Shown piece by piece: positions 1 to 64,000 of a DNA stretch of 64,000 bases. The translations under genes and the position numbers were made by a program. The notes beneath the pieces were generated by a model. That model did no database searches and was not told the origin of the DNA. It saw nothing but the letters and a program-made list of their open reading frames with translations. Origin of the DNA: Podarcis muralis (taxonomy: Eukaryota); NCBI RefSeq assembly GCF_964188315.1, contig NC_135667.1:22010001-22074000 (forward strand). The letters are read 5' to 3'. Each line of letters starts with the position of its first letter. Position 1 is the stretch's first letter.

Positions 1-190
1 TTTCATTTTATTAAAATGCAAAGAATAGTAATTTTGAAAGTCCTCTCCTGGAACAAAAAGTTGCAATCCCTGTTAATAGATAAAAAAATTAGAGCAAAAA
101 CTCTAAACTTTATTTTTTTAATTTCCAATTATTTTTGTCTGTGCTGTTCTATTTAGGTTGGTCATGTATTCTCTTAATTTTTCATTTATT

Positions 191-193
<3 letters not shown>

Positions 194-263
<70 letters not shown>
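194..263. repeat. Compound (CT)n(GT)n microsatellite, intron 5
   Basis: Direct; paralogous copies of different length at 12400-12465, 24831-24872, 37101-37144, 48105-48170. Confidence 0.97.
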
Positions 264-267
<4 letters not shown>

Positions 268-534
268 TTTGAAGCTTGATCATACATTTGGAAGTTATCT
301 TCTCTGATAAACTGTTACTAGTACTGCCCATTATCATATTTCCCTGACAGGGACTCTGAGGCAAATAATCACAGACACAAACCAGTTTCTTCTTCAGCAA
401 CTACCTACAGGCTTAATAAACATTTCAATCACATGCTAAACCTGGTATATAGTCGTTAATTCGTAGGCACATTCCTATGAATTCCAGCTAAAGCCATTCA
501 CTTGTAAACTGTACAGTTTGTGCAGAATACTCAC

Positions 535-661
535 CCTCCTGAGCCGAAATCTTCCCTTCTGGACATGGGATGCAATCATAACAGCAAAATGGCTCCCCAT
601 CTTTCACTCTTTTCCTAGTTCCGGGATGGCACCGCTCAGTACATAAGGAAAGAGGCTGAGA
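535..661 (-). CDS. Vmn2r: V2R gene 1 exon 5 (cysteine-rich domain)
   Basis: [42 protein letters not shown]; 127 nt; donor gtgagt. Confidence 0.92.
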
Positions 662-3600
662 CTAATCCAAACATGAGAACCCAGAATAGTAATTTTGAGA
701 ATTTTGAGATTAGAATATTTAAGGCAACTTTTAGGTGTTCTTAAGTGATGCTTTCTTTCAGTAATGTATCGCTAATTTTGCTAATCAACATGATAATTAT
801 AGTACAACAGACTGTTAAGAAATCATCTTTTGGAAAGGATGGAGCCTGGTTAATGGCGTAGATTCTGATTTCATGCATACACAAAACAGACAAGATATAG
901 AGTTTTGCTTTTTATACTTCCCCAAAACAACTTCTCAATTAATATAGATAGGAATATCTTTGCCACCCTTCCATCCATCCATCCATTGTAGTTTTTCTAT
1001 TTTCTAAAAAGTTACAAACCAGACCATTGAGGCTTACCTGGTTAAAATGGTTGGGCCAAGTTATGGCATCCCCATTGATGGTCAACTGTTGGTTGGGATC
1101 AACATTCCCAACCTTCACTCTATGAAATGATTGGTTTGAGGAAACAATCCAATTGATCACATCAAATCCAGCCACTAACTCTCCATTCTCATCAAAGGAA
1201 ATCTTGTCCCCACCACTGTTGTTAAAAGAGACACGTCTGAGAAAATTATGTAGCTGGTTTGAAGAGGAGAAGGGAAGAGTTGAGAAAAGGCTGCAGTTGG
1301 ATCGTTGATAGTAAAGTCATACCTTGTTTATGGTTTCTGAGTGAGAAAGTATTCATGATAAAGAAGCTCACTCTTTGTAATTCCAAAAAGGAGGAAGAAA
1401 TTCTAATAAATTGACTTTAAAGCACGTTAGGTTCTGAAGGTTTGGTTTCTATATTTTTCAGAGTGTTGAAACACGGTTAATGTTTCAATAGTCAATAAGG
1501 TTAACACCATTTTAGTCTGGGTTGACACAGTCTGAGCCAACTTCTGACAACAGAATGTATTCTTTTAAAAAAATAAATAAAAATGTGATTCAAAGGCCTA
1601 ACTCATTAATGTATATGCACCCACTTGGAAGGTAGCATTAAAAATACAACAACAAAAATAAGATGAACATATAGAAACCTATACCAAGGGTAGTAAATTT
1701 TAATAAAATGGTAATGAAGAGGGCAGGGAGAGTTCTTATAAACTGACTTTAAAGCATGTTTCTGAAGTTTCTGAAACTTCTGTTTCTATGTATTATTATT
1801 TTTAAATAAAATATGTGACTTCAAGGGGCATACATATTCATGTAGATCTACTCCCAGAAGGCCTGGTTCAGGCTCATTAAGAAGAAGAGTTTGGATTTGA
1901 TATCCCGCTTTATCACTACCCGAAGGAGTCTCAAAATGGCTAACATTCTCCTTTCCCTTCCTCCCCCATTACAAACACTCTGTGAGGTGAGTGGGGCTGA
2001 GAGACTTCAAAGAAGTGTGACTAGCCCAAGGTCACCCAGCAGCTGCATGTGGAGGAGCGGAGACACGGTTCACCAGTTTACGACTACACCACACTGTCTC
2101 TTAATTTAACAGAATTAATTAGATGCACCAAATTCATAACAGAATTTCTACCTAAAAATAAATGACACTAAAACTGCCATTAGCCCCAGTCAATATAGTA
2201 AGAGTTCTGGGATGATGGGAATTGTAGTCAAACAACATCTGGAGGGCATGACCAGTTGGGTGGACTTGGCGAGTTGAGAAAATCAAGCAGTAATTTGGAA
2301 ACCATCCAGAAGTTTAAGGGAGGGAAGGAAGAAGAGTTATTAAAGCGATATATGTTATATACCCCCTTCATGGATCACTGCCTTGCCGTGGCGAAGGGGC
2401 TTGAATAACTCAGAGAAGCTATGAACTATGCCGAGCAGGGCACCCAAGATGAACAGGTCATAGTGGAGAGTTTGGACCAAACGTGATCCACCTGGAGCAG
2501 GAACCGGCAAGCCACTCCAGTATCCCTGCCAAGAAAACTCCATGGACAAAGACAACAAGCATATAAAAGTTATGACGCTGGAAGATGAGCCCCTCAGGTC
2601 GGAAGGCGTCCAACATGCTACTGGGGAAGAGTGGAGGACAAGTACATGTATATCTAGAGCTGATGAAGCGGCTGGGCTAAAGCTGAAAGGACGCTCAGTT
2701 GCGGATATGCATGGAAGCGAAAGGAAAGTCCAATGCTGTAAAGAAAAATATTGCATAGGAACCTGGAATGTAAGAACCATGAACCAGGGTAAGTTGGATG
2801 TGGTAAAAAATGAGATGTCAAGAATAAATATTGACATCCTGGGCATTAATAGAAGAGAAGAAGAGTTTGGATTTGATATCCCGCCTTTCACTCCCTTTAA
2901 GGAGTCTCAAAGCGGCTAACATTCTCCTTTCCCTTCCTCCCCCACAACAAACACTCTGTGAGGTGAGTGGGGCTGAGAGACTTCAAGGAAGCATGACTGG
3001 CCCAAGGTCACCCAGCAGCTGCAAGTGGAGGAGCGGAGACGCGAACCCGGTTCCCCAGATTAGCAGACTACCGCTCTTAACCACTACACCACACTGGCTC
3101 TCAACTAAAATGGACTGGAATGGGCGAATTCAGTTCAGATGACTATCATATCTACCACTGTGGGCAAGAAACCCGTAAAAGAAATGGAGTGGCCCTCATA
3201 GTCAACAAAAGAGTGGCAAAAACTGCACTGGGATGCAATCTCAAAAATGATAAAATGATCTCAATATAAATCCAAGGCAGACCTTTTAACATCACAGTAA
3301 TCCAAGTTTATGCACCAACTATTGGTGCTGAAGAAACTGAAATTGACCAGTTGGAGAAGCTCTATACAGTCAGCAAAAACAAGACCTGGAGCTGACTGTG
3401 GCTCAGATCATCAGCTTCTTATAGCAAAATTCAAGCTTAAACTGAAGAAAGTAGGAAAAACCACTGGGCCGGTAAGATACAATCTAAACCAAATCCCTTA
3501 TGAATACACAGTGGAAGTGAGGAACAGGTTTAAGGATTTAGATTTGCTGGACAGAGTGCCTGAAGAACTATGGATGGAGGCTCGCAACATTATACAGGAT

Positions 3601-6600
3601 GCAGCAAAAAAACCATCCCAATGAAAAGGAAATGCAAGAAAGCAAAGTGGCTGTCCAACAAGGCCTTACAAATAGCGGGGGAGAGAAGGCAAGCAAAATG
3701 CAAGGGAGATAGTGAAAGATACAGGAAATTGAATGCAGATTTCCAAAAAATAGCAAGGAGAGACAAGAAGGCCTTCTTAAATGAGCAGTGCAAAGAAATA
3801 GAGGAAAACAACAGAATGGGAAGAACCAGAGATCTGTTCAAGAAAATTGGAGATATGAAAGGAACATTTCGTACAAAGATTACCATAATAAAGGACAAAA
3901 GTGGTAAGGACCTAACAGAAGCAGAAGACATCAAGAAGAGGTGGCAAGAATACACAGAGGAATTATACCAGACAGATATGGATGTCTTGTACACCCCAGG
4001 TAGTGTGGCTGCTGACCTTGAGCAAGACATCCTGGAGAGTGAAGTCAAATGGGCCTTAGAAGCACTGCAAATAACAAGGCCAGTGGAAGTGATGGTATTC
4101 CAGCTGAACTATTTAAAATTTTAAAAGATGATGCTGTTAAGGTGCTACACTCAATATGCCAGCAAGTTTGGAAAACTCAGCAGTGGCCAGAGGATTAGAG
4201 AAGATCAGTCTACATCCCAATCCCAAAGAAGGGCAGTGCCAAAGAATGCTCCAATTACCGCACAATTGCACTCATTTCACACGCTAGCAAGGTTATGCTT
4301 AAAATGCTACAAGGAAGGCTCAAGCAGTATGTGGGCCGAGAACTCCCAGAAGTGCAAGCTGGATTTAGAAGAGGCAGAGGAACCAGAGAGCAAATTGCAA
4401 ACATGCGCTGGATTATGGAGAAAGCTAGAGAGTTCCAGAAAGACATCTACTTCTGCTTCATTGACTATGCAAAAGCCTTTGACTGTGTCGACCACAGCAA
4501 ACTATGGCAAGTTCTTAAAGAAATGGGAGTGCCTGATCACCTCATCTGTCTCCTGAGAAATCTCTATGTGGGACAAGAAGCTACAGTTAGAACTGGATAT
4601 GGAACAACTGATTGGTTCAAAATTGGGAAAGGAGTACGACAAGGCTGTATTTTGTCTCCCTGCATATTTAACTTATATGCAGAATTCATCATGCGAAAGG
4701 CTGGGCTGGATGAATCCCTAGCCGGAATTAAGATTGTTGGAAGAAATATCAATGACCTCAGATATGCAGATGACACAACCTTGATGGCAGAAAGTGAGGA
4801 GGAATTAAAGAAACTTTTATTGAGGGTGAAAGAGGAGAGCGCAAAATATGGTCTGAAGCTCAACATCAAAAAAATGAAGATCATGGCCACTGGTCCCATC
4901 ACCTCCTGGCTAATAGAAGGGGAAGAAATGGAGGCAGTGAGGAATTTTACTTTCTTGGGCTCCATGATCATTGCAGATGGTGACAGCAGCTACGAAATTA
5001 AAAGACGCCTGCTTCTTGGGAGAAAAGCAATGACAAACCTAGACAGCATCTTAAAAAGCAGAGACATCACCTTGCCAACAAAGGTCCGTATAATAAAAGC
5101 TATGGTTTTCCCAGAAGTCATGTATGGAAGTGAAAGCTGGACCATAAAGAAGGCTGATCGCCGAAGAATTGATGCTTTTGAATTATGGTGCTGGAGGAGA
5201 CTTTTGAGCGTGCCATGGACTGCAAGAAGATCAAACCTATCCATTCTGAAGGAAATCAGCCCTGAGTGCTCACTGGAAGGACAGATCATGAAGCTGAGGC
5301 TCCAATACTTTGGCCACCTCATGAGAAGAGAAGAGTCCCTGGAAAAGACCCTGATGTTGGGAAAGATGGAGGGCACAAGAAGAAGGGGATGACAAAGGAC
5401 AAGATGGTTGGATAGTGTTTTTGAAGCTACCAGCATGAGTTTGTCCAAACTGCGGGGGGCAGTGGAAGACAGAAGTGCCTGGTGTGCTCTGGTCCATGGG
5501 GTCACGAAGAGTCGGACACAACTAAATGACTAAACAACAACAACATGTTATATACCTTAGGATGGGAAGGAATTAGGGACACATTGGGACACAAATTAAG
5601 GACTATTGTAGTACACTTATGGTGCTTTGCCTCTTGATAATGTTGAGCATGTTACCTGCCACAATTGTTGATTCGGGTACTTCCATCCACCTCTTCTTTC
5701 CATTACTTGATATTTGAATCTAGTTGACATGTAATGCAAAGCATGGGCTACAGCGCAGACAGCATTGTAGATGCTGTAGCTGTGGCCATTCATGCTCATC
5801 TCAAAGAATGGAGCAGGAAGGCTCTCTAGTTTCTCCTCCCCAGTACAAATATTCCCCATCACATCTTCCATATTTGGATCAGAGAATACACAGTCAAAGG
5901 CCTGTTGCCAGAAGTCTCTGATGAAACCATCTCCGTTTGTGCTTAAAGGATTTTGGCTCTCAACAAATGCTTTGAATGCTGGTATGTCATTGGAATGGAT
6001 TGTGAAGGACAGGACACCATGGAATATTTCTGTGTCCAAATTCTTTTGATAGAGCAGTGAAGTGAGCTCCATTGCAGCTGTTGTTATCCACACTATACCT
6101 TTTGGTAGACTTGGTGGATGTTCTGCAAAATATGGAATCCATCTCAAAATCATCATGGAATAAGAGTCACCATAAAACACAACCACACTGACTGTACTAT
6201 TCAGAAGTTCCTTATGTATTTTTAATCCATCTTCAAGAAATTCATCAAATTCAGTGGCAGACCTAAACATAGGGATTCTTTTTATAAAGTCAAAACAGAC
6301 ACCTCTCTGGGAAAATTTTGGCAAAACAGTTTGCAAAACCATTTCACCATTTTCATTATCCATTACTAGTACTCCAATCCATATCCATTTGAAATAAAGA
6401 AGCAAAGAGAGAATTCCTGTGTATTCAAGTGCTTGATGAGGAACCATCTGGTAGAAAGAAATTCCTGGGTTTCCATCTGTTTTCAATGGAGCAGAGCCAT
6501 ATAGGAGCTAAAGTGATTTTAGGGGAGAGAAAGAAAAGTTGTAAAAATAGAATGCATGTTGCATATTGAAGTTTTCAAAACCATTCATGGAAATTGGAAA

Positions 6601-8736
6601 CCACTGCTTTCACCTCTGCTGATGGAGGCCAACTATAGAATCTCATACAATTGTAGAGTTGGAAGCGACCCCAAGAGTCATTTAGTCCAAGCGCTTGCAA
6701 AGCAAGAATCTCTGCTAAGGCACCCAGGACAGATGGCCATCCATCAGAGCATGAATTGTCACAAATCCATTTCTAGGAAGAATGGAATATATCAATTATA
6801 GAGGATTGGGGACCCCCCCCAAGCATATATTTTCAAGTTTGGGGGCATAAGGAAGCAAGAAAATTGCAAAAAAAACACAAAACCCAACAACCCCCCCCCT
6901 TGCTCCAATTTCCATTGATGAATGGATTTTGTCAGTGAATTCCACCCATACATTATATTAGCAGCCCTTAGAAATACAATGTCAGGTAACTGAATTTGAC
7001 TATTCCAATGCTCAAGTTAGGGATTCAAGGCTGAAAGAATATACACTGATAAATAGCCATCAAATGGATTTATGACTGAGAGGAAATGCACTGACTTTGC
7101 ATCTATAATTGCTGGATTACAGCAACACTCTCAGAGCAAAATTCTTATTGCCCAGTTAGGCACATTATTTGACCAGTGACAGCAGCGAAATAAGGAAATA
7201 TGAAACAAACCCCAACCAGATGCCAATCAGGTTGAGAAAGGAAAAAAAATCATTTCCAGCCATGTCAACTAACAACCCAAAATAGCACATTTAAACTCCT
7301 GAAATAAACTCAGTAACACAAAGAAACAGCAGCATTCACACCATCTTAAAAACCATATCAGAAACAGGATCCTAAAACTCAGTTTGCATGTAAGATTCAT
7401 AAAAAGGAAGTCTCAGTATTTTTAAGGCCCACATTAATGTCTTGAAATAATAGTATAGGAAATGTGGAGGGTCACATAGAGGGAGGGAGGGAAAGAGAAA
7501 GCAGAGTTGACCTACCTGTGGAACCTTATAGTTTTTCAAGAGCGTCGCCACATTCATGGAAATTGGGGCATCCACTCCCCCAATGACTGCTATTAGATTT
7601 TTCTGTTGTTCACATATGTAGTTAGGGATAAATGTGTCCTCTGTGTATAAAAGTAGCATTGTAGCATGATAAGTCCTCCTTGCATTGCAATAGCTGTCAT
7701 AGATGTGGAAGCCCAAAGTGAGATTGGGTAAGAGGTGAGGGTTTTCATTGATCTCTTTGACTGTGAATGCCAAAGCCAAGATGTGCTGGTAATGCTTAGG
7801 GACTATGCTGAAAGAAGTGTGAGATTCTTTTTCAGAAGGATATTCCATACTTAGTTTAGTTATTACCAATGTGTTCTGTGCCTCTTTTATTAACAATCAA
7901 TTATAACAGTATTTATACATAAGTTGGATATAAATATAAAAAAATTAACTAAGTATAATGTATAATATATGTATAACTATAAATATAAAAAAATTAACTA
8001 TGGATCAACCATGCTCAGTTGGCATTAAGTCCCCAACCCCAGTTCAGTTGAATATACTGTATATCAGCATAACTTGGTAATCTCAACCAAGCTGGCTGTG
8101 ATGAAGCTGGTTGAGCCAAGCTGGTCTAAGACTGAAAAAGGGAGCATTCCAGGAGCAAGGCAGAGGTGGAATCAGAGAGCGGAGACTTTGTTAGATCCTA
8201 AGCATGTCCAGCTTGGTCATGTGACCTGGTAACCTGGCATAGTACATATTTTAAAAGCAGGTTTTCCCTAAGCCAGGCATGGACAGAATATCAGCAGGAG
8301 CCCTGCTGCCGAACAGGGTTTAGATCTGGAGTAACTTTATGCCGCATTAATTTGCTGTATCTTAATTCCCACTAGCTTTTGGTGGATAGGATTTCTCCCT
8401 ATATTTTTTGTTCTTTAGCTGCAGCTCTAGCACAAATTATCTAAGTGGCAGTTTTTATTGAATAAAATAAATTAATACAATATTTGGAAAGAAAATCAAA
8501 CAATCATTTCGGCCTTACACAAATAGATCTGTCAATGTTGGCAGGGGTTCTTCCCTGAAGGCTAATTCACTGACGACGGCACCAGCGTGATAAGCAATTC
8601 CACCAATTATGAAGTCTCCTAATTGATGATATTTGTGAAGTGGAGGCTGTGGGTAATAGATACTGCACTGAACAGTGTGAGTCTGGCATCCCATGGGAGG
8701 AAGCAGAGGCAGCAGCAAAATGACTACAACCACCAT
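535..8736 (-). CDS. Vmn2r: V2R gene 1, exons 1-5 (exon 6 off-window left)
   Basis: Exons 8736-8519, 7807-7516, 6507-5656, 1253-1038, 661-535, all with GT-AG and compatible phases. V2R motifs [51 protein letters not shown]. Symbol is family-level only. Confidence 0.93.
1038..1253 (-). CDS. Vmn2r: V2R gene 1 exon 4
   Basis: [24 protein letters not shown]...WPNHFNQ; 216 nt. Confidence 0.92.
1881..2100 (-). mobile_element. tRNA-derived SINE (Squam3-like), gene 1 intron 3
   Basis: Same family as 2849-3102, more decayed; site is empty in genes 4 and 5. Confidence 0.8.
2849..3102 (-). mobile_element. tRNA-derived SINE (Squam3-like) nested in BovB
   Basis: Minus strand begins gagagccagtgtggtgtagtggttaagagc (A box) ...ggttcgcgtc (B box); (TTC)n tail; interrupts BovB ILGI/ELKWTG. 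Confidence 0.85.
4295..5392 (+). pseudogene. BovB reverse transcriptase reading-frame remnant
   Basis: 365-aa open stretch with [28 protein letters not shown]; upstream frame broken. Confidence 0.9.
5656..6507 (-). CDS. Vmn2r: V2R gene 1 exon 3
   Basis: [12 protein letters not shown]...QQLWQ; 852 nt, open; one codon shorter than genes 2-5. Confidence 0.93.
6636..6760 (-). mobile_element. Old CR1 3'-end fragment in intron 2 (also about 41107-41230 and 52993-53110)
   Basis: atagaatctcatagaattgtagagttggaagggacccc..gtcat..agtcc resembles reverse-complemented CR1 tails. Confidence 0.5.
7516..7807 (-). CDS. Vmn2r: V2R gene 1 exon 2
   Basis: [14 protein letters not shown]...KVPQ; 292 nt; tttcag acceptor, gtaggt donor. 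Confidence 0.92.
8519..8736 (-). CDS. Vmn2r: V2R gene 1 exon 1 (signal peptide, start of Venus flytrap domain)
   Basis: [20 protein letters not shown]...GDFIIGG; 218 nt; donor gtaagg. Confidence 0.88.
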
Positions 8737-8829
8737 CCTCGGTACAGAAGTCTGAAACCTGGAATATCCAAGAACAGATCTGTGAACCCCTGTCTGTTCC
8801 CAGTGCCACTCCATATCTCTGAATTGCAC

Positions 8830-8975
8830 TGGATATATTTATGACAGCATTCACACTCTTTGTTCTCTGTTATGCTAACAGCCAAGGAAGTTCCCAGGGG
8901 TTTGGCTGAACATCATAATTAATGACCGACCTTCTGACTAACTAATTGTGTAGTTAATTATTACATTAACAACAA
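8830..8975 (-). promoter_or_regulatory. Candidate V2R proximal promoter (TATA-like CATAAATAT, EBF/O-E-like TTCCCAGGGG, TAAT-core homeodomain sites)
   Basis: About 100-240 nt upstream of the ATG; block conserved in front of genes 1-5; TSS unknown. Confidence 0.35.
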
Positions 8976-10127
8976 TTCCGAAATGGAGGATGTGGAGTCC
9001 TTTAGGAATTAAGAAAAGTTGTTTGTCACATATTTTGGAAAGAAGATTTCCCTCACTCTTTAGTTAGTTAGGAAGGCATGGTGAAGTTTGGAATGACCCG
9101 CAGTATGAAGAGAACACTGGATTCAAATCTTTGTGATAGGGGTTAGCAACAAGGTATCATGCCTGCATCTCCTTCCTACTGCACCATGAGCAGTCTCAAT
9201 AAATGCTCCCTTGTAAATCCACATTAAACAAGAGAATGTTGCTCAGGATATAAGGGGGGCACTTTAGAGGTATTAACTGCCTCAAAGCACCCCTTTTACA
9301 AGAGAGTTATGAGTTTGAATACCAACTGTGAAATGCTTAGTAATATTGACGTGTGATCCATCAAGCTATAGGCACTGACAGACTCCATATGTATTCTGGC
9401 CTGTCTGCCTGCTGTTACCTGCTGACACCTGCTGTCACTTGCTGAACGAAGGACAACTAGGAGAGAGTCCATCTAAATTCACTATGGAGGAAGTTCCCAA
9501 GTCTTTATGTAGCCACTGAGAAGGCCATTTCCTGCTTCACTACCAAGTGAACCTGTGAGGGTGGCAAGAACTAGAAAAGGACTTCCCCCAAAGATCTCGA
9601 CACCTGGGCTATTGAGGCCATCGACAGTGCACATATGGAGGCAAATAATGTGAATAAAAGGTGACTCTTTCAAATAAAAACTCTTCAGTGCAAAAACATG
9701 GTTCAAAAGATTTACTACACAACTTTACTCTGAAGCAACGGGAAACAAATAAAGTTACATTCAGATAGTTGAATAATGTCTTATACTTGTCCAAGCATAG
9801 CACACTTGGATTCCAAATATATATATATTCAAGTGCTAAAATTCCAAGCTTTGTCTTTCCTCCATTCCAGTCTCCATTAAACTGAGGTTCTTTTCTTGGA
9901 GAGAGATAAGCATATGCATAGACTTGTAATACTAGACCTTCCATGTGATTCTAAGCTAAACACCTTGTGATGGACCCAGATGAGATTTAGCCCCACTTAA
10001 TCATAAACTGCTAGACTCTTTTCTCAACTCTTCTTTAGCTTCAATAGAAGTTTCCATGCTATGCATCACAATCTAAATACCAACACATTACAGATTTATT
10101 TTCGATTTCAGTGTACAATTCAACAAT

Positions 10128-10133
10128 TTTATT
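10128..10133 (-). terminator. Candidate poly(A) signal for gene 2 (X-type 3' UTR signal)
   Basis: First minus-strand AATAAA after the stop at 10710; the paralogous hexamer lies about 120 nt behind the X-type stops. Confidence 0.45.
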
Positions 10134-10170
10134 TAACACAGAAGCTCGCAATATATAAAAGGAAAGAAGA

Positions 10171-10444
10171 ATACCCTATTTCTGGAGGGGCATGTGATGG
10201 CCACACCTTCCTTCCCACACATTTCTATAAACCTATGCCTAACCACCAAACCTTACAAAGTTGTGACGATTGCTAACGGGGTAGGTGAAAACCAAGTGGC
10301 TAAAGCCAATCTGCCAAATGGAAAAATTCCTACCCAGCCCCTGCTCCAAAGCAGGCGACCCAATCCAAAGCAAGGCCCAAACAGTAGCACCTAAAATTGG
10401 GAGGGAGGGTGTTCAGCAGCGCGAAGCAAGTGCCCCACCCCCAT
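10171..10444 (-). mobile_element. Doubly truncated remnant of element A
   Basis: Matches 22599-22876. Confidence 0.6.
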
Positions 10445-10709
10445 CCTAAGGGGTCCAAAAGGGCTACAGGAAAGAAAGTAATGTAACCCCCAAGTAAATG
10501 GGGAGTTGCCTGAACAATAAATGCAGGGGCAGGATACATATATTCCCCCTCCTTTTTTGGCTGCAAAATCTTAATTAAATCCTCCAAATAAAATTTAAAT
10601 GTTCAGAGAATGTGGGGGGCTATGGGAAAATTTATATAGTTCAACATTTTTTATAAATAAAAAACTAACAAGCAAGCAAAATAAAGTACATTGAAGGCAC
10701 TCAGATTCC

Positions 10710-11611
10710 TTAGGTCTTATTTCTTATTAGATGTTCCCTGTTATTTAGTTCAGGCCGCAACACAATAATATAGCATTTGGGGGCAAAGATGAATCCCAGG
10801 AGACCAGCACCAGAGGCTAAGATAGAAAAGATCTCCACTGCAACCATGTATTTCCCCCTGGTACTGAGGTAGGAGGGAATAAAGGACAGCCAAACACTGC
10901 AAAAGAGCAACATGCTGAAAGTGATGAACTTGGCTTCATTGAAACTGTCAGGTAACTTCCGGGCAAGGAAAGCCACAGTGAAGCTGACAAGAGCCAGGAA
11001 GCCCATGTAGCCCAGGACACAGTAAAACATAGTCACGGATCCCTCATTGCATTCCAGTACAATTTCTTGAAGCATTGAGTTCATGTCAACATCTGGGAAT
11101 GGGGGTGAGGATGCTAACCACACAGTACAGATGCCTCCTTGAATAAAAGAACAGGAAACCACAATGGCAATAGACAGTCTCTTCCCCACCCACTTCCTCA
11201 TCTTGGATCCTGGCTTGGTGGCCATAAAAGCTAAAACCACTGTCATGGTTTTTGCCAACACGCAAGAAACAGCCACTGAAAAGATGGTGCCAAAAGCAGT
11301 TTGTCGGAAGAGGCATGTCACCTTCTCAGGCTTTCCCATGAATAGCAATGCACAAAGGAAGCAGAAGAGAAGGGCAATGAGGAGAGTGTAGGTGAGGTCC
11401 CGATTGTTGGCTTTGACAATGGGTGTGTGGTGGTGCTTCAAAAATGTTCCCAGAACCAAAGCTGTGATGAAGGAAAAAGCAAAAGCACTGCAGGCTAAAC
11501 TGATGCCCAGAGGTTCGTCATAGGATAAAAAGGTTATTTCCTTGGGAATACACATATCCTGATTACTATTTGGATATTTTTCTTCTGAGCATATATTACA
11601 CTCATTCATGT
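10710..11611 (-). CDS. Vmn2r: V2R gene 2 exon 6 (end of CRD plus 7TM, Y type)
   Basis: ORF 10710..11609 with [34 protein letters not shown] class C 7TM motifs; ttttcag acceptor. Confidence 0.95.
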
Positions 11612-12397
11612 CTGAAAAAGAAAATATTTGGTATTAATCAGGGAGAGTGAACACATATTCTGTAGAAATTATGTTTATCTGAACTATGTTTTAATTGTTA
11701 TTATTTAATATGCAATGGTTTTTGTATTCTAATGAACAACATATTAAATTTGATTATGAATTTTTCCTGTCTTGTCTGGTGAAAGCCCTATTAAGTAGTG
11801 TGTGTGGAGTTTTAACCGACATCTGCGAGGAACATTGTGTGTTAGAATACTATAATCTGTAAGCAAAATAAGGCTAGGAGTTATGGCTATTTTGTGTAGT
11901 GTTGGAAGGATTTTTTAAACCTTGGTGTAACAGATAAAAACCTCACATTTTAACTTCTAAACTAGATAGATATTATTTTCATTTTATTAAAATGCAAAGC
12001 ATAGTAATTTTGAAAGTCCTCTCCTGGAACAAAAAGTTGCAATCCCTGTTAATAGATAAAAAAATAGAGCAAAAACTCTAAACTTTATTTTTTTTAAATT
12101 TCCAATTATTTTTGTCTGTGCTGTTCTATTTAGGTTGGTCATGTATTCTCTTAATTTTTCATTTATTCCTTCTATCTCTGTAAATTTCCATTTTTATCAC
12201 GTAAATGTATCTGTATCATTGTGTGTTGTGTTAGATGAATAGATTGTGGGATCCAACTATCACAAAGAATCGGTCTCCTGCTTTTGCAACAATTGAAGGA
12301 TCTAAACACTCTTCAAAGACTGGACCAAGTTAAGTTCATTCCTAAAACTTTTTCTTTCAGGCTTATTGCCATTGATGATAAGTCAGAAAATCATTTT

Positions 12398-12465
<68 letters not shown>

Positions 12466-15400
12466 TTTGTATGTTTGTTTGAAGCTTGATCATACATTTG
12501 GAAGTTATCTTCTCTGATACTGTTACTAGTACTGCCCATTATCTAGCTTCTGTACAAAAGCCACTGTACTTAATACCCAACATATTTCCCTGACAGGGAC
12601 TCTGAGGCAAATAATCACAGACACAAACCAGTTTCTTCTTCAGCAACTACCTACAGGCTTAATAAACATTTCAATCACATGCTAAACCTGGTATATAGTC
12701 GTTAATTCGTAGGCACATTCCTATGAATTCCAGCTAAAGCTATTCACTTTTAAACTGTACAGTTTGTGCAGAATACACACCTTCCTGAGCCGAAATCTTC
12801 CCTTCTGGACATGGGATGCAATCATAACAGCAAAATGGCTCCCCATCTTTCACTCTTTTCCTAGTTCCGGGATGGCACCGCTCAGTGCATAAGGAAAGAG
12901 GCTGAGACTAATCCATACATGAGAACCCAGAATAGTAATTTTGAGAATTTTGAGATTAGAATATTTAAGGCAACTTTTAGGTGTTCTTAAGTGATGCTTT
13001 CTTTCAGGAATGTATCACTAATTTTCCTAATCAACATGATAATTATAGTACAACAGACTGTTAAGAAACCATCTTTTGGAAAGGATGGAGTTGGTTAATG
13101 GCGTAGATTCTGATTTCATGCATACACAAAACAGACAAGATATAGAGTTTTGCTTTTTATACTTCCCCCAAAAAACTTCTCAATTAATATAGATAGAAAT
13201 ATCTTTGCCATCCGTCCATCCATCCATCCATCCATTGTAGTTTTTCTGTTTTCTAAAAAGTTACAAACCAGACCATTGAGACTTACCTGGTTAAAATGGT
13301 TGGGCCAAGTTATGGCATCCCCATTGATGGTCAACTGTTGGTTGGGATCAACATTCCCAACCTTCACTCTATGAAATGATTGGTTTGAGGAAACAATCCA
13401 GTTGATCACATCAAATCCAGCCACTAACTCTCCATTCTCATCAAAGGAAATCTTGTCCCCACCACTGTTGTTAAAAGAGACACGTCTGAGAAAATTATGT
13501 AGCTGGTTTGAAGAGAAAAAGGGAAGAGTTCAGAAAAGGCTGCAGTTGGATAGTTGATAGTAAAGACATACCTTGTTTATGGTTTCTGAGTGAGAAAGTA
13601 TTCATGATACTTTGTAAAATACTCTTTGTAATTCCGAAAAGGAGGAAGAAATTCTAATGAATTGACTTTAAAGCACGTTAGGTTCTGAAGGTTTGGTTTC
13701 TATATTTTTCAGAGTGTTGAAACACGGTTAATGTTTCAATAGTCAATAAGGTTAACACCATTTTAGTTTGGGTTGACACAATCAGAGCCGACTTCTGACA
13801 CCAGAATATATTGATTAAAAAAATAAATAAAAATGTGATTCAACTGCCTAACTCATTAATGTATATGCACCCACTTGGAAGGTAGCATTAAAAATACAAC
13901 AAAAAAATATAAGATGAACATATAGAAACCTATACCAAGGGTAGTAAATTTTAATAAAGGTGGTAATGAAGAGGGCAGGGAGAGTTCTTATAAATTGACT
14001 TTAAAGCATGTTTCTGAAGTTTCTGAAACTTCTGTTTCTATGTATTATTATTTTTAAATAAAATATGTGACTTCAAGGGGCATACATATTCATGTAGATC
14101 TACTCCCAGAAGGCCTGGTTCAGGCTCATTAAGAAGAAGAGTTTGGATTTGATATCCTGCTTCATCACTATCCGAAGGAGTCTCATAACAAACACTCTGT
14201 GAGGTGAGTGGGACTGAGAGACTTCAAAGAAGTGTGACAAGCCCAAGGTCATCTAGCAGCTGCATGTGGAGGAGCGGAGACGCGAACATGGTTCACCAGA
14301 TTACGACTACACCAAACTGGCTCTTAATTTAACAGAATGAATTAGATGCACCAAATTCATAACAGAATTTCTACCTATTACAAAATATGGAGCAGGACTT
14401 TCACTAAAACTGCCATTAGCCCCAGTCAATATAGAAAAAGTTCTGGGATGATGGGAATTGTAGTCAAACAACATCTGGAGGGCATGACTGGTTAGGTGGA
14501 CTTGGCGAGTTGAGAAAATCAAACAGTAATTTGGAAACCATCCAGAAATTTAAGGGAGGAAAGGAAGAAGAGTTATTAAAGCGATATATGTTATATACCT
14601 TAAGATGGGAAGGAATTGGGGACACATTAAGGACACAAATTAAGGACTATTGTAGTACACTTATGGTGCTCTGCCTCTTGATAATGTTGAGCATGTTACC
14701 TGCCACAATTGTTGATTCGGGTACTTCCATCCACCTCTTGTTTCCATTACTTGATATTTGAATCTAGTTGAAGACATGTAATGCAAAGCATGGGCTACAG
14801 AGCAGACAGCATTGTAGATGCTGTAGCTGTGGCCATTCATGCTCATCTCAAAGAATGGAGCAGGAAGGCTCTCTAGTTTCTCCTCCCCAGTACAAATATT
14901 CCCCATCACATCTTCCACATTTGGATCTGCAAATACACAGTCAAAGGCCTGTTGCCAGAAGTCTCTGATGAAACCATCTCCTTTTGTGCTTAAAGGATTT
15001 TTGCTCTCAACAAATGCTTTGAATGCTGGTAGATCATTGGAATGGATAGTGAAGGACAGGACACCATGGAATATTTCTGTGTCCAAATTCTTTTGATAGA
15101 GCTGTGAAGTGAGCTCCATTGCAGCTGTTGTTATCCACACTATACCTTTTGGTAGACTTGGTGGATGTTCTGCAAAATACGGAATCCATCTCAAAATCAT
15201 CATTGAATAAGAGTCACCATAAAACACAACCACACTGGCTGTACTATTCAGAAGTTCATTATGTATTTTTAATCCATATTCAAGAATTTCATCAAATTCA
15301 GTGGCAGACCTAAACATAGGGATTCTTTTTATAAAGTCAAAGCAGATACCCCTCTGGGAAAATTTTGGTAAAGCAGTTTGCAAAATCATTTCACCATTTT

Positions 15401-18400
15401 CATTATCCATTACTAGTACTCCAATCCATATCCATTTGAAATAAAGAAGCAAAGAGATAATTCCTGTGTATTGAAGTGCTTGATGAGGAACCATCTGGTA
15501 GAAAGAAATTCCTGGGTTTCCATCTGTTTTCAATGGAGCAGAGCCATATATGAGCTAAAGGAATTTTAGGGGAGAGAAAGAAAAGTTGTAAAAATAGAAT
15601 GCATATTGCATATTAAAGTTTTCAATAGCGTTCATGGAAATAGGAAACCACTGCTTTCACCTTTGCTTATGGAAGCCAACTATAGAATCTCATACAATTG
15701 AAGAATGCTAAAGTAGGGAATCAAGAATTAAAAGGAACAACTGGCAAGTTTGGCCTTGGAGATCAAAATGAAGCAGGGCAAAGGCTAATCTAGTTCTGTC
15801 AAGAGAACAAGCTGGTCATCACAAACACTCCTTTCCAACAACAAAAGAGATGACTCTACACATGGACATCACCAGATGGGCAGCATCAAAATCACATTGA
15901 TTATATTCTCTGCAGCCAAAGATGGAGAAGCTCTATACAGTCAGCAAAAACAAGACCTGGAGCTGACTGTGGCTCAGATCATCAGCTTCTTATAGCAAAA
16001 TTCAAACTTAAACTGAAGAAAGTAGGAAAAACCACTGGGCCGGTAAAATACAATCTAAATCAAATCCCTTATGAATACACAGTGGGAGTGAGGAACAGGT
16101 TTAAGGATTTAGATTTGATGGACAGAGTGCCTGAAGAACTATGGATGGAGGCTCGCAACATTATACAGGAGGCAACAACAAAAGCCATCCCAATGAAAAG
16201 GAAATGCAAGAAAGCAAAGTGGCTGTCCAATGAGGCCTTACAAATAGCGGGGGAGAGAAGACAAGCAAAATGCAAGAGAAATAGAGAAAGATACAGGAAA
16301 TTGAATGCAGATTTCCAAAAAATAGAAAGGAGAGACAAGAAGGCATTCTTAAATGAGCAATGCAAAGAAATAGAGGAAAACAACAGAATGGGAAGAACCA
16401 GAGATCTGTTCAAGAAAACTGGAGATATGAAAGGAACATTTCGTTCAAAGATTACCATAATAAAGGACAAAAGTGGCAAGGACCTAACAGAAGCAGAAGA
16501 CATCAAGAAGAAGTGGCAAGAATACACAGAGGAATTATACCAGAAAGAAATGGATGGCTTGTACACACCAGGTAGTGTGGTTGCTGACCTTGAGCCAGGT
16601 ATCCTGCAGTGAAGTCAAATGGGCCTTAGAAAGCACTGCAAATAACAAGGCCAGTGGAAGTGATGGTATTCCAGCTGAACCATTTAAAATTTTAAAAGAT
16701 GATGCTGTTAAGGTGCTACACTCAATATGCCAACAAGTTTGGAAAACTCAGCAGTGGCCAGAGGATTGGAGAAGATCAATCTACATCCCAATGCCAAAGA
16801 ACGGCAGTGCTAAAGAATGCTCCAACTACCGCACAATTGCACTCATTTCATACGCTAGCAAGGTTATGCTTAAAATTCTACAAGGAAGGCTCAAGCAGTA
16901 TGTGGACTGAGAACTCCCAGAAGTGCAAACTGGATTTAGAAAAGGGGAAGAACCAGAGACCAAATTGCAAACATGCGCTGGATTATGGAGAAAGCTAGAG
17001 AGTTCCAGAAAGACATCTACTTCTGCTTCATTGACTATGCAAAAGCCTTTGACTGTGTCAACCACAGCAAACTATGGCAAGTTCTTAAAGAAATGGGAGT
17101 GCCTGATCACCTCATCTGTCTCCTCAGAAATCTCTATGTGGGACAAGAAGCTACAGTTAGAACTGGATATGGAACAACTGATTGGTTCAAAATTGGAAAA
17201 GCAGTACGACAAGGCTGTATTTTGTCTCCCTGCATATTTAACTTATATGCAGAATTCATCATGCGAAAGGCTGGGCTGGATAAATCCCTAGCCAGAATTA
17301 AGATTGTCAGAAGAAATATCAACGACCTCAGATATGCAGATGACACAACCTGGATGGCAGAAAGTGAGGAGAAATTAAAGAACCTTTTATTGAGGGTGAA
17401 AGAGGAGAGCACAAAATATGGTCTGAAGCTCAACATCAAAAAAATGAAGATCATGGCCACTGGGCACATCACCTCCTGGCAAATAGAAGGGGAAGAAATG
17501 GAGGCAGTGAGAGATTTTACTTTCTTGGGCTCCATGATCACTGCAGATGGTGACAGCAGCCACGACGGCTGCTTCTTGGGAGAAAAGCAATTACAAACCA
17601 AGACTGCATCTTAAAAAGCAGAGACATCACCTTGCCAACAAAGGTCCATATAGTAAAAGCTATGGTTTTCCCAGTAGTGATGTATGGAAGTGGGAGCTGG
17701 ACCATCAAGAAGGCTGATCGCCGAAGAATTGATGCTTTTGAATTATGGTGCTGGAGGAGACTCTTGAGAGTCCCATGGACTGCAAGAAGATCAAACCTCT
17801 CCATTCTGAGGGAAATCAGCCCTGAGTGCTCACTGGAAAGACAGATCGTGGAGCTGAGGCTCCAGTACTTTGGCCACCTCATGAGAAGAGAAGACTCCCT
17901 GGAAAAGACTGTGATGTTGGGAAAGATGGAGGGCACAAGGAGAAGGGGACGACAGAGGACGAGATGGTTGAATAGTGTCTTCGAAGCTACCAGCATGAGT
18001 TTGACCAAACTGCGGGAGACAGTGGAAGACAGGAGTGCCTGGCGTGCTCTGGTCCATGGGGTCCCAAAGAGTCAGACACGACTAAACGACTAAACAACAA
18101 CAACATTCCAATGCTCAAGTTAGGGATTCAAGGCTGAAAGAATATACACTGATCAATAGCCATCAAGTGGATTTATGGCTGAGAGGAAAATGCACTGAGG
18201 TTTTCCTGGCTCAAAGTTTGCATCTATAATTGCTAGATTACAGCAACACTCTCAGAGCAAAATTCTTATTGCCCAGTTAGGCACGTTATTTGACCAATGA
18301 CAGCAGCGAAATAAGGAAATATGAAACAAACCCCAACCAAATGCCAATCAGGTTGAGAAAAAAAATCATTTCCACCCAAACCCAAAATAGCACATTTAAA

Positions 18401-19983
18401 CTCCTGAAATAAATTCAGTAACACAAAGAAACAGCAGCACTCACAGCATCTTAAAAACCTTATCAGAAACAGGATCCTAAAACTCAGTTTGCATGTAAGA
18501 TTCATAAAAAGGAAGTCTCAGTATTTTTAAGGCCCACATTAATGTCTTGAAATAATAGTATAGGAAATGTGGAGGGTCACATAGAGGGAGGGAGGGAAAG
18601 AGAAAGCAGAGTTGACCTACCTGTGGAACCTTATAGTTTTTCAAGAGTGTCGCCACATTCATGGAAATTGGGGCATCCACTCCCCCAATGACTGCTATTA
18701 GATTTTTCTGTTGCTCACATATGTAGTTAGGGATCAATCTCTCCTCTGTGTATAAAAGTAGCATTGTAGCGTGATAAGTCCTCCTTGCATTGAAATAGCT
18801 GTCATAGATGTGGAAGCCCAAAGTGAGATTGGGTAAGAGGTGAGGGTTTTCATTGATCTCTTTGACTGTGAAAGCCAAAGCCAGGATGTGCTGGTAATGC
18901 TTAGGGACTATGCTGAAAGAAGTGTGAGATTCTTTTTCAGAAGGATATTCCATACTTAGTTTAGTTATTACCACCATTTTCTGTGTCTCCTTTATTAACA
19001 ATCAATTATTACAGTATTTATACATAAGTTGGATATACATATAAAAAAAATAACTATGTAAGCAGTCACATTTACAATATAAAACTCTCCATTCTGATTA
19101 AGTTTTTAGATTTTTATCATTTATTTCATTATAAAGCTTATTTGAAAATCGAGTTAAAATATAACAAAACAGATGGGATGGTGTTTATTTTTTAAAGCTG
19201 TCAGATGGAGCAGACTGAGGGGGCAACACTATGGTAAAATCCACAAGGAGGAGCATTTTAGGATGCACTGGATCTCTGGATCAACCATGCTCAGTTGGCA
19301 TTAAGTCCCCAACCCCAGTTCAGTTGAACATACTGTAAATGAGCATAACTTGATCATCTCAACCAAGCTGGTTTAAGACTGAAAAAGGGAGCATTCCAGG
19401 AGCAAGGCAGAGGTGGAATCAGAGAGCGGAGACTTTGTTAGATCCTAAGCATGTCCAGCTTGGTCATGTGACCTGGTAACCTGGCATAGTACATATTTTA
19501 AAAGCAGGTTTTCCCTAAGCCAGGCATGGACAGAATATCAGCAGGAGCCCTGCTGCCGAACAGGGTTTAGATCTGGAGTAACTTTATGCCGCATTAATTT
19601 GCTGTATCTTAATTCCCACTAGCTTTTGGTGGATAGGATTTCTCCCTATATTTTTTGTTCTTTAGCTGCAGCTCTAGCACAAATTATCTAAGTGGCAGTT
19701 TTTATTGTATAAAATAAATTAATACAATATTTGGAAAGAAAATCAAACAATCATTTCGGCCTTACACAAATAGATCTGTCAATGTTGGCAGGGGTTCTTC
19801 CCTGAAGGCTAATTCACTGACGATGGCACTAGCATGATAAGCAATTCCACCAATTATGAAGTCTCCTAATTGATGATATTTGTGAAGTGGAGGCTGTGGG
19901 TAATAGATATTGCACTGAACAGCATGGGTCTTGAATTCCATGGGAGGAAGCAGAGGCAGCAGCAAAATGACTAAAACCACCAT
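10710..19983 (-). CDS. Vmn2r: V2R gene 2, complete, 869 aa, Y-type 7TM exon
   Basis: Exons 19983-19766, 18912-18621, 15554-14700, 13502-13287, 12907-12781, 11611-10710 total 2610 nt, in frame. Confidence 0.93.
12400..12465. repeat. (CT)n(GT)n microsatellite
   Basis: Direct. Confidence 0.97.
12781..12907 (-). CDS. Vmn2r: V2R gene 2 exon 5
   Basis: 127 nt cysteine-rich exon; donor is gtgtgt rather than gtgagt. Confidence 0.88.
13287..13502 (-). CDS. Vmn2r: V2R gene 2 exon 4
   Basis: 216 nt, CAG acceptor, gtaagt donor. Confidence 0.92.
14133..14323 (-). mobile_element. Paralogous copy of the same SINE insertion, gene 2 intron 3
   Basis: Same flanks as 1881-2100; internal deletion. Confidence 0.8.
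14700..15554 (-). CDS. Vmn2r: V2R gene 2 exon 3
   Basis: 855 nt, open (within ORF 14661..15533 plus 5' codons). Confidence 0.93.
15703..18105 (+). mobile_element. 5'-truncated RTE-BovB LINE in gene 2 intron 2
   Basis: Starts at the NAKVG codons of the endonuclease, has YADD RT remnant and (CAA)n tail; no TSD. Confidence 0.94.
18621..18912 (-). CDS. Vmn2r: V2R gene 2 exon 2
   Basis: 292 nt, same splice sites as gene 1. Confidence 0.92.
19766..19983 (-). CDS. Vmn2r: V2R gene 2 exon 1
   Basis: [20 protein letters not shown]...; 218 nt. Confidence 0.88.
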
Positions 19984-21493
19984 CCTCGGTACAGAAGTCT
20001 GAAGCCTGGAATATCCAAGAGCAGAGCTGTGAACTCTTGTCTTTTCCCAGTGCCACTCCATATCTCTCAATTGAACTGGATATATTTATGACAACCTTCA
20101 CACTCTTTGCTCTCTGTTATGCTAACAGCCAAGGAAGTTCCCAGGGGTTTGGCTGAACATCATAATTAATGACCGTCCTTCTGACTAACTAATTGTGTAG
20201 TTAATTATTACATTAACAACAATTCCGAAATGGAGGATGTGGAGTCCTTTAGGAATTAAGAAAAGTTGTTTGTCACATATTTTGGAAAGAAGATTTCCCT
20301 CACTCTTTAGTTAGTTAGGAAGGCATGGTGAAGTTTGGAATGACTCACAGCATGAAGAGGACACTGGATTCAAATCTTTGTGGTAGGGGTTAGCAACAAA
20401 GTAGTCATGGATGCCTTATGCCTGTGTCTCCTTACAATTGCAACATGAGCAGTCTCAATAAATGCTCCCTCATAAATCCACATTAAACAAGAGGATGTTG
20501 ATCAGAATATAATGGGGGGGGGGCAGCTGAGAGGCATTAATCCCCTTAATGCACCCCTTTTATCAGACAGCTATGAGTTTGAATGTCAATTATGAGACGC
20601 TTTGTAAGATGAACCTGTGATCCATCAAGCTATGGGCACTGACTGAGCCCTATATGTATTCTCGTCTGGCTGTCAGCTGTTGTCACTTGCTTAAGGAAGG
20701 ACAATCAGGAGAGAGTCTATCTAAATTCTCTATGGAGGGAGTTCCCAAATCTGTGTGTAGCCACTGAGAAGGCCATTTCCTGCTTCACTACCAAGTGAAC
20801 CTGTGAGGGTGGCAAGAACTAGAAAAGGACTTCCCCCAAAGATCTCGACACCTGGGCTATTGAGGCCATCGACAGTGCACATATGGAGGCAAATAATGTG
20901 AATAAAAGGTGACTCTTTCAAATAAAAATTCTTCAGTGCAAAAACATGGTTCAAAAGATTTACTACACAACTTTACTCTGAAGCAACGGGAAACAAATAA
21001 AGTTACATTCAGATAGTTGAATAATGTCTTATACTTGTCCAAGCATAGCACACTTGGATTCCAAATATATATATATTCAAGTGCTAAAATTCCTTTGTCT
21101 TTCCTCCATTCCAGTCTCCATTAGCCTGAGGCTCTTTTCTTGGAGATAGATAAGCAAATGGACTTGTAACACTAGAGGTTTCATGTGATTCTAAGCTAAA
21201 CACCTTGTGATGCACCCAGATGAGATTTAGCCCCACTTAATCATAAACTGCTAGACTCTTCTCTCAACTCTTCTTTAGCTTCAATAGAAGTTTCCATGCT
21301 ATGCATCACAATCTAAATACCAACACATTACAGATTTATTTTCCATTGCAGTGTACAATTCAACAATTTTATTTAACACAGAAGCTCGCAATATATAAAA
21401 GGAAAGAAGATAACATAGCAGAACAAGCCCATTTTAACCCCTTGTCTGGTGACCACTCTTCATGCATGCATGCATTCTATGCACTCAAATTCT

Positions 21494-22219
21494 TCAGGTC
21501 TTATTTCTTATTAGATGTTCCCTTTCGTTCAACTCAGGCCGCAACACAATAATGTAGCATTTTGGTGCAAAGATGCAACCTAGCAGACCAGCACCAGATG
21601 CTAAGATAGAAAACATCTCCACAGCAACCGTGTATTTTCCCTTGGTACTGAGGTAGGTTGGAACAAAAGATACCCAAACACTGCAAAAGACCAACATGCT
21701 GAAAGTGATGAACTTTGCTTCATTGAAACTGTCAGGTAACTTCCTGGCAAAGAAAGCTACAGTGAAGCTGACAAGAGCCAGGAAGCCCATGTAGCTCAAG
21801 ACAGAGTAAAACATAGTCACGGAGCCCTCATTACATTCCAGTACAATTTCTTTAGTGATTGAGTGCATGGCAACATCTGGAAATGGGGGCAAAGATGCCA
21901 GCCACACAGTACAGATGCCTGCTTGAATAAAGGAACAGGAAACCACAATGGCAATAGCCAGTCTCTTCCCCACCCAGTTCCTCATCCTCGATCCTGGCTT
22001 GGTGGATGTGCTTTTTGCTTTGACAATGGGTGTGTGGTGGTGCTTCAAAAATGTTCCCAGGACCAAAGCTGTGATGAAGGAAAAAAGTAAAAGCAAAGCA
22101 GGCTAAACTGATGCCCAGAGGTTCCTCATAGGACAAAAAGGTTGTTTCCTTGGGAATACACATATCCTGATTATTATTTGAATATTTTTCTTCTGAGCAT
22201 ATATTACACTTGTTCACGT
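21494..22219 (-). pseudogene. Orphan X-type V2R exon 6, disabled
   Basis: Intact acceptor but +1 frameshift in the A-run near 22081 and an internal deletion of about 177 nt net near 22005-22015 (removes NNKDL...VLAFMA); no exons 1-5 of its own. Confidence 0.9.
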
Positions 22220-22286
22220 CTGAAAATGAAAATATGTGGTCTTAATCAGACAAAGTGAACACATATTCTGTAGAAATCATGAATTA

Positions 22287-22876
22287 TGTTGCGCCCCAGG
22301 CCCCCAAGCCCTTTCCCAGTAAATAACTTCAAACAGACACATCATCTTAGTTTTAAGTTTTTGTGCAAAATTTAGGCCACAACTTTATTACGTGGTATTG
22401 TCCTAGGCATTGTTCAGGGACTATAACTGACTCCTGCCTCTCTGGTTGACAGTCTGTAAGGGTAAACAACAAGCTGAGAGAGCAACATTGTTGAAGATCG
22501 ATTGAAGCTCATCCTGGTGTTCCTGTGGTCCTGGCATGGCCCTAGTCCCTCAAGCGGACTTCGGGCGAGATCCAGGACCCCCAGATTCCTTTACCGGAAT
22601 ACCCTATTTCTGGAGGGGCATGTGATGGCCACACCTTCCTTCCCACACATTTCTATAAACCAATGCCTAACCACCAAACCTTACAAAGTTGTGACGATTG
22701 CTAAGGGGGTAGGCGAAAACCAAGTGGCTAAAGCCAATCTGCCAAATGGAAAAATTCCTACCCAGACCCTGCTCCAAAGGAGGCGACCCAATCCAAAGCA
22801 AGGCCCAAACAGTAGCACCTAAAATAGGGAGGGATGGAGGGTGTTCGGCAGCGCGAAGTAAGTGCCCCACCCCCAT
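22287..22876 (-). mobile_element. Truncated element A next to the orphan exon
   Basis: Same left junction as genes 4/5; broken at ccccacccccat where the Y-type 3' flank begins. Confidence 0.6.
22384..22389 (-). terminator. Candidate poly(A) signal for gene 3, supplied by element A
   Basis: First minus-strand AATAAA that I can find after the stop at 23142. Confidence 0.45.
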
Positions 22877-23141
22877 CCTAAGGGGTCCAAAAGGGCTACA
22901 GGAAAGAAAGTAATGTAACCCCCAAGTAAATGGGGAGTTGCCTGAACAATAAATGGAGGGGCAGGATACATATATCCCCCCTCTCTTTTTGGCTGCAAAA
23001 TCTTAATTAAATTCTCCAAATAAAATTTAAATGTTCAGAGAATGTGGGGGGCTATGGGAAAAATTATATAGTTCAACATTTTTTATAAATAAAAAACTAA
23101 CAAGCAAGCAAAATAAAGTACATTGAAGGCACTCAGATTCC

Positions 23142-24043
23142 TTAGGTCTTATTTCTTATTAGATGTTCCCTGTTATTTAGTTTAGGCCGCAACACAATAA
23201 TATAGCATTTGGGGGCAAAGATGAATCCCAGGAGACCAGCACCAGAGGCTAAGATAGAAAAGATCTCCACTGCAACCATGTATTTCCCCCTGGTACTGAG
23301 GTAGGAGGGAATAAAGGACAGCCAAACACTGCAAAAGAGCAACATGCTGAAAGTGATAAACTTGGCTTCATTGAAACTGTCAGGTAACTTCCGGGCAAGG
23401 AAAGCCACAGTGAAGCTGACAAGAGCCAGGAAGCCCATGTAGCCCAGGACACAGTAAAACATAGTCACGGATCCCTCATTGCATTCCAGTACAATTTCTT
23501 GAAGCATTGAGTTCATGTCAACATCTGGGAATGGGGGTGAGGATGCTAACCACACAGTACAGATGCCTCCTTGAATAAAAGAACAGGAAACCACAATGGC
23601 AATAGACAGTCTCTTCCCCACCCACTTCCTCATCTTGGATCCTGGCTTGGTGGCCATAAAAGCTAAAACCACTGTCATGGTTTTTGCCAACACGCAAGAA
23701 ACAGCCACTGAAAAGATGGTGCCAAAAGCAGTTTGTCGGAAGAGGCATGTCACCTTCTCAGGCTTTCCCATGAATAGCAATGCACAAAGGAAGCAGAAGA
23801 GAAGGGCAATGAGGAGAGTGTAGGTGAGGTCCCGATTGTTGGCTTTGACAATGGGTGTGTGGTGGTGCTTCAAAAATGTTCCCAGAACCAAAGCTGTGAT
23901 GAAGGAAAAAGCAAAAGCACTGCAGGCTAAACTGATGCCCAGAGGTTCTTCATAGGATAAAAAGGTTATTTCCTTGGGAATACACATATCCTGATTACTA
24001 TTTGGACATTTTTCTTCTGAGCATATATTACACTCATTCATGT
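23142..24043 (-). CDS. Vmn2r: V2R gene 3 exon 6 (7TM, Y type)
   Basis: ORF 23142..24041, three amino acid differences from gene 2 exon 6. Confidence 0.95.
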
Positions 24044-24828
24044 CTGAAAAAGAAAATATTTGGTATTAATCAGGGAGAGCGAACACATATTCTGTAGAAA
24101 TTATGTTTATCTGAACTATGTTTTAATTGTTATTATTTAATATGCAATGGTTTTTGTATTCTAATGAACAACATATTAAATTTGATCATGAATTTTTCCT
24201 GTCTTGTCTGGTGAAAGCCCTATTAAGTAGTGTGTTTGGAGTTTTAACCGACACCTGCGAAGAACATTCTGTGTTAGAATACTATAATCTGTAAGCAAAA
24301 TAAGGCTAGGAGTTATGGCTATTTTGTGTAGTGTTGGAAGGATTTTTTAAACCTTGGTGTAACAGATAAAAACCTCTCATTTTAACTTCTAAACTAGATA
24401 GATATTATTTTCATTTTATTAAAATGCAAAGCATAGTAATTTTGAAAGTCCTCTCCTGGAACAAAAAGTTGCAATCCCTGTTAATAGATAAAAAAATAGA
24501 ACAAAAACTCTAAACTTTTTTTTTTAAATTTCCAATTATTTTTGTCTGTGCTGTTCTATTTAGGTTGGTCATGTATTCTCTTAATTTTTCATTTATTCCT
24601 TCTATCTCTGTAAATTTCCATTTTTATCACGTAAATGTATCTGTATCAGTGTGTGTTGTGTCAGATGAATAGATTGTGGGATCCAACTATCATAAAGAAT
24701 CGGTCTCCTGCTTTTGCAACAATTGAAGGATCTAAACACTCTTCAAAGACTGGACCAAGTTAAGTTCATTCCTAAAACTTTTTCTTTCAGGCTTATTGCC
24801 ATTGATGATAAGTCAGAAAATCATTTTT

Positions 24829-24873
<45 letters not shown>

Positions 24874-27800
24874 CTGTTTGTTTGAAGCTTGATCATACAT
24901 TTGGAAGTTATCTTCTCTGATAAACTGTTACTAGTACTGCCCATTATCTAGCTACTGTACAAAAGCCACTGTACTTAATACCCAACATATTTCCCTGACA
25001 GGGACTCTGAGGCAAATAATCACAGACACAAACCAGTTTCTTTTTCAGCAACTACCTACAGGTTTAATAAACATTTCAATCACATGCTAAACCTGGTATA
25101 TAGTTGTTAATTTGTAGGCACATTCCTATGAATTCCAGCTAAAGCCATTCACTTGTAAACTGTACAGTTTGTGCAGAATACTCACCCTCCTGAGCCGAAA
25201 TCTTCCCTTCTGGACATGGGATGCAATCATAACAGCAAAATGGCTCCCCATCTTTCACTCTTTTCCTAGTTCCGGGATGGCACCGCTCAGTACATAAGGA
25301 AAGAGGCTGAGACTAATCCATACACGAGAACCCAGAATAGTAATATTGAGAATTTTGAGATTAGAATATTTAAGGCAACTTTTAGGTGTACTTAAGTGAT
25401 GCTTTCTTTCAGGAATGTATCCCTAATTTTGCTGATCAACATGATAATTATAGTACAACAGACTGTTAAGAAACCATCTTTTGGAAAGGATGGGGTTGGT
25501 TAATGGCGTAGATTCTGATTTCATGAATACACAAAACAGACAAGATATAGAGTTTTGCTTTTTATACTTCCCCAAAACAACTTCTCAGTTAATATAGATA
25601 GGAATATCTTTGCCACCCTTCCATCCATCCATCCATTTTTAGTTTTTCTATTTTCTAAAAAGTTACAAACCAGACCATTGAGACTTACCTGGTTAAAATG
25701 GTTGGGCCAAGTTATGGCATCCCCATTGATGGTCAACTGTTGGTTGGGATCAACATTCCCAACCTTCACTCTATGAAATGATTGGTTTGAGGAAACAATC
25801 CAGTTGATCACATCAAATCCAGCCACTAACTCTCCATTCTCATCAAAGGAAATCTTGTCCCCACCACTGTTGTTAAAAGAGACACGTCTGAGAAAATTAT
25901 GTAGCTGGTTTGAAGAGGAGAAGGGAAGAGTTGAGAAAAGGCTGCAGTTGGATCGTTGATAGTAAAGTCATACCTTGTTTATGGTTTCTGAGTGAGAAAG
26001 TATTCATGATAAAGAAGCTCACTCTTTGTAATTCCAAAAAGGAGGAAGAAATTCTAATAAATTGACTTTAAAGCACGTTAGGTTCTGAAGGTTTGGTTTC
26101 TATATTTTTCAGAGTGTTGAAACACGGTTAATGTTTCAATAGTCAATAAGGTTAACACCATTTTAGTCTGGGTTGACACAGTCTGAGCCAACTTCTGACA
26201 ACAGAATGTATTCTTTTAAAAAAATAAATAAAAATGTGATTCAAAGGCCTAACTCATTAATGTATATGCACCCACTTGGAAGGTAGCATTAAAAATACAA
26301 CAACAAAAATAAGATGAACATATAGAAACCTATACCAAGGGTAGTAAATTTTAATAAAGATGGTAATGAAGAGGGCAGGGAGAGTTCTTATAAATTGACT
26401 TTAAAGCATGTTTCTGAAGTTTCTGAAACTTCTGTTTCTATGTATTATTCTTTTAAAATAATGTGACTTCAAGGGGCATACATATTCATGTAGATCTACT
26501 CCCAGAAGGCCTGGTTCAGGCTCATTAAGAAGAAGAGTTTGGATTTGATATCCTGCTTTATCACTACCCGAAGGAGTCTCAAAGTGGCTAAAATTCTCCT
26601 TTCCCTTCCTCCCCCATAACAAACACTCTGTGAGGTGAGTGGGGCTGAGAGACTTCAAAGAAGTGTGACAAGCCCAAGGTCATCTAGCAGCTGCATGTGG
26701 AGGAGCGGAGACGCGAACACGGTTCACCAGATTACGACTACACCACACTAGCTCTTTATTTAACAGAATGAATTAGATGCACCAAATTCATAACAGAATT
26801 TCTACCTATTAAAAAATATGGAGCAGGACATTCACTAAAACTGCCATTAGCCCCAGTCAATATAGTAAGAGTTCTGGGATGATGGGAATTGTAGTCAAAC
26901 AACATCTGGAGGGCATGACCAGTTGGGTGGACTTGGCGAGTTGAGAAAATCAAGCGAGTTGAGAAAATCAAACAGTAATTTGGAAACCATCCAGAAATTT
27001 AAGGGAGGAAAGGAAGAAGAGTTATTAAAGCGATATATGTTATATACCTTAAGATGGGAAGGAATTGGGGACACATTAAGGACACAAATTAAGGACTATT
27101 GTAGTACACTTATGGTGCTCTGCCTCTTGATAATGTTGAGCATGTTACCTGCCACAATTGTTGATTCTGGTACTTCCATCCACCTCTTCTTTCCATTACT
27201 TGATATTTGAATCTAGTTGAAGACATGTAATGCAAAGCATGGGCTACAGCGCAGACAGCATTGTAGATGCTGTAGCTGTGGCCATTCATGCTCATCTCAA
27301 AGAATGGAGCAGGAAGGTTCTCTAGTTTCTCCTCCCCAGTACAAATATTCCCCATCACATCTTCCACATTTGGATCTGCAAATACACAATCAAAGGCCTG
27401 TTGCCAGAAGTCTCTGATGAAACCATCACCTTTTGTGTTTAAAGGATTTTTGCTCTCAACAAATGCTTTGAATGCTGGTAGATCATTGGAATGGATTGTG
27501 AAGGACAGGACACCATGGAATATTTCTGTGTCCAAATTCTTTTGATATAGCTGTGAAGTGAGCTCCATTGCAGCTGTTGTTATCCACACTATACCTTTTG
27601 GTAGACTTGGTGGATATTCTGCAAAATACGGAATCCATCTCAAAATCAACATGGAATAAGAGTCACCATAAAACACAACCACACTGGCTGTACTATTCAG
27701 AAGTTCATTATGTATTTTTAATCCATATTCAAGAATTTCATCAAATTCAGTGGCAGACGTAAACATAGGGATTCTTTTTATAAAGTCAAAGCAGATACCC

Positions 27801-30800
27801 CTCTGGGAAAATTTTGGTAAAGCAGTCTGCAAAATCATTTCACCATTTTCATTATCCATTACTAGTACTCCAATCCATATCCATTTGAAATAAAGAAGCA
27901 AAGAGAGAATTCCTGTGTATTGAAGTGCTTGATGAGGAACCATCTGGTAGAAAGAAATTCCTGGGTTTCCATCTGTTTTCAATGGAGCAGAGCCATATAT
28001 GAGCTAAAGGAATTTTAGGGGAGAGAAAGAAAAGTTGTAATAATACAATGCATATTGCATATTAAAGTTTTCAAGAGCATTCATGGAAATAGGAAACCAC
28101 TGCTTTCACCTTTGCTTATGGAAGCCAACTATAGAATCTCATACAATTGAAGAATGCTAAAGTAGGGAATCAGCGCCTAGGACTTGCCGATCGAAAGGTT
28201 GGCGGTTCGAATCCCCGCGGCGGGGTGCGCTCCCGTCGTTCGGTCCCAGCGCCTGCCAACCTAGCAGTTCGAAAGCACCTTCGGGTGCAAGTAGATAAAT
28301 AGGGACCGCTTACCGGCGGGAAGGTAAACGGAGTTCCGTGTGCTGCGCTGGCTCGCCAGATGCAGCTTGTCACGCTAGCCACGTGACCCGGAAGTGTCTT
28401 CGGACAGCGCTGGCCCTCGGCCTCTTAAGTGAGATGGGCGCACAACCCCAGAGTCTGTCAAGACTGGCCCGTATGGGCAGGGGTACCTTTACCTTTTAAA
28501 GTAGGGAATCAAGAAATAAAAGGAACAACTGGCAAGTTTGGCCTTGGAGATCAAAATGAAGCAGGGCAAAGGCTAATAGAGTTCTGCCAAGAAAACAAGC
28601 TGGTCATCACAAACACTCCTACCCACAACAAAAGAGATGACTCTACACATGGACGTCTCTAGATGGGCAGCATCAAAATCAGATTGATTATATTCTCTGC
28701 AGCCAAAGATGGAGAAGCTAAATATAGTCAGCAAAAACAAGACCCGGAGCTGACTGTGGCTCAGATCATCAGCTTCTTATACCAAAATTCAAACTTAAAC
28801 TGAAGAAAGTAGGAAAAACCACTGGGCCGGTAAGATACAATCTAAATCAAATCCCTTATGAATACACAGTGGGAGTGAGGAACAGGTTTAAGGATTTAGA
28901 TTTGCTGGACAGAGTACCTGAAGAACTATGGATGGAGGCTCACAACATTATACAGGAGGCAACAACAAAAGCAAAGTGGCTGTCCAATGAGGCCTTACAA
29001 ATAGCTTGGGAGAGAAGTCAAGCAAAATGCAAGAGAAATAGAGAAAGATACAGGAAATTGAATGCAGATTTCCAAAAAATAGCAAGGAGAGACAAGAAGG
29101 CATTCTTAAATGAGCAATGCAAAGAAATAGAGGAAAACAACAGAATGGGAAGAACCAGAGATCTGTTCAAGAAAACTGGAGATATGAAAGGAACATTTCG
29201 TTCAAAGATTACCACAATAAAGGACAAAAGTGGCAAGGACCTAACAGAAGCAGAAGACATCAAGAAGAAGTGACAAGAATACACAGAGGAATTATACTAG
29301 AAAGATATGGATGGCTTGTACACACCAGGTAGTGTGGTTGCTGACCTTGAGCCAGTTATCCTGCAGTGAAGTCAAATGGGCCTTAGAAAGCACTGCAAAT
29401 AACAAGGCCAGTGGAAGTGATGGTATACCAGCCGAACTATTTAAAATTTTAAAAGATGATGCTGTTAAGGTGCTACACTCAATATGCCAACAAGTTTGGA
29501 AAACTCAGCAGTGGCCAGAGGATTGGAGAAGATCAGTCTACATCCCAATGCCAAAGAATGGCAGTGCTAAAGAATGCTCCAACTACCGCACAATTGCACT
29601 CATTTCACACGCTAGCAAGGTTATGCTTAAAATTCTACAAGGAAGGCTCAAGCAGTATGTGGACCGAGAAGTCCCAGAAGTGCAAACTGGATTTAGAAAA
29701 GGCGGAGGAACCAGAGACCAAATTGCAAACATGCGCTGGATTATGGAGAAAGCTAGAGAGTTCCAGAAAGACATCTACTTCTGCTTCATTGACTATGCAA
29801 AAGCCTTTGACTGTCTCAACCACAGCAAACTATGGCAAGTTCTTAAAGAAATGGGAGTGCCTGATCACCTCATCTGTCTCCTCAGAAATCTCTATGTGGG
29901 ACAAGAAGCTACAGTTAGAACTGGATATGGAACAACTGATTGGTTCAAAATTGGGAAAGGAGTACGACAAGGCTGTATTTTGTCTCCCTGCATATTTAAC
30001 TTATATGCAGAATTCATCATGCGAAAGGCTGGGCTGGATGAATCCCTAGCCAGAATTAAGATTATCGGAAGAAATATCAACGACCTCAGATATGCAGATG
30101 ACACAACCTGGATGGCAGAAAGTGAGGAGAAATTAAAGAACCTTTTATTGAGGGTGAAAGAGGAGAGCACAAAATATGGTCTGAAGCTCAACATCAAAAA
30201 AATGAAGATCATGGCCACTGGGCACATCACCTCCTGGCAAATAGAAGGGGAAGAAATGGAGGCAGTGAGAGATTTTACTTTCTTGGGCTCCATGATCACT
30301 GCAGATGGTGACAGCAGCCACGACGGCTGCTTCTTGGGAGAAAAGCAATTACAAACCAAGACTGCATCTTAAAAAGCAGAGACATCACCTTGCCAACAAA
30401 GGTCCGTATAGTAACAACTATGGTTTTCCCAGTAGTGATGTATGGAAGTTAGAGCTGGACCATCAAGAAGGCTGATCGCCAAAGAATTGATGCTTTTGAA
30501 TTATGGTGCTGGAGGAGAGTCTTGTGAGTCCCAAGGACTGCAAGAAGATCAAACCTCTCCATTCTGAAGGAAATCAGCCCTGAGTGCTCACTGGAAAGAC
30601 AGATCGTGAAGGTGAGGCTCCAGTACTTTAGCCACCTCATGAGAAGAGAAGACTCCCTGGAAAGACCGTGATGCTGGGAAAGATGGAGGGCACAAGGAGA
30701 AGGAGACGACAGAGCACGAGATGGTTGGATAGTGTCTTCGAAGCTACCAGCATGAGTTTGACCAAACTGCGGGAGGCAGTGGAAGACAGGAGTGCCTGGC

Positions 30801-32744
30801 GTGCTCTGGTCCATGGGGTCATGAAGAGTCAGAAACGACTAAACAACTAAACAACAACAACAACATTCCAATGCTCAAGTTAGGGATTCAAGGCTGAAAG
30901 AATATACACTGATCAATAGCCATCAAGTGGATTTATGACTGAGAGGAAAATGCACTGAGGTTTTCCTGGCTCAAAGTTTGCATCTATAATTGCTAGATTA
31001 CAGCAACACTCTCAGAGCAAAATTCTTATTGCCCAGTTAGGCACATTATTTGACCAATGGCAGCAGCAAAATAAGGAAATATGAAACAAACCCCAACCAA
31101 ATGCCAATCAGGTTGAGGGGGAAAAAATCATTTCCACCCAAACCCAAAATAGCACATTTAAACTCCTGAAATAAATTCAGTAACAAAAAGAAACAGCAGC
31201 ACTCACAGCATCTTAAAAACCATATCAGAAACAGGATCCTAAAACTCAGTTTGCATGTGAGATTCATAAAAAAGGAAGTCTCCATATTTTTAAGACTCAC
31301 ATTAATGTCTTGAAATAATAGTATAGGAAATGTGGAGGGTCACATAGAGGGAGGGAGGGAAAGAGAAAGCAGAGTTGACCTACCTGTGGAACCTTATAGT
31401 TTTTCAAGAGCGTCGCCACATTCATGGAAATTGGGGCATCCACTCCGCCAATGACTGCTATTAGATTTTTCTGTTGCTCACATATGTAGTTAGGGATAAA
31501 TCTCTCCTCTGTGGATAAAAGTAGCATTGTAGCATGATAAGTCCTCCTTGCATTGCAATAGCTGTCATAGATGTGGAAGCCCAAAGTGAGATTGTGTAAG
31601 AGGTGAGGGTTTTCATTGATCTCTTTGACTGTGAATGCCAAAGCCAGGATGTGCTGGTAATGCTTAGGGACTATGCTGAAAGAAGTGTGAGATTCTTTTT
31701 CAGAAGGATATTCCATACTTAGTTTAGTTATTACCAATGTGTTCTGTGCCTCTTTTATTAACAATCAATTATTACAGTATTTATACATAAGTTGGATATT
31801 AATATTAAAAAAAACTATGTAAGCAGTCACATTTACAATATAAAACTCTCCATTCTGATTAAGTTTTTAGATTTTTATCATTTATTTCATTATAAAGCTT
31901 ATTTGAAAATCGAGTTAAAATATAACAAAACAGATGGGATGGTGTTTATTTTTTAAAGCTGTCAGATGGAGCAGACTGAGGGGGCAACACTATGGTAAAA
32001 TCCACAAGGAGGAGGATTTTAGGATGCACTGGATCGTTGGATCAACCATGTTCAGTTGGCATTAAGTCCCCAACCCCAGTTCAGTTGAACATACTGTATA
32101 TCAGCATAACTTGATCATCTCAACCAAGCTGGTTTAAGACTGAAAAGGGGAGCATTCCAGGAGCAAGGCAGAGGTGGAATCAAAGAGCGGAGACTTTGTT
32201 AGATCCTAAGCATGTCCAGCTTGGTCATGTGACCTGGTAACCTGGCATAGTACATATTTTAAAAGCAGGTTTTCCCTAAGCCAGGCATGGACAGAATATC
32301 AGCAGGAGCCCTGCTGCCGAACAGAGTTCAGATCTGGAGTAACTTTATGCCACATTAATTTGCTGTATCTTAATTCCCACTAGCTTTTGGTGGATAGGAT
32401 TTCTCCCTATATTTTTTGTTCTTTAGCTGCAGCTCTAGCACAAATTATCTAAGTGGTAGTTTTTATTGTATAAAATAAATTAATACAATATTTGGAAAGA
32501 AAATCAAACAATAATTTAGGCCTTACACAAATAGATCTGTCAATGTTGGCAGGGGTTCTTCCCTGAAGACTTGTTCACTGGCGATGGCAGTAGCATGATA
32601 AGCAATTCCACCAATTATGAAGTCTCCTAATTGATGATATTTGTGAAGTGGAGGCTGTGGGTAATAGATATTGCACTGAACAGCATGAGTCTTGAATTCC
32701 ATGGGAGTAAGCAGATGCAGCAGCAAAATGACTACAACGACCAT
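23142..32744 (-). CDS. Vmn2r: V2R gene 3, complete, 869 aa, Y-type 7TM exon
   Basis: Exons 32744-32527, 31675-31384, 28003-27149, 25904-25689, 25312-25186, 24043-23142, in frame. Confidence 0.93.
24831..24872. repeat. (CT)n(GT)n microsatellite
   Basis: Direct. Confidence 0.97.
25186..25312 (-). CDS. Vmn2r: V2R gene 3 exon 5
   Basis: 127 nt cysteine-rich exon. Confidence 0.92.
25689..25904 (-). CDS. Vmn2r: V2R gene 3 exon 4
   Basis: 216 nt. Confidence 0.92.
26529..26754 (-). mobile_element. Paralogous copy of the same SINE insertion, gene 3 intron 3
   Basis: Same flanks as 1881-2100. Confidence 0.8.
27149..28003 (-). CDS. Vmn2r: V2R gene 3 exon 3
   Basis: 855 nt, open. Confidence 0.93.
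28152..30865 (+). mobile_element. Duplicate of the same 5'-truncated BovB insertion, gene 3 intron 2
   Basis: Identical junctions to 15703-18105 and shared internal lesion (SSHDGCFLG); contains a Sauria SINE. Confidence 0.94.
28172..28496 (+). mobile_element. Sauria SINE (Squam1), 5'-clipped, inside BovB
   Basis: ggacttgccgatcgaaaggttggcggttcgaatcc head, (ACCTTT)n tail, 14-bp TSD taaagtagggaatc. Confidence 0.92.
31384..31675 (-). CDS. Vmn2r: V2R gene 3 exon 2
   Basis: 292 nt. Confidence 0.92.
32527..32744 (-). CDS. Vmn2r: V2R gene 3 exon 1
   Basis: [20 protein letters not shown]...; 218 nt. Confidence 0.88.
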
Positions 32745-34250
32745 CCTCGGTACAGAAGTCTGAAGCCTGGAATATTCAAGAGCAGAGCTGTGAACTCCTG
32801 TCTTTTCTCAGTGCCACTCCATATCCCTGAATTGCACTGGATATATTTATGACAACCTTCACACTCTTTGCTCTCTGTTATGCTAACAGCCAAGGAAGTT
32901 CCCAGGGGTTTGGCTGAACATCATAATTAATGACTGTCCTTCTGACTAACTAATTGTGTCGTTAATTATTACGTTAACAACAATTCCTAAATGGAGGATG
33001 TGGAGTCCTTTAGGAATTAAGAAAAGTTGTTTGTCACATATTTTGGAAAGAAGATTTCCCTCACTCTTTAGTTAGTTAGGAAGGCATGGTGAAGTTTGGA
33101 ATGACCCACAGCATGAAGAGGACACTAGATTCAAATCTTTGTGGTAGGGGTTAGCAACAAGGTAGTCATGGATGCCTTATGCCTGTGTCTCCTTCCAATT
33201 GCATCATGAGCAGTCTCAATAAATGCTCCCTCATAAATCCACATTAAACAAGAGGATGTTGATCAGAATATAATGGGGGGGGCAGCTGAGAGGCATTAAT
33301 CCCCTTAATGCACCCCTTTTATCAGACAGCTATGAGTTTGAATGTCAATTATGAGACGCTTTGTAAGATGGACCTGTGATCCATCAAGCTATGGGCACTG
33401 ACAGAGCCCTATATGTATTCTTGTCTGGCTGTCAGCTGTTGTCACTTGCTTAAGGAAGGACAATCAGGAGAGAGTCTATCTAAATTCTCTATGGAGGAAG
33501 TTCCCAAGTCTGTGTGTAGCCACTGAGAAGGCCCTCTCCTGCTTCACTACCAAGTGAACCTGTGAGGGTGGCAAGAACTAGAAAAGGACTTCTCCCAAAG
33601 ATCTCAGAACCCGGGCTATTGAGGCCATTAACAGTGCACATAGGGAGGCAGATTATATGAATAAAAGGTGACTCTTTCAAATAAAAATTCTTCAGTGCAA
33701 AAATATGGTCCAAAGGTTTACTACACAACTTTACTCTGAAGCAACGTGAAACAAATAAAGTTACATTCAGATAGTTGAATAATGTCTTATACTTGTCCAA
33801 GCATAGCACACTTGGATTCCAAATATATATATATTCAAGTGCTAAAATTCCAAGCTTTGTCTTTCCTCCATTCCAGTCTCCATTAGCCTGAGGCTCTTTT
33901 CTTGGAGATAGATAAGCATATGCATAGACTTGTAATACTAGAGCTTCCATGTGATTCTAAGCTAAACACCTTGTGATGGACCTAGATGAGACTTAGCCCC
34001 ACTTAATCATAAACTGCTAGACTCTTCTCTCTTCTTCAGCTTCAATAGAAGTTTCCATGCTATGCTTCACAATCTAAATACCAACACATTACAGATTTAT
34101 TTTCCATTTCAGTGTACAATTAAACAATTTTATTTAACACAGGAGCTCGCAATATATAAAAGGAAAGACGTTAACATAGCAGAACAAGCCAATTTTAACT
34201 CCTTGTCTGGTGAGCACTCTTTATGCATGCATTCTATGCACTCAAATTCT

Positions 34251-35152
34251 TCAGGTCTTATTTCTTATTAGATGTTCCCTTTCATTCAACTCAGGCCGCA
34301 ACACAATTATGTAGCATTTTGGGGCAAAGATGCAACCCAGCAGACCAGCACCGGATGCTAAGATAGAAAAGATCTCCACAGCTACCATGTATTTTCCCTT
34401 TGTACTGAGGTAGGTTGGAACAAAAGACACCCAAACACTGCAAAAGACCAACATGCTGAAAGTGATGAACTTCGCTTCATTGAAACTGTCAGGTAACTTC
34501 CTGGCAAAGAAAGCTACAGTGAAGCTGACAAGAGCCAGGAAGCCCATGTAGCTCAAGACAGAGTAAAACATAGTCACAGAGCCCTCATTACATTCCAGTA
34601 CAATTTCTTTAGAGATTGAGTGCATGTCAACATCTGGAAATGGGGGCGAAGATGCCAGCCACACAGTACAGATGCCTGTTTGAATAAAGGAACAGGAAAC
34701 CACAATGGCAATAGCCAGTCTCTTCCCCACCCAGTTCCTCATCCTGGATCCTGGCTTGGTGGCCATGAAAGCCAAAACCACTGTCATGGTTTTTGCCAGC
34801 ACACAAGAAACAGCCACTGAGAAGATAATGCCAAAAGCCGTCTGTCGGAGGAGGCATGCCACAATTCCAGGTTGTCCAATGAATAGCAATGCAGACAGGA
34901 AGCAGAGGAGGAGAGAAATTAGCAGCATATAAGTGAGGTCTTTGTTGTTTGCTTTGACAATGGGTGTGTGGTGGTGCTTCAAAAATGTTCCCAGGACCAG
35001 AACTGTGAGCACAGAAAAGGTAAAAGCAAAGCAGGCTAAACTGATGCCCAGAGGTTCCTCATAGGACAAAAAGGTTGTTTCCTTGGGAATACACATATCC
35101 TGATTATTATTTGGATATTTTTCTTCTGAGCATATATTACACTCGTTCATGT
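34251..35152 (-). CDS. Vmn2r: V2R gene 4 exon 6 (7TM, X type)
   Basis: ORF 34251..35150, class C 7TM motifs. Confidence 0.95.
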
Positions 35153-37100
35153 CTGAAAAAGAAAATACGTGGTCTTAATCAGGGAAAGTGAACACATATT
35201 CTGTAGAAATCATGTCTACCTGAATAATGTTGCGCCCAAGGGCCCCAAGCCCTTTCCCAGTAAATAACTTCAAACAGACACATAATTTTAGTTTTAAAAT
35301 TTTCAGCAAAATTTAGGCCACAACTTTATTGAGTGGTATTGCCTAGGTGGGAAGCGGGTGGCGCTGTGGGTTAAACCACAGAGCCTAGGACTTGCCGATC
35401 AGAAGGTCAGTGGTTCGAATCCCTGTGACGGGGTGAGCTCCCGTTGCTCGGTCCCTGCTCCTGCCAACCTGGCAGCTTGAAAGCACCTCAAAGTGCAAGT
35501 AGATATATAGGTACCGCTCTGGCGGGAAGGTAAACGGTGTTTCGTGAACTGCTCTGGTTCGCCAGAAGTGGCTTAGTCATGCTGGCCACATGACCCGGAA
35601 GCTGTATGCCGGCTCCCTCGGCCAATAAAGCGAGATGAGCGCCGCAACCTCAGAGTTGGTCATGACAGGACCTAATGGTCAGGGGTCTCTTTCCGTTTAC
35701 CTTTATTGCCTAGGCATTGTTCAGGGATTATAACTGAATCCTGCCTCTCTGGTTGGCAGTCTTTAAGGGTAAACACCAAATGAGGGAGCAACATTGGTGA
35801 AGATCGATTGAAGCTCATCCCGGTGTTCCTGTGGTCTTGGCATGGCCCTAGCCCCTTAAGCAGACTTCGGAAGAGATCCAGGACCCCCAGATTCCTTTAC
35901 CAGAATACCCTATTTCTGGAGGTGCAGGTGATGGCCACACCTCCCTTCCCACACATTTCTATAAACCAATGCCTAACCGCCAAACCTTACAAAGTTGTGG
36001 CGATGGCTAAGGGGGTAGGCGAATACCAAGTGGCTAAAGCAAATCTGCCAAATGGAAAAATTCCAACCCATCCCCTGCTCCAAAGCAGGCGACCCAATCC
36101 AAAGCAAGGCCAAAACAGTAGCACCTAAAATAGGTAGGGAGGGTGTTCAGCAGGGTGAAGCAAGTGCCCCACCCCCATTGTGCTGCCACATTTATAGGTT
36201 CCTGGGATCATGCCACTCGCCCCAATTGGCCCAAACAGCCAAGCGCGATCCTGGGGCCCAACAGACAAGGTTTGGGCCACGCCTAGCAACAACACACCCT
36301 GTGGGGGTGGCTTAAGGGTCCCAAGCACAACCAGGATCCTCGATTTAGGAGGATCACATTTTAATGGCTATTTTTTTCCATGTGTAGTGATATTTGTATT
36401 CTAATATACAATGTCATACATTTGAATACAAAAGTTTTCTGTCTTGTCTGGCGAAAGCCCTATTAAGTGGTGTTTGGAGTTTTAAATGACATCTGCGAGG
36501 AACATTGTATGTTACAATAATCTGTAAGCAAAATAAGGCTAGGAGTTATGCCTATTTTGTGTGGTATTGAAAGTGTTCTTTAAACCTTGGTGTCACAGAT
36601 AAAAACCTCACGTTTTAACCACTAGACTAGATAGATATTATTTTCACCTTATTAAAATGCTCAAAATTATTCACATAGCAAAACGCAAAGCATAGTAATT
36701 TTGGAAGCCCTCCTCTACTGGAACAAAAAGTTGCAATCCATTTTAAAGTTAATGGATTAAAAAATAGAGCAAAAACCCTAAACTTTTCTTTTTATGAATT
36801 TCCAATTATTTTTGTCTGTACTGCTCTGTTTAGGTTGGTCATGTATTCTGCTCATTCTTCATTTCTTCCTTCCATCTTTGTAAATTTCCATTTTATCATG
36901 GAAATGTATCTGTAGCATTGTGTGTTGTGTTAGATGAATAGATTGTGGGATCCAACTATCATAAAGAATTGGTCTCCTGCTTCTGCAAAAAATCAAAGGA
37001 TCTAAACACTCTTCAAAGACTGGACCAAGTTAAGTTCATTCCTAAAACTTTTTCTTTCAGGCTTATTGCCACTGATGATAAGTCAGAAAACCATTTTTGA

Positions 37101-37142
<42 letters not shown>

Positions 37143-40100
37143 TGTTTGAAGCTTGATCATACATTTGGAAGTTATCTTCTCTGATAAACTGTTACTAGTA
37201 CTGCCCATTATCTAGCTATTGTACAAAAGCCACTGTACTTAATGCCCCACCTTTTCCCCTGACAGGGACTCTGAGGCAAATAATTACAGACACAAACCAG
37301 TTACTTCTTCAGCAACTACCTACAAGATTAACAAACATTTCAATCACATGCTAAACCTGGTATATAGTCGTTAAATCGTAGGCACATTCCTCTGAATTCC
37401 AGCTAAAGCCATTCACTTTTCAACTGTACAGTTTGTGCAGAATACTCACCCTCCTGAGACGAAATCTTCCCTTCTGGACATGGGATGCAATCATAACAGC
37501 AAAATGGCTCCCCATCTTTCACTCTTTTCCTAGTTCCGGGATGGCACCGCTCGGTACATAAGGAAAGAGGCTGAGACTAATCCATACATAAGAGCCCAGA
37601 ATAGTAATTTTGAGAATTTTGAGATTAGAATATTGAAGCCAACTTTTAGGTATTCTTAAGTTACACTTCCTTTCAGTAAAGTATCACCAATTGTGCTAGC
37701 AAGTGCAATATTTTTTAATCAACATGAGAATTATAGTACAACAGACTGTTAAGAAACCATATTCTGGAAAGGATGGAGCTTGATTAAGGGCATAGATTGT
37801 GATTCCTTGTATATATAAACCAGATTTCGTTTTTATACTTTTTCCAAACAACTTCTCAATTAATATAGACAGGAATATCTTATCCATCCATCCACTGTAA
37901 TTTTTCCATTTTCTAAAAAGTTCCAAACCAGACTCTCAGTATTTTATTGGATTTCCTTATTTATAATTAATCTAATTTTAGACATCAGGGCAGAGTGCTA
38001 GTGCTTACTCAGAACCAGGTGTCTTACTCAAATGGGTGACCATTGAGACTTACCTGGTTAAAATGGCTGGGCCAAGTTATGGAATCCCTATTGATGGTCA
38101 ACTGTTGGTTGGGATCAACATTCCCAACCTTCACTCTTTGAAATGATTGGTTTGAGGAAACAATCCAGTTGATCACATCAAATCCAGCCACTAACTCTCC
38201 ATTCTCATCAAAGGAAATCTTGTCGCCACCGCTGTTGTTAAACAAGACACGTCTGAGAAAAATATGTAGCTGGTTTGAGGGGGTGAAGGGAAGAGTTGAG
38301 AAAAGGCTGCAGTTGGATCATTGATAGTAAAGTCATACCCTGTTTATGGTTTTTGGGTGAGAAGGTATTTGCGTGGACAGGCGGAGTCCCCAGATCCCAA
38401 GCGGTCTCTCCCCCCCCCCCCGTCATGTGGAATAATGACTCAAGACAACGTGCTATGGGATTAAATTGGCCACAACTTTATTAAATTTCAAATGTGGGTA
38501 GACCTTGGCTCAGGCATTGGGCGTTCTCCCTCCCCAGTCACCAGCCGGGGACCTAGGGAGCTTCAGGATTATCCAGTGTGTGTGTGGGGTGGGGATGGGC
38601 CGGCTCTGGAGAACATATGTTCAAGCAGAGATAGCCGCCCCCGTTACGCCACCGCCACAGGGGAGAGCAATGACAACCTTTCGGCGTACAGTCAAAGCCT
38701 CCCTTCAGAAACTCCTTTAATGGGGAACCCTGGTATCGCCGCCGCAAAGAGGAAAATGGACTAAAGGATTCCACCCAAGGCCTGATACCACCAAAGTTGT
38801 GACGTTTTGCAACGGGAAAGGCAAAACCTGCCAATGCAGGGAAATTCCTTTCCGGCCCTTTAACAGTGACCTTAACGTAGCAGCGCCCACATACCTGTGA
38901 AGATAAGTTAACTTGCAAAACCTATGAAGAAAAGTTAACCTGCAAAAGAAGACATTAACTGAGGGTGGGTAGGGTCGGAGAAGCTCTGGAGCCAAGTGAG
39001 GATTCCCAGGTAAGATCCTCCCTCTATTGTGTGGGCAGGTAATCCCTCCCCTCCCTGGCCTGGTCTCCTTGGCAATGCTTCTCCCAGGTGGGATTGGACA
39101 ACTGACTGAGGTAGGAGGAGACCTCCAGGTATCCCACCTGAGGGAAGGCAAAGCCAAGCCTATGCTGATGGGGCTGCTCCAGATCTAGGGCTGCGTGCAT
39201 CCACGCAAAGGGCGCCCCCCGTTTTAAGCGGGGAGCGGTCATTATGATAAAGAAGCTCACTCTTTGTAATTCAGAAAAGGAGCAGCAGATTCTAATAAAT
39301 TGACTTTAAAGCACATTAGGTTCTGAAGCTTCTGTTTCTATATTTTTCAGAGTGTTGAAACACGGTTAATGTTTCAATAGTTAATTAGGCCAACACCATT
39401 TTAGTTTGTGTTGACTCAGTGAGAAAATGACCAACTTCTGACACCAGAAAGTATTTTATTTTATTTTTTTAAAAAAGTGATTCAAGTGCCTAACTCATTA
39501 ATGTATATGCACCCACTCGGAAGGTAGCATTGCAAAATACAACAAAAATATATATAAGATGAACATATAGAAACCTCACTCTTTGTAATTCAGAAAAGGA
39601 GCAGCAGTTTCTAATAAATTGACTTTAAAGCATGTTAGTTTCTGAAACTTCTGTTTCTATTTATTATTATTTTTAAATAAAATATGTGACTTCAAGGGGT
39701 ATACATATTCATGTAGATCTGCTCCCAGAAGGCCTGGTCCAGGCTCAATAATTTAACAGAATGAATTAGATGCACCAAATTCATAACAGAATTTCTACCT
39801 ATCACAAAATAGGGAGCTGGGCTTTCACTAAAACTGCCATTAGCCCCAGTCTGTGTACAAAGTGGTCTGGGGTGATGGGAAATGTAGTCAAACAAAATCT
39901 GGAGGGTGCAACCGGTTGGGTTAACCTGGCTGATTGAGAGAATCAAATAGTAATTTAGAAATCATCCAGTAATTTAGGAAACGGAAAGGAAGAAGTGTTA
40001 TTAAAGCGATATATGTTATATATCTTAGGTTGGGAAGGAATTGGGGACACAGTATTTATGCAAATTAAAGACTATTATAGTACATTTATGGTGCTCTGCC

Positions 40101-43100
40101 TCTTGACAATGTTGAGCATGTTACCTGCCACAATTGTTGATTTTGGTACTTCCATTGACCTCTTCTTTCCATTGCTTGATATTTGAATCTAGTTGAAGAC
40201 ATGTAATGCAAAGCATGGGCTACAGCGCAGACAGCATTGTAGATGCTGTAGCTGTGGCCATTCATGGTCTTCTCAAAGAATGGAGCAGGAAGGCTCTCTA
40301 GTTTCTCCTCCCCAGTACAAATATTCCCCATCACATCTTCCACATTTGGATCTGCAAACACACAGTCAAAGGCCTGTTGCCAGAAGTCTCTGATGAAACC
40401 ATCTCCGTTTGTGCTTAAAGGATTTTTGCTCTCAACAAATGCTTTGAATGCTGGTGTGTCATTGGAATGGATTGTGAAGGACAGGACACCATGGAATATT
40501 TCTGTGTCCCAATTCTTTTGATAGAGCTGTGAAGTGAGCTCCATTGCAGCTGTTGTTATCCACACTATACCTTTTGGTAGACTTGGTGGATGTTCTGCAA
40601 AATACGGAATCCATCTTAAAATCACCATGGAATAAGAGTCACCATAAAACACAACCACACTGGCTGTACTATTCAGAAGTTCATTATGTATTTTTAATCC
40701 ATCTTCAAGAATTTCATCAAATTCAGAGGCGGACATAACCATAGGGATTCTTTTTATAAAGTCAAAACAGACACCTCTCTGGGAAAATTTTGGCAAAACA
40801 GTTTGCAAAAACATTTCACCATTTTCATTATCCATTACTAGTACCCCAATCCATATCCATTTGAAATAAAGAAGCAAAGAGAGAATTCCTGTGTATTGAA
40901 GTGCTTGATGAGGAACCATCTGGTAGAAAGAAATTCCTGAGTTTCCATCTGTTTTCAATGGAGCAGAGCCATATATGAGCTAAAGGGATTTTAGGGGAGA
41001 GAAAGAAAAGATGTAATAATAGAATGCATCTTGCATATTGAAGCTTTCAAAACCATTCATGGAAATTGGAAACCAGTGCTTTCACCTCTGCTGATGGAAG
41101 CCAACTATAGACTCTCATAGAATTGAAGAGTTGGAAGGGACCCCAAGAGTCATGTAGTCCAAGCCCTTGCAAAACAAGAACATCTGCTAAGGCACCTAGG
41201 ACAGATGGCCATCCACCAGAGCATGAATTCTCACAATTCCATCTCCAGGAAGAATGAAATATATCTGTTATAGAGGATTGGGGACCGCACCCCAGCAGAT
41301 ATTTTCTAGTTTGAGGGCAACAGGAAGCAAAAAATTGCAAAAAAAACCAAAACACCAACACCACCCCACACCGCCCCGCTCCAATTTTCAATGATGAATT
41401 GATTTGTCAGTGAATTCCACCCATACATTATATTAGCAACTCTTAGAAATACAACGTCAGGTACTGAATTTGACTATTCCAATGCTCGAGTTAGGCATTC
41501 ATGGCTGGAAGAATATACAATGATCAATAGCCATCAAGTGGATTTATGCACTGAGAGGAAATGCACTGAGGATTTCCTTGTTCAAAGTTTGCATCTATAA
41601 TTGCTTGATTACAGCAACATTCTCAGAGCAAAATTCTTATTGACACATTATTTGACCAATGAGAGCAGCGAAATAATCAGACTGCACAACGGTTATAGGA
41701 TAAAATCAGACCAAATTTTGATTAACATCAGCAGGAAGGGTAATATTTGGCATGCCATTAGTGACAGGATCAGTTCATATTCCACAAGCCCCATGATGAT
41801 GGAACGGATCCGCTGGATTTGGACCAGCCCAAGCCCATCCCATGGGTGTTGGCCAGGGTTCAACCTTGCTGTGGTGCAAGCCAAGCAATCAAGGTCTCAC
41901 TAGGTAACCAGGGTGGAGTTTCCACTCAGGCAGATACACAACCCATGTTTGGGCGTGCTGTGGTCAATCCTGCTCTCAGGCCTCTTATGGGGGTTCCCTA
42001 TACTATGTTGATCCTGCCTGATGCCATTTCCTCCTTCATACAAACAATGTTCTTCTGCCTAACGAAAAAAGGGACACAATTTCACTAAGGAAACATGAAA
42101 CAAACCCCAACCTAATGTGAATTAAGTTGAGAGAATAAAATTCATTTCCAGCCCTGTCAACCAGCACCCCCAAATTTCATTTTAAACTCCTCCTAAAATA
42201 AATACAGTAACACAAAGAAACAGCAGCACTTACTGTACAGCATCTTAAAAACCATATCAGGAACAGGAGCCTAAAACTCGGTTTGCATGAGGGATTCATA
42301 AAAAAGGAAGTCACATTATTTTCAAAGCACATATTAATGTCTTGAAATAATAGAATAGGAAGTGTGGAGGGTCACACAGAGGGAGGGAGGGAAAGAGAAA
42401 GCAGAGTTGACCTACCTGTGGAACCTTATACTTATTCAAGACTGTTGCCACATTGACGGAAATTTGGGCATCCACTCCCCCAATGACTGCTATTAGATCT
42501 TTCTGTTGCTCACATACGTAGTTAGGGATAAATCTCTCCTCTGTGGATAAAAGTAGCATTGTAGCATGATATGTCCTCCTTGCATTGAAATAGCTGTCAT
42601 AGATGTGGAAGCCCAAAGTGAGATTGGGTAAGAGGTGAGGGTTTTCATTGATCTCTTTGACTGTGAAAGCCAAAGCCAGGATGTGCTGGTAATGCTTAGG
42701 GACTATGCTGAAAGAAGTGTGAGATTCTTTTTCAGAAGGATATTCCATACTTAGTTTAGTTATTATCACTGTGTTCTGTGTCTCCTTTATTAACAATCAA
42801 TTATTACAGTATTTATATATAAGGTGAGAATATTTATAAGGTGGCCTACATAAATATAAAAGATTAACTATGTCACAAGTCACATTTACTACAACAGCAA
42901 CAATAGCAACTATTTATTATTTATATCCCACCCATCTGGCTGGGTTTCCCCAGCCACTCTGGGCGGCTTCTAACAGAATATTAAAAGCGCAATAAAACAT
43001 CAACCCTTATAAACTTCCCTAAATAGGGCTGCCTTCGGATGTCATCTAAAAGTCAGATAGTTGTTTATTTCTTTGACATCTGGAGGGAAGGCGTTCCACA

Positions 43101-44187
43101 GGGCAAACGCCACTACCGACAAGGCCCTCTGCCTGGTTCCCCGTAATCTCATTTCTCGTAGGGAGGGAACCTCCAGAAGGCCCTCGGAGCTGGACCTCAT
43201 TGTCCTGGCTGAATGATGGGGGTGGTATACTGACTTCAGGTATACTGACTCGAGGCGCTCCAGAAACTCTCCATTCTGATTTAAGTAAGTTTTTAGATTT
43301 TAATAATTTATTTCATTATAAAGCTTATTTGAAAATAAAGTTAAAATATAACAAAACAGATGGGATGGTGTTTATTATTTTAAACTGTCATGGTGAAGAT
43401 GGAGCAGATTGGGGAGGCAATCCTATGGCAAGATCCCCCAGGATGAGCATTTTAGGATGCACAGGATCTCAGGCTCAATTACGCTCAGTTGGCCTTAAAT
43501 CCCCAATCCCAGTTCAGCTGAGCATATATCAGCATAATTTGGTCATCTCTACCAAGCTGACTGTGATGAAACTGGTTGAGCCAAGCTGGTCTAAGACTGG
43601 AAAAGGGAGCATTCCAGGAGCAAGGCAGAGGTGGAATCAGAGAGCGGAGACTTTGCTAGATCCTAAGCATGTCCAGCTTGGTCGTGTGACCTGGCAACCT
43701 GGCATAGTACATATTTTAAAGGCTTGTTTTCCCTCAGTCAGGTGTAGAAGCAGCGGCCTTTCTACTGAACAAGTTTAGATGTAGTGCAACTTTATGCTGC
43801 ATTAATTTATAGCATCTTACTTTACACTAGCTTTTGGTGAATAGGATTTCTCCCTAAGTTTTGTATTCAGTGGCTGCAGCTCTTGCACAAATTATCCCAG
43901 TGGAATTTTTTTATTATATAAAACAAATCAATATTTGGAAAGAAAAGCAAATAATCATTCAGGCTTTACACAAATGGTTCTGTCAATGTTGGCAGGGGTT
44001 CTTCCCTGAAGGCTGGTTCACTGACGACGACACCAGCATGATAAGCAATTCCACCAATTATGAAGTCTCCTTGTTGATGATATTTGTGAAGTGGAGGCTG
44101 TGGGTAATAAATATTGCACTGAACAGCGTGAGTCTGGCATCCCATTGGAGGAAGCAGAGCCAGCAGCAAAATGACTACAACCACCAT
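34251..44187 (-). CDS. Vmn2r: V2R gene 4, complete, 869 aa, X-type 7TM exon
   Basis: Exons 44187-43970, 42707-42416, 40979-40125, 38269-38054, 37576-37450, 35152-34251, in frame. Confidence 0.93.
35228..36358 (-). mobile_element. Solo-LTR-like element A, gene 4 intron 5 (with SINE inside)
   Basis: Same element and site as 46626-47365. Confidence 0.6.
35348..35703 (+). mobile_element. Sauria SINE inserted in solo LTR of gene 4 intron 5
   Basis: A and B boxes, ACCTTT tail, 11-bp TSD tattgcctagg. Confidence 0.92.
37101..37144. repeat. (CT)n(GT)n microsatellite
   Basis: Direct. Confidence 0.97.
37450..37576 (-). CDS. Vmn2r: V2R gene 4 exon 5
   Basis: 127 nt cysteine-rich exon. Confidence 0.92.
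38054..38269 (-). CDS. Vmn2r: V2R gene 4 exon 4
   Basis: 216 nt, [15 protein letters not shown]...WPSHFNQ. Confidence 0.92.
38370..39241 (-). mobile_element. Solo-LTR-like element B, gene 4 intron 3
   Basis: 872-bp GC-rich insert absent from genes 1-3 and 5; TG...CA ends; minus-strand AATAAAGTTGTGGCC about 100 nt from its 3' end; no clear TSD. Confidence 0.6.
40125..40979 (-). CDS. Vmn2r: V2R gene 4 exon 3
   Basis: 855 nt, open. Confidence 0.93.
41677..42085. other. Unclassified 409-bp insertion in intron 2 (second copy 53568-53975)
   Basis: Present in genes 4 and 5, absent at the same site in genes 1-3 (gcagcgaaataaggaaa). Confidence 0.7.
42416..42707 (-). CDS. Vmn2r: V2R gene 4 exon 2
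   Basis: 292 nt. Confidence 0.92.
42891..43263 (-). mobile_element. 3' fragment of another L2/CR1-group LINE, gene 4 intron 1
   Basis: Insert absent from the other genes; 3' UTR ending gggtgggatataaataataaat plus (TTG)-like tail. Confidence 0.7.
43970..44187 (-). CDS. Vmn2r: V2R gene 4 exon 1
   Basis: [20 protein letters not shown]...; 218 nt; donor gtaaag. Confidence 0.88.
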
Positions 44188-45648
44188 CGTCGGTACAGAA
44201 GTCTGAAGGCTGGAGTCTGAAGGCTGATCTGCACTGGATATATTTATGACAACCTTCACACTCTTTGCTCTCTGTTCTGCTAACAGCCAAAGAAGTTCCA
44301 CAGGGATTTGGTTGAACATAATAACAATTGGCAGTCCTTCTGACTAGCTAATTGTGTAGTTAATTATTACATTAACAACAATTCCTAAATGAAGGATGTG
44401 GAGTCCTTTAGGAATTAAGAAAAGTTGTTTGTCACGTATTCTGGAGAGAAAATTTCCCTCACACTTTAGTTAGATAGGAAGGCATGGTAAAGTTTGGAAT
44501 GACCCACAGCAAGAAGAGAACACTGGATTCAAATCTTTGTGGTAGGGGTTAGCAACAAGGTAGTCATGGATGCATTATGCCTGTGTCTGCTTCCTATTGC
44601 ATCATGACCGGTCTCAATAAATGCTCCCTCATAAATCCACATTAAAAAAGAGGATGTTGGTCAGGATATTGGGGGGGGGCACTTGAGAAGCATTAACTCC
44701 CTCAAAGCACCCCTTTTACCAGAGAGTTATGAGTTTGAATGCCAGCTATGAGACACTTTGTACGATGGACCTGTGATCCATCAAGCTATAGGCACTGACA
44801 GACCCCTATATGTATTCTCGTCTGGCTGCCTGCTGTCACCTGCTGTCACCTGTTGTCACTTGCTGAAGGGAGGAAAACCGGGAAATTCTCTATGGAGGGA
44901 GTTCCCAAATCTGTGTGTAGCCACTGAGTAGGCCCTCTCCTGCTTCGCTACCAAGTGAACCTGTAAGAATGGCAAGAACAAGAAAAGGACTTCCCCCAAA
45001 GATCTCAGAACCCGGGCTATTGATGCCATTAACAGTGCACATATGGGGGCAAATCATATGAATAAAAACTGACTCTTCGAAATAAAAATTCTTCAGTGCA
45101 AAAATATGGTTCAAAAGTTTTACTGCAGAATTTCATTCCAAAACAACTTGAAAAAAAGTTACTTTCAGATACCTGCATAATAACCTACACTTGTCCAAGC
45201 ATAGCTCACTTTACTTGGATTCCAATATACATATCTTCGAGTGCTAAAATTCCAAGCTTTGTCCTTCCTCCATTCCAGTCTCCATTAGGCTGAGGCTCTT
45301 TACTTGGAGAGAGATAAGCAAATAGACTTGTAAAACTAGAGCTTTCATCTGATTTTAAGCTAAACACCTTGTAACAGACAAGTTGAGATACAGCCCCACT
45401 TAATCTAAAACTGCTAAACTCTTCTCTCAGCTTTTTCTTAGCTTCAATAGAAGCGACCATGCCATGCTTCACAATCTAAATACAGACACATTACAGATTT
45501 ATTTTCCATTGCAGTGTACAATTAAACAATTTTATTTAACACAGGAGCTCACAATATGATAAAGGAAAGAAGATAACATAGCAGAACAAGCCAATTTTAA
45601 CCCCTTGTCTTGTGAACCCTATGTATGCATTCTATGCACTCAAATTCT

Positions 45649-46550
45649 TCAGGTCTTAGTTCTTGTTAGATGTTCCCTTTCATTCAACTCAGGCCGCAAC
45701 ACAATAACGTAGCATTTTGGTGCAAAGATGCAACCCAGCAGGCCAGCACCGGATGCTAAGATAGAAAAGATCTCCACAGCAACCATGTATTTTCCCTTGG
45801 TACTAATGTAGGTTGGAACAAAAGATACCCAAACACTGCAAAAGACCAACATGCTGAAAGTGATGAACTTTGCTTCATTGAAACTGTCAGGTAACTTCCT
45901 GGCAAAGAAAGCTACAGTGAAGCTGACAAGAGCCAGGAAGCCCATGTAGCTTAACACAGAGTAAAACATAGTTACGGAGCCCTCATTACATTCCAGTACA
46001 ATTTCTTTAGTGACTGAGTGCAAGTCGACATCTGGAAATGGTGGTGAAAATGCCATCCACACAGTACAGATGCCTGCTTGAATAAAGGAACAGGAAACCA
46101 CAATGGCAATAGCCAGTCTCTTCCCCACCCACTTCCTCATCCTGGATCCTGGCTTGGTGGCCATGAAAGCCAAAACCACTGTCATGGTTTTTGCCAGCAC
46201 ACAAGAAACAGCCACTGAGAAAATAATACCAAAAGCTGTCTGTCGGAGGAGGCACGCCACAATTTCAGGTTGTCCAATGAATAGCAATGCAGACAGGAAG
46301 CAGAGGAGGAGAGAAATTAGCAGCATATAAGTGAGGTCTTTGTTGTTTGCTTTGACAATGGGTGTGTGTTGGTGCTTCAAAAATGTTCCCAGGACCAAAG
46401 CTGTGATGAAGGAAAAAGTAAAAGCAAAGCAGGCTAAACTGATGCCCAGAGGTTCAACATAGGACAAAAAGGTTGTTTCCTTGGGTATACACGTATCCTG
46501 ATTATTATTTGGATATTTTTCTTCTGAGCATATATTACACTCGTTCATGT
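45649..46550 (-). CDS. Vmn2r: V2R gene 5 exon 6 (7TM, X type)
   Basis: ORF 45649..46548. Confidence 0.95.
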
Positions 46551-48102
46551 CTGAAAATGAAAATATGTGGTCTTAATCAGAGAAAGTGAACACATATTCT
46601 GTAGAAATCATGTCTACCTGAATTATGATGCGCCCCAGGCCCCAAAGCCCTTCCCCAGTAAATAACTTCAAACGGACACATAATTTTACTTTTAAGTTTT
46701 TGTGCAAAATTTAGGCAACAACTTTATTAAGTGATATTGTCCTAGGCATTGTTCAGGGACTATAACTGACTCCTGCCTCTCTGGCTGGCAGTCTGTAAGG
46801 GTAAACAACAAGCTGAGGGAGCAACATTGTTGAAGATCGATTGAAGCTCATCCCGGTGTTCCTGTGGTCCTGGCATGGCCCTAGCCCCTCAAGCGGACTT
46901 CGGACGAGATCCAGGACCCCCAGATTCCTTTACCGGAATACCCTATTTCTGGAGGGACAGGTGATGGCCACACCTCCCCTCCCACACATTTCTATAAACC
47001 AATGCCTAACCGCCAAACCTTACAAAGTTGTGACGATGGCTAAGGGGGTAGGCGAAAACCAAGTGGCTAAAGCCAATCTGCCAAATGGAAAAATTCCTAC
47101 ACAGACCCTGCTCCAAAGCAGGCAACCCAATCCAAATCAAGGCCAAAACAGTAGAACCTAAAATAGGGAGGAATGGCGGGTGTTCGGCAGCGCAAAACAA
47201 GTGCCCCACCCCCATTGTGCTGCTACATTTATAGGTCCCTGGGATCACGCCACTCGCCCCAATTGGCTCAAACATTCAAGCGCGATCCTGGGGTGCAATA
47301 GACAAGCCTTGGGCCATGCCTAGCAACAACACACCCTGTGGGATCCTTGATTTAGGAGGATCACATTTTAATGGCTATTTTTTTCATGTGTAATGATATT
47401 TGTATTCTAATGTACAATGTCATACATTTGATTACCAAAGTTTTCTGTCTTGTCTGGCGAAAGCCCTATTAAGTGGTGTTTGGAGTTTTAACTGACATCT
47501 GCGGGGAACATTGTATGTTAGAATAATCTGTAAGCAAAATAAGGCTAGGAGGTATGCCTGTTTTGTGTGGTATTGAAAGCGTTCTTTAAACCTTGCTGTC
47601 CCAGATAAAAACCTTACATTTTGACCACTAGACTACATAGATATTATTTTCACTTTATTAAAATGCTAAAAATTATTCACATAGAAAAATGCAAAGCATA
47701 GTAATTTTGAAAGTCCTCCTCTACTGGAATAAAAAGTTGCAATCCATTTTAAAGTCAATGGATTAAAAAATAGAGCAAAAACCCTAAACTTTTCTTTTTA
47801 TAAATTTCCAATTATTTTCGTCTGTACTGCTCTGTTTAGGTTGGTCATGTATTTTGCTCATTCTTCATTTCTGATTCCTTCTTTGTAAATTTCCATTTTA
47901 TCATGGAAATGTATTCGTATCATTGTGTGTTGTGTTAGATGAATAGATGGTGGGATCCAACTATCATAAAGAATTGGCCTCCTGCTTTTGCAACAATTGA
48001 AGGATCGAAATACTCTTCAAAGACTGGACCAAGTTAAGTTCATTCCTAAAACATTTTCTTTCAGGCTTATTGCCATTGATGATAAGTCAGAAAACCATTT
48101 TT

Positions 48103-48168
<66 letters not shown>

Positions 48169-51100
48169 TGAGTGTTTGAAGCTTGATCATACATTTGGAA
48201 GTTATCTTCTCTGATAAACTGTTACTAGTACTGCCCATTATCTAGCTACTGTACAAAAGCCACTGTACTTAATACCCAACATATTTCCCTGACAGGGACT
48301 CTGAGGCAAATAATTACAGACACAAACCAGTTTCTTCTTCAGCAACTACCTACAGGATTAACAAACATTTCAATCACATGCTAAACCTGGTATAAAGTTG
48401 TTAATTTATAGGCACATTCCTCTGAATTCCAGCTAAAGCCATTCACTTGTAAACTGTACAGTTTGTGCAGAATACTCACCTTCCTGAGCCGAAATCTTCC
48501 CTTCTGGACATGGGATGCAATCATAACAGCAAAATGGTTCCCCATCTTTCACTCTTTTCCTAGTTCCGGGATGGCACCGCTCGGTACATAAGGAAAGAGG
48601 CTGAGACTAATCCATATATGAGAGCCCAGAATAGTAATTTTGAGAATTATGAGATTAGAATATTGAAGCCAACTTTTAGGTGTACTTAAGTGATACTTCC
48701 TTTCAGTAATGTGTCACAAATGCTGCTAGGAAGTGCACCTTTTTAAATTAACATAATAATTATAGTACTACACATTCTTAAGAAACCTTCTTCTGGAAAG
48801 GATGGAGCTTGGTTAATGGCATAGATTGTGATTTCATGTATACATAAACCGGTCAAGATAATAATAATAATAATTTATTTATATCCTGCCCTCCCCAGCT
48901 GAAGCCGGGCTCAGGGTGGCTAACTACAATAAAATAGTGCAACATTCTAAAAACATTTCATTATAAAAATTAATTAAAATCAAATTGATGGCAACCATAA
49001 GCTTAAGTTCTGTAAAGATTGCCAAAGGAGGGAGTCAGGCTGTGCCATGACCAAAGGCCTGGTGGAACAGCTCTGTCTTGCAGGCCCTGCGAAAAGATGT
49101 CAAATCCCGCAGGGCCCTAGTCTCTTGTGACAGAGCATTCCACCAGATTGGAGCCGCAGCCGAAAAAGCCATGGCTCTAGTTGAGGCCAGCCTAAACTCT
49201 CTGTGGCCTGGGACCTTCAGGATGTTTTTATTTGAAGACCATACGGTCCTCTGTGGGACATACCAGGAGACGCGGTCCCATTGGTACGGGGGTCCTAGGC
49301 CGTATAGGGCTTTAAAGGTTAAAACCAGCACTTTAAACCTGATCCTGTACTCCACCGGGAGCCAGTGCAGCTGGTATAGCACTGGGTGAATGTGATCTCA
49401 CAGCGAAGACCCCGTAAGGAGTCTCGCCGCGGCATTCTGCACCCGCTGGAGTTTCTGGGTCAGCCTCAAGGGCAGCCCCAAGTAGAGCGAGTTACAATAA
49501 TCCATTCTGGAGGTGACCGTTGCGTGGATCACAGTGGCTAGGTCAGGGCGAGAGATGTAAGGAGCCAACTGCTTAGCTTGGCGGAGATGAAAAAATGCCG
49601 CCTTTGTCATAGCTGTAATCTGCGCCTCCATGGAGAGGGAGCTATCGAAGATTACACCCAAACTCTTAACGGACAGTGCTGGCACTAATTGTGCCCCCGC
49701 AAGAGATGGGAGTTGCCCCCTCAATCCCGTATCGTCCCGTCCCAGCCAGAGGACCTCTGTCTTCGAAGGATTTAACTTCAACCGGCTCCCATGTAACCAT
49801 CCAGCTACAGCTTCCAAACATCTGATCAGTGTGTCTGGGGCCGAGTCAGGATGGCCATCCATCAACAGATAAAGTTGGGTGTCATCAGCATACTGATGGC
49901 AGCCCAGCCCAAAACTCTGGACAAGCTGGGTGAGGGGGCACCCTGAGGCACTCCACACACAAAGGAGTGGTGCAATGACAATTCCCCCCAAGTGCCACCC
50001 TCTGTCCCTGACCAGAGAGAAACGAGCACAGCCATTGAAGGACTGTGCCCTGGATCCCCACGTCAGCAAGGCAGTGGTCCAGGAGTTCGTGATCGACCAT
50101 GTCGAAGGCTGCTGACAGGTCTAGAAGAATCAGCAGCCCAACCCGCCTCAATCCAGCTGCCTGCGGAGATAATCTGTTAGGGCGACCAGAGCCGTCTCGG
50201 TCCCATGACCAGCTGGACTGGAATGGATCCAGAGCCGATGTTTCATCCAGAAACCCACCAAGCTGTTCAGCAACCACTCTCTCAATCACCTTGGCCAGGA
50301 ATGGAAGATTCGAAACCGGGCGGTAATTTGATAGATCTAAGGGATCTAATGATGTTTTCTTTAAGAGCAGACGCACCACTGCCTCCTTCAATTTCCCTGG
50401 GAATGTCCCGGTGCCAAGGGACAAATTGATGATATCCCCCAGGAGGGCCTGCACCTCATCCGGACATGCTCTAATCAGCCAGGACGGGCACTGGTGTGGA
50501 TCTTTTTGTTTAATACTAGCTCCAAAAAACTTCCTCATCCATCCAATGTAATTTTTACGTTTTCTAAAAAGTTCCAAATCAGACCCTCAGTATTTTATTG
50601 CATTTCCTTATTGTCTGATGAATCTAATTTTACACATCAGGGCAGAGTGCAAGTGCTTACTCAGAACCAGGTGTCTTCTCAAATGGGTGACCATTGAGGC
50701 TTACCTGGTTAAAATGGTTGGGCCAAGTTATGGCATCCCCACTGATGGTCAACCCTTGGTTGGGGTCAACATTCCCAACCTTCACTCTATGAAATGATTG
50801 GTTTGGGGAAACAATCCAGTTGATCACATCAAATCCAGCCACTAACTCCCCATTCTCATCAAAGGAAACCTTGTCCCCACCGCTGTTGTTAAAAGAGACA
50901 CGTCTGAGAAAATTATGTAGCTGATTTGAAGAGGAGAAGGGAAGAGTTGAGAAAAGCCTGCAGTTGGATCGTTGATAGTAAAGTCATTCCTTGTTTATGG
51001 TTTTTGAGTTAGAAAGTATGATAAAGAAGCTCACTCTTTATAATTCAGAAAAGGAGGAGGAAATTCTAATAAATTGAATTTAAAGCACGTTAGGTTCTGA

Positions 51101-54100
51101 AGCTTCTGTTTCTATATTTTTGAGAGTGTTGAAACACAATATTTTAACAGTCAATAAGGCCAACGCGATTTTAGTTTGTGTTGATTCAGTGAGAAAACGA
51201 GCTTGCTTTGGACACCATACAGTATTTCTTAAAAAAATTAACATGTGATTCAAGTGCCATACTTATTCATGCATATGCAACCACTTGGAAGGTAGCATTG
51301 CAAAATACAACACAAAATACAAGATGAGAATATAAAAACCTATACCAAGGGTAATAAATTTTAATAAAGAAGGCAGAGGAAATTCTAATAAATTGACTTT
51401 AAAGCATTTTAGGTTCTAAAGCTTCTGTTTCTATGTTTTCAAGAGCGTTGAATTATACGGTTAGTGTTTTAATAGTCTCTAATGCCAACACCATTTCAGT
51501 TTGGGCTAACTGAGTGAGCAAACAAGCCTACTTCTGACACCATAATATATTATTTTTTTTAAATAAAATATGTGACTTAAAGGGACATACATATTCATGT
51601 AGATCTGCTCCCAGAAGGCTTGGGTCTGGTTCAATAATTTAACAAAATGAATCAGATGCGCAAAATTCATAACAGAATGGCTACCAATCACAAAATATAT
51701 AACAGGGCTTTCACTACAAATGCCATTAGCATCAGTCAGCATGGAAAATGGCCTGGAAGATGGGAACTGAAGTCCAACAACATCTGGAGGGTACGACCAG
51801 TTGGGTGAACTTGGCTGATTGAGGAAATCAAATAGTAATTTGGAAACCTTCTAGGAATTTAAGGACAGAAAGGGGAAAAGGGTATTAAAGCGATATTTAT
51901 ATAGATTAGGATGTGAAGGAATTGGGGACACAGTATTTATGCAAATTACCGGTAATAACTATTGTAGCACACTTATGTTGATCTGCCTTTTGACAATATT
52001 TAGTATGTTACCTGCCACAACTGTTGATTCTGGTACTTCCATCCACTTCTTCTTTCCATTGCTTGATATCTGAATCTAGTTGAAGACATGTAATGCAAAG
52101 CATGGGCTACAGCGCAGACAGCATTGTAGATGCTGTAGCTGTGGCCATTCATGGTCTTCTCAAAGAATGGAGCAGGAAGGCTCTCCAGTTTCTCCTTCCC
52201 AGTGCAAATATTCCCCTTTACATCTTCCACATTTGGATCTGAGAATACACAGTTAAAGGCCTGTTCCCAGAAGTCCCTGATGAAACCATCTCCTTTTGTG
52301 TTTAAAGGATTTCGGTTCTCAACAAATGCTTGGAATGCTAATAGGTCATTGGAATGGATTGAGAAGGACAGGACACCATGGAATATTTCTGTTTCCCAAT
52401 CCCTTTGATAAACTGAGGAAGTGAGTTCCATTTCAGCTGTTGTTATCCACACTAATCCCTTTGGTAGACTTGGTGGATGTTCTGCAAAATACGGAATCCA
52501 TCTCAAAATCAACATGGAATAAGATTCACCATAAAACACAACCACACTGGCTGTACTATTCATAAGTTCATTATGTATTTTTAATCCATCTTCAAGAATT
52601 CCAGCCAATTCAGAGGTGGACATAAAGATAGGCATTGTTTTTATAAAGTCAAAGCAGACACCTCTCTGGGAAAATTTTGGTAAAGCAGTTTGTAAAAAAA
52701 TTTCACCATTTTCATTATCCATTACTAGTACTCCAATCCATATCCATTTGAAATAAAGAAGCAAAGAGAGAATTCCTGTGTATTGAAGTGCTTGATTAGG
52801 TACCATCTGGTAGAAAGAAATTCCTGGGTTTCCATCTGTTTTCAATGGAGCAGAGCCATATATGAGCTAAAGGAATTTTAGTGGAGAAAAAGAAAGGCGA
52901 TAATAATAGAATGCAAATTGCATATTAAAGTTTTCAAATCCATTCATGGAAATTGGAAACCAGTGCTTTCACCTCTGCTGATGGAAGCCAACTATAGAAT
53001 CTCATAGAATTGTAGAGTTGGAAGGGACCCCAAGAGTCATTTATTCCAAGCCCTTGCAAAGCAAGAATCTCTACTAAGGCACCCAGGATAGATAGCCATC
53101 CATCAGAGAATGAATTCTCACAATTCCATCTCTATGAAGAATGAAATATATCTGTTATAGAGGATTGGGGACCGCACCCCAGCAGATATTTTCTAGTTTG
53201 AGGGCAAAAGGATGCAAAAAATTGCAAAAACAAAACAAAACCCAAAACACCAACACCACACCACCCCGCTCCAATTTCCACTGATAAATGGATTTTGCCA
53301 GTGAATTCCACCCATATATTATATTAGCAACCCTTAGAAATACAACGTCAGGTACTGAATTTGACTATTCAAATGCTTGAGTTAGGCATTCATGGCTGAA
53401 AGAATATACAATGATCAATAGCCATCAAGTGGATTTATGCACTGAGAGGAAATGCACTGTGGATTTCCTTGCTCAAAGTTTGCATCTATAATTGCTTGAT
53501 TACAGCAACATTCTCAGAGCAAAATTCTTATTGACACATTATTTGACCAGTGAGAGCAGCGAAATAATCAGACTGTACAACGGTTATAGGATAAAATCAG
53601 ACCAAATTTTGATTAACATCAGCAGGAAGGGTAATATTTGGCATGCCATTAGTGACAGGATCAGTTCATATTCCACAAGCCCCATGATGATGGAACAGAT
53701 CTGCTGGATTTGGACCAGCCCAAGCCCATCCCATGGGTGTTGGCCAGGGTTCAACCTTGCTGTGGTGCAAGCCAAGGAATCAAGGTCTCACTAGGTAACC
53801 AGGGTGGAGTTTCCACCCAGGTAGATACACAACCCAAGTTTGGGCGTGCTGTGGTAAATCCTGCTATCAGGCCCCTTATGGGGGTTCCCCTATACTATGT
53901 TGATCTTGCCTGATGCCATTCCCCCCTTCATACAAACAATTTTCTTCCACCTAACAAAAAAGGACACAATTTTACTAAGGAAACATGAAACAAACCCCTG
54001 TCACCTAGTAACCCCAAATTGCATTTTAAACTCCTCCTGAAATAAATACAGTAACACAAAAGAAAATTCTTATTGCCCAGTTAGGCACGTTATTTGACAA

Positions 54101-55894
54101 ATGACAGCAGTGAAATAAGGAAATATGAAACAAACCCCAACCAAATGCCAATCAGGTTGAGAGGAAAAAATCATTTCCAGCCATGTCAACTAGCAACCCA
54201 AAATTGCACATTTAAACTCCTGAAATAAATAAAGTAACAGCAGCACTCACAGCATCTTAAAAACCTTATCAGAAACAGGATCCTAAAACTCAGTTTGCAT
54301 GTGAGATTCATAAAAAAGGAAGTCTCCGTATTTTTAAGACTCACATTAATGTCTGGAAATAATAGAATAGGAAATGTGGAGGGTCACATAGAGGGAGGGA
54401 GGGAAAGAGAAAGCAGAGCTCTCCTACCTGTGGAACTTTATAGTTTTTCAAGAGTGTCGCCACATTGATGGAAATTGGGGCATCCACTCCGCCAATGACT
54501 GCTATTAGATTTTTCTGTTGCTCACATATGTAGTTAGGGATAAATCTCTCCTCTGTGGATAAAAGTAGCATTGTAGCATGATAAGTCCTCTTTGCATTGC
54601 AATAGCTGTCATAGATGTGGAAGCCCAACGTGAGATTGGGTAAGAGGTGAGGGTTTTCATTGATCTCTTTGACTGTGAATGCCAAAGCCAGGATGTGCTG
54701 GTAATGCTTAGGGACTATGCTGAAAGAAGTGTGAGATTCTTTTTCAGAAGGATATTCCATACTTAGTTTAGTTATTACCAATGTTTTCTGTGTCTCTTTT
54801 ATTAACAATCAATTATTACAGTATTTATATATAAGTTGGGTATAATTATAAGGTGGCCTACATAAATATAAAAAAATAACTATGTAAGCAGTCACATTTA
54901 CAATATAAAACTCTCCATTCTGATTAAAATAAGTTTTTAGATTTTTATCATTTATTTTATTATAAAGCTTTTTTGAAAATAAGCAAAAAAAAAAAAAAAA
55001 AAAAACACCCCACCATCCCATCTGTTTTGTTATATTTTAACAAAACAGATGGGATGGTGGGTTTTTTGTTTTTGTTTTTTTTAACTGGTGAAGATGGAGC
55101 AGATTGGGGAGGCAATCCTATGGCAATATCTACCAGGATGAGCATTTTAGAATTCACTGGATCTCTGGCTTAACCTTGCTCAGTTGGTATTAATTCCTCA
55201 ACCCCAGTTCAGCTTAGCATACATGAGCATAACTTAGTCATCATAGAAAATGGAGGGTTCAGATGGCTGTGATGAAGCTGGTTGAGCCAAGCTGGTCTAA
55301 GACTGAAAAAAGGAGCATGCCAGGGGCAATGCAGAGGTGGAACCAGAGAGCAGAACTTTTGCTAGATCCTAAGCATGTTCAGTTGGTCATGTGACCTGGC
55401 AATCTAGCATAGTACGCTTTCCCCCCTCAGCCAGGCATGGACAGAGTAGCAGCAGGAGCCCTGCTGCCGAACAGGGTTTAGATCTGGTGTAACTTTATGC
55501 TGCATTAATTTGCAGCATCTCACTTCACACTAGCTTTTGGTGGATAGGATTTATGCCTCCATTTTGTGTTCTTTAGCTGCAGCTCTAGCACAAATTGTCC
55601 TAGTGGAATCTTATTATTATATAAAATAAATTAATACAATACTTGGAAAGGAAAAAAACAATCATTCAGGATTTACACTAATGGTTCTGTCAATGTTGGC
55701 AGGGGTTCTTCCCTGAAGGCTAGTTCACTGAGCATGACACCAGCATCATAAGCAATTCCACCAATTATGAAATCTCCTTGTTGATGATATTTGTGAAGTG
55801 GAGGCTGTGGGTAATAGATACTGCACTGAACAGTGTGAGTCTGGCATCCCATTGGAGGAAGCAGAGCCAGCAGCAAAATGACTACAACCACCAT
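45649..55894 (-). CDS. Vmn2r: V2R gene 5, complete, 869 aa, X-type 7TM exon
   Basis: Exons 55894-55677, 54719-54428, 52866-52012, 50920-50705, 48606-48480, 46550-45649, in frame. Confidence 0.93.
46626..47365 (-). mobile_element. Solo-LTR-like element A, gene 5 intron 5
   Basis: About 740 bp, TG...CA ends, minus-strand AATAAAGTTG about 100 nt from its 3' end; site empty at 58745-58755; no clear TSD. Confidence 0.6.
48105..48170. repeat. (CT)n(GT)n microsatellite
   Basis: Direct. Confidence 0.97.
48480..48606 (-). CDS. Vmn2r: V2R gene 5 exon 5
   Basis: 127 nt cysteine-rich exon. Confidence 0.92.
48858..50502 (-). mobile_element. 5'-truncated L2-clade LINE, gene 5 intron 4
   Basis: Frameshifted RT: [43 protein letters not shown]; (TTA)n tail at 48858-48875. 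Confidence 0.9.
50705..50920 (-). CDS. Vmn2r: V2R gene 5 exon 4
   Basis: 216 nt. Confidence 0.92.
52012..52866 (-). CDS. Vmn2r: V2R gene 5 exon 3
   Basis: 855 nt, open; more divergent than genes 1-4. Confidence 0.93.
54428..54719 (-). CDS. Vmn2r: V2R gene 5 exon 2
   Basis: 292 nt. Confidence 0.92.
55677..55894 (-). CDS. Vmn2r: V2R gene 5 exon 1
   Basis: 218 nt; donor gtaaat. Confidence 0.88.
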
Positions 55895-56318
55895 CCTCAG
55901 TACAGAAGTCTGAAGGCTGGAGTATCCAAGAGCAGAGCTGTGAACCCCTGTGTGTACCCAGCGCCACTCCATATCCCTGACTTTTACTGGATATATTTAT
56001 GACAACCTTCACACTCTTTGCTCTCTGTTCTGCTAACAGCCAAAGAAGTTCCTCAGGGGTTTGGCTGAATATCATAACAAATGACAGCCCTTCTGACTAG
56101 CCAATTGTGTAGTTAATTATTACATTAACAACAATTCCTAAATGGAGGGTGTGGAGTCCTTTAGGAATTAAGAAAAGTTGTTTGTCACGTATTCTGGAGA
56201 GAAGATTTCCCTCACGCTTTAGTTAGGTAGGAAGGCAGGGAAAGTTTGGAATGACCCGCAGCATGAAGAGGACACTGGATTCAAATATTTGTGGTAGGGG
56301 TTAGCAACAAGGTATTCA

Positions 56319-56686
56319 GGGACGGGGTGGCGCTGTGGGTAAAACCTCAGCGCCTAGGACTTGCCGATCGTATGGTTGGCGGTTCGAATCCCCACGGAGG
56401 GGTGAGCTCCCGTCATTCAGTCCCAGCTCCTGCCCACCTAGCAGTTCGAAAGCACTCTTAAGTGCAAGTAGATAAATAGGTACCGCTTTATAGCGGGAAG
56501 GTAAACGGCGTTTCCGTGTGCTGCGCTGGTGCAGGCTCGCCAGAGCAGCTTCGTCACGCTGGCCACATGACCTGGAAGTGTCTCCGGACAGCGCTGGCAC
56601 CCGGCCTCTTAAGTGAGATGGGCGCACAACCCTAGAGTCAGACACGACTGGCCTGTACGGGCAGGGGTACCTTTATCTTTACCTTC
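56319..56686 (+). mobile_element. Sauria SINE upstream of gene 5
   Basis: Full head gggacggggtggcgctgtggg..., ACCTTT-type tail, short attca duplication; site empty in genes 1-4. Confidence 0.9.
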
Positions 56687-57771
56687 ATTCATGGATACCT
56701 TATGCCTGCGTCTCCTTCTTATTGCACTATGAGCGGTCTCAATAAATGTTCCCTCATAAATCCACATTAAACAAGAGGATGTTGGTCAGGATATGGGGGA
56801 GCACTTGAGAAGCATTAACTGCCTCAAAGCACCCCTTTTACCAGAGAGTTATGAGTTTGAAGCCAACTGTGAGACGCTTAGTAAGATTGACCTGTGATGC
56901 ATCAAGCGATAGGCACTGACAGACTCAATATGTATTCTGCCTGCTGTCACCTCCTGACATCTGCTGTCACCTGCTGAAGGAAGGACAACCGGGAGAGATA
57001 AATTCTCTATGGAGGAAGTTCCCAAGTCTGTATGTAGCCACTGAGAAGGCCCTCTCCTGCTTCGCTACCAAGTGAACCTGTGAGGGTGGCAAGAACAAAA
57101 AAAGGACTTCCCCCAAAGATCTCAAAACCCGGGCTATTGAGGCCATTAAAAGTGCACATATGGAGGCAAATAATGTGAATAAAAGCTGACTCTTTGAAAT
57201 AAAAATTCTGCCATGCAAAAATATGGTTCAAAAGATTTACTGCAGAACTTTACTCTGAAGCAACTTGAAACAAATAAAGTTACATTCAGATAGTTGAATG
57301 ATGTCTTATACTTGTCCAAGGTTAGCACACTTGGATTCCAATATATATATATCTTCGAGTGCTAAAATTCCAAGCTTTGTCCTTCCTCCGTTCCAGTCTC
57401 CATTAGCCTGAGGCTCTTTTCTTGGAGATAGATAAGCAAATGGACTTGTAACACTAGAGGTTTCATGTGATTCTAAGCTAAACACCTTGTGATGGACCCA
57501 GATGAGATTTAGCCCCACTTAATCATTAACTGCTAAACTCTTCTCTCAGCTCTTCTTTAGCTTCAATAGAAGTTTCCATGCTATGCTTCACAACCTAAAT
57601 ACAGACACATTACAGATTTATTTTCCATTTCAGTGTACAATTAAACAATTTTATTCAACACAGGAGCATGCAAAACAATGAAGAAATGAAGATAACATAG
57701 CAGAGCAAGCCAATTTTAACCCCTTGTCTGGTGATCACTCTTCATACATGCATGCTATGCACTCAAATTCT

Positions 57772-58673
57772 TCAGGTCTTATTTCTTATTAGATGTTCCC
57801 TTTCGTTCAACTCAGGCCGCAACACAATAATGTAGCATTTTGGGGCAAAGATGCAACCCAGCAGACCAGCACCAGATGCTAAGATAGAAAAGATCTCCAC
57901 AGCAACCATGTATTTTCCCTTGGTACTGAGATAGGTTGGAACAAAAGATACCCAAACACTGCAAAAGACCAGCATACTGAAAGTGATGAACTTCGCTTCA
58001 TTGAAACTGTCAGGTAACTTCCTGGCAATGAAAGCTACAGTGAAGCTGACAAGAGCCAGGAAGCCCATGTAGCTCAAGACAGAGCAAAACATAGTCACAG
58101 AGCCCTCATTACATTCCAGTACAATTTCTTTAGTGACTGAGTGCAAGTCGACATCTGGAAATGGTGGTGAAGATGCCAGCCACACAGTACAGATGCCTGC
58201 TTGAATAAAGGAACAAGACACCACAATGGCAATAGCCAGTCTCTTCCCCACCCACTTCCTCATCCTGGATCCTGGCTTGGTGGCCATGAAAGCCAAAACC
58301 ACTGTCATGGTTTTTGCTAGCACACAAGAAACAGCCACTGAGAAGATAATGCCAAAAGCCGTCTGTCGGAGGAGGCACACCACAATTCCAGGTTGTCCAA
58401 GGAATAGTAATGCAGACAGGAAGCAGAGCAGGAGAGAAATTAGCAGCATATAAGTGAGGTCTTTGTTGTTTGCTTTGACAATGGGTGTGTGGTGGTGCTT
58501 CAAAAATGTTCCCAGGACCAGAACTGTGATGAAGGAAAAAGTAAAAGCAAAGCAGGCTAAACTGATGCCCAGAGGTTCCTCATAGGACAAAAAGGTTGTT
58601 TCCTTGGGTATACACGTATCCTGATTATTATTTGGATATTTTTCTTCTGAGCATATATTACATTCGTTCATGT
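57772..58673 (-). CDS. Vmn2r: V2R exon 6 (7TM, X type) downstream of gene 6 exon 5
   Basis: ORF 57772..58671 intact, intact ttttcag acceptor. Confidence 0.93.
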
Positions 58674-61600
58674 CTGAAAATGAAAATACGTGGTCTTAAT
58701 CAGAGAAAGTGAACACATATTCTGTAGAAATCATGTCTACCTGAATTATGTTTTAATGGCTATTGTTTAATCGTTAAAGATGTTTGATTACGAAAGTTTT
58801 CTGTCTTGTCTGGTGAATCCCTATTAAGTGGTGTTTGGAGTTTTAACTGACATCTGCGAAGAACATTGTGTGTTAGAATAATCTGTAAGCAAAATAAGGC
58901 TAGGAGTTAAGGCTAAACTGATGCCCACAATTTCCTCATAGGACAAAAATCTTATTTTATTGGGAATACACATTTGTGATTATTGTTTTGTTAGCCTTCT
59001 TCTGGGCAATTTTTACAGACATTCATGTCTGGGCGGGGGGGGGGGGGAGTCTGATTTTGAAAAAAACAACAATAAACATATTGAGCAGAAATCCTGCAAT
59101 TTAATGGCTTTAAAAAACATGTTCTGATATTCATATTATAATATATGTTGTATCCCTTTCAGACAACTGCAGTGCCTGGAAACCAGCAGTCAGATTGCCC
59201 ATCCATAGCAGTAACCAATGGAGGAAGGACTCCTGGGAGGAGCACACAATGGTGCATTTGCAGCAGCACAACTGGATGCCTTCAGCTGCCCCAGCTGCAA
59301 CAAAACATGTCTCTTCCATATTGGTCGCTACAGTCACAGCAGGCACTGTAACCTTCCAACTCTCCTCCCAAAGGCACACTCCGCTATTGTCTCCCAAGAC
59401 AGAGAAATGTTTGCATCACATTTCAAACATGCAAGAAAATTAATTCTGATATCACTCACTCCTCTGACTTTCAGCCTTTGCTCTGTATGGTATATGTATA
59501 ATTCTTACCCTCCTGGACTGAAATCTCTCCTTCTGAGCATGGGATACAATCACAGCAGCAAAATGGCCTTCCCTCTTTCACTTTCTTCCTAGAGCCAGGA
59601 TGGCATTGCTCAGTACATAAAGAAACAGGCTGAGACTAATCCACAAGTGAGATAAAATTGAGAATAATGAGATTAGAATATTTGGGGAAATTTTTCTTAT
59701 TTTCCTAAGTAACACCTCCATCCAGTAAGGTATGATCAATGCTACGAGCAAGTGTTCATTCCCTATATTTGCACAACTGTGGTACCACAGACTTTTAAGA
59801 AACCATCTACTTGAATGAATGGAGCTTGGTTGAATGTTAAATGACATTGATTGTGATTTCATGTATACTTAAGCTAGTGTCAATATAATTAATTGTACTT
59901 CCCCCCTCCAAACAACTTCTAAATTAATACAGTGGTACCTCGGGTTACAGACGCTTAAGGTTACAGATGCTTCAGGTTACAGACTCCGCTAACCCAGAAA
60001 TAGTACCTCGGGTTAAGATCTTTGCTTCAGGATGAGAACAGAAATCGTGCTCTGGCGGCACTGCAGCAGTGGGAGGCCCTATTAGCTAAAGTGGTACCTC
60101 AGGTTAAGAACAGTTTCAGGTTAAGAAAGGACCTCCAGAATGAATTAGGTTCTTAACCTGAGGTACCACTGTATAGACAAGAATACAGCAACCAAAAGAA
60201 TCCTATTTTTTCAATCCATTTATTGTGCTTCTTACAATTTTTTTATGTTGTATTTATTGGACATCCTCATTGTCTAATGAAATTGATTTCTGACATCAAG
60301 ACAGATAGACAGGGACCACTGAGGCTTACCTGGTTAAAATGGTTGGGCCATGTTATGGTATCCCCACTGATGGTCAACCCTTGGTTGGGGTCAACATTCC
60401 CAACCTTCACTCTATGAAATGATTGGTTTGGGGAAACAATCCAGTTGATCACATCAAATCCAGCCTTTAACATCCCATTCTGGTCAAAGGAAATCTTGTC
60501 CCCACCACTGTTGTTAAAGGAGACACGTCTGAGAAAGTGATGGAGCTCAATAAGAAAGGAAAAGGCAAAAGTTAAGAAAAGTCTGCAGTTGGATCTTCTG
60601 TATTAAGGTCTGATATTGTTTATGGTGTTGTATTCATTACAGATGTGCTGTGTGATTCAGGGACAGGAGAAATTATTAGCTGCAATTCCTAGAGATTTCA
60701 AAGTGATTTCCAAAATTCAATATACAAACAAAGGCTGATAAAATATTTTTATTCACTTTCATATAGAAAGTTCTTAGACCATAAAGGAAAAGCAGAGGTG
60801 GTAGTTAAAATACCCCTCATTTGTGTTTCATTGGCAGTAGTAGCTCGCCCCCATTTGCCAGTGACACACCTACTGGGAAGCTAGCATTCTGGCTCCCCAC
60901 ATCTCTCAGGTGCTGCCCTCCACTCCACCACCACCCAAACTCAACGTGCTTGTACTTTGGGTTTACACAGTGTGAAAAAGCCTACTTCTTACACCACGTA
61001 ATGTGGTTTTTGTTTGTTTTGTTTTTTAGAAAAGTGATTTCATAGGCATGCATGCTCATGTAGATCCACTCCCAGAAAGGCTGTCCTTGGGATCATAAAT
61101 AAGTCAGATGCATTAAAGTCTTAATCAGGTGGCAACCATAATGCACAATATAGAATAGAACTAGCCAATGTGGAACTCAACAGATGTCTTTTTATTAGAA
61201 AAGATGTCAGCCCTAAACAGCATGGACAATAGTCTGGGTTGATGGGAACTGTAGTTTAACAATATCTGGAGGACACTGTCCATTGGCTGGACCTGGTTGA
61301 TTAAAAGGATCAAACAGTCAGATGGAGACCACTCAAGAAGATAAGGAAGGATAAGAAGAAGAGTTCCTAAAGTGATAACTGCATACCATTTCAATAACCT
61401 AAAGAACACTTAAAGATAGCCTACATAGATCAGGAACATAATAAAAATGCATACTGTTAATGTGCTCAAAATGAGAGAAAGCTGGTGGTCTGGGATGGGA
61501 AATGAAGGGGAGTTGAAAATATGAGGATGGTCAGAGTTTAGGGAGACAGTTTTATTACATATATTTGGGTCTATTGTAGCAGAGTTGTAGTGCTCTGTCA

Positions 61601-62454
61601 TCTGACAATAATGAGCCTATTACCTGCCACAAGTGATACTTCTGTCCTCTTCTGTCCTCCATTGCTTGTAAGGACATATCTTGCAAAGCATAGACTACAG
61701 CATATAGAGCATTGTAGATGCTGTAGCTGTGGCCATTCATGCCCATCTCAAAGAATGGTGCTGGAAGACTCTCCAGTTTCTCCTCCCCGGTGCATATATT
61801 CCCCTCCACATTTTCCACATCTGGATTTGGGAATACACAGCCAAAGGCTTGTTGCCAGAAGTCCCTGATAAAACCGTCTTCTTTTGTTCTGAAAGGATTT
61901 TGACTCTTAATAAATTGTTTGAAATTTGGTACATCATTAGAGTGAATTGTGAAGGAAAGGACACCATGGAATATTTCGGTTTCCCAGTCCCTTTGATAAA
62001 ATTGTGAAGTGAGTTCCATTTGGGCTGTTGTTATCCACACTATACTTTTGGGTAGCTTTGGTGGATATTCTGCAAAATATGGAATCCATCTTAAAAACAC
62101 CATGGAATTCGATTCACCATAAAACACAACTACATTGGTTGTACTGCTCATTACTGCATTATGTATTTCTGACCCATCTTCTAGCATTTTGTTCAGTTTA
62201 GAGACAGATCTTATCAAAGGGACTCTTTTTATGAAGTTAAAACAGACACCTCTCTGGGAAAACATTGGCAAAACAGTTTGTAACAATCTTTCACCACTAT
62301 CATTATCTATTACAAGGATGCCAATCCATATCCATCTGAAATGAAGAAGCAAAGAGAGAATCCCTTTGTACTGAAGGGCTTCATGGGGTACCATCTGGTA
62401 GAAAGAAAGTCCGAGGTTTCTATCGTTCATCAATGGGACAGAGCCATATATGAG
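57772..62454 (-). CDS. Vmn2r: V2R gene 6, exons 3-6 (divergent ectodomain; exons 1-2 presumably beyond 64000)
   Basis: Exons 62454-61624, 60545-60330, 59635-59509 and X-type exon 58673-57772 are frame-compatible; whether exon 5 splices to the X exon is unproven (see findings). Confidence 0.8.
58911..59028 (-). pseudogene. Truncated stub of a third (Z-type) V2R exon 6
   Basis: C-run acceptor ...cccgcccag|AC ATG AAT GTC TGT AAA AAT TGC CCA GAA GAA GGC TAA ([12 protein letters not shown]), then decayed [13 protein letters not shown]-like sequence fused to X-type intron 5. Confidence 0.85.
59161..59410 (+). mobile_element. 3' fragment of an RTE-clade LINE (not BovB), gene 6 intron 5
   Basis: Encodes [23 protein letters not shown], the RTE C-terminal CCHC-type motif, followed by attgtctcccaagacaga 3' UTR-like sequence. 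Confidence 0.7.
59509..59635 (-). CDS. Vmn2r: V2R gene 6 exon 5
   Basis: [42 protein letters not shown]; 127 nt. Confidence 0.9.
59930..60171. mobile_element. Tc1/mariner (Tigger-like) MITE
   Basis: TIR cagtggtacctcgggtta / taacctgaggtaccactg, TA target duplication, 242 bp. Confidence 0.9.
60330..60545 (-). CDS. Vmn2r: V2R gene 6 exon 4
   Basis: [15 protein letters not shown]...; 216 nt; acceptor ends GAG. Confidence 0.87.
61624..62454 (-). CDS. Vmn2r: V2R gene 6 exon 3
   Basis: [13 protein letters not shown]...KYHLWQ; 831 nt, open. Confidence 0.92.
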
Positions 62455-62876
62455 CTGGAGAGAGATTGGGGGAGAAGAAAAAAGATAGTAAAAATAGAAT
62501 GTATGGTGCATCTTAAAGGTTTCCAAACAATTAAGGTAGGTTAGAATCTAGTGTTGTTCCCCTTTTGGAATCTAGTACTGTTCCCTTTTTCTGTCAGCAA
62601 AACGAGGAATCAATTTTGGCTATTTCCCTCCTCCCTCCCCCAAGCAACCACCACTCCTTAATTCTTTTTTGAGAGCATTGAGTAATGTTCCAGAGAAGGA
62701 ATCTGTGGTGTGTGGGGGCAAGAGGAATAGCCAAAAATGGACCCTCCTCTTGCTACAGGGGGCAAGAGGAATAGCCAAAAATGGACCCTCTGCATGTTCC
62801 ACTGATGTATGCTTTTTGTTAATACAGGGTGGTACAATTGGAACTCCTATAATCACATTAGCAAGCTTTACAAGTA

Positions 62877-63124
62877 CAGTGGTACCTCAGGTTAAGTACT
62901 TAATTCATTCTGGAGGTCCGTACTTAACCTGAAACTGTTCTTAACCTGAAGCACCGCTTTAGCTAATGGGGTCTCCTGTTGCTGCTGCTGCCGCGCCGCC
63001 GGAGCACGATTTCTGTTCTCATCCTGAAGCAAAGTTCTTAACCTGAAGCACTATTTCTGGGTTAGCGGAGTCTGTAACCTGAAGCGTATGTAACCTGAAG
63101 CGTATGTAACCCGAGGTACCACTG
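62877..63124. mobile_element. Same MITE family, opposite orientation
   Basis: TIR cagtggtacctcaggtta / taacccgaggtaccactg, TA TSD. Confidence 0.9.
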
Positions 63125-63230
63125 TAGAACGTAGGAGGACTTTTATTATTCTCATTCTCCAGATAGGGAGTGGTGACTGAAAGTGAATAGATTGAATTAA
63201 GGACATTGAGTGTACTAGGTACTTCATGTA

Positions 63231-63472
63231 CAGTGATGCCTTGATTGTCAAACTTAACCCATTCCAGGAGTCCGTTCGACCCTGGAGCTGTTCAAAAACC
63301 AAGGCGTGGCTTCCGATTGGCTGCAGGAGCTTCCTGCGCTCAATCAGAAGCCACATTGGATGTTCGGCTTCCAAAAAGACGTTCGCAAGCCAGAAAACTT
63401 ACTTCTTGGTTTGCGGAATTCGGGAGCCAATTTGTTCGGGAGCCAAGCCATTCGAAAGCCAAGGTACCGCTG
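63231..63472. mobile_element. Second Tigger-like MITE family, decayed TIRs
   Basis: TA-cagtgatgccttg ... caaggtaccgctg-TA; different interior. Confidence 0.75.
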
Positions 63473-63636
63473 TACTGTTATTATTTTTCATTCTTCAATT
63501 GCTAAATCACACCTTTCTGAGAGCAAGGTTTTCAAAATAATTTGCAGTAATGACTTTGTATTTGGGAGCTAACTTCTGTCAAAGGTTTTGTACAGTCTAC
63601 ATGAGAAATCATAACTCCAGCTATTTTGGAATTTAA

Positions 63637-63780
63637 GTAGCTGCCTCATACCAACTCAGACCATCTGCCCATCTATCTCCAGGACAGCAGTGGCTCTGCA
63701 GAATTTCAGACAGTCCTACTAGGAAATGCTGGGGATTGAACTTGGAGTCTTCTTCATGCAAAGTGGATGCTCTACCACTC
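63637..63780 (-). mobile_element. Decayed tRNA-derived SINE (Squam2-like)
   Basis: Minus strand agtggtagagcat...ttgcatg..aagttcaatcccc head and ggtctgagttggtatgaggcagc 3' part. Confidence 0.6.
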
Positions 63781-64000
63781 ACCGACAGCAATTCTCTTGC
63801 CAAAAAAAAAAAAAAAATTCATAGAAGAGTTTGTAAAAAATAATCATAATCAGGACAGTGAAGGTTCTTGATGTTTTACTATAATTCCTATATTCTGTAT
63901 TTCTACATAACATGCTATAGGTGCACAAAAGAATTATCCCAGGTTTCAGGAGAGGCCAATCTTCCTCTTGCCCATATCTGGGTGTACACATGCAATATCC

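What the first reader, a model, noticed from the sequence alone, without database searches (positions are those of the whole stretch)
10710..46550. Domain-swapped V2Rs: near-identical ectodomains joined to two different 7TM exons
Seen: exon 6 of genes 2/3 (Y) differs from exon 6 of gene 4 (X) at about 38 of 299 aa by hand count, while exon 3 of gene 2 vs gene 4 differs at only about 20 of 285 aa. Intron 5 similarity to gene 4 steps from visibly gapped and divergent (11700-12220) to near-identical (from about 12225 up to exon 5). The start of the window shows gene 1 has the same Y-type intron. Established: in V2Rs the 7TM is normally more conserved than the Venus flytrap domain, so the usual pattern is inverted. 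Inference: genes 1-3 descend from a chimera made by crossover in intron 5, which put this ligand-binding domain on the signalling domain of another V2R subfamily, and it was then amplified three times.
Basis: partly seen in the sequence, partly recalled or inferred. Interest (0 to 1): 0.75.

Follow-up and report, generated by a model that had tools for sequence, protein, structure and literature searches.

The report
Domain-swapped wall-lizard V2R pheromone receptors
Three neighbouring pheromone-receptor (V2R) genes of the common wall lizard really are mosaics: a young ligand-binding half sits on a much older membrane-spanning last exon. They arose by ordinary recombination inside a tandem gene array, and leftover exon fragments show how the copies were made.

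Summary
The window holds six tandem V2R genes of Podarcis muralis on the minus strand.

- **Exon counts.** Exon 6 of A/B (Y) differs from exon 6 of C/D/E (X) at 38-44 of 299 residues. Exon 3 of A and C differs at 19 of 269.
- **Identity step.** A real alignment of intron 5 shows a sharp step at about 12202 (support 12178-12224).
- **Trees.** DNA trees of exon 3 and exon 6 are significantly incongruent.

- **Origin of Y.** Y is not from another subfamily. It is the native last exon of the array's terminal gene. Exon, 3' flank, a further exon relic and the next gene are collinear with Zootoca vivipara.
- **Age.** The mosaic and its junctions are also in P. raffonei, so they predate that species split.
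- **Amplification.** An out-of-register tandem duplication ran from gene C's intron 5 to 253 bp past the Y exon.

Three things stay open: crossover versus gene conversion, which partner is the chimera, and transcription.

Earlier notes of this scan record similar V2R exon-6 swaps and spare last exons elsewhere in this genome. This is a well-documented new member of a known kind.

The parts
1..10170 (-). Exon 5 is at 536-661 and exon 3 at 5653-6507. Its Y-type exon 6 lies just before the window start.
   Evidence: tblastn of NCBI model XP_077774274 (P0217). Its 7TM is 98-99% identical to Y. Intron 5 carries the Y-type indels.
10171..10444 (-). About 275 bp of gene C-type intron 5 ('Dn') lying behind gene A. 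Its low end (10169/10170) abuts g0's 5' flank. This is the junction of the P. muralis-only duplication that made gene A.
10445..10709 (-). Native 3' flank of the Y exon behind gene A: 13 bp plus about 253 bp, cut off at the Dn junction (10444/10445).
   Evidence: Found only behind Y exons in the window. Homologous to the flank of the Zootoca terminal gene.
10710..11611 (-). Gene A exon 6, Y type (7TM), with an intact acceptor (the exon begins two bases upstream of the ORF's ATG).
   Evidence: It is 100% identical to the C-terminus of XP_077774275.
11612..12202 (-). Y-lineage part of intron 5 (U2y) in gene A.
12178..12224 (-). Support interval of the exchange boundary in intron 5 (best point 12202).
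   Evidence: likelihood-ratio statistic 43; 0 of 2000 permutations reached it
12203..12781 (-). Upstream part of intron 5 (U1), shared with C and D. It holds a (GA)n(CA)n microsatellite at 12400-12465.
12782..12907 (-). Gene A exon 5 (cysteine-rich NCD3G region).
14697..15554 (-). Gene A exon 3 (Venus-flytrap / ANF_receptor).
21481..22222 (-). Relic R: an orphan X-type exon 6 behind gene B. It has a 177-bp in-frame deletion at 22010/22011.
   Evidence: Pfam 7tm_3 positions 103-251. It is 4-6% from C, D and E and 17% from Y. The P. raffonei copy is undeleted and has one stop.
22223..22876 (-). Acceptor region plus Dn: a copy of the 3' part of gene C-type intron 5, attached to relic R.
22877..23141 (-). 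Y 3' flank behind gene B. The sharp junction with Dn is at 22876/22877.
   Evidence: The same junction occurs once in P. raffonei. Its two halves match the terminal gene's native flank and gene C's intron 5.
23142..24043 (-). Gene B exon 6, Y type.
27146..28003 (-). Gene B exon 3.
34251..35152 (-). Gene C exon 6, X type.
   Evidence: It is 100% identical to the C-terminus of XP_077774277.
35232..36358 (-). J+Dn: an insertion in intron 5, about 73-80 bp upstream of exon 6. It is present in C, D and relic R and absent from A, B and E. Gene C's copy carries a further 357-bp insert.
40086..40958 (-). Gene C exon 3 (coordinates of the open frame that contains it).
45649..46550 (-). Gene D exon 6, X type.
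57772..58673 (-). Gene E exon 6, X type. It sits on a very different ectodomain (exon-3 dS 0.44-0.52 to the other genes).
58910..59031 (-). 123-bp stub of gene E's own exon 6, just upstream of the acquired X block.

Best explanation
**What the genes are.** Genes g0, A and B are one family of mosaic V2Rs. From the promoter to the middle of intron 5 (down to about 12202 in gene A), they share a recent, Podarcis-specific ancestry with their neighbours C and D. The rest is an older paralogue lineage: the last 590 bp of intron 5, exon 6 (Y) and its 3' flank. That lineage split from the X exon of C, D and E before Podarcis and Zootoca diverged.

**Where Y comes from.** Y is the native last exon of the terminal gene of this array.

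**Most likely history.**
1. A single homologous exchange in intron 5 joined a C/D-type ligand-binding half to the terminal gene's own 7TM exon. This was either an unequal crossover between a C-like gene and the terminal gene downstream of it, or one long conversion tract ending there.
2. Before P. muralis and P. raffonei split, a roughly 13-kb out-of-register tandem duplication ran from inside gene C's intron 5 to 253 bp past the Y stop codon. It produced gene B and dragged along an orphan copy of C's X exon (relic R).
3. In P. muralis a further duplication made gene A, and R lost 177 bp.

**Shown:** the mosaic, the boundary, the junctions, the synteny, and purifying selection on both exon types.

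**Inferred:** the direction of the swap, crossover versus conversion, and that the Y exon is the one actually spliced.
For: **Divergence.** Exon-6 dS between Y and X is 0.35-0.43, against 0.12-0.13 among X copies. dN/dS is 0.16-0.22 throughout. Exon-3 dS is 0.07 for A-C and 0.14 for C-D.

**Boundary.** The change point is at 12202.

**Sites polarised with Zootoca.** Upstream of 12202 there are 45 derived sites shared by A, C and D, against 7 shared by C and D only. Downstream there are 16 against 47 (Fisher p = 4e-11).

**No speed-up of Y.** In exon 6 the derived changes from the common ancestor are about equal: A 38, C 31, D 39.

**Trees.** DNA AU tests reject congruence.

**Orthology of Y.**
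- Y's flank matches only the Zootoca terminal gene.
- In the last 300 bp of exon 6, 18 sites have A = Z657 and C = Z810. None shows the reverse pairing.
- The terminal Y gene of P. raffonei is collinear with the Zootoca terminal gene through flank, relic W and the next gene.

**Age and reality.** P. raffonei has two Y genes with the same ectodomain type and the same flank|Dn junction. The two halves of that junction map to the native flank and to gene C's intron 5. The P. raffonei relic is closest to X_C: 43-47 differences, against 56-62 to D and E.
Against: **Direction of the swap is not determined.** Zootoca's own copies are homogenised upstream and give no orthology signal there. An anti-Lepore-type history, in which C or the C/D ancestor is the chimera, fits the gene order D-C-Y.

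**The upstream region is a patchwork.** It is A~D at the 5' end, A~C in exon 3 and star-like in exons 4-5. More than one exchange therefore occurred.

**Weaker or qualified statistics.**
- Protein-level AU tests were only borderline (p = 0.052 and 0.118).
- In cross-genus comparisons exon-6 dS is about 2.5 times exon-3 dS. The raw five-fold dS contrast therefore overstates the discordance, which is about two-fold after normalising.

**No transcript evidence.** The four runs laid on the region showed no splice joints.

**Gene A's origin.** I could not reconstruct how gene A arose (junction 10169/10170).
Confidence: 0.6

Rival explanations
1. **Reverse direction (anti-Lepore type).** The Y genes keep their native ectodomain and 7TM. 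Gene C, or the C/D ancestor, is the chimera. It would have arisen when a copy of the terminal gene's 5' half was joined in intron 5 to the X-type 3' end of the gene upstream.
For: - The gene order D(X) - C(X) - Y genes is what a duplication-type unequal crossover gives.
- In exon 3, C is sister to the Y genes and D lies outside, even outside the Zootoca pair.
- The D-to-Y-gene distance relative to the cross-genus distance is about 1.2x in exon 3 and about 1.5x in exon 6, so D and the Y genes are nearly concordant.
- X blocks demonstrably invade other genes: gene E keeps a stub of its own exon 6.
Against: - In exons 4-5 and upstream intron 5, D also shares the Podarcis-specific derived sites with A and C (45 against 7). 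D is therefore not simply a native old gene.
- C and D share the J+Dn insertion and all of the X-type distal intron 5.
- On the exon-3 tree (D,(C,Y)), an ancestral X state needs one switch and an ancestral Y state needs two.
Confidence: 0.25
2. **Concerted evolution with an edge.** There was no single founding crossover. Repeated interlocus gene conversion keeps homogenising exons 1-5 among array members in each species. The step at 12202 is only the 3' edge beyond which the terminal gene's sequence has escaped conversion.
For: - The patchwork of A~D, A~C and C~D tracts upstream.
- Exon 3 clusters by species in both Podarcis and Zootoca.
- In Zootoca, homogenisation runs further, to about 300 bp before the stop codon.
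- Gene conversion is documented in fish V2R-like OlfC genes (PMC6588630).
- The J+Dn insertion and indels just downstream would block heteroduplex extension.
Against: - The boundary is identical in g0, A and B and in both P. raffonei copies. It was therefore set once, before amplification, not repeatedly.
- For the last tract, the sequence outcome cannot be told apart from a crossover.
Confidence: 0.3
3. **No exchange at all.** The Y exon is the original exon 6 of A and B and simply evolved faster, through relaxed or positive selection or a local mutation hot spot.
For: - The Y stem branch is long in the exon-6 DNA tree (0.075 against 0.029).
- Of the 24 fixed X/Y residue differences, 12 are Y-specific.
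Against: - dN/dS is the same for Y-X as for X-X, 0.16-0.22.
- Derived changes from the common ancestor in exon 6 are about equal for A, C and D.
- The step lies in non-coding intron 5.
- Y's last 300 bp and its flank are orthologous to a different Zootoca gene than X's.
Confidence: 0.03
4. **Assembly artefact.** Mis-joined tandem repeats in the assembly created the apparent mosaics and the orphan exon.
For: Tandem arrays at 88-97% identity are hard to assemble.
Against: - The same junctions and gene order occur in an independent assembly of another species, P. raffonei GCA_027172205.1.
- Contigs of 18 public runs from 5 studies each hold 63-78% of the sampled words of the Y block.
Confidence: 0.01

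Closest known systems
Chimeric fusion genes made by unequal crossing-over in tandem arrays (Lepore / anti-Lepore globins, red-green opsin hybrids, CYP11B1/B2, CYP21A1P/A2). An example in the library is the beta-globin HBD/HBB fusions (PMC4041002, seen).
   Same: - Adjacent paralogues in direct orientation.
- One homologous breakpoint.
- The 5' and 3' parts have different genealogies.
- The product keeps an open frame.
   Different: - The breakpoint is in an intron that separates two structural modules, so a whole ligand-binding ectodomain is re-paired with a whole 7TM module.
- The mosaic was then amplified.
- It is conserved in two species and under purifying selection.
Interlocus gene conversion and concerted evolution in chemoreceptor arrays (OlfC subfamily 9 in catfish, PMC6588630; raised only as a possibility for squamate V2Rs in PMC3590772).
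   Same: - Paralogues cluster by species in part of the gene.
- Tracts form a patchwork.
   Different: - Here the ligand-binding exons are the homogenised part and the terminal gene's 7TM exon escaped. This is the opposite of the exon-6-restricted homogenisation noted elsewhere in this genome.
- Structural relics show that real duplications occurred, not only conversion.
Orphan or spare last exons behind V2R genes, noted elsewhere in this genome by this scan (s1-181803).
   Same: A still-recognisable second 7TM exon lies just downstream of the functional one.
   Different: Here its origin can be reconstructed. It is a copy of gene C's exon 6 carried by an out-of-register tandem duplication. 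The junction is shared with P. raffonei.

Membership tests
Vomeronasal type-2 receptor (class C GPCR) | Seven-transmembrane domain of the class C type (Pfam 7tm_3) | tested here: met
   Both Y and X exon 6 match 7tm_3 positions 1-251 of 251, with E about 1e-87.
Vomeronasal type-2 receptor (class C GPCR) | N-terminal Venus-flytrap domain (ANF_receptor) and cysteine-rich NCD3G linker | tested here: met
   Exon 3 matches ANF_receptor. The annotated proteins carry PF01094, PF07562 and PF00003. Exon 5 is cysteine-rich.
Vomeronasal type-2 receptor (class C GPCR) | Expression in vomeronasal sensory neurons | tested here: inconclusive
   Four runs were laid on the region. Only short exact contigs of the Y exon turned up, in two runs of uncertain type, and there were no splice joints.
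Chimeric fusion gene by unequal crossover | The 5' and 3' segments have significantly different genealogies | tested here: met
   DNA AU tests give p = 0.018 for exon 3 and p = 0.0003 for exon 6. Polarised site patterns give Fisher p = 4e-11.
Chimeric fusion gene by unequal crossover | A single sharp breakpoint within homologous sequence, shared by all descendants | tested here: met
   The change point is 12202 (12178-12224). The same Y-type indels occur in g0, A and B. Both P. raffonei copies align continuously across it.
Chimeric fusion gene by unequal crossover | The parental lineages are neighbours in the same tandem array | tested here: met
   C and D lie directly upstream. Y is native to the array's terminal position, by synteny with Zootoca.
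Chimeric fusion gene by unequal crossover | Reciprocal exchange with a change in gene number, as opposed to non-reciprocal conversion | not testable with these tools
   Both processes leave the same sequence. It would need the ancestral gene count from more lacertid genomes.
Out-of-register tandem segmental duplication | A novel junction whose two sides match the two ends of the duplicated unit | tested here: met
   The flank half of the junction matches the terminal gene's native flank. The Dn half matches gene C's intron 5 in P. raffonei. The junction itself occurs once there. It is sharp in the alignment, with 2 bp of microhomology.

The most novel reading that the evidence does not exclude
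In lacertid V2R arrays the 7TM exon may behave as an exchangeable cassette. Intron 5 would be a preferred exchange point, perhaps helped by its microsatellite. Re-pairings of ligand-binding and signalling modules would be retained and amplified because they give new receptor properties, such as different co-receptor pairing, trafficking or G-protein coupling. On this reading the many exon-6 discordances in this genome reflect a selected mode of receptor diversification rather than neutral array turnover.
Probability: 0.1. Interest if true: 0.7.

Novelty: new member of a known kind. Interest (0 to 1): 0.42.

Why it matters
**A natural experiment.** The ectodomain and the 7TM module of a class C chemoreceptor were re-paired across a paralogue divergence older than the Podarcis-Zootoca split. 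The products stayed intact, multiplied to two or three copies, and remained under purifying selection in two species.

**A rare view of mechanism.** The relics (an orphan X exon, a truncated flank and a shared junction) give an unusually complete, step-by-step record of how a chemoreceptor array grows through duplications that are out of register with gene boundaries.

**A practical warning.** V2R trees built only from the 7TM region, which is the usual practice (for example PMC3590772), can misplace genes relative to their ligand-binding domains.

**Limits.** The mechanism itself is classical. The scan's own notes suggest that such swaps are common in this genome.

Tried and rejected
1. **Y block as an insertion into an X-type intron 5** (my first model). 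Rejected. Intron 5 of A, B and E simply lacks the J+Dn insertion of C and D. The Dn+X relic behind gene B is explained by a duplication junction.
2. **Word search with the 299-aa exon.** It sees only proteins of 164-523 aa and found no Y-type protein. Aligning the exons behind a natural 520-aa protein widened the length range and recovered the full-length models.
3. **RNA evidence.** The run search found no RNA holder. The reads laid on the region gave no joints.
4. **Direction of the swap from Zootoca.** There is no signal, because the Zootoca paralogues are homogenised upstream.
5. **Relic R as sister of X_C in P. muralis.** Site patterns were indecisive (8:6:2). The intact P. raffonei relic does lean towards X_C.
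6. **Protein-level AU tests.** These were underpowered. The DNA tests were decisive.
7. **Origin of gene A.** NAHR between R and X_C followed by a deletion, and a template-switch copy of B, both fit. This is left open.
8. **Raw exon-3 against exon-6 dS ratio as a clock.** Rejected after cross-genus comparisons showed that exon 6 has about 2.5 times the synonymous divergence of exon 3.
9. **Joined exons.** Exons were analysed one at a time, and the full-length proteins used are database entries.

Full report
**What is in the window.**
The window holds six V2R genes in tandem on the minus strand.
- Five exon-6 open frames of 299 codons and six exon-3 frames recur every 11-12.5 kb.
- Pfam confirms full 7tm_3 domains in exon 6 and ANF_receptor in exon 3.
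- The genome is Podarcis muralis. Exon translations are 99.6-100% identical to NCBI models XP_077774274 to XP_077774278. Earlier scan notes also name the wall lizard.

**Checking the observation.**
- Exon 6 of A and B (Y) differs from exon 6 of C, D and E (X) at 38-44 of 299 residues and 102-114 of 900 bases. X copies differ among themselves at 12-18 residues. A and B differ at 3.
- Exon 3 of A and C differs at 19 of 269 codons.
- The inversion is significant. A-C has 32/807 against 101/897 differences (p = 1e-8). C-D shows the usual pattern of 62/807 against 43/897.
- Aligning exon 5 to exon 6 of all copies gives a change point at gene-A coordinate 12202 (support 12224-12178). There, sites with C = D but A different rise from 2.0% to 10.5%. 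None of 2000 permutations matched this.

**Is the Y exon merely fast-evolving? No.**
- dN/dS is 0.16-0.22 for Y-X and X-X alike. dS is 0.35-0.43 against 0.12-0.13.
- I polarised sites with Zootoca vivipara. Upstream of 12202, A shares 45 derived sites with C and D, against 7 shared by C and D only. Downstream the counts are 16 against 47 (Fisher p = 4e-11).
- Derived changes from the common ancestor in exon 6 are about equal for A (38), C (31) and D (39).
- DNA trees are incongruent. In exon 3, C groups with the Y genes, and a {C, D} clade is rejected (p-AU 0.018). In exon 6, C groups with D and E, and a {Y + X_C + relic} clade is rejected (p-AU 0.0003).
- Protein-level tests pointed the same way but were borderline.
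- One caveat applies. In Podarcis-Zootoca comparisons, exon-6 dS (0.21-0.29) is about 2.5 times exon-3 dS (0.08-0.13). After normalising, A-C is about 0.7x the cross-genus distance in exon 3. Y-X is about 1.5x that distance in exon 6. The discordance is about two-fold, not five-fold.

**Where Y comes from.**
- A word search with the bare exon cannot see full-length proteins and found nothing closer to Y than X-type sequences.
- I aligned the five exon translations behind a natural 520-aa lacertid protein. That widened the length range and recovered the full-length models.
- The only proteins with a Y-type 7TM are the three P. muralis genes, one older P. muralis model and two P. raffonei genes. 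All have the A/B/g0-type ectodomain.
- In a 7TM tree, X, Y and two Zootoca genes form one clade with 99% support. Y is therefore a close paralogue, not another subfamily.
- I fetched the loci. In Zootoca the array ends Z478 - Z810 - Z657 - a truncated exon-6 relic (W) - the next gene.
- Y's 253-bp flank matches only the flank of Z657.
- In the last 300 bp of exon 6, 18 sites pair A with Z657 and C with Z810. None pairs them the other way. The rest of the Zootoca exon is homogenised between its own copies.
- The terminal Y gene of P. raffonei is the orthologue of g0. It is collinear with Z657 through more than 1 kb of flank, relic W and the next gene.
- Y is therefore the native last exon of the array's terminal gene. 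The X/Y split predates the genus split.

- Behind gene B's Y exon, after 253 bp of flank, the sequence switches abruptly at 22876/22877. It continues as the 3' part of a C/D-type intron 5 (Dn) and then an X-type exon 6 at 21481-22222. That exon carries a 177-bp in-frame deletion.
- Introns of C and D carry a 0.75-1.1 kb insertion (J+Dn) 73-80 bp upstream of exon 6. A, B and E lack it.
- P. raffonei has the arrangement C - Y gene - relic (undeleted, one stop) - terminal Y gene with its native flank.
- The junction 32-mer occurs once in P. raffonei. Its flank half also matches the terminal gene's native flank. Its Dn half also matches gene C's intron 5.
- This is the signature of one tandem duplication. 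Its unit ran from inside C's intron 5 to 253 bp beyond the Y stop. It yielded gene B plus an orphan copy of C's exon 6.
- The P. raffonei relic is indeed closest to X_C.
- In exon 3, g0 pairs with the terminal Y gene of P. raffonei. A and B group with its other Y gene. Gene A is therefore a later copy specific to P. muralis. Its junction at 10169/10170 lacks the relic. I could not settle how it arose.

**Mechanism and what remains open.**
- The boundary at 12202 is identical in g0, A, B and both P. raffonei copies, so it was set once, before amplification.
- An unequal crossover and a long conversion tract ending there give the same sequence.
- The direction is also open. Either a C/D-type 5' half was placed on the terminal gene's Y exon (my preference, about 0.55-0.6), or the terminal gene's 5' half was copied upstream onto an X exon.
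- Zootoca gives no help, because its copies are homogenised upstream.
- The region upstream of the boundary is a patchwork: A~D at the 5' end, A~C in exon 3 and star-like in exons 4-5. Exchange among ectodomain exons has therefore been recurrent.
- A (GA)n(CA)n microsatellite lies 200-260 bp upstream of the boundary. A causal role is speculation.
- Gene E is a separate and stronger case. Its ectodomain is far from the others (exon-3 dS 0.44-0.52). It carries an X exon preceded by a 123-bp stub of its own exon 6. A clade of the X-bearing genes is rejected for exon 3 (p = 0.0003).

**Expression.**
- The NCBI models join exon 5 to the Y exon in frame. The acceptor is intact.
- No RNA holder was indexed.
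- In four runs laid on 21400-26000 there were only three short exact contigs of the Y exon, in two runs of uncertain type. There were no splice joints and nothing convincing on the relic.
- Transcription and splice choice therefore remain untested.

**Comparison with what is known.**
- Chimeric genes from unequal crossover in tandem arrays are classical (for example globins, PMC4041002).
- Gene conversion is reported for fish V2R-like OlfC genes (PMC6588630). It is raised only as a possibility for squamate V2Rs (PMC3590772).
- I found no described V2R ectodomain/7TM chimera in the searched library.
- Earlier notes of this scan record similar exon-6 discordances and spare last exons elsewhere in this genome.

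**Verdict.**
This is a real, well-documented new member of a known kind, with a mechanistic trail that is unusually complete.

**Procedural notes.**
- Exons were handled one at a time.

Noticed in passing
window 57772-59031: Gene E carries an X-type exon 6 that is 95-97% identical to those of C and D, although its ectodomain is only about 81% identical. A 123-bp stub of its own exon 6 (58910-59031) sits just upstream of the acquired block. That block starts at 58915 and lacks the J+Dn insertion. The P. raffonei orthologue (P0134) has the same combination.
   Followed up: partly
window 12400-12465 (equivalent sites in B, C, D and g0): A compound (GA)n(CA)n microsatellite lies in intron 5, 200-260 bp upstream of the exchange boundary. 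It is present in all copies and varies in length.
   Followed up: no
window 35232-36358 and 46628-47365: A GC-rich 0.75-1.1 kb insertion (J+Dn) lies 73-80 bp upstream of exon 6, only in genes C and D and in the relic. Its nature was not determined; it may be a transposable element. Gene C's copy has a further 357-bp insert at 35347-35704.
   Followed up: partly
window 3349-5546, 15920-18106, 28968-30862: A roughly 2-kb element with long plus-strand ORFs (for example 4295-5392 and 29311-30372) is shared by an intron of g0, A and B and absent from C and D. It is probably a transposable-element insertion that predates the Y-gene duplications.
   Followed up: no
L001 10001-10846 (P. raffonei): The P. 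raffonei orthologue of gene C is annotated only as a 281-aa 7TM stub (P0007). Its exon 6 begins with V instead of M. The gene may be pseudogenised there.
   Followed up: no
Merged P. raffonei locus (L001-L003) positions 43350-44042; merged Zootoca locus (L004-L005) positions 29784-30441: A third, truncated exon-6 relic (W) is 76-80% identical to X and Y. It lies between the terminal gene and the next V2R gene and is conserved in position in both genera. It is evidence of an older rearrangement of the same kind.
   Followed up: partly
Exon 3 against exon 6, Podarcis-Zootoca comparisons: Synonymous divergence of exon 6 (0.21-0.29) is about 2.5 times that of exon 3 (0.08-0.13) between the same gene pairs. 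I have no explanation. The cause may be different conversion histories or a difference in mutation rate.
   Followed up: no
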